Shown here in pieces: positions 1 through 32,517 of a stretch of 32,517 nucleotides of DNA (position 1 is the first letter of the stretch; every line of letters starts with the position of its first letter). A program made the position numbers and the translations under genes. Origin of the DNA: Chiloscyllium plagiosum. Taxonomy: Eukaryota. The notes beneath the pieces are model-generated. The model was not told where the DNA came from. It searched no databases and was given only the letters and a program-made list of their open reading frames with translations. Where the stretch lies: contig NW_025214724.1 of NCBI RefSeq assembly GCF_004010195.1, positions 1-32,517 on the forward strand, given 5' to 3'.

Positions 1-1366
1 ATGACTTTTACTTATAGGATCCTCCACCATGAAATAATTAATTAATTAATCCTGTTTCACAACACTTTGCATGAAAAAACTCAAACTGGGATTATCTAAA
101 ATAATACAATTACCTAAAAGAGCCCTTTTCTATTTTTGGTTCTAGAACATATTCTTCTCAGAAACTACCGTGAGTACACTCGATTGGACTTGTCTTCCTG
201 GTTACTTTAACCAATTTTATTCTTAAAATTTATACAAAGATTAAAGACTTCTATAGTGATTGTAGTACCTTTCTTCCAAATTCCTATTATTCCTTGGCTT
301 ATTCTGTATACTACTCTAAGTGTATATGTGATGGTACCCCACTCTGATGGAGGGTGCTTGTCTGCATTAAGCTGGAGGCCTAACCATGCAATTGGGTTGT
401 GGGGAAGTGAGTGCTGTATTCCACTGCTGTACAAATGCTAGAATTATTTTTTAAATAGCCCCAAATTAGACCTTTAAATATGCAGATTGGCAGAATGCTA
501 TTTTGCAACCACCAGTCAGCCAGCACCCTGGCCTACTCTGAAGAAATATCCCCAGAGGCAGGAATGCATCAGAGATCCATTCCAATACAGCTCTCTGCCA
601 TTTTGTTGCTTCTCCCTTCACAACCCCACTATCCCCACTCCTCAATTTCACTCCCTCCCACCTGCATGGGCAAAGAAAGTCCTGTCCTCAATGCATAAAA
701 ATGAATTGTGTATTGTTGCATTTAGCAATGCTACAAAGGCTGTTTTGGGTTTCTGGAAGCAGACTGTGCAGCTCACAATGTGTTTTTACAGGATGTGGGC
801 ACATAGCAATATGTCTCTTTCCTGCACCAGATCACACTGATTTATTGCAATCCTGATGTCACACAGCCCAACGGTCCAGTCGGCTAACTGATCTGCAGCC
901 ATCACACAACCTGTTAGGCCCTTGTAGCTCACTGGCATTATCATAATATGGCCACGTGCTACTGAGAACTGACAAAAAGAGCGGTTGCTACACTCGTTCG
1001 GGCAGCAGCTAAATTCCTTGTCCAACTTGCTTTTGTTAAACTCAGTTGTAAGGAATTGTTCAGCATTATCTTGCCACACAGCCTTTTGGCACTCTGATCC
1101 ACCTAAGTGAGAGAGTGTTAATTTTCTGGGTAGATTTTCCCTGGAGTATACCTTTTTTTTTACAAAAGGCGAGAGCTTCACAGTTCTGACAGGAGATTCT
1201 GATCAGGGCTCCTGTGGAGTCATACCTCCATTCTGACAGTTCTTTTGTTGGTAGGCAAGCCACACCCCTGGTACACAGCAGTTAGCTGTCATTCTCCAGA
1301 GGTTACATTTTGACAACTGCTGCCAAACAGTCAGTACATAAAGTAAGATTAGAGTGCTAGAAGGTG

Positions 1367-1388
1367 GTGTGTGTGTGTGTGTGTGTGT
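1367..1388. repeat. (GT)11 microsatellite
   Basis: Uninterrupted GT dinucleotide run. Confidence 0.95.
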
Positions 1389-1925
1389 TGCGAGGACCTG
1401 GTCGCAGAGTTGGGGTGGAGGCTAGAGTAGGGCACCAGGTGTGAGGGGTGGGGGTGGGAGAAGTAAGTTGAATTGGGAGTGAGGAAAGAGGGGCTGCTGG
1501 GGAAAATGGGGTAGCAGGTCCAGAACAACAGGAAGGGGAATCAAACACTAGGGGCGAGGAGGGGGTTGTATCCAGAGTGGGTGGATGGATGGATTTTATC
1601 TCGGGATCGGGTAGGAGGGGTTAGAGGATCCTGGGCTGGAGTGAAGGAACTTAGTTCTTTGAGGGTGAAAGTAGGTTGGGTGCAAAGCAGGGGTCCACAG
1701 TGGGTGAAAGGTGAGGTCCTATCCTGGAGGGTAAAGAGGGATCTGGACTGGAGAGGATGAAGAGGGACTTGGGTCCAAAGTGTGTGAACAGGAATTGGCA
1801 CCCGGCTTTGAAACAGGTATAGGTCTGGAGAGAGTGGAGATGGTATAGCTCCTGGAGGTAAAAGGTGTCAGGACTGGAAAATGAAGGGAGCTTAGCTCCT
1901 GGAGGGTGAAAAGGGATTGGTTTCA
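1389..1925. repeat. G/purine-rich degenerate minisatellite-like tract
   Basis: Strong G skew on + strand with recurring motifs TCCTGGAGGGTGAAA / GGGTGAAAG / CTGGACTGGA. Confidence 0.55.
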
Positions 1926-2080
1926 GAGCAGGGATCGATATTTTGGGCATAACCCTTCATCAGGGCTTATGCCCAAAATGTCAACTCTCCTGCTCCTCGG
2001 ATGCTGCCTGACCTGCTGTGCTTTTCCAGTGCCACACTTTTCAACTCTGATCTCCAGCATCTGCAATCCTCACTTTCTCC
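1926..2080 (+). mobile_element. Penelope-like pLTR remnant, family A, fold-back with two decayed hammerhead motifs
   Basis: Minus strand reads CTGATGAAGGGTTATGCCCAAAATATCGA (1935-1963). It abuts plus-strand GGGCTTATGCCCAAAATGTCAA and the shared family body CTCCTGCTCCTCGGATGCTGCCTGACCTGCTGTGCTTTTCCAG, also seen near 9910, 12226, 13020 and 20600. Confidence 0.8.
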
Positions 2081-2459
2081 TAGAAATTGCATCTATCAAT
2101 TGGTAGCAGGACCTGAACGGGGACAGGTAGCACAACCTTCTGTTACAATTTCACTTGAGCAGACAATGCCCATTAGGGAAGTGAGAGAAAGCACAGTGAG
2201 AATTTGGGCTACCTCACTGAGAGGAATTGGATCACTGCAATTTGTTTGTGGATAGTTAACTATCTGATCTCTAATCACCCAAATTTATTTTCACTTCCAA
2301 ATTTCACATGGTTTTGGCCATCTCTTTGCTTCCTCACTACCTAAAAATATTCAAACAAAATTACTGACCAAGTGTGCTTGGTTTTATGTCACTCACAAAC
2401 TTGCATAGTATGATTTCATAAACAAAGGTTGTTAATTTGTTTTGGTTGCACTGATTGAG

Positions 2460-4070
2460 AAATGGATGTTGACGTGGACAGCAGGAGAACTCTGTTCTTC
2501 CCTGGGTCTTAAAAGTGGTGGCTAATGAGATTGTGGATGCATTGACTTCCATCACACTGGAAAGTAACAAATATAACCTTGTTCAAGAAGTGAGGGAGGC
2601 AGAAAATAGGAAACTATCAACAAATTGATTTGATGTCTGTCATGGAAAGGTGTCAATCATTAGTGGCACCTGGAAAAATTCAAATTCATCAGTTAGAATC
2701 AGCTTGGTTTTGTGAAAGATCAGTGGTGTTTAATCAATTTAATGGAACTCCTTGAAGGAGTAACTCAGGCTGTGGATAAGGGAAAGCTGTTGATGTTATG
2801 TACTGGGCTTTCCAGAACATATTCAATCAGGTTCCGCACAAAAAGGTTATTGCACAAAGTCAGAGTTCATGGTGTACTTGCATTGAAAAATGATTAGCTG
2901 GTTGGAGAACACAAGCAGCATGCATAAAGGGGTCTTTCTCAGATTGGCAGGATCTGACAAGATAGGTTCCATGGTGACCTATGCTGGGCTATCAATGCTT
3001 TACAATTTACATCAAAGAAAACATGAAGTTGTTCACATTAGCAGTGAATTATTTAAATGGATAGCAACTGCAAAATTCCAAGCTGCAGGGGGATATAAGT
3101 GATTTAGAACATGAATCACAAAAAATATTATGCAAGGTACAACAAATCATTAAGAAGGACAATGGAATATTACAACAAGACTTAAAAGTAAGGATGTTAT
3201 GCTTCAATTATATATAGGATTGGTGAAATTACTCCTCAAATACTGCGTGCAGTTTTTGTTTCTTTATTTAAAGAAGGATAGAAATGCTTTATTGGCTACT
3301 CACAGGTCATTTACTCGATTGTTACTGAAACAAATGGGTCATCTTATGAGGGAGGACTGGATAGACTGGAGTTCTTTTTGCTGGAAATCAGAAGAGTGAG
3401 GGGTAGATTGACTGAGTGTTTAAGATCTTGAGTGGTTTTGACAAGGTAAGGATGTTTACTCCTGTGGGTCACTCCAAAACTACTGCATGCAGTTTTAAAA
3501 TCAAGGGTCACCCTTATAGTATAGGGTTGAGGGTAAATACTTCTTCTCAGTTGTTTGTGTAACTTTGAAATCTCTGTCTCAGAAGGCAGTGGAGGCAGTA
3601 TCATTAAATATTTTTTAAAGCAGATAGATTCTTGTGAAGCAAGGGAATCACATGTTACTGGGGTAAATAGGAATGTGGAATTCTGAAGATAAACAGGTTG
3701 ACTGTGATCTTAGATTAGATTACTTACAGTGTGGAAACAGGCCCTTCGGCCCAACAAGTCCACACTGACCCTCCGAAGAGCAACCCACCCAGACCCATTC
3801 TCCTACATCTAATACCACGGGCAATTTAGCATGACCAATTCACCTAAACTCCACATCTTTGGACTGTGGGAGGAAACCGGAGCACCTGGAGGAAACACAC
3901 GCAGACACGGGAAGAATGTGCAAACTCCACACAGATAGTTGCCTGAGGCAGGGATTGAAGCCGGGTCTCTGGCGCTGTGAGGCAGCAGTGCTAACCACTG
4001 AGCCACAGTGCCGATCTTATTGAATAGTGAAAGGAAAGCCAAATGGCCAATTTCTGCTACTAATTCATAA
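2460..4070 (+). mobile_element. CR1 LINE ORF2 (RT) and 3' end, decayed, interrupted by a SINE at 3713-4012
   Basis: Frameshifted CR1 RT motifs: LKVVANEIVDAL, LFKK..RQKIGNY, CLINLMELLEGVTQAVDKG, KRLLHKVRVHG, LQLYIGLVKLLLKYCVQF (consensus-like LYRALVRPHLEYCVQFW). Confidence 0.85.
3713..4012 (-). mobile_element. HE1-like tRNA-derived V-SINE
   Basis: Minus strand starts GGCACTGTGGCTCAGTGGTTAGCAC (A box) with a B-box-like GCTTCAATCCC and an ATCTA-repeat tail. TSD GATCTTA at 3706-3712 and 4013-4019. Similar to four other copies in the window. Confidence 0.9.
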
Positions 4071-4454
4071 GGTGGGAATGAGAAAAAGGAACTTTAAATC
4101 CACCTTACCAGGCAAACAAATTATTGTCTCACCTACAAGTCTGCACTTCCAACACTCTAACACAAAGTCTGAGCCATTCACCTCGAGAATAGGCTGTTAA
4201 CCTGAAATATGCTGACTCACGGTTAACTAACTACTGTTCATATTTCCTTTCCAACCACAAACAGGACAAACGTATTTCTTCCTGACCAGGCATTTTCTGA
4301 TCTTTGAAGTCTGTTTTCAAAGCTGCGTGAACATTATACATTTTCTTCATTTTCTTGTTCCTTTCAGATGTTTTAGTGTTTGTATTTATTAATGAAAGGG
4401 CCGTAATGTCCACTGCAAGTGTTGTGCTGTATGTCGTTTTGTGTCTCTAGTGAT

Positions 4455-4669
4455 TGTGATGAAGTCAGCCAGATGGACCACATAGAATATGAGTTCCCTG
4501 ATTGGAGCTGTTAATCTGGTCCAATCAGGGAGCTCTGGCTGACAGATAAGAACATCCTGGCCACTCTGAGAGCTGGTTCTGAGGGAACTGGATTGGTGTC
4601 AAAGACTCTTCACGTGAAAATAAAGGATGACTTAGTGATGAGATACTAGCCTCTCTGGAGTTATTTTCA
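4455..4669 (+). mobile_element. Solo LTR (Gypsy-type)
   Basis: TG...CA termini, internal CCAAT and AATAAA, flanked by GTGAT (4450-4454) and GTGAA (4670-4674), a 5-bp TSD with one mismatch. Confidence 0.7.
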
Positions 4670-5248
4670 GTGAATTTTCCTAATAAGTTAGGGGAGACTT
4701 ATCTATATGATAAAGAATGCATGTGCGATGTCTTTTTGTCCCGAGAAAATTGAAACACTCATGTTTTTTAGACTTAAATATCTGGAAATTCATCAAGTAT
4801 ATTTCTAGCAAGTCTCCATGAGCTACTGGACTGATGCAAAGTTGGTTGATACCAGTCTTCAGTGTGACAATCAATAAGGCACTCTGGACATACATACATA
4901 CTCAAAATATTGAGCTCCTAGATCTTTAGAAATAATATAAGATAGCATTTCTGTTTCTTCCAAAGAAAATGCCTCTTTATCAATGTAACCATTTTAATCA
5001 TTTACATGTTTATATATATGAAAGAAAATTAAAGAAAGAAGATTTAGCATATATCTTAGATTGTTTCCTTCTTTGAAATGTTAAATATGGTAATGTTTAG
5101 GTGATAAAATGTTGTGCCTCCATCTTATAGATTTGATAGTCATTGATTTTGGTGATGAGTTGGCATGCTGCCCAGTGATGTTGTGCATAGTGCTCCTGGT
5201 ATTAAATGAGTTGTGCTTCATCCTTTAAACACAGCCTTACTTGATGGG

Positions 5249-5428
5249 CATGATGTGGACGTGCCGATGTTGGACTGGGATGGACAAAGTTAAAAATTAC
5301 ACATCACCAGATTGTAGTCCAACAATCAGGACTAGCTACTTGATGACGGAGCAGCGCTCTCAGAGCTTGTGCTTCCAAATAAACCTGTTAGACTATAATC
5401 TGGTGTTGTATGACCTTTTTTAACTTGT
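5249..5428 (-). mobile_element. Penelope-like pLTR remnant, family B, fold-back with a dead hammerhead
   Basis: Diverged copy of the 26475-26876 element. Inverted arms ACAAAGTTAAAAATTACACATCACCAGATTGTAGTCCAACA and TGTTAGACTATAATCTGGTGTTGTATGACCTTTTTTAACTTGT. Decayed core TTGATGACGGAGCAGCGCTCTCAGAGCTTG at about 5340-5369. Confidence 0.8.
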
Positions 5429-5797
5429 GGGATCATTGTTGCTGTTACACTACATGTTGGTGATGTTAATGTTGTCTTGTTGATTAGTAAGTTGTTGGTT
5501 TTTCCAGCTTGGGTGTAGGTTGAATTCTGTTCCTTTTTATTGGTGTTTCAGTTTTGATCATAATGATGGATGACCTTGAAATTTCAGTTTCATCAACACC
5601 TTGACTGTGTCTCTAGAATAGAGACTGAAGACATTCTCAAGACAGATCTCTTACAATTTGGCCAGAACGAGCTTGAGAAGTTGAAGTTGGAAACTGCTGA
5701 AGATAAGCAATTACAAGTGTTGCAAAAGACAAGGATCGTCTGACAGTAATCAGGAAGTACCAGAGAATATTTGCTCATATAGTGACAAACTTGGTAT

Positions 5798-6161
5798 ATC
5801 ATAGAATCATAAAATTCCTACAATGTGGAAGCAGGCCATTCAACCCATTGAGTCCACATGCTAACTCCAAAGAGCATCCCAACCAGATCCAGACCCTACC
5901 CTATCCCTGCAACCCTGCTTTTTCCTATGGCTAATCCAACTAGCCTGCACATCCTGGTCACTATGCGAACTTTAGTATGGCCAATCCACCTAACCTGCAC
6001 ATCTCTAGACTGTGGGAGGAAACTGCGTGCCTGGAGGAAACCCACACAGACACAGCGAGAATGTTCAAACTTCACACAGACAGTCGCCTGAGGGTAAAGT
6101 CAAACCTGGGTCCCTGGCGCTGTGAGGCAGCAGTACTAATGACTGAGGCACCATGCTGCCC
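5798..6161 (-). mobile_element. HE1-like V-SINE
   Basis: Same head and body as 3713-4012, with a TCTATGAT-type tail. Interrupts the Gypsy pol frame. Confidence 0.9.
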
Positions 6162-6540
6162 ATGGTGAGTCATTTTCAAGGGTAAACAGGTGCTAAGACC
6201 AAAAGCGTTGTGCTAAAATACAACTGTGTTGCACCAAGGACACATGAGAATTGAAAGCACAAGTGTACATCGTATGTGAATCTGTGTACTGGCCAAGGAT
6301 GACTCAGGATATCCAGTGACTCATGCATTTGAGGCATGTCAAATGTACCAGCCTAAATAGCAAAGGGGGCTTTTACATCCACATGATATTGCTTCCATTG
6401 CTTGGACAAAATTAGCAATGGGCTTACACATGGGAAATAATACATCCCTGTGACAGATTACTCTCCAAAGTTTCCTCTTGTTCAGTGACATAACAACACA
6501 ATGAATGCAACCATCACTGAAACAATGACCATCATTTTCA

Positions 6541-8750
6541 TTAGCTATAACAGAGCAAATATCTTTGATCACTGCTACGCCACTATGAAAAATGCCTACC
6601 ACTCCATCTCCTGCACCCATTTTGGGAACTCTGATCACAGTGCCGTGTTTCTTCTTCCAGCTTACAGGCAAAAGCTCAAGCAGGAGACCTCCTCGCTGAT
6701 ACAGGTCCAGTGCTCTTCAGAGGAGGCAGAGGATCAACTCCAGTGCTGTCTGGAATCAGTTGACCATGTTCAAACTGTCCGCAGGTACCTTGGACGAGTA
6801 TGCCACCACCATCACAGATGTTATCAGAAAGTGTGTGGGGGACTAAGGAAGTCATTCAGGTGTTCCCCAACATGAAACCCTGGATGAATCAGGACATGCA
6901 GAATCTGCTAAAAACCAGCCGTGAGGCCTTCAGATCATGAGACCCACTCAAATGTAAGGAATCCAAGTATGACCTTAGCAGAGCCATTAAGAAAGCCAAG
7001 GACCAATGCTGATCCAAACTAGAGACCCAGACAGACACCCAGAGACTATGGCAAGGACTGAATGACATCACAGGTTCTAAAAGAGACAGTGCAAGATAGC
7101 AGACGATGACATATCCCTCCCAAATCTTCTCAACACCTTCTATGTTTGCTTTGAGCACAATTTTAGTGGAGAGGTAACATCTATTCCAATAAGTCCTGAT
7201 GAACCTATCCCAACAATCACTGCATCATAGGGTCAGATCAGATTTCCTCCGTGTGAATCCAAGGAAGGCGATGGGACCCGACGGAGTACTAGGCCATGCA
7301 CTCAAAACATGCGAAGATCAATTGGCATAGATCTTCTCGGGCATCTTCAACTTCTCCCTGCAGCAGGCCATTGTCCCTGTCTGTTTAAAGAGGGCCAACA
7401 TCATCCCTATGCCTAAGAAGGCTCATGCAGCATGTCTCAATGAGTACCACCCAGTGGCCCTAACTTCGGTGGTCATGAAGTGCTTTGAAAGGCTAGTCAT
7501 GGCATTAACCAACTCCAGCCTCCCATTACTCTTGACCCACTCCAATTTGCCGAACAGATCCATGTTAGATGACATACACTTGCCCTTCACTCCTTCCTAG
7601 TACATCGTGACACCAAGAACAGCTATATAAGAATCCTATTCATTGACTACAGTTCAGCTTTCAACGCTACTATCTCCTCAAGACTGATTACTAATATTAG
7701 TGATCTTGGACTACGCTCCACATTCTACAACTGGATCCTTAGTTTCCTGACCCACAGGCCACATTCAGTGAAGACTTGAGACAATATTTCATCCTCAATT
7801 ACACTCAACACTGGAGCCTCCCAGGGGTGTGTACTCAGCCCTATACTGTACTCACTATATACCCATGACTGCATCGCCAAATACCCGACTAATGCCATTT
7901 ACAAGTTCACTGATGACACCACCATAGTCGGTCAAATCTCATATGGCAACAAAAACAGACTACAGACGGGAGATGGAAGACCTGGAAAAATGGTACACTG
8001 AGAACAACCTAGCTCTCAATGCCGGCAAAATCAAGGATCTCTCATTATTAGCGTTCGCCGGGATGTTATTCATGCCCCCCCTACACATTAACAGCACAGA
8101 GGTGGAACAAGGGGACAGTGTCAAGCTCCTGGGAGTGGTCATTCGCAACAAGCTTTCTTGGGCTCTTCATGTGGTCTCACTGGTAACAAAGGCCAAACAA
8201 CGTCTCTTCTTCCTCAGGCAGCTGAGGAAATTTGGCACGAAGGCAAATACCCTTGCCAACTTTTACAGGTGTGCCATCGAGAGCATTCTGTCTGGATGTA
8301 TCACTACCTGGTATGGCAACTGTACCATTCGAGATCGGAGACGGTTACAGAGAGTGATGAACTCGGCCCGGACAATCACAAAGGCCAACCTCCCATCTAC
8401 AGAATCAATCTACCTGGCCCTCTGTCAAGGAAAGGCCACTAGCATTCTCAAAAATCCATCCCACTCTGGCAATGTTTTTCTACAACCTCTACCATCGGGG
8501 AGAAGATACAGAAGCCTGAACACATGCACCAGCTGGTTTCAAAACAGTCTCTACCCTACTGTTGTTAGAATACTGAATGGATTCACAAACTCTTAACATT
8601 CACCTGTACCTGTGTTTTTCTTTTTGCCGCTGTTTACCTATTATTTACTTATCTATATAGGCTACTTAACTATGTGATCTGCTTGTATTGCTCACAAGAC
8701 AAAGCTTTTCACTGTGCCTCGGTACACATGACAATAAATTCAATTCAATT
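6541..8750 (+). mobile_element. Rex1/Babar LINE, 5'-truncated; endonuclease end and RT with stops and frameshifts
   Basis: FDHCYATMKNAY...HFGNSDHSAVFLLPAYRQKL (endonuclease end); PKKAHAACLNEYHPVALTSVVMKCFERLV; FIDYSSAFN; TGASQGCVLSPILYSLYTHDC; YKFTDDTTIVG; C-terminal ORF 7943-8596 ending LPSGRRYRS. Tail GACAATAAA followed by TTCAA repeats. Confidence 0.93.
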
Positions 8751-9592
8751 TATTTCGAATAATGTCTGATGACAGAATCATTGGCAAAGAATTCCAAGGT
8801 ACACAAAGTGGGGAGTGACTCATATCACATCACCACCTCACTATCCATGCTGAAACAATCCAGCAGAATATAAGGTATGTATCATAAAATCCATGCTCAT
8901 CAAATGTCGAGCAACGAAACAAGATTCTGCATCGCACTGCTAAATTTTTGTGCAGCACCAATATGCAGGAAATTATCATGCCGAGCACAATCTATGCTTG
9001 GAGTGCAAATGTCAATAAGATTGTCTAGAAACCAAATGTACAACCATTTCAAGGCACAGGATATTCTTCTTTAGCAACAAAGTAGAATGAAAGAGACACA
9101 GGACCAGCAGTCAGGTAGAGAACTACCAGAAAATACACATTGGGCAGAGAGTGTGAATCAGAAAACCAGTCACAAATCCTTGGATACCAGCAATGGTCTC
9201 TAAAATCTGTGATCATTTTAAGGCTAAAAGATGGAGGATTCTGTACTGACCAAGGGGTGTATTTAAATGTTGTCACGAGTGAAGTTTCCTCATCAAGCTT
9301 CATGTTGCAGTTGTAGCTATCTCTGGCCTCAGGCTTGTTAAGAAGTTCTGTTGTGTGATCATTTCCAGTGTTGGGATTGGATAGTCATTGGACTTTATTT
9401 CTTGATTAAGTTATATGGATTACAGGCAATTTCTTAGCCTTCCATTTATTTTCTCTCTTACCACAGTGGAATTTACCCATTTGAGAAGCTCTTTGACATA
9501 GATAGTGACTGTTCTTCCATCTTTTGGAGTACTCTTTAAAGCTTTTCATTTAATTGCATGTTACATGAGGCAAGAATCTTCGGTTTCTTCAC

Positions 9593-10003
9593 TATTCGAG
9601 AGGGTGGAGCTGGAAAAGCACAGCAGATCAGGCTGCTCCAAGGAGCAGGAGAATCAACGTTTCAGGCAAGAGCCCTTCATCAGGAATGAGGCTTGTGTGC
9701 CAAGGGGGTGCAGAGATAAATGGGAGGGGGGTGGGGCTGGGGGGAAGGTAGCTGAGAGTTGGTAAGTTGGAGCTTTCCCAGCTCCCTTACCCTAGCCCCA
9801 GCTCTTGCACCAGCCCTTCCCCCAGCTCCAGCCCCCTCCCATTTATCTTCCACCCCCTCGGCTCACAAGCCTCATTCCTGATGAAGGGTTCTTGCCCAAA
9901 ATACTGATTCTCCTGCTCCTCGGATGCTGTCTGACCTGCTGAGCTTTTCCAGCACCACACTCTCAACTGTGATCTCGAGCATCTACAGTCCTCACTTGCT
10001 CCA
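9593..10003 (+). mobile_element. Penelope-like pLTR fold-back insertion, family A
   Basis: Inverted arms at about 9596-9750 and 9812-9966, then a 37-nt unpaired tail. Exact 11-bp TSD GGTTTCTTCAC at 9582-9592 and 10004-10014. Confidence 0.88.
9652..9687 (-). ncRNA. Minimal hammerhead ribozyme motif, near-intact
   Basis: Reads AUUC-CUGAUGA-A-GGGC-UCUU-GCCU-GAAACGUU-GAUU. Core intact, G.U at the base of stem II, GUU triplet, weak stem I. Confidence 0.65.
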
Positions 10004-10440
10004 GGTTTCTTCACAAGGTCAATCGTGTCATGATACTCAAAATCTAAGTTATCTAACTCTCTCATCAAAACATTCTGCATGCATTTGTACAGGACCTTTG
10101 TAACTTTTCAATGGGTCTATTATGTGCCTCCACTCTCATCACATTGTTTACTGAGATATGCTATAGCTCTTTGCAATGACCCAATCCTAAGACAGCAGGC
10201 CAAATTGTTTCAGTGATGGAAAACATCCATATAATATCCTTTCCTTTATGCATCCCTTTGGTTTGTTTTTAGCTGTCGAATTTGATTTTCCTCATACAGT
10301 ATTGGCACAACATTGTTCATTTTCAAAATAACTTTCCTCAACTATTTTCCTTCACATTTTCAGTAAAGACCTATTGCTATAGCCTGACTGGGGGTGATGT
10401 TACTCTGTGCTATCGTATCAAGTGTTGGTTTCTGATTTAT

Positions 10441-11388
10441 GACCATAATAAGACCTTAAAGAGTAGGAACAGGAGTAAGCTGTTCGCTCCATTGAAGCTG
10501 CTCCACCATTCAATAGGATTATGACATTCCTCAGGTCCACTTTCCTGCCCTTTGCTCAAAACCCTTGGAAGCCTCTACTCGTCAAGAATCTATTTGTCTC
10601 AGCCTTAAATATTCACAAGGAATCTGTCCCCATAGCTTTCTGTGGCAAGGAATTCTGAAGACTTACAACGCTTTGAGAGAAAAAAAATCCTCATCTCTGT
10701 CCTAAATTGGCACCCCTTTATTCTGAAACTATACCAAGACTCTCCATGATGGGAAACGTCCTCTCAGCATTTACCCTGTCAAACCCCTTAAGAACCCAAA
10801 TGTTTCAATGAGATCATTTCTCATTCTTCTCAACTCTAATGAGTAGAGTCCTAACCTGAAGCCTCTGCTCATAAGTAAATCCCTCCATATTACTGTTCAT
10901 CAGAATCTTCTCTGAACTGCTTCAGGGAACAAAACTTCTCACAGTATTCCAGATGTGGTCACACCAGCACCTAGTACGGTTGCAATAAGACTTCCCTACT
11001 CTCATACTCGAACCTCCTTGAATAAGAATTAACATTGCATTCGCCTTCTTGGTTACCAGCTACACCCGTGTGCTAGCTTTTTGTTTCATGTACCCCCAGT
11101 CTCTTTATATTGTAGCTTTTTGCAGTTTTTCTCCACTTAAAGAATAGTCTGTTCTGTTGCTCTCAAAAATGACTAACTTTGTACCTTCCCACATTATACT
11201 CCACCGGACAACGTTTTCCCACTTATCTCTCCACAAGCTGTTTGTATTCCTCCTACAACTTGCCTTTCCACCGAGTTGAAATACCCAACAGCCATGATTA
11301 AATTGCAGAGTGGACTCGATGGGCCGAGAGGCCTTACTTCCACTCCCATGTCTTATGGTCTTATTTTTGCATAATCTGCAAATCTGGC
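10441..11388 (-). mobile_element. CR1 LINE 3' fragment, with a short plus-strand CR1 3' end at about 11273-11363
   Basis: CR1-type tail TCTTATGGTC in both orientations; minus-strand LEYCEKF-like and ARFADY motifs. Confidence 0.8.
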
Positions 11389-11389
11389 T

Positions 11390-12050
11390 TCCTCTAGGGT
11401 TGTAGACTTATTTCTCATCCTCTTTCTGATCTGAATGGTTGAGTGAGTTTTGTTTCTGTGGGATCTGCTGCACCATCTACTTCATGTCGTAACTCATTTG
11501 CCCTATTCGATCTTTATTCCACACACCGTTTCCCAGTGATTGGGCTTTCCATAAGCTCTGCAGTTTGAACCATATGTCAGGTACTTTTCTTTCTGGGAAC
11601 TCAAGTGATTGTCCACGGCTCCTGAACGTCCTTCTGTCTGTCTCGTGTATGTTCTTTTGTTGCTATTCCACTGTATGAGCCCAGCTGCCTTTCCCTTTGC
11701 TGAACTGAAAGTTAGCCATTGATCTGACAGACAACCATTGCTGCCATGTTATGTTTTCTTGTTCCCAAAAGCTTGAATTAACCATATTTTAAATTCAAAA
11801 TGTTAGCACTTCATTTCATGCATTTGTGGCAGCTTTCATGTGGGTGGTGGGTTGAAACTTTGTTCTGTATCTCTACATCCAGTATAACAATCCAATTCTT
11901 AAGGCTTGGAAGATGATTAAACAAAAGAAGCTGAATTTCATTCCAACTGTCACATATTCCAGACAATGCATGCAGACTAGCTACATATTTCACCAGGACT
12001 TAAACCTTGATTGTTGAGACACAGTTTTTATGGATATCTGCAAATAAACA
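11390..12050 (-). mobile_element. Gypsy gag fragment, decayed
   Basis: Minus-strand YGSNCRAYGKPNHWETVC at 11521-11574 is a CX2CX4HX4C zinc knuckle with one Cys changed to Tyr. Collinear with the protease-RT fragment. Confidence 0.7.
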
Positions 12051-12190
12051 TTCCAGTGCCATTCTCTTCTTCATCAGAGTGAAGCTCCAATAAAGGTAAA
12101 AACAGGTGGTCTTTGGGATGTTGTGAATGTATGTAAACAATCAGCCTCAGAGATCTGCCAGTGAGAGAGATTGAATCAGTGGCTAAAAAC

Positions 12191-12224
12191 ATCCTGAAGA
12201 AGGGCTCATGCCCGAAACGTCGAT
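12191..12224 (+). ncRNA. Minimal type I hammerhead ribozyme, intact core; predicted cleavage after C12221
   Basis: AUC-CUGAAGA-A-GGGC-UCAU-GCCC-GAA-ACGU-C-GAU: stem I AUC/GAU, stem II GGGC/GCCC, palindromic ACGU stem III, GUC triplet. Confidence 0.85.
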
Positions 12225-12282
12225 TCTCCTGCTCCTCAGATGCTGCCTAACCTGCTGTGCTTTTCCAGCACCACACCCTCGA
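12193..12282 (+). mobile_element. 90-bp Penelope-like pLTR insertion, family A
   Basis: Exact 9-bp TSD TAAAAACAT at 12184-12192 and 12283-12291; family A body. Confidence 0.9.
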
Positions 12283-12742
12283 TAAAAACATTTGTGGCAG
12301 GAAATGAAAATAATGGCTTTGATGTTCACGATATTGAGTCAGAGAAAATATCTGTCCAAACTGTATTGTATATTGGGCACGCAATGTTACAACTTGGAGC
12401 CCAGTTTGGGTCAGGGGACACTATTAAGCCAAATGATAGTGAGTTAGAGTTAAGGGTGTTCAACGTACGTGCGGAAACTGATGTTGTCAGGTGGTGTCAA
12501 AGAGGTGCAGCATGTGTTGAAAAAAAAAGGATTAGGTATAGATCCTTGGAGAAACCACTATCAACACTGTAGAAGTGGGAAAAGAAACTCTTTTACAGGT
12601 GACTTCCTAGGGACAACTGGATAGAGAAGAAAGAAACCAGCTAAGTAAAATCATATCCAGTTGGATGATGATCAAGGAGGGATGCTGGAATTATATGGCC
12701 AACCATATCTAAGGTGCAATAGGTCAAGGAGACATGGTTTAT

Positions 12743-12957
12743 CAGCATCTATGGAGAGAGAAAAGAGAAACAGAATTACAATTCCATGTTTGATATGACA
12801 CTACTTTGGAACTGAAAATAATGCAGTAGAGTCATATCAGACTCGAAACATTTCATTAATTTCTCTTTCCACAGATGCTGCCAGGCATTCTGAGTTTCTC
12901 CAGCACTTTCAGTTCTTCTTTCAGATTCCTAGCATTTATAGTACTTAGCTTTTATTT
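12743..12957 (+). mobile_element. Old Penelope-like pLTR fold-back remnant, family D
   Basis: Stem II GAGTC-ATATCA-GACTC followed by GAAACATT (12829-12852), then CACAGATGCTGCCAG...CTCCAGCACTTTC. Decayed inverted arm CAGCATCTATGGAGAGAG on the left. Confidence 0.65.
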
Positions 12958-13006
12958 GGCTAATTATAATTCTCACACTACAGCAGAATAACATGTTTAA
13001 TAGTGA

Positions 13007-13133
13007 CAAGATTGTGGTGCTGGAAAAGCACAATACGTCAGGCAGCATCCGAGGAGCAGGAAAACTGAAGTTTCGGGCAAAAGCCCTTTATCAGGACTCT
13101 AAACTCCAGTATCTGCAGTCCTCACTTTTGCCT
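13007..13133. mobile_element. Penelope-like pLTR insertion, family A: inverted body plus direct tail
   Basis: Exact 14-bp TSD ATGTTTAATAGTGA at 12993-13006 and 13134-13147. Minus-strand mutated core CTGATAAAGGGCTTTTGCCCGAAACTTC. Confidence 0.9.
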
Positions 13134-13339
13134 ATGTTTAATAGTGATTTTGCTGTAATTACAAGATACCATCTGAGAAAAATTCATCTGATTGTAAGTC
13201 AATCATGAGGGAAAGCTAGCCAAAACTGGAATTCTTACTCAACTAATTTTGTAAAAATCACTAGAAAGCCTGCAGAAAGCAAAACACACTGTTCAGAAAT
13301 GTGCAAAGTTGGCCATTATCAGCAAGGCAAACGCTGAAT

Positions 13340-13633
13340 AATTTATTCTTCATATAGGATGTGAGCTCAGTATCTGCTGCCCATCCCTAGTTGTCCTTGA
13401 ACCCAGTGGCTTGCTCAGATGAACTACAATGGTGTGGCCAGCTCAGGGCAGCAGATTTTCTTTTCTGATGGACATTGCATGGGTTTTATATTAATAGGCA
13501 ATGGTTACCATATTAACACCATTATTAATCAGATTTAAAATTCACCAGCTCCTTTGATAGAATTTGAACCCATGTTCTCAGAGTTAGCCTCTGTGCTACT
13601 AGCCCGAAGATATTACCACTACATCATCATGAC
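13340..13633 (-). mobile_element. Old tRNA-derived SINE with LINE-derived 3' tail
   Basis: Minus-strand head GATGTAGTGGTAATATC...GGGTTCAAATTC (A/B boxes). Tail resembles the LINE 3' end at 21620-21690. Confidence 0.65.
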
Positions 13634-14324
13634 CCTATCTTATTCTTCCACTTTAAATATATTTGGCTGTAAAACAACAGCTTTGACTAATTGTGCCATT
13701 TACTGGTAGGAAAGGTTAATATCTTAGCGTGTCAACAATCTCTGTTTGATAAAGCCAAGAATTTGGACTTTTTGAACAAGTATTATATTGGTTGAATGCA
13801 CATAAGATGCAACCAAGCAAGCCCTTACCTGCCACCAGTTAGCTTTCAGCTATGTATATCAGATTATAGAAACAGGCTACTGGTGTTCTATCACAAAATA
13901 AACATTTGACTTCAGCATAAATTGACAGGATTAACTGGTTTTACAATGCCAACGGAGAATAGACATTGACTTGTTGTTAGTACTTTTACATAGTTACGCA
14001 AAGAACAACATGCCACAGAATCACAGTAATGTTATTATGCAGGACTGCCCATTGTTTCAGCATGTTGTCTCTCAATGAGAATCATCATTTAGTGACATTT
14101 TCCTACCCTCGCCTCATAACTTTGCACGTTATTTCTATTTATATATTTCTGGCATTTAACACCAATTTCTTCATAATATCTATGGTCCTTGCACTAATAA
14201 CCTGTAATTAATATATGGATCATGTAAAAGTCACAAATTATACTGTGAACTATCCAATACCTTGCCATAATTCTGTTGTAAGGAATTTGCTGCTTTTAAC
14301 AATGATTGTTATTAGCTTGTGGAA

Positions 14325-14520
14325 TTGGTTAGCTCAGTTGGCTAAGGGTGTAGTGCAAGGTAATGCCAACTAGTCAGGTACAGTTCAATACCAGCTGAGG
14401 TTATTCTTGATCTTTGTCTGATCACTTTGACCTGAGTGTTACAGCTGCTAACATACCCTCCTCATCTCTGGAATAAGGAAATGTGTGAAGAGTAGCATGT
14501 ACCCTTTCTCTTCTATGGTC
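14325..14520 (+). mobile_element. Old tRNA-derived SINE
   Basis: GGTTAGCTCAGTTGGCT A box and CAGCTGAGGTTA; related to 19340-19524. Confidence 0.55.
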
Positions 14521-14538
14521 AAATTCAACTGAAGAAGA

Positions 14539-14671
14539 TCTGGAGAAGAGTCATTTGTGATTTGAATTGTTAACCGTTTCTCTTGTCACAGCTGCTGCTA
14601 GACGTCTGAATTCTTCCAGCACTTTCTGGTTTTATTCCAGATTCTAGCATCTGCAGTATTTCACTTGTATT
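14539..14671 (+). mobile_element. Old Penelope-like pLTR remnant, family D
   Basis: Decayed core TCTGGAGAAGAGTCATTTGTGATTTGAATTGTTAAC followed by CCAGCACTTTCTG...CAGATTCTAGCATCTGCAGTATTT. Confidence 0.65.
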
Positions 14672-17000
14672 AAAAATTAAGCTGGTTTATTTTCCATTAT
14701 GTTGAGCAAAGTAGTAAATCCTGAACTTTATACTGTAATGTTCATGTAACATATAAAACAGCAAAGCATTTCATACTGTTGCTGTTAGAAACATTGAACA
14801 CACTCTTTTGATTGAACATGTCTTTTTTTTAAACGTGATTGCTTTGTCCTGTTTTTTCAGTAATGGCGTTTGTGTATGGGGCTCTGTCTTCACTTCGTCG
14901 TTGGAGCAAATGGCTTTGCCTGTGTCAGTTTCTGCTCCATTCCGCACATGAACAAATCAGAGGTTAATTGAAATGCATCTTAAATATCTAAGTTTATACA
15001 TAACTTTCCTCTCAAACATCTGTCCAAAACAAGATATTTATAAACATGTAAATTATATTTTTTAAGTTCCAATTTATGAGAAAACAAATTATGTTACTGT
15101 AGCATAATGGAATTTGTCAGCTATGATTGTATGTCTGTTTAATTTGACATTTTCATCAACTGGATTCCGAGGAATATATTTTACAGTATAAGGCTCATTC
15201 TATCCCTTTTGATTTGGCTCTTGATTCACTAACCTTGTTCCTTTTACCGATATTTTCCACACTGAAATTCCTGAAACCGTGCTGCCATTTGTGAATAAAT
15301 GTATGTGTGTTTGGATTTAAAGGGAATACAGTTTAAGTGTGCATATTAGTAATCAATCATTCCTTTTGCCATGCTAGACGAGGATAAGTTTGTTATAATA
15401 AATAAGTTTTGTTTCTTGTGCACTGATGAAACTTAGTTTGAATTTCTTTCATCCTATACTGTGGTTGGAGTCAGTCATATTTGATACTTGTGATAACTTG
15501 AGGAATAGTGAGGATTGATTTTCAGCGCACTCTTCCCATTAGGGTCACAACAAAGTCTAAAGGAGAACAATGATTTGTAAGTATTGTGATGACAGCACAG
15601 AATGAAAATGAAGTGCCATTTGGGAACTCGGTTTTCTTGTAACATTATGAGTTTCACAGACCTGTGTAAAATTACAGCAGATATGATCCAACCCTCAAAG
15701 GGAACAATGTGCACAGCTTAGTCCTGGAGCTCAATGCTATGGTGAGGCGGTTAGAACTGGAATTTCAGTTATTAGACACAATGCTAAAACCACTCATCTG
15801 AGCAGAATCAAGTTGAAAGCTCAAACTAGTAACCCTAAGTTTTCAGAAGAGATTTTCCGATATTTTGCAGCCCATGACTGACAAACAGAGATCTGAACAG
15901 AATGAGTTAGCTTTTGACTGCAGGAACACAAAGGAGCTGCTGCCTTGTCTGACACAGCTAATGCAAATAAAGGGAAGAGGTCTCTTCTGGAGCAGTGTAA
16001 ATTGGCAGAGTCAGCTAAGATAATTTTGAAACAGAACCAGAGATCACATTATTCCGACCAACAAAGTTAGAGGAAAAACCAACAAGGCACATGTGTGCCA
16101 TCACAAGACCCTAACACACTAAAAACTGGCGTTTAAATAAATGGACAAAAGTGGAAATAACTCGAATAATAAACAGTTGTTAATGCACAAGAGGTTTTGG
16201 CTGTATTGTGTACAATTTGAGTAACTCACAGTTACAATTATAATGCCTGTTACGAAAATGGGGATCATTGGATTGAAATGTAATCATATGCAAATGTCCA
16301 TCCAGGCTTCCTTAGTCAAGTGACCTTTGCCATGAGACATACTGATGATAGACAGCCATCTTACAGGCAACTCCATAAAGATACATTACAAGTCAGATTG
16401 TTGTTCTGTAAGTTTGTAACACTTGCACTGTATAATTTTCTTTGTTTACTATCAGATAAATCAAGTAAACTAAGGTCTTATGACAACTTGTAGCCTGGAT
16501 TTCATGAAGGTGTAGAGACTCACAGCCCCTCCAAAATATTGGTCTGGACCTAAATCCAAAACTCTTAACACCATTGTCAACACTTTCTATTTTCATTATT
16601 TGTGGCTAAGTTGGTTATTGTGATGTATGGAGTTAATATGAATGAGTAGAGGCATGCATTGGCATAGGCAGTTATAAGGTGTCATTAGTGTGGGTGAACA
16701 TATTGACATGAGTTGACACGTGTGGGCATGTGATGTGGTGAGAAGGTCTGAGGGTTAGAGGGCATAATGTTTAAAACCAATTTGGATAAAGTCCTACAAA
16801 ATGGAGGCATGCCTTTTAAACAGCCTGACTCAGAAATCAGAAGCCCTGTGACTTACCCAATCTGTACCTGGGAGGGACAAGACTAACTCCGTTCCACCAT
16901 CACCTGCCTAGAATGAAACTCTTGCCTTTTGGGATACGTTTCCAAGCCAAGAAATGTTCTGCTATCTGCTAACTAAGTTGGAAGTGAAAAGCTAGACCAA

Positions 17001-17172
17001 AGAGTCAAGATTTCAAGTCCAGTGACCCTTTGTCAGAATTGTTCTGATGAAGGATCACAGGACTCAAAATTTTAACTCTGCTTCTCTCTCTTTGGATGTT
17101 GCCAGACTTGCCAAGTTTCTGCAGCACTTTCTGTTGGCGTTCCAGGCTTCCAGAAGACCTTTACTTTTATTT
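17001..17172 (+). mobile_element. Old Penelope-like pLTR fold-back remnant, family D, two decayed hammerheads on opposite strands
   Basis: Minus strand TTCTGACAAAGGGTCACTGGACTTGAAATCTTGACTCT (17001-17038) and plus strand TTCTGATGAAGGATCACAGGACTCAAAATTTTAACTCT (17042-17079), 3 bp apart. Confidence 0.75.
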
Positions 17173-18019
17173 TGACATAGTTTTAACAAAATTATAACCT
17201 TTCTCAACAATTGTGTGAGTGGCTTTGAGAATCTTGGTTTTTAAAATTAATTATGTGAAAATTACATTCCGCGAGTCTGAGGAATAATGGTGTGGCCAAA
17301 AATGTTTGATTCTATTCCTATTTTCAAACCCTGGTTGCTGAAGTTGTAGGTAAGAAACTCACAGGGGAGAAGTCACCCACTATATAATTGCATGCAGTGT
17401 TATAAGATACAAGGCTTGTCATGAAATTTTGCACTAAATAGTCAGCTTGCCGAGAAAAGTTAACAAAAGATGTCCGTTGGCCATCTGTGCCGCTTATTTA
17501 ACAGATACATAGCATTGTACTTGTACAGCCAATTACAGTGCAGCCTCTTTTCTTTGCTGAGATTAGTGTAACCAAAGTTAAAATGCTGTGTACATGCTCT
17601 CACAATGCTGTTCTGTAGGAAGTCAGGAGTATTGAGCCCAATGTCCGAGAAGTCATCTTCTTGATTTCTCTGCCCAAAGGCAGGTCCAATACACAACGCT
17701 ACAATATCTACCATGGATAGGGCAAATAGACAGTTCCCGAATCTACTCTAGGGATCAAACATTTTGCTACTGCTGACAAGCGGATAGAGACAGGTGATTC
17801 ATGCAACTGAAACAGCCCCAAGCAGACCGAAGTGCTGCTGTAACTACATTTTCACATGTTTGCTGGAGCTCTGCACAGTACTGTTCGAGGCTGTAATTCC
17901 TGTTCAAGTTATGGTTAGCTAGAAATCTCTTCGGCTATTACTGTCTGCCATTGACATATGTTGGAACAAGGTACAAGTTGGTACTCAGTCTATTTGACCA
18001 CATTATGTATACCCGCCCT

Positions 18020-18095
18020 TAACCATCAAGTCCTGGAGTGGGATTTGAACCCAGAGCTTTTAGCACACAGCCAATGATCCTACACTATGAGACTT
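18020..18095 (-). mobile_element. tRNA-derived SINE head fragment
   Basis: Minus-strand B box GGGTTCAAATCCCACTCC; A box decayed. Confidence 0.5.
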
Positions 18096-19046
18096 TCAAC
18101 AAGAAGGAATGACAGTTTAAGTCAGGATGTGGTGGGACTTGGAGGTCAAAGATTTGGTGGTTTTGACAAAGAATTGATTATTATTACATGTCTAATCTTA
18201 CCATCTGTGAATTATGGACACTTTTGAAGCTTTATGGAAATTTATTCTAACTCCTTACTTTCATTAATGGTACACTGTAATTCACCCATGAAATTAAGTC
18301 AATGAAACTGCAAATATGCCATTCATAATCTCAAATTCAGAGCCAGTTTGTCCTATACCTCATTGCATTTATGATGTAACCACACCAAGCCAAACATTCT
18401 TCTATTTTGTTTGATTTTTTTTCCACTTATCTCTGTTTGACTTCCAACCCACAGCACAGCACTATTAAAGCATGGAGTAATCAGGATCATCTTTCAATTT
18501 TGTCAAATATACAATGATGGCTCATTATATTAATATCAGATTTCCTTAAAACGTTTGCTGATCTCCTAAATTTAATTTTGTGTTGCTGTTAGAAATCCAT
18601 TGGCTAGGTTTAACAAGGAATGGTCGTCCCCACATCACCTGGCTGGATTGGGATTGGTATCTGGGCGTGGTTGGGATACAGTCCACCATAGGGAAAGAAC
18701 AGTTGCTCCAACTGACTGTTAATTGACTGGAGATGGGTTTGTCCCTCTCAGTAACATGAAGTTCTGCCTTAGTGAGCTTCCAGCCAATCAGATAGCCAGC
18801 ACCTCTGTAGTCCCAGCAATGTCAAGCAGGGCTAATGGCTGAAAGTGAGACTACAGACAGTTCCAAATGGAAATCATCATTGCAGCCAGACACCAAGATA
18901 ATATAGGTAGGAACATATTGGAATCACAGTGGTGGGGCCTGGTGAGAGGGTTGAGATACGTCAAGTGCTGGGCCTGGCGGGTTGGGCTGGTAAAATGGGA
19001 AGTGTGATCTTGAGGATGGCAAAGCTCTGATGAAACAGAGTAAAGT

Positions 19047-19325
19047 GGGTGGCACAGTAATGCAGCGGTTAGCATTGCTGCCTTTCAGCACCAGGGACCG
19101 GGTTCAATTCCAGCCTTGGCTGACTACCTATGTGGAGTTTGTATGTTCTCCCCATGTCTGCATGAGTTTCCTCCAGTTTCCTCCCACAGCCCAAAGATGT
19201 GCAGGTCAGGTGGATTGGCCATGCTAAACATGGGGTTATCAGGATTGGGTAGGCAGGTGGGTTGCCCTTCGTAGGGTCAGTACAGAATCAATGGGCTGTA
19301 TCGCCTCTTCCTAGGAATTCTATGA
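19047..19325 (+). mobile_element. HE1-like V-SINE, older copy
   Basis: GGCACAGTAATGCAGCGGTTAGCATTGCTGCC...GGTTCAATTCC head, V-domain-like TGTGGAGTTTGTATGTTCTCCCC, ATTCTATGA tail. Confidence 0.85.
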
Positions 19326-19339
19326 AAAATAAAGGCACT

Positions 19340-19524
19340 ATAATCTTTCCAGACCATCCTTAGTAAGGGATAACTGATGGTGTTTTAACTACAGGCTCAC
19401 TACACCTCAGGCAAAGGGAGATGTTGAGAAGGCAAATCCTTCATGGTAATCTGAGCGGATACAGGACTTAAACCCATGCTGCTTTTATCACAAATCTGTT
19501 GGTCCAGCCGACTGAGCTAACCAG
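19340..19524 (-). mobile_element. Old tRNA-derived SINE
   Basis: Minus-strand GGTTAGCTCAGTCGGCTGG...GGGTTTAAGTCC; related to 14325-14520. Confidence 0.6.
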
Positions 19525-20420
19525 AACAGGTAATGCATGTAAGAGGTTCTCCCTCCATGCCTTGCTTGACACAAGCTATTAGACTGCCATCTTGACAGTG
19601 GCTTGTCCCTGCCACAGGTCACTAAACACATCTAGTGCCCTCCTTAAAATTTCACACAAGTGGGTGGGTATGTAGTGAGAAGGCCATGTACTGAATTTTA
19701 CAAGCCTCCTACTTTCAGACCGGCCAGCAGGGGAGTAAAAAAAATCCAGTTCAGGAAATGTTGCTGAAGTTTATATTATAATCTAACGAGTGCTTTACCT
19801 GTTCATGTGCACAGTTCTAAGAAGAAACAAGATATATTTAAAATTAATAAAGACTCAATTGAATATAGAATTCAAGAGCTGAGAGAATATTAAGTCAGAC
19901 ACAAATCTACACGCAATAGCACTGCTGTCAGAAAACACTAATGTTGGCCTGATCGTGCAACTTGATCCATTCTGCTTTCTAGACTCAAGATTGCAGGAAG
20001 CGATCAATGAGTTAATGACATTAAAACTGTAGTAAATTTGTGCGATGTAGGTGTAGGTAGAGGAGGTGAGTCAGGCATTCATTTTACATCAAATGTAAGG
20101 CTGCAGCATTATTTTAAAGCATGTCAAGAAGTATTGATGGGTGAATGGTATTTTTATCTGTTCAGTTTTAAACAAGATAATGGATCCGAAAGTTAGGGAA
20201 GACAGGAATTTCAGCCAAATGTGTTAGTATTCCTCAGTGATCACTTCCTTGTCCAATCTATGTGGGCATTGCTCCATCTACAAATGTCCATTTCAACCAA
20301 CCAGGCAATCATCTGAGTATCTGAATTAGGGACTTCATGCTTGTTAAAGCTTCTTTTTCATAATCAGTGAGTGATGAACAATGGAGACACTGAACATACT
20401 TAATTTATAAGGATATTTCA

Positions 20421-20530
20421 GGTTGTGGCGCAGTGGTAGTATCATTACCCCTGGATTGGGAGGTCTGGATTCAAGTTCCACCTCCTCCAGAAGTGTGTAA
20501 TAATATCTCTGAACAAGTTGATTAGAAATA
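20421..20530 (+). mobile_element. Short tRNA-derived SINE
   Basis: A box TGGCGCAGTGG, B box GGATTCAAGTTCC, no complete cloverleaf, A-rich downstream sequence. Confidence 0.65.
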
Positions 20531-20578
20531 CAGGCTAAATTAAAAAAAAAGCTTCCGCAGCTTCCACATCTGTCTGTG

Positions 20579-20728
20579 AGAGTCAAGATTAGAGTGGTGC
20601 TGGAAAAGCACTGCAGGTCTGACAGCATCCGAGGAGCAGGAAAATTGACGTTTTGGTCAAAAAGCCTTTTCCAGCACCACTCTAATCTTGACTCTAATTG
20701 CCAGCATCTGCATTACTCACTTCTCCCT
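20579..20728 (+). mobile_element. Penelope-like pLTR fold-back insertion, family A, hammerhead core deleted
   Basis: Perfect 30-bp inverted repeat at 20579-20608 and 20666-20695, then a 33-nt tail. TSD ATCTGTC(T/A)GTGAGAG at 20568-20582 and 20729-20743, partly overlapping the left arm. Confidence 0.88.
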
Positions 20729-21039
20729 ATCTGTCAGTGAGAGGCCAGTCCTATCAAAATTTAAACAGGGCTCCCCAGCCTTTATAGGTATTCAGATCAC
20801 CGATTCTCACTTTCAATCGCTCTTTCCAACTTAGTTCCTTGAACTTAACTGAGGCAATTGCAACAAACCAACACAGATTTCTCTTGAGTTAGCAAAGTGA
20901 TCCTAGCTTGTGTTGCAACAATCTTCAGCTGACGAGACTAATTTGACTAAAAGCTGAGGCCCAACTTCAGCTGGACCACGATTCAACATATTCTTGAACA
21001 GAAAACGTTTCTAGAACCAATAAGCACTATCATTGCAGC

Positions 21040-21692
21040 ACTTTGCAATCTCTACCCATTGATGTTCAATGGCATTGCCATCAATGAAACTGTACTGGAC
21101 CAGTCAGATAAATACTGTGGCTGGAAAAGCAGGTCAAAGCCTATGAGTTCTGTGGCAAGTGTCTCATCTTCTAATTTCCCAAAACCTGTCTACAAAACCT
21201 GTCGAGGGCATAAGTCAGGAGTTTGGAATACTCTCAATTTTCCTGGATGAACACAGGTCCAACAGCACTCAGGAATCTTCGTTCCATTCAGGAAAAAGCA
21301 ATGTACTTCATTGGCACCCAAATACTACTTTTCAACATTTACTCCCATCGTCATGTATGCATGGGGGCAGAAGTGTGTGTCATCCTCAAGATGCAATGCA
21401 GTAGTTCAACAAATCTCTTCGACAGTTTTCCAAATGCACAACCTCTATAACCAAGAAAGACAAGGGCAACCGAGGCACATTCAAGTTCCCTCCAAGCTAC
21501 ACACCACCTCACTTCACTGTTACTGGTCAAGATCCTGGAGCTCCTTTCGCAACAGCACTGTGGGTGTACCTACACCTCCAGGTCTGCAATGGTTTAAGAA
21601 GACAGCTTACACTAACAATTTCAGGGCATTGAACAATTGGCAATAAAGTTTGGCTGACACAGCAATGCCCATATTCCTTGAATGAATTAAAC
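21040..21692 (+). mobile_element. CR1/L2-group LINE 3' fragment
   Basis: FNGIAINE, INTVAGKAGQSL, EYSQFSWMNTGPTALRNLRSIQEKA (consensus-like EYSPLAWMSAAPTTLKKLDTIQDKA). Ends GGCAATAAA...TGAATGAAT. Confidence 0.8.
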
Positions 21693-23706
21693 TAAAGAGT
21701 TTATAATATATATATAATCTCTTTTTTAAAAAAGCATTAATAACTTCATTTACTTACTGCTATTTTTACAAAATTACAAGCACCTCGCCTATCTTTACTG
21801 CATTTGGGTTTTTAACATTTTTTTCTCTTTTAACATTTTATAGATGCTGAAAAATAAAGTTCCTGCTGCTTAGGAACACTAAAGCTGAGCATTTCAGTGA
21901 TTTAGTATCAAAAACTTTATTTGGGGCCAAATCAAAATCATAAAAGGATGAAGTTCTTCATTGTCAAAGATTTGTATGAAAACCATTTTATTGACTTGGT
22001 GGCACATTGGGATTGAGGGTGTATCAGTATCAGATGAGATATCTGGAAATAAGCTCAGTATGTGTATCAGTGCTATTTTAATGAAGACATTCACTACCAT
22101 TTTACTCCTGGAGTTAGCATCAACTTCGTAGCAACAGATGAGCTGAATCCTTATATATTGTGATCACAACTCCAAGATTTAAAGGACCAATGTAAATGTG
22201 GAGATTGGAAGGTGTTGGAATTGAAAAGAAGAAAAGGTATGAGAGTATGGAAGTCAGTGAATGCATTTTCGTTTTCGACACTTTCTAACAAAATCAACTT
22301 GTGCAAATCTAATTTATAATTTCTAATTTTCTTTAAGAGCAATTAGCAGTTGTAAAATCTGTAGTTGTGAGCTTCGAGAAGGCTTACTTTCAAGAAGTGC
22401 ATTAAAAGAGCAGTCTAATTAGGAACAAGCTGGAAGTGAACATATTTAAGTAGCCAACCCAGTGTGACTTATAGTAAAGTGCAGGAATTGAATGCCTTAA
22501 GGATTTCAGAGGGAAAAAAATGTGTGGATGACAGTGGAGACTGTAGGGACGATGAGCGACTTTACCACGACACCGTTGCATAGGGAGTCACATATGTAGG
22601 AGAAGGAAAAAAGAATGTAGTACTGATTATAATTAAAGGGATGGATATTATTCCCTGCAGCTATGCACATGAATCCTAAAAGCTGTGTTGCCTTACTGGT
22701 GCCTGGATTAGAGCCAATTCCTTGAGACTAAAGAGGAACTTAGAGCAGGAAGGAAGGGATACAATTGCTGTTGCCCACATTGATACTAATGACATTGATA
22801 ACATTGGAAAGGAGGTTAGGCTGAAATATTTTGAACAATTGTAAGCTAAACTAAAATACAGAACATCCAAGCTGATAACCGCAGGATTACTACTTGAGCT
22901 GCAGACAACTGACATCGAATACATCAAGAAAAAGTGTTAAATGCAAGACATAAATATTGGTGTGAAAGGAATGCATTTCACTTAATGGATACTGGCACAA
23001 ATATTCGGGTGGAAGGGAGCTGTTCCAGTTGAATGGGCCTTCACTTGAAAAATGCTGGGACTAGAGTCAAGTCAAGTCGAATAGCGAGGGCTGTAGAGAA
23101 GATTTTAAAATAATTGGGATACGGGTAGGGTTCAGGAGGGGTAATGGAAGCTTGCAAAGCAATAGGATTTTGTGACATTGTAGAACAACTATTTTCACAA
23201 TGCTACCCAGAATAGGACAGGAAGTGACAGAGTATACAAGCATAAGAAGATCAGCAATTCACGTCCCGGTCAGGTAATTATGGTTTATTGTTCTGGGGTG
23301 AACTGTCGAAGCAAGACAAATTTCTTCCTGCTTTAGAATTAAAAAGGGAAGTGGCTCTGCCTGGATCAGTAAAAGCCAAAATTTCACATCAGAACTGCAA
23401 CAGTTGGTCATGCAATAGATTAGGAACAAATCTATCGTGGGAATGAGAGAAGAGAGATGTGTTGGATTGGCTTCAAAGCAGTGTATACCAAGGTGGTGCT
23501 GAAAGGTCAAATATGGGTGGTAATGGGATAGGTTTTAAGAAATAGTAAATGACAATTTAAAAATAAATAAATAAGACCAGCAAATAGGGAGAAAACCAGT
23601 AGAAAGACAAGATTAATATCTCTTCACGAGGATATGCATAGTATTCATAACACTAAAACAAATTGTCACAAATGGGTACATAGCCATTATGAAGATATGG
23701 CTATTG

Positions 23707-24010
23707 GATTAGATTAGATTCCCTACAGTGTGGAAATAGGCCATTCGGCCTAACAAGTCCACACCGACCCTCCGAAGAGTAACCCACCCAGACCCATTTC
23801 CCTCTGACTAGTGCACCTAACACTATGGGCAATCTAGAATGGCCAATTCACCTGACCTGCACATCTTTGGGCTATGTGAGGAAACTGGAGTACCTGGAGG
23901 AAACCCAAGCAGACACTGGGAGAATATGCAAACTCTACACAGACAGTCGCCCAAGGCTGGAATTGAACCTGGAACCTTGGCGCTGTGAGGCAGCAGTGCT
24001 AACCACTGAG
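23707..24010 (-). mobile_element. HE1-like V-SINE, about 10 nt 5'-truncated, inside CR1
   Basis: Closely similar to 3713-4012; ATCTA-repeat tail. Confidence 0.92.
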
Positions 24011-24320
24011 TATGTGGAAACCGAAACTCAGAACTAAACATTCAGGGGTATTTGTGACCTTTTGAAAGGACAGGCAGAAAGAAATTGGTGGCAGAGTTGT
24101 ATTGTTAGTATGTGATATAATTAGCATATCAGCAAGAAATGATCTTGGATCAGATCATGTAGAATCCATACAGGTGGATATACGAAATAACAATGGGCAG
24201 AAGACACTAGTGGGAGTAGTGTATAGGCCCCAAACAGTAGCTGTTTTGAAGACAGAGAATACATCAAAAAACAATATGATCATGTAAATACATTAATCAT
24301 GGTAACTTTACTCTTTATGT

Positions 24321-24640
24321 TTTGGCACAGATACTGGCAAGGTGGTGTTTGCTGCGGTGGTAGCGTTGGTGTGCCTGGTTCAGGACTCATGGCAGTGGTG
24401 GCAGGTGAAGCCCTGACCCAGGACCCTGCTAGGCTCCCCGAAGGTGGTGGAGGGCCCGGCTGATTTCCAGCATCAGGAGGGAGAGCCAGGAGCCACGTGC
24501 TTTTATTCCTTTCTTTATTTTCTGCTCTCTGTGTGATATTCTGAGATGGCGCTTGATAGCGGCGACTCTTTGCACTTTTCACTGACCTCTTGTATTCCTG
24601 TACTTGGGTACATGTGACAATAAAATCAAATCTAATCTAA
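24321..24640 (+). mobile_element. GC-rich non-autonomous retroelement with Rex1-type 3' end
   Basis: Interrupts the CR1 endonuclease frame. Flanked by TTATGT and TCATGT. Ends CTTTTCACTG...GGTACATGTGACAATAAA followed by ATCTA-type repeats. Confidence 0.7.
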
Positions 24641-26528
24641 TCATGTAGATTGGGAAAATCAAATTGGCTGAGTAAGAACTTATAGAATATATTTAGGATG
24701 GTTTCCTCGAACAATATGTTAAGAATAATACAAGGGATGTTGCTATTTTGGATTGGTTAATGTATAATGCGGGAGGTTTAATAAATGATATCAGAATAAA
24801 GGATCTCACAGATGACAGTAACCATACCATGGTAGAATTAAGAATTCAGTTTGAAAGTGAGAATCTGGATCAGAAATGTTAAACTTAAAATAAGGATAGT
24901 TCACATAGAAATGAGAGCAGAATTGGTTGGAGTGAACTGATAAAGGAGTTTAACAGAAGAGATGGGAGCCTATAAATGGCAGAGGAGTTGAATAAATACT
25001 TTGCATCACTCTTCAAAGTAGAGGCCTCAAATAGCATTCCAAACTTACTAAGTAATCAAGAGGTTAAGACCGGGGTGATGGAGGAAATAAGCACCATAAT
25101 TGTCATGAGAGAAAATGGATTCAGGAAACTAATGGGGCTAAAGGCTGCTAAGTTCCCTGGTCACAATGGATTGTGTCCTCAAATATTTGAGAAAATAGTT
25201 GCGGAAATGGTGACTGAACTGGTAGAAAACTTAAAGGAATCCTTAGGTTCTGGAAAAGTCCCAGAGGATTAGAAGTTTCTCAACATCACCCTTATTCAAA
25301 ATGGGAGGGAGACAAAAAATGTTTGCATTTATAAGCCAGTTATCCTAACATTTGTTATTGGGAAAATATTAGAGTATATCATGAAGGATGTAATACAGGA
25401 TTGGCTAAGCAACAAATGACAGAGGTAGGAAGAATAGGCATTTTCAGGAAGTCAACCCATAACTAATGGAGTGCCAAAGGTATGTGTTGGGGTCATAACG
25501 AATGACAATAAATGTTAAAGACATGAAAAAAGAAAATGAATGTATTTTCACCAGGTTTGCAGGTAACCCAAAATTGCATGGCAAGTAGTTAGCATGACAT
25601 AAGGAGTCTATAGAGTGATACTGACAGGTTAAGTGAATGGGCAAAAACTTGGCAGATGGAATATTGTGTGGAAAGTGGGCTTTGGCAGAAAGAATTAGAA
25701 GAACTGAATATTACTTACGTGGAAATGACTGCAGAAAGGTGCAGCACAGAGTGATTTGGAGGTTCGAGTGCATGAATCACAAGAAGTCAGCATCCACTTT
25801 TAGGAGGTAATAGGGAAAGCAAATGGAATGTAGTCTTCTACTTCCCTTGAACAGTGAAGAGTTTTGGTCCCTTTATTTACTGGGATTGGAGACAATCTTC
25901 AAAACGTTCACTTGGCTGAAGGACTGTCTTATGAGGAAAGGTTGAGTGGGTTAGGCCTGCCCTCATTGGAATTTAGAAGAATGAGAGGTGACCTTATTGA
26001 AACACACAACTTTCTTAGAGGACTAACAGGTAGATATGCTGAGGTTATTTCTTCTTGTGGGAGGTTCTAGGATCAGAAGGCATAATCTTCAGGTAAGGAG
26101 TCATCCATTTATGACAGAGATGAGGAGGGTAGTCAATCTGTGGAATTTCACTGAAGAGGGTTGAGAAGTCTGGGTCATTAAGTATATTCAAAGCTATGAA
26201 AGACAGATTTCTAATCATTAAAGGAATAAAGGATAATGGGGTTAAAGAAGGAAAATTGAATTGAGAATTATCAGATCAGCCACGATCTCATTGAATGGTG
26301 CAGCACACCTGATGGGCTGAACGGCCTACTTCTGCTCCTGTGTCTTATGATCTTATGCTGGGGGCAATCAGATACTGCCATTCTGTCCCAGAAATATGAA
26401 GATGAAACATGCTGTTGTTATGAAAAAGGAATGGCTTAATTTGCTGAAGGCTGGAAGGAACCAATGTCTAGGCAAAGTTAAAAATCACACAACACCAGGT
26501 TATAGTCCAACAGGTTTAATTGGAAGCA

Positions 26529-26563
26529 CACTCGCTTTCGGAGCGACGCTCCTTCATCAGGTG
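26529..26563 (-). ncRNA. Hammerhead motif with U16.1 changed to G, predicted inactive
   Basis: Mirror copy reads CAC-CUGAUGA-A-GGAGCGUCGCUCC-GAAAGCGA-GUG; the change is at 26533. Confidence 0.65.
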
Positions 26564-26752
26564 ATTGTGGAGGGCTCGATCGTAACACAGAATTTATAGC
26601 TGAAATTTGTAGTGTGATGTAACTGAAATTATACATTGAAGAATTGATGTATAATTCTTCAATTATAATCAATTCTTCAATGTATAATTTCAGTTACATC
26701 ACACCGCAAATTTTAGCTATAAATTCTGTGTTACGATCGAGCCCTCCACAAT

Positions 26753-26787
26753 CACCTGATGAAGGAGCGTCGCTCCGAAAGCTAGTG
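26753..26787 (+). ncRNA. Minimal type I hammerhead ribozyme, intact core; predicted cleavage after A26784
   Basis: CAC-CUGAUGA-A-GGAGC-GUC-GCUCC-GAA-AGCU-A-GUG: stem I CAC/GUG, 5-bp stem II, palindromic AGCU stem III, CUA triplet. Confidence 0.82.
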
Positions 26788-27419
26788 TGCTTCCAATTAA
26801 ACCTGTTGGACTATAACCTGGTGTTGTGTGATTTTTAACTTTGTACACCCCAGTCCAACACCGGCATCTCCGAATCATGTCTAGGCACACATGGCAAAGT
26901 GTACCAATGCAACAATGGCATCATTTGTCAGCCAGTGGCACTTAATTCTGATGAGATTGTGTTAATTCTCAATCAAGGATTATATACTTCCCTATTTTCT
27001 GGCAGTATGAATTGAAGACTCTGTTTTAATTGGATGAAATTTTCTTTTATTTTAAATTTAAATTGAGAGAATGGTGTTTTAGGCAAACTGAACTATTGGT
27101 GGTCATGGTTACTGTGGGAAAAGGGGAAGCTACTGAGTAATAATGAAGTGTCAACTGAAGTGGCCTTGTGTGAACTTACATGATTCTTATTGACTGATGT
27201 TGCGGTGCATCTGCTGGAAAGGGCATTGGTTGTGGCTGAGCAAAACTCCAGAAAGCTTGTTTTATTTCCTTTTTCAGCTCAGCCTTGTTCAGATTGTGTT
27301 TTCATTGTCCAGTGTGACAGATCCTTTTGCAATTGTCATATCATGGGAAAATGTAAGTTATGAAAGAGATTAAAAAATTTCATCTACCACACGAAGTCCT
27401 AATTGATGGCATGCCATCA

Positions 27420-27600
27420 GTTTTGTTTTATTTGTTCATGGGCTGCAAGCACGGCTGGGCAGGTAATTTCTAATGACATTCGAAAGGTAGTGTCAGTCAG
27501 GTTTTGGAAATGCTGCAGTCTGTGTCATGTGGATACATCCACGGCATTGTCAGGAAGGGAATTCCAGCATTTTGACTCTCAATACTGAAAGGTTAGTAAT
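27420..27600 (-). mobile_element. CR1/L2-group LINE 3' end fragment
   Basis: Reverse complement resembles 21520-21690 (AATGCTGGAATTCCCTTCC...CCACATGACACAGACTGCAGC...CCCATGAACAAATAAAA). Confidence 0.65.
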
Positions 27601-27659
27601 ACATCAACGCCTCAGGATAGACAGAGGCATTGCCTTGCACTAATATTAAGTTTTGCTGC

Positions 27660-27990
27660 AGAAATATAAGCTTAAAATCTCGCTGAGCCTCCAGAGTTAA
27701 GAGGACAGAAAGGCTATTTTTGAACGAGTTGCTAAACCAAAGCTCAATTTGCTTTTTCAGATGAGTGTAAGAGATCTCATGGCACTATTTCAATAAAAAG
27801 CAGAGGAAATTGTTTCATTATCCTGACCAATATTTATACCTCAATTCAATATCATTGCCAGTTTATTTGCTCATAATCACATTGCTGTTCAGGGAAATGT
27901 TGTGCACAGGTTGGTTGCTTTATTTTCTACAACTGCACTTATGCTTTGAATACACTTCTTAGGCTGTAAAGAAATTTGTATACAAATGCA
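27660..27990 (+). mobile_element. DeuSINE (SacSINE1/AmnSINE1-like) relic
   Basis: Recognised Deu-domain-like string GATCTCATGGCACTATTT...CCTGACCAATATTTATACCTCAA...ATCACATTGCTGTT...GGCTGTAAAG...TACAAATGCA. Confidence 0.7.
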
Positions 27991-28291
27991 GGATAGAATT
28001 TTGCATTTTCAGTTTAAGAGTTTTGTTGAATGAAATTCATGATCCCCAGTTTGCTATTTTTCAGGTGACTTTTCTCATGCAAACTTCCACTCTTCACCTC
28101 ATTATTGACACAACCAGGCTCCCTCTCAGGGAATTGCCTGGCAGGAAAGGCAGAAATGCTTTCTAATATTGGAACATTGCGACATTGATGCCACTGGTGT
28201 CATACTTACAGTCCAGCTGCTCAGCACTTCAGACACTGCAAACCCTGTTCTGCTTATCACATTGAAATGCTCCACAATTATTGTTGAGGAT

Positions 28292-28522
28292 TTGGCCCAT
28301 GCAGAAAGGAAAACTCACAGCTGCTTTGTTGGCAGAGACTTGGAAGTATTTGTGAATAGGGTGGTGGGCGCACCTTTTTCTTCTGATTGCTGCAAGAATC
28401 CACACCACCAGACACAGTCAGCTTGGACTGATAAAGTGGCTCAGGTCAGTGCTGTGTTCCAGGGGAAATGGGACATTCAACGTTGCAGAAAAAAGGTGGA
28501 AGATCTCTTGTGCTCCATGAGG
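28292..28522 (+). pseudogene. Myb/SANT-like DNA-binding exon relic of a PIF/Harbinger transposon (NAIF1/MSANTD-like)
   Basis: RKTHSCFVGRDLEVFVNRV...HHQTQSAWTDKVAQVSAVFQGKWDIQRCRKKVEDL fits the R..F..LE.L / AW..VA..VSA / QCRKK..DL pattern and ends at a splice donor AGG|GTAAGG. Confidence 0.72.
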
Positions 28523-30926
28523 GTAAGGTCCAACATATTCCCTCTGCTACCTTACACTCACAGGGCCACCACTCACACTAACTCTGTCACTGCACACATC
28601 TCTCACCAAGGCTCATGGACTACATCTCTCATTATTGAATGCATCCTGTCCACTCAATAATTTTCACCCACCTCATCCCCCTAAAGTACTAATTCCTCCT
28701 GATTTCTGCGCTTACTGCCCACTCAGTGGAGACAACTCACCACCTCTTCTGCTCTTTCATCCATTTCAATCAGATTCAATTTCTCCCTTTTTCTCATTAC
28801 CGGAGACTTTGCTCACCTTGCACATTTCCACAACACCCTGACCGAGCTGAACTGCAAGATAATGAATCCCTGGACTCAATAATTAAGCAATATCAACTCA
28901 CTGAAGTAGAATTGGATGGGCCTCTTCACTGACTGTGGCAAGACTCCTTTACTGACTGGATCACCCTTGACCCCAGTAGATGGGTTTTACTCTCCTTTGA
29001 TTTTTGGGCATAGCCATTTGTTTGAAGCATATACAGTATGTTTTCTGTGTACATTTTTAGCACAGGTTGCAAGTCTGACATTGCAAGTAGCACGATGCTG
29101 TCCACTGATAAGTCCACAGACCTTCACTATTCAATGCTTTCTATCACGACAAACTACCTACCTCTCCCTCTGCACTATAGAGCAATACCAGATACAGAGG
29201 CTCAGCCTATCACCAAGTGCTGAAGATCATGTACTCTAAAAAGAACTGGTGGAAGCATCCAAGTGAGCACAAAGTGAGTGAGCACTAAGAAAGCAAACTA
29301 AAGGCCATAAGATGCAACCTGTACCCATGCATGAGAAACATATGCGTCCCTTTGTGCAGCGACTTGGAAGAAGCATGTAATGTGTAGATTTCCTGAGCTT
29401 CAAAATGAAGTATTGAAGGACTGAAATAATGTGCGAGTTGGTCCAAGAGCAGGACTGAAGAAGTAGTGAGGGTGTTGGTTTGCCACAGTTAATTGGCATG
29501 TAAAAAGGGTCGAGAGGTTGACGTCAATGGAACATGGAGGAAAATCAACTGAAGACATAGTTGGATGATGGCTGTGACAAGAAGTTGACAGGGTGCAGCT
29601 GTCAAGTACCTATTCTGTTTTACATGTCAAAATTTACACCAGCTCATTTCCCAAGGATGAGGAGAATTGGAAATGGTGAATAAATAGGGTGTATTGGACC
29701 ATTAATAACATGGAAATGAACAGAAAACAAGTAGTTGCCACTCACTAGCAAGATTTCAAAGTTGCCATTGCCAGGGAAAAATTAGAATAAAGTATGTCAA
29801 AATTCTCACTTTATTTTCCCACCTTTCTTGTCATTGCCCACATGAGGTGAGATACGCTCCCCACAATCTCTTTCTTTTTGTTTCTTTCCTTCCTAGTGAC
29901 AATGTTTCAATTGGAAAATTATCTGCTAAAGGTTAAATTAAAGACAAACTGATCCTGACATTAAAGTTAACATTTGGGATCTTCTTTTCTTAGGCAACTA
30001 TTTTATTTAAATTGGAATTTTAAAGAGCCTATGTAAGAAAGATATAGATTTTTAGGACACAAGCCTCCAAACATCATTCCAGTATTAGACATGTTACTGG
30101 TAGCAGGGAGGTTGCTATACATTGAATGCATGATTCACGACAGGGAAGAAATGAAATTTGGAAGGTCTGTTATCTTTGATTACGACAAAATGGCTACGTT
30201 CAGCAGCACAAGCAGAGACATTGGTGGGCCGAATTTTTCAGTTCAAGCAAACCAAACGTGAGGATTAAAAACTTGGCATTGGACTAACTGGTTTGAAGCT
30301 ACTGGAATCAAGCCAATTTGTTTCACTCCCCTGTATATCCAATAGTGATACAGGTTTTAAATATCATCCAGGTATTTCTTTCAGAAACAGACCACTTCGC
30401 TGGAATCTGATCCTATTTACATTTTTAGAAAACAACCCCATGGCAACTCAAAAACTTCCTTCTACATCTTTGAATATTTTAAAATGATATATGAACTATT
30501 TTATCACAGCATTTCTTTCTGTAAACAATTTCTGATGACAAAGCAAATGTGAGAGAGGGAGAGAAATAAATTTGGGCTCAGATTTTTGTCCCTTTATGGA
30601 GATAGGATTGCGGTTGGGAATATCAATTATCTTGTTCTCCATTTTGAATTTTCAGTGCCTTCCCAGCCTCTAACTATTTTCTAATAGCCATTTCATAGGT
30701 CAGAAATACTTGGATCATGAGATCATCATTGACAGCCCCAGCAGAAATTAGATTTTTCTATCTTAGGATATTTTTATAGAGGTGGGTGCATTTTAACAGT
30801 TCATGCATTCCATGGGAAACCTGCTGAGGAATCTAGAATATTCTGAGAGTAGAGTGTAAAATATCATTATTAGATGCTACCTTGTAAGTTGGACTGATTA
30901 TAGAGCTTTGCTCTGGAAAGGTAATC

Positions 30927-31246
30927 ATCATAGAATCCCAAAATGTGGAAACAGGCCTTTCAGCCCAACACCTCCACACCAACCCTCTGAAGAGTAACCA
31001 TCTAGACCCATTCGCCCTCCCCTATATTTACCCCTGACTAATGCACCTAACCTACACAACCCTGAACACTATAGGCAATTTAGCATAGCCAATCCACCTA
31101 ACCTGCACATCGTTGGACTGTGGAGGAAACCCAATCTGATGTGGGGAGCATGTGCAAACTCCACATAGACAGTCACTTGAGGCTGGAATTGAACCTGGGT
31201 CCCTGCTGCTGTGAGGCAGCAGTGCTAACCACTGAGCCATCGTGCC
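30927..31246 (-). mobile_element. HE1-like V-SINE with internal deletion
   Basis: Minus-strand GGCACGATGGCTCAGTGGTTAGCAC...GGTTCAATTCC head; same body as the other copies. Confidence 0.9.
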
Positions 31247-31944
31247 AACCATTAGGTTGACTAACGTGGTGTAAATACAGAGATGCATTAATGATTGTTC
31301 CTATTGGGCAAAAGATTTTAGAATTCTTGTGTTATGATGACCAGAAATAATTTAAAAGTCCTCAGCCCTTTAAATTTGAAAAAGAAAAATCCTTCTTTCT
31401 CTTTAGAAACCCCAATATATTTGCTCTGTGACTGCTTTGATTGACAGGACATCTGGTGTATCTGAATAACATGCTCAATCCATTTTTGTATTTTAAAAGG
31501 CTTCATTGTCTTTTTTTTTGACAGCTGAGGTCAACATAGTTTCTTTTAATGAGTTCTAAACAAGACAGAAACTCTTAGCTGAAGCTGTGTTCAAGTTTGA
31601 CTGATGGTGTTAAGAAGTTAGTCAAGGATTATCTATCTTTGATGTAGTTAATGAATAGAATTCAACAATGGATAGACTACGAGGTAATTTAAGTTATTTT
31701 TCATTAAGTAAAAGCTTTTGAAAAATATGGTTTATTAAACTGTTCAAGGTGTTATTTTTAATAATCATTTCAAAAGACTCCGATTGCTATTACATGGTCC
31801 CTGAGACCTATGCATAGTGGATACTGGATGATTAGATTTAGGAGATAGATAGGGACATGAAAGGGGAATGGGTAATCTGAAATGACATACAGAATATAAT
31901 GGGAAATATGAGGTGTTTTGGAGAGGGCAAGAACCATCACTTAA

Positions 31945-32340
31945 AATGAGCAACTCTCTCATTCTGAACCAATATCCGCTAGTCTCTCAGCATCCAAGCT
32001 GTCAAGCCTCCTCAGTAGGATCACACTCATTCATTAAATTCACAACTCATTCCACCTGACTCCAAGAATTACAGGCCCAAACTGTTCAACCTTTCACATA
32101 AAACAATTCCCTAATCTTAACAATTAACCTAGGGAAACTTATTTTAACGCCTTCAATGCAAATATTCCCTCCTTAAACAAGCAGAACAAAATTGTACATA
32201 GTATTCTTGGTGTGATCACAAAGTGCCCTGCGCAGTGGTAGCAAGTCTTTTATATTTCCTGTAGTAAAGGTCAACATTCCATTTGTCTTCCTAACTACTT
32301 CCTGTACCTGAATGTTAACTTTTTGATTTCATGCATGTTC
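31945..32340 (-). mobile_element. CR1 LINE RT C-terminal fragment
   Basis: Minus-strand VQEVVRKTNGMLTF and EYYVQFCSACLRREY-like relics; resembles 10800-11100. Confidence 0.7.
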
Positions 32341-32363
32341 TTTCAACAGTTAAATAATATTTA

Positions 32364-32517
32364 GTTTGTTGTGGTTGTGTTTGCCGAGCTGGGAATTTGT
32401 GTTGCAGACGTTTCGTCCCCTGTCTAGGTGACATCCTCAGTGCTTGGGAGCCTCCTATGAAGCGCTTCTGTGATCTTTCCTCCGGCATTTGTAGTGGTTT
32501 GAATCTGCCGCTTCCGG
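32364..32517 (-). mobile_element. Penelope-like pLTR, family C, runs off the window edge
   Basis: Abrupt switch to CpG-retaining sequence containing an intact hammerhead on the minus strand. Confidence 0.78.
32404..32443 (-). ncRNA. Minimal type I hammerhead ribozyme, intact core; predicted cleavage between 32407 and 32406
   Basis: GCA-CUGAGGA-U-GUCACCU-AGAC-AGGGGAC-GAA-ACGU-C-UGC: stem I GCA/UGC, 7-bp stem II with one A.G mismatch, palindromic ACGU, GUC triplet. Confidence 0.85.

Follow-up and report, generated by a model that had tools for sequence, protein, structure and literature searches.

Short hammerhead-bearing repeats of Chiloscyllium plagiosum are probably 5'-truncated 3' ends of Penelope-like retrotransposons

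Minimal hammerhead ribozymes of metazoan Penelope-like elements (PLEs) have been described (Cervera and De la Pena 2014, PMC4209133), and both the motif and the carrier class of the shark repeats reported here are thereby already known. Those hammerheads have a type I core with an extra base between 9 and 10.1, a G10.1-C11.1 pair and a palindromic 15.2/16.2. They are mostly single motifs from truncated PLEs, with opposite-strand pairs 100-700 bp apart. The shark repeats resemble them in these features. About 4,000 motifs were counted in coelacanth and 9,000 in Xenopus, and sharks are not named in the part of PMC4209133 available to us. The function of PLE hammerheads is described as unclear (PMC8557442). 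Dimer cleavage of hammerheads is attributed to Lunse et al. (as cited in PMC6765202), and a whale-shark preprint notes PLE expansion (10.1101/443036). A literature search for shark PLE hammerheads, a strong-stop model or polyadenylation within pLTRs found no description; these families may be listed in subscription papers, in Repbase/Dfam or in the supplements to PMC4209133 and to the 2026 preprint cited below, all of which lay outside the search.

The insertion reaction has been studied with Poseidon PAc of Anolis carolinensis, where the reaction uses uncut RNA and extends both target strands (Frangieh et al. 2024, PMC11167929). As in PAc, the ORF of our family C starts at hammerhead stem II, and two 3' ends bound a tail of 30-40 nt. 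The accessible text of PMC11167929 reports neither the pile-up of 5' ends that the shark families A and B show at the upstream edge of the ribozyme nor the poly(A) site that follows the ribozyme in family B. Neptune-clade EN+ PLEs (Craig et al. 2021, PMC8557442) share a Zn-finger-like linker between RT and GIY-YIG with families A and B. Strong 5' truncation, an inverted 5' copy and a tail at one end are also common to them and the shark insertions.

Animal non-LTR retrozymes are likewise short, non-coding, hammerhead-bearing and related to pseudo-LTRs (pLTRs); they are tandem repeats, and have been reported in one chondrichthyan genome (PMC7229834; Li, Clavereau and Pollet 2026, 10.64898/2026.07.22.740005). 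Their ribozymes were canonical type I in the 2020 paper (PMC7229834). In contrast, the shark loci are solo or head-to-head, their hammerheads are minimal, and families A, B and C are continuous with PLE ORFs. Thus, the tandem head-to-tail units with a ribozyme in each that mark a retrozyme were not found at the shark loci, and the freedom from any coding link does not hold for A, B and C.

The window is the whole stretch of 32,517 nt analysed here. According to profile HMMs made from genomic copies of four repeat groups (families A-D), 16 arms form exactly 11 loci in the window. The 11 coordinates at which a sequence-only reading had placed repeats are all copies of these groups. The features are as follows.

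1926..2082, left arm 1926-1965 (-), right arm 1962-2082 (+): family A head-to-head stub (profile HMM); the short left arm keeps CUGAUGA, with GAAA changed to AAAA; the right arm begins in stem II and reaches the tail; a target duplication longer than 6 bp was searched for and not found.
5249..5426, left arm 5249-5360 (-), right arm 5337-5426 (+): decayed family B head-to-head stub; left arm tailed, right core broken.
9593..10004: family A head-to-head insertion in which the arms cover some of the 3' UTR; the core of the left arm, at 9683 (-), is intact and has a U.U pair in its stem I; the right arm, at 9878 (+), is tailed and its core is broken; 11-bp target duplication GGTTTCTTCAC (9582, 10004).
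12193..12282 (+): single stub of family A whose minimal hammerhead is intact (strict descriptor); C3 at 12194, 5' end at -1, no tail, predicted cut after 12221; 9-bp target duplication TAAAAACAT (12184, 12283).
12737..12958: old family D head-to-head stub; the right arm keeps GAGUC/GACUC and GAAA, without CUGANGA.
13007..13133: family A stub in which arm 13008-13098 (-) carries A in place of G8 and meets an inverted arm, 13096-13133 (+), consisting of the tail alone; the target duplication is 14 bp, ATGTTTAATAGTGA (12993, 13134).
14536..14671 (+): family D single stub, core broken (profile HMM).
17001..17172: family D stub made up of a tailed arm at 17041-17172 (+), in which CUGAUGA is kept and GAAA is changed to AAAA, and a short inverted arm at 17001-17040.
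20579..20730: family A head-to-head stub, CUGANGA absent; one arm lies at 20579-20672 (-), the other, with end and tail, at 20666-20730 (+); a 7-bp duplication, ATCTGTC, is possible.
26473..26880: young family B head-to-head insertion with 176-nt arms, 98% complementary; right arm (+) with intact hammerhead (C3 at 26756) and tail; left-arm core (26560, -) with U16.1 changed to G; 11-bp target duplication ATGTCTAGGCA (26464, 26877).
26796-26801 (+): poly(A) signal ATTAAA; 26813 and 26816 are equivalents of poly(A) addition sites, transferred from another family B copy.
32364..32517 (-): family C (putative Poseidon-type) 3' end running off the contig, tail absent; final 30 codons of the PLE ORF at 32516-32427; the intact hammerhead (C3 at 32440, -) contains the ORF stop codon and the start ATG used by tandem copies.

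A Pfam search of 9 further ORFs of the window gave no match. Using the strict descriptor, 3 minimal hammerheads were found in the window (12194+, 26756+ and 32440-), and 0 in each of 100 dinucleotide shuffles. With stem I relaxed, 9683- is added and 4 cores are intact. The earlier claim that all 11 loci share the core did not hold, as CUGANGA and GAAA are both kept at only 4 of the 11 (9593 left arm, 12193, 26475 right arm and 32364). CUGANGA is absent at 20579 and 12743, and core-breaking changes are present at 1926, 5249, 13007, 14539 and 17001. Core positions are frequently lost via CpG-type changes. Since most copies are decayed, possibly working ribozymes are far fewer than loci. An Rfam scan up to E=10 gave no match to a hammerhead family, only miRNA-type matches on long hairpins. 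When two copies of each of the 3 intact cores were cofolded, the minimum-energy structure was never the hammerhead dimer, a result uninformative on activity.

The sequence-only reading held in part: the motifs are minimal hammerheads of the PLE type, their helix III is palindromic, and they sit on short retroinsertions. The stems that it quoted are present: AUC/GAU and GGGC/GCCC at 12194+, CAC/GUG and GGAGC/GCUCC at 26756+, GCA/UGC and GUCACCU/AGGGGAC at 32440-, and GAGUC/GACUC near 12829+. Stem III is the loopless ACGU/AGCU palindrome, as it had stated. The stem I form AUC/GAU exists at 12194 and is a minority form in family A, where 59 of 101 sampled copies have U.U as the third pair; at the 12193 locus, two of the three stem I 5' bases also fall within the target duplication TAAAAACAT. 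The commonest first stem II pair is G-C (G10.1-C11.1) in all four families, and the extra base precedes stem II. Positions 15.2/16.2 are C-G in A and C and G-C in B, and are mostly decayed to CA/TG in D. Across the families, pairing is kept at stem II pair 2 (G-C, G-C, U-A, A-U) and at stem I pair 1 (C-G, C-G, A-U, U-A), representing three independent lineages only. Within families, stem II pair 2 of D is G-C in 8/52 copies, and stem I pair 3 of A is U-A in 10/101 and A-U in 8/101.

The repeats had been called ORF-less and retrozyme-like. This description failed, because longer copies of A, B and C run upstream into PLE RT/GIY-YIG ORFs; the proposed link to PLE copies with both domains was thus obtained for A, B and C, and only indirectly for D. 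A single ORF with RT and C-terminal GIY-YIG is present in copies L315 (C), L289 (A), and L279 and L302 (B). In L148, L159 and L289, the RT motifs MDIQSLY, GVAMG and YIDD lie directly upstream of the A end, as do a C-x4-C-x2-C linker and GIY-YIG (YIGETG); Pfam RVT_1 gave E=1.4e-5 for family A, below the cut-off. For family B, the ORF end lies upstream in L165 and L179, RT is found in L279, and linker and nuclease in L302. The C copy L315 is gapless and full length, with direct pLTRs, hammerheads 2,503 nt apart and a 13-bp target duplication. Its reading frame leads from the ATG in the first core through RVT_1 (E=2.1e-11, above the cut-off) to GIY-YIG and contains a few stops. GIY-YIG was recognised by motif; Pfam was weak (E=0.019 and 0.043, below the cut-off) and gave no GIY-YIG match in L302 and L090. 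A PDB sequence search returned nothing significant (best E=0.23). Long open frames in the family C copies C29, C3, C5 and C20 proved to be assembly gaps and were rejected. The Zn-finger-like Cys linker reads CHHRKCKAC/CHRRNCKTC in A and CHGRRCKTC in B, and was not seen for D. Judged from motifs, A and B appear to be Neptune-type and C Poseidon-type, the latter because the linker is absent and the ORF starts inside the ribozyme.

Families A and D share homology that begins at GAAA and continues downstream (E about 2e-12). Thus, the four families of the earlier reading are found as four repeat groups, and they represent three independent lineages. Family D is, on sequence grounds, an old relative of A. 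Its tie to a PLE ORF consists of this homology and an ORF remnant upstream in 1 of 101 copies (E=3e-11); a second match, likely a neighbouring A copy, was left out of the count.

In 768 kb of the genome, 189 loci were sampled: 53 head-to-head pairs, 3 same-strand pairs, 128 singles and 5 mixed. Exactly one tail is present in 48 of the 53 head-to-head pairs (p=4e-10). The 3' ends are bimodal in all four families, at two fixed positions with or without a 29-36-nt tail. Target duplications are 9-15 bp long (9, 11, 11 and 14 bp in the window), and among 77 single A copies only 17 have a detectable one of at least 9 bp. For 102 of 167 short A arms, an inverted arm lies at most 260 nt away, mostly within 11 nt; their remaining flanks are unrelated except in two pairs. 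pLTRs in direct or inverted arrangement, with the hammerhead inside, are seen in L185 and L315.

In the sample, such loci occupy at least 6% of the bases, and the count extrapolates to about 0.8 million loci genome-wide. The strict descriptor gave 24 matches in the 768 kb and 0 in the reversed sequence, which extrapolates to about 100,000 intact cores. The genome is therefore very dense in such insertions, as had been suspected from one per 3 kb in the window; the window itself is no hot spot, its 11 loci being no local excess (8.0 expected, P(>=11)=0.18).

Short copies, with starts at nearly one position, form the majority. The 5'-end rate at -14..+7, a zone picked after data inspection, was compared with that further upstream for A, B and C, the D model being without the upstream part. 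It is 75/1995 versus 35/8086 nt at risk in A (8.7-fold) and 15/477 versus 14/3682 in B (8.3-fold). Family C has no pile-up there (2/444 versus 18/4737); of the 18 single C copies, 4 have their 5' end at -23 to -26. The boundary in A and D lies at about -4 to -6, on TCATTCC and TCAGTTC. An artefact of unmodelled subfamily UTRs was ruled out, since the flanks are unshared and inverted arms or duplications fix the junctions. Nor did the same comparisons show a spliced 5' exon common to the copies. When the junctions were examined for a cap-derived extra G, many that start with G were tiny fold-backs.

The poly(A) single-cell RNA run X20 contains 460+380 reads with poly(A) at +60/+57 of the family B core (copy L038), and the positions 26813 and 26816 in the window were set from L038 by distance from C3. 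Poly(A) libraries and host-gene read-through cannot reveal a transcription start site.

PLEs prime from nicked target DNA, not from tRNA, and have no integrase. We consider it probable that the 11 loci are 5'-truncated 3' ends (pLTR with or without the 29-36-nt tail) of PLEs, in which the hammerhead is likely carried passively, uncut and decaying. [quoted passage not shown] The cDNAs would then be joined to the flank or to one another. In the Neptune-type families A, B and probably D, the template RNA likely starts 2-14 nt upstream of the core, so that the cDNA would often end at this point and strong-stop-like stubs of 90-135 bp would result. Activity of the ribozyme would be confined to dimers, or would need the aid of a protein, and would occur on the RNA of tandem pLTR-ORF-pLTR copies; in solo or head-to-head stubs no ribozyme would work.

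That cleavage itself makes the template ends of the short insertions is very improbable and already largely refuted. Intact cores with cross-family compensatory pairs do exist, and one B inverted arm (L035) begins exactly at +29. However, 5' ends within 3 nt of the cut site are not in excess (A 4/952, the background; B 0/217; C 0/147), X20 depth runs on through the B core with no pile-up of read starts or ends, and Anolis ribozyme mutants leave in vitro insertion unaffected (PMC11167929). Separate non-autonomous SINE- or retrozyme-like families, whose short master RNAs (about 100-140 nt) would be moved in trans by PLE proteins, would explain the short majority with its near-identical start. 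PLE proteins are able to mobilise pLTR-bounded sequence in trans (PMC3846280), animal retrozymes are derived from pLTRs (bioRxiv 10.64898/2026.07.22.740005), and, except for one pair and the one ORF remnant, no long D copy with an upstream region in common with others was found. Yet each distinguishable A subfamily (A1-A4) holds both long and short copies, and 5' ends scatter across about 20 nt, the two arms of an insertion having different ones. The 3 same-strand pairs among 189 loci indicate that there are no tandem arrays, and a trf scan of the window found no retrozyme-like array. We regard such families as quite unlikely.

In LTR retroelements, minus-strand strong-stop DNA is a short cDNA that stops at the RNA 5' end. 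The pile-up in A and B, with the B poly(A) site, suggests an LTR-like R/U5 layout with strong-stop-like stubs; the terminal repeat, an apparent start, the poly(A) site and a downstream internal priming site would all correspond. In its full form, Neptune-type pLTRs would start just upstream of the hammerhead and be polyadenylated about 60 nt past the core start, with the ribozyme in the terminally redundant R. Strong-stop cDNA would have to jump to the 3' R, failed jumps would give the hundreds of thousands of stubs, and the palindromic helix III would pair the 5' and 3' ribozymes, keeping both RNA ends close to each other for the jump. This scheme is speculative, and we hold it to be unlikely as a whole. 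It is also possible, though less likely than not, that the truncation origin is the same and the pile-up reflects not transcription start but RT stalling or template switching past a folded or protein-bound hammerhead, or 5'-to-3' RNA trimming. X20 depth upstream of the B core declines smoothly without a step, B ends lie scattered between -3 and about -14, and short palindromes in the core region favour fold-back joins. On the other hand, family C has the longest stem II and no pile-up at -14..+7. The A/D boundary also fits the initiator consensus YYANWYY, weakly so because A and D are related.

This genome is a very large natural record of PLE insertion. The estimate of intact cores, made with a different descriptor, clearly exceeds the minimal-hammerhead counts given for vertebrates in the available part of PMC4209133. 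Genomic 5' ends avoid the cut site, Neptune-type ends cluster just before the ribozyme, and the B poly(A) site lies just after it. The regeneration of PLE terminal repeats thus becomes directly testable by 5'-end mapping. If the LTR-like reading is true, PLE hammerheads would gain a structural role without the need for cleavage. Tens of thousands of B copies could supply poly(A) sites to host transcripts.

According to self-comparison and profile HMMs, all 11 hammerhead-motif loci in the window, one complete 32.5-kb contig of a 3.56-Gb genome, are repeat copies, with 16 arms altogether (an arm is one repeat copy, alone or in a head-to-head pair). The strict descriptor asks for CUGANGA, a single additional base, stem II and GAAA-N-N-U-H, plus three base pairs in stem I. 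It matched the window at three positions (12194+, 26756+ and 32440-), and no match was found in 100 dinucleotide shuffles. An additional core, 9683-, is detected when a stem I U.U pair is permitted (relaxed descriptor). At the remaining seven loci the cores are damaged or absent. Thus, the sequence-only reading, which had given all 11 loci the same fold, was correct as to the repeats, whereas the core itself is retained at a minority of them. Rfam had no model matching the hammerhead motifs of the window. Sequence comparison indicated that families A and D are homologous 3' of GAAA. The window also contains the following features.

3710-4012, dispersed repeat of about 300 bp (self-comparison)
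5804-6157, the same repeat
19063-19281, the same repeat
23709-24020, the same repeat
30924-31246, the same repeat
7928-8596, 222-codon frame (Pfam ALKBH8_N, E=1.4e-9)
10801-10875 and 25928-26004, short dispersed repeat pair (self-comparison)
11318-11364 and 26311-26356, short dispersed repeat pair (self-comparison)

The five-copy repeat may be of the shark HE1/V-SINE type, and the frame presumably represents the C-terminal portion of a Rex1/Babar-type LINE.

The families are the 3' ends of Penelope-like elements (PLEs), mostly present as short 5'-truncated stubs. One genome search per family detected dispersed copies on numerous scaffolds (L-numbers denote such stretches). Upstream of family A, a 3' UTR of about 190 nt, rich in pyrimidines, is preceded by an ORF encoding RT motifs together with a C-x4-C-x2-C linker and a nuclease of the GIY-YIG type (L148, L159, L289). 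Upstream of family B, a longer UTR is preceded by the end of a related nuclease, a linker of the same kind and an RT (L165, L179, L279, L302). Family C runs directly into the nuclease, and the linker is absent. The linker between RT and nuclease is a clade criterion (PMC8557442). By this criterion, rather than by a tree, A and B would be Neptune-type and C Penelope/Poseidon-type. Family D shows an ORF remnant upstream in 1 of 101 copies, and there was no long copy in the set examined.

The full-length gapless family C copy L315 has a 13-bp target duplication and two direct pLTRs (PLE terminal repeats), whose hammerheads are 2,503 nt apart. Its reading frame, broken by a few stop codons, extends from an ATG inside the first ribozyme to a stop inside the second, and matches Pfam RVT_1 (E=2e-11); GIY-YIG Pfam scores are under the cut-off. 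The copy L185 has an inverted-plus-direct layout with a 12-bp duplication. Inside the 5' region of a near-full-length family C element sits a family A stub that has a 10-bp duplication of its own (L185:2236-2370), and a 370-codon C2H2 zinc-finger array adjoins another family C copy (L083:2047-3156). Among named proteins, those closest to the family C protein (L315:1457-3157) are from bamboo sharks (89-93% identity), which makes a bamboo shark the likely host. The next best-scoring relatives are largely parasitic flatworms (Dicrocoelium 50%, Schistosoma 48%, tapeworms about 40%), and a zebra-shark fragment is 59% identical. The flatworm relatives may reflect horizontal transfer, or simply the choice of PLE ORFs that have been annotated. 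More divergent Poseidon-like families, which bear hammerhead variants of their own, were also observed (L182 near 6153, L059, L188, L240, L251, L253), so that a count of four families underestimates the total.

The density was estimated from 80 pieces, each 10 kb long and placed at a round coordinate of a large scaffold, which together hold 768,405 bases outside gaps. The sample contained 189 loci, one per 4.1 kb (A 108, D 35, B 29, C 17), a count that omits 27 of 284 HMM hits falling short of the 3' part; the reversed sequence gave no hit. If unplaced contigs resemble the sampled scaffolds, the genome would hold about 840,000 loci, with 107,000 (68,000-159,000) strict and 204,000 relaxed cores. 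The dense population proposed earlier is a property of the genome, and the 11 loci of the window are nothing out of the ordinary. Reported counts of minimal motifs are about 4,000 for coelacanth and 9,000 for Xenopus (PMC4209133); for type I motifs, the axolotl figure is 126,247 (PMC7229834).

The sampled loci comprise 128 single copies, 53 head-to-head pairs, 3 same-strand pairs and 5 mixed loci. The 3' end takes two positions in every family, separated by 29-36 nt, and exactly one arm carries this extra tail in 48 of the 53 head-to-head pairs. Both are described PLE features (PMC8557442, PMC3846280). In the Anolis PLE, both target strands are extended and reverse transcription begins at two internal sites that delimit the tail (PMC11167929), with which the shark anatomy agrees. 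From known PLE biochemistry, target-primed synthesis would start at two internal sites on uncut RNA.

The 5' boundary of the copies is physical, because inverted arms adjoin it (for 102 of the 167 short A arms there is one at most 260 nt away, usually at most 11 nt), the other flanks are unrelated, and target duplications of single copies stop there. In A and B, 5' ends are 8-9 times commoner at -14 to +7 of C3 (the core's first reference base), a zone picked after looking at the data, than further upstream; family C has no excess in this zone. In A, identity to the upstream sequence of long copies is about 90% at -1/-2 and has dropped to background by about -9, and in D the common sequence stops at -4. 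The boundary sequences of A and D, TCATTCC and TCAGTTC, fit the initiator consensus, which gives a start site there weak support. Neptune-type RNA may begin just ahead of the ribozyme, in which case the stubs would be strong-stop-like products (short cDNAs that stop where the template RNA has its 5' end); we give this about even standing. In Drosophila Penelope, the pLTR is established to contain both a promoter and a start site, but these lie further upstream, ahead of an intron (PMC2377424). It is rather unlikely that stalling or trimming, instead of transcription start, sets the same boundary. The small remaining probability falls to separate short masters or to cleavage; long and short copies coexist in each of the four A subfamilies, and 5' ends do not cluster at the predicted cut site (per base at risk, A 4/952, B 0/217, C 0/147).

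Most stubs are likely inert as ribozymes, since solo copies have no dimer partner and head-to-head copies would fold into long hairpins; that at 26473-26843 is 176 bp. In the sampled copies, the most frequent core lesions are CpG-type. G12 is replaced by A in 15 of the 101 family A copies and in 5 of the 25 of family B; in 37 of the 101 family A copies, 15.2/16.2 is CA or TG. As the G10.1-C11.1 pair is followed by G12, a CpG is imposed on the catalytic guanine, a likely reason for the quick decay of the core.

The shark loci belong to an already described class, because the class, its solo occurrence and opposite-strand pairs are reported in PMC4209133. Retrozymes are tandem and have no coding link. 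The terms 'ORF-less' and 'retrozyme-like' applied earlier should be dropped, since same-strand pairs make up 3 of 189 loci and longer A, B and C copies run into RT/nuclease ORFs. In the openly available main texts searched, nothing was found on shark PLE hammerheads, on the 5' pile-up or on pLTR polyadenylation.

A poly(A) site lies in family B. In a single-cell poly(A) RNA run (X20; 4,159 reads, about 2% of the run), whose B reads may come from any B copy, host read-through included, poly(A) is joined at +60 (460 reads) and +57 (380 reads), mapped on the copy L038:1566-1569. These sites are located 12-15 nt past ATTAAA/AATAAA and ahead of a GU-rich stretch, in DNA that is not A-rich. Matched B copies in the examined loci carry ATTAAA (89) or AATAAA (9). 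Depth runs on through the ribozyme, with no start or end pile-up among the entries listed, and no poly(A) end of the mapped family A copy is among them. A second run, X21, contributed no reads. AATAAA occurs near the main end in one A subfamily, and family B words are present in sequencing runs of four organisms. The poly(A) site of the B pLTR, in tens of thousands of copies, could terminate host transcripts.

Follow-up and report, generated by a model that had tools for sequence, protein, structure and literature searches.

The 90-bp insert at positions 12193-12282 (+) of the window, the whole 32,517-nucleotide stretch of Chiloscyllium plagiosum DNA that was analyzed, is one copy of a very high-copy repeat and most likely a terminal repeat (pLTR), shortened at its 5' end, of a Penelope-like element (PLE). 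The estimated probability of this reading is about 0.87. The copy would have been laid down by target-primed reverse transcription, and its hammerhead core is intact but probably idle. On this best explanation, the hammerhead serves the life cycle of the parent element and is not a function of the 12193-12282 locus, which is ordinary, a short representative of a repeat found very commonly.

A duplication-flanked insertion

The initial annotation described a 90-bp insert within a 9-bp target-site duplication (TSD), and both parts of that description hold. The motif TAAAAACAT is present exactly at 12184-12192 (left copy, +) and at 12283-12291 (right copy, +). The pair is not extendable, and no third occurrence is found on either strand of the window. 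The insert fills the 90 bp between the copies, with CTGAAGA (12194-12200) beginning one base in, and T12192 is common to the TSD and the element, a 1-nt microhomology. At 20,000 random window positions, an exact 9-bp flanking repeat of the same spacing, within 3 nt on each side, occurred by chance 12 times. The duplication-flanked 90-bp insertion is real, and its 9-bp repeat is the kind of short target-site duplication expected of Penelope-like elements. Reads were compared from four of the 24 runs listed, X13 (organism B), X16 (organism C), X21, and X15; there is no empty-site joint among the 15 joints listed, so the TSD is deduced from the flanking repeat. The insert had also been called little more than a hammerhead, which overstates the case. 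The ribozyme takes up about 32 of the 90 nt (12193-12224), and the remainder is the family's downstream repeat sequence.

The hammerhead

All core positions had been read as intact, and a descriptor search agrees that the insert holds a complete minimal type I hammerhead. The descriptor matches at 12194 with a 3-bp stem I and a predicted cut after C12221. Matches in the window are at 12194 (+), 26756 (+), and 9683 (-), and 300 dinucleotide shuffles of the whole window produced 1 match. Rfam returned 0 matches at gathering score in the whole window; in 12100-12400 it returned no hammerhead at E≤10, and 3 unrelated sub-threshold matches.

The 5' strand of stem I is AUC (12191-12193, +), in which A is target-only, U is shared, and C belongs to the element. 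It is followed by core positions C3 to A9, CUGAAGA, and an extra unpaired A (A12201), together spanning 12194-12201 (+); the extra A is typical of PLE minimal hammerheads (min-HHR; PMC4209133). Core position N7 is A in the insert and U in 4/5 aligned siblings. Stem II (12202-12213, +) has 4 bp, GGGC/GCCC, with a 4-nt loop and the G10.1-C11.1 closing pair (G12202-C12213), and its predicted pair probability is 0.93-0.99 across four local contexts. Positions 12214-12221 (+) contain G12 to A14, the palindromic ACGU (12217-12220), and C17 (12221), after which the cut is predicted. The 3' strand of stem I, GAU, follows at 12222-12224 (+), as matched by the descriptor. The consensus CUGANGA...GAAA...UH is thus found at 12194-12200, 12214-12217, and 12220-12221, stem II contains the G10.1-C11.1 pair, A9 is followed by a base left unpaired, and positions 15.2-16.2 are palindromic (ACGU, 12217-12220) and form no stable helix III. 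The palindrome could pair only between two copies, in line with the earlier view that helix III needs a partner copy.

The predicted probability of stem I is 0.003-0.02. This was tried as an argument against cleavage and dropped; two other families in the window have native stems that score 0.001, and the fold is non-discriminating. The segment 12214-12226, which holds the catalytic GAAA, the cut site, and the 3' strand of stem I, is an imperfect 13-nt palindrome and a feature of the family. It is predicted to give an inactive self-duplex stabler than helix III, possibly a built-in off state.

The repeat family

The insert belongs, as a single arm, to a repeat family that has five loci within the 32.5-kb window, and it is 84-88% identical to five sibling arms. 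All sibling loci (4/4) are inverted and two-armed, the insert itself is single-armed, and duplications of 11-15 bp flank 3/4 of the sibling loci. The sibling inverted insertion at 9596-10004 has a tail-less minus arm with an intact core (cut predicted after 9656), a tailed plus arm, and an 11-13-bp duplication, and it supplies the family's native upstream sequence. The nearest antisense partner of the insert is the fold-back insertion at 13007-13134, made up of an antisense arm (13007-13096) and a tail (13096-13134) within a 14-bp duplication. Two further tailed fold-back insertions lie at 20586-20729, with a 15-bp duplication containing 1 mismatch, and at 1917-2082, where no clear duplication was found. 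Two kinds of 3' end are present. The insert shares the family's tail-less end (12282) with 9685 (-), 13096 (-), and 20677 (-), and tails of about 38 nt are seen at 9876 (+), 1962 (+), 13096 (+), and 20666 (+). None of the five loci is head-to-tail.

In run X13, 58,690 contigs match the family repeat and a second repeat at 11300-11364 taken together; this is a count of contigs, not a copy number, and from it the family is judged to be very high-copy. Run X16 (organism C) holds only other family copies, the flanks of the insert being absent. Searches with the family motifs gave 0 matches in metagenome contigs and 0 in viral contigs.

Several related elements share the window. Older copies of related repeats, at 12860-12956, 14577-14671, and 17030-17149, share the downstream motif and have cores that are decayed. 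A second hammerhead family occupies 26464-26887, with 176-nt arms that are 98% complementary, an 11-bp duplication, and a tail on the plus arm. Its hammerhead at 26756 is an intact minimal type with a native 3-bp stem I and a predicted cut after 26784, and its minus arm differs at the cut site. This copy looks younger than the 12193-12282 insert, and an older copy of the same family is found at 5249-5426. A third family at 32389-32517 (-) has a hammerhead-like core at 32440, in which stem II is longer and imperfect and stem I has 3 bp; its arm runs off the end of the window. These two further families have the same core and different paired stem II sequences.

The 5' junction

The target site was originally credited with two stem I bases, AT. 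Of the two, only A12191 is exclusive to the target; T12192 is the element's own base as well as the last base of the TSD. The double identity of T12192 follows from two long sibling arms, which read CCTCATTC upstream of the core, and from the loose ends before 12192, which finish in CCTCAT in 4/4 read runs. A12191 places an A-U pair where the native stem I has a U-U mismatch. Either A or G would pair at this position, and these make up 51% of window bases. For the most part, the target finishes stem I through one-base microhomology and one lucky base.

Six arms were aligned to the long arm at 9876 to count 5' starts, leaving out that reference arm and two tail-side stubs. Relative to C3, 3/6 start at -1/-2, 2/6 at +6/+7, and 1/6 at -67. 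Since half begin at -1/-2, starting at the core's edge is a habit of the family, whose 5' ends cluster immediately upstream of the core instead of at the site of cleavage. Read-run joints at 12192 were excluded from the support for this clustering because the reference also stops matching the family at 12192. Because the copy extends across the cut site, its template had presumably been left uncut or been religated.

Age

Not all CpGs are intact, as had been supposed; 4/5 survive. The three core CpGs are intact, and the lost one, at 12237-8, reads CA where siblings have CG (4/5) or TG (1/5). The description of the insert as young stands only in part. It is younger than its neighbors, keeping 4/5 CpGs versus 1-2/5 in the sibling arms, but within its 90 bp 4 positions clearly differ by substitution from the siblings (12198, 12238, 12249, and 12277), loop II is variable, and its left junction appears filled in a second species. 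The insert is only relatively young.

That second species is organism B (X13), where a single contig covers 11300-12216, reaching 24 letters past the left edge of the insert, and shows 32 differences over 917 positions. Organism B thus appears to carry the same left junction, although these 24 letters on the insert side compare with a bridging rule of 31, and the crossing makes it likely that the insertion predates the split from organism B. On the right flank, the contig begins at 12283, leaves 2 letters unaligned, does not span the right junction, and has 18 differences in 577; overall flank divergence is 3.1-3.5%. At the insert's own divergence, the neutral probability that all 25 critical sites survive is 0.19-0.25, so the intact core needs no selection.

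Origin of the insert

PLEs combine inverted pLTR arrangements, an optional 30-40-nt tail, and 8-10-bp duplications (PMC3846280, PMC8557442). The family shows the optional 30-40-nt tail past a fixed 3' end, as well as 5' truncation and inverted pLTR arrangements. The PLE assignment rests on this structure because no RT or endonuclease frame of a parent element was reached. Among 501 candidates, no match at E≤0.01 linked an RT or GIY-YIG domain to the family. The representative protein library gave 2 matches, neither of them an RT (P0001, an unrelated repeat protein, and P0002, a PDZ gene model). By Pfam, the 106 window frames of at least 66 aa contain no RT or GIY-YIG domain except in a LINE-type RT remnant at 7780-8593.

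The proposed route begins with an element-encoded nuclease that would nick the two strands of AT-rich DNA at sites offset by 9 nt, as the observed duplication suggests. Reverse transcription would then start at the nearer of two internal sites and so yield the tail-less end at 12282; this step draws on the two kinds of 3' end seen in siblings and on the two-start mechanism of PMC11167929. Synthesis would pass the uncut ribozyme site, halt at the core's upstream edge, and join the target through the 1-nt microhomology; the junction is observed, and this is its probable cause. The copy would have drifted neutrally afterwards. Two features sit less well with a truncated PLE: CpGs are better kept than in all five sibling arms, and stem I has one Watson-Crick pair more than the native stem.

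There is a remote chance that the insert is instead a monomer of a non-autonomous retrozyme, a tandem hammerhead repeat copied via a small circular RNA, and not the truncated end of an autonomous element. The insert is indeed short, non-coding, and hammerhead-bearing, and monomer derivatives are known, including in the one chondrichthyan sampled (bioRxiv 10.64898/2026.07.22.740005). Yet the five window loci include no head-to-tail tandem, the siblings are inverted and tailed, and 5' ends scatter from -67 to +7 relative to C3. The insert also ends away from the cut site, unlike a unit-length cleaved monomer. More remote still is the later deletion of a tailed arm from what was once a larger fold-back insertion. 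The two-armed structure of 4/4 sibling loci would suit such a history, but exact TSD copies abut the single arm with no leftover bases, and organism B apparently has the same left junction. A PLE pLTR truncated at its 5' end during reverse transcription remains the preferred explanation.

As such a product, the insert is a clean example of the tail-less single arm predicted by the two-start model of PLE reverse transcription, and it presumably illustrates a template copied through an uncut ribozyme site. It matters little beyond this, as one neat copy among very many.

Would the core cut RNA?

Cleavage of a plus-strand transcript at the 12193-12282 copy is unlikely, judging from published PLE hammerheads, predicted folds, and the window's other copies. 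In the form first proposed, the transcript would be cut after C12221, with another family copy giving helix III in trans and the target completing stem I. Every core position is intact and a 3-bp stem I is possible. Partner RNAs exist in cells, since polyA run X21 contains family RNA on both strands (depth 797 and 1044 at 12201-12253). Contigs from X15, which is RNA by guess only, cover unique flank sequence at 11717-12030 and at 12668-12860 and show 0 differences there. Dimeric constructs of a Schistosoma minimal hammerhead were cleaved at a low level (PMC4209133). The same paper, however, reports inactive monomers and little cleavage of dimers. In PMC11167929, cutting by the anole PLE hammerhead required its protein, and RNA-seq gave no reads with a start or end at the anole site.

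Predicted energies also disfavor cleavage, at -1.7 kcal/mol for helix III (the ACGU self-duplex) versus -6.1 for the competing self-duplex at 12214-12226. The antisense arm at 13007-13096, 737 nt downstream, would form a duplex of -128 kcal/mol with the insert. When 12150-13150 is folded, the core is predicted to pair with this antisense sibling at a mean probability of 0.82 and stem II is lost, an outcome that applies only to transcripts long enough to include 13096. In the window, no plus-strand copy is both compatible as a partner and intact in its core: the remaining family arms on that strand (1962 and 9876) have lost GAAA, and the second family's palindrome is incompatible. Depth in X21 is 0 on the unique flanks 11618-12147 and 12307-12860, in about 2% of this polyA single-cell run. 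No pile-up of read beginnings or ends occurs in that 2%, and polyA single-cell reads suit a cleavage test poorly. Taken together, trans-cleavage with target-completed stem I seems very unlikely.

A bolder version, a shade less probable again, holds that the family has seeded many thousands of complete cores, each with stem I finished by an adjoining host base, and that a subset including this insert cuts host transcripts in trans where family RNA or element protein is abundant. The idea that cores are seeded complete derives from the tendency of family insertions to stop at the core's upstream edge. If true, conditional cleavage sites would have been spread through a vertebrate transcriptome by a transposon.

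Reading frame and other window features

Positions 12240-12282 (+) are likely the start of the element's open reading frame, its first 14 codons, and the sibling frames run on through the tail. In PMC3846280, the pLTR holds the first 12 aa, or 22 with the tail. The longer open frame at 12240-12572 was considered as coding and rejected: 5/5 checked organism B differences change a residue, one of them to a stop, and organism B has a 1-base insertion at 12519.

The Chiloscyllium plagiosum protein XP_043542746.1 (the PDZ gene model, P0002) ends in a translated family copy, which places the family in bamboo sharks. It joins a PDZ exon to the family frame at a point equivalent to a candidate splice acceptor at 12205-12239 (+), just before the ATG at 12240. 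There, CpG decay at 12238 makes an AG after a run of 13/14 pyrimidines, with a branch-like CTCAT 31 nt upstream. Judging from this protein, decayed family copies may be exonized. No reads support an exon at 12205-12239, and in organism B the frame downstream of it is disrupted. Pfam detects no host-gene exon in the 106 window frames.

A dispersed repeat of about 300 bp, presumably a SINE, has five copies in the window (3710-4012, 5804-6157, 19063-19281, 23709-24020, and 30924-31246). The LINE-type RT remnant at 7780-8593 (+) is frameshifted and matches the Pfam domains RVT_1 (E 1.2e-6) and ALKBH8_N (E 1.4e-9). Another high-copy repeat ends in segment 11300-11364. Part of this segment is matched by about 18,000 X21 reads that stem from a single abundant transcript, and in several contigs family arms are joined to the repeat near 11364.

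Comparison with known systems

Animal non-LTR retrozymes (bioRxiv 10.64898/2026.07.22.740005) resemble the insert in being non-coding, bearing a type I hammerhead, and deriving from PLE pLTRs. They are defined by tandem units, each with a hammerhead, whereas the window has none.

PLEs that carry an endonuclease (Arkhipova et al. 2013, PMC3846280; Craig et al. 2021, PMC8557442) share with the window family the tail, the inverted pLTR arms, microhomology at the 5' junction, and a frame that starts inside the pLTR. Their duplications are 8-10 bp, versus 9-15 bp in the window family. The insert differs from their insertions in having a single arm of only 90 bp, and assignment to the Penelope/Poseidon, Neptune, or Nematis clade needs an RT. 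A literature search for shark and elasmobranch PLEs found nothing on this hammerhead family.

Poseidon PAc of the green anole (Frangieh et al. 2024, PMC11167929) has two internal RT starts that bound the tail, as the ends of the window family do. PAc uses AT-rich targets and inserts from ribozyme-uncut RNA, unprocessed RNA being its main substrate; the insert, known here from its sequence, is likened to it in both respects. The insert's probable start codon falls downstream of the cut site, whereas that of PAc is at stem II.

The closest likeness in the ribozyme itself is to the min-HHR of the pLTRs of metazoan PLEs (Cervera and De la Pena 2014, PMC4209133). Those motifs are mostly dispersed and single, come from truncated elements, and are predicted to need a dimer. 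The insert's CUGAAGA core and CGUC recur in vertebrate PLE rows of the supplement, along with a stem I of 3 bp; a word search of one supplement file gave no shark or skate entry. The insert shares with the min-HHR CUGANGA, the unpaired base before stem II, G10.1-C11.1, the palindromic 15.2-16.2, the lack of a loop III, and a possible short stem I. Its stem II has 4 bp, in contrast to 7-8 bp in the Schistosoma families, and the insert differs further in drawing one stem I base from its target site.
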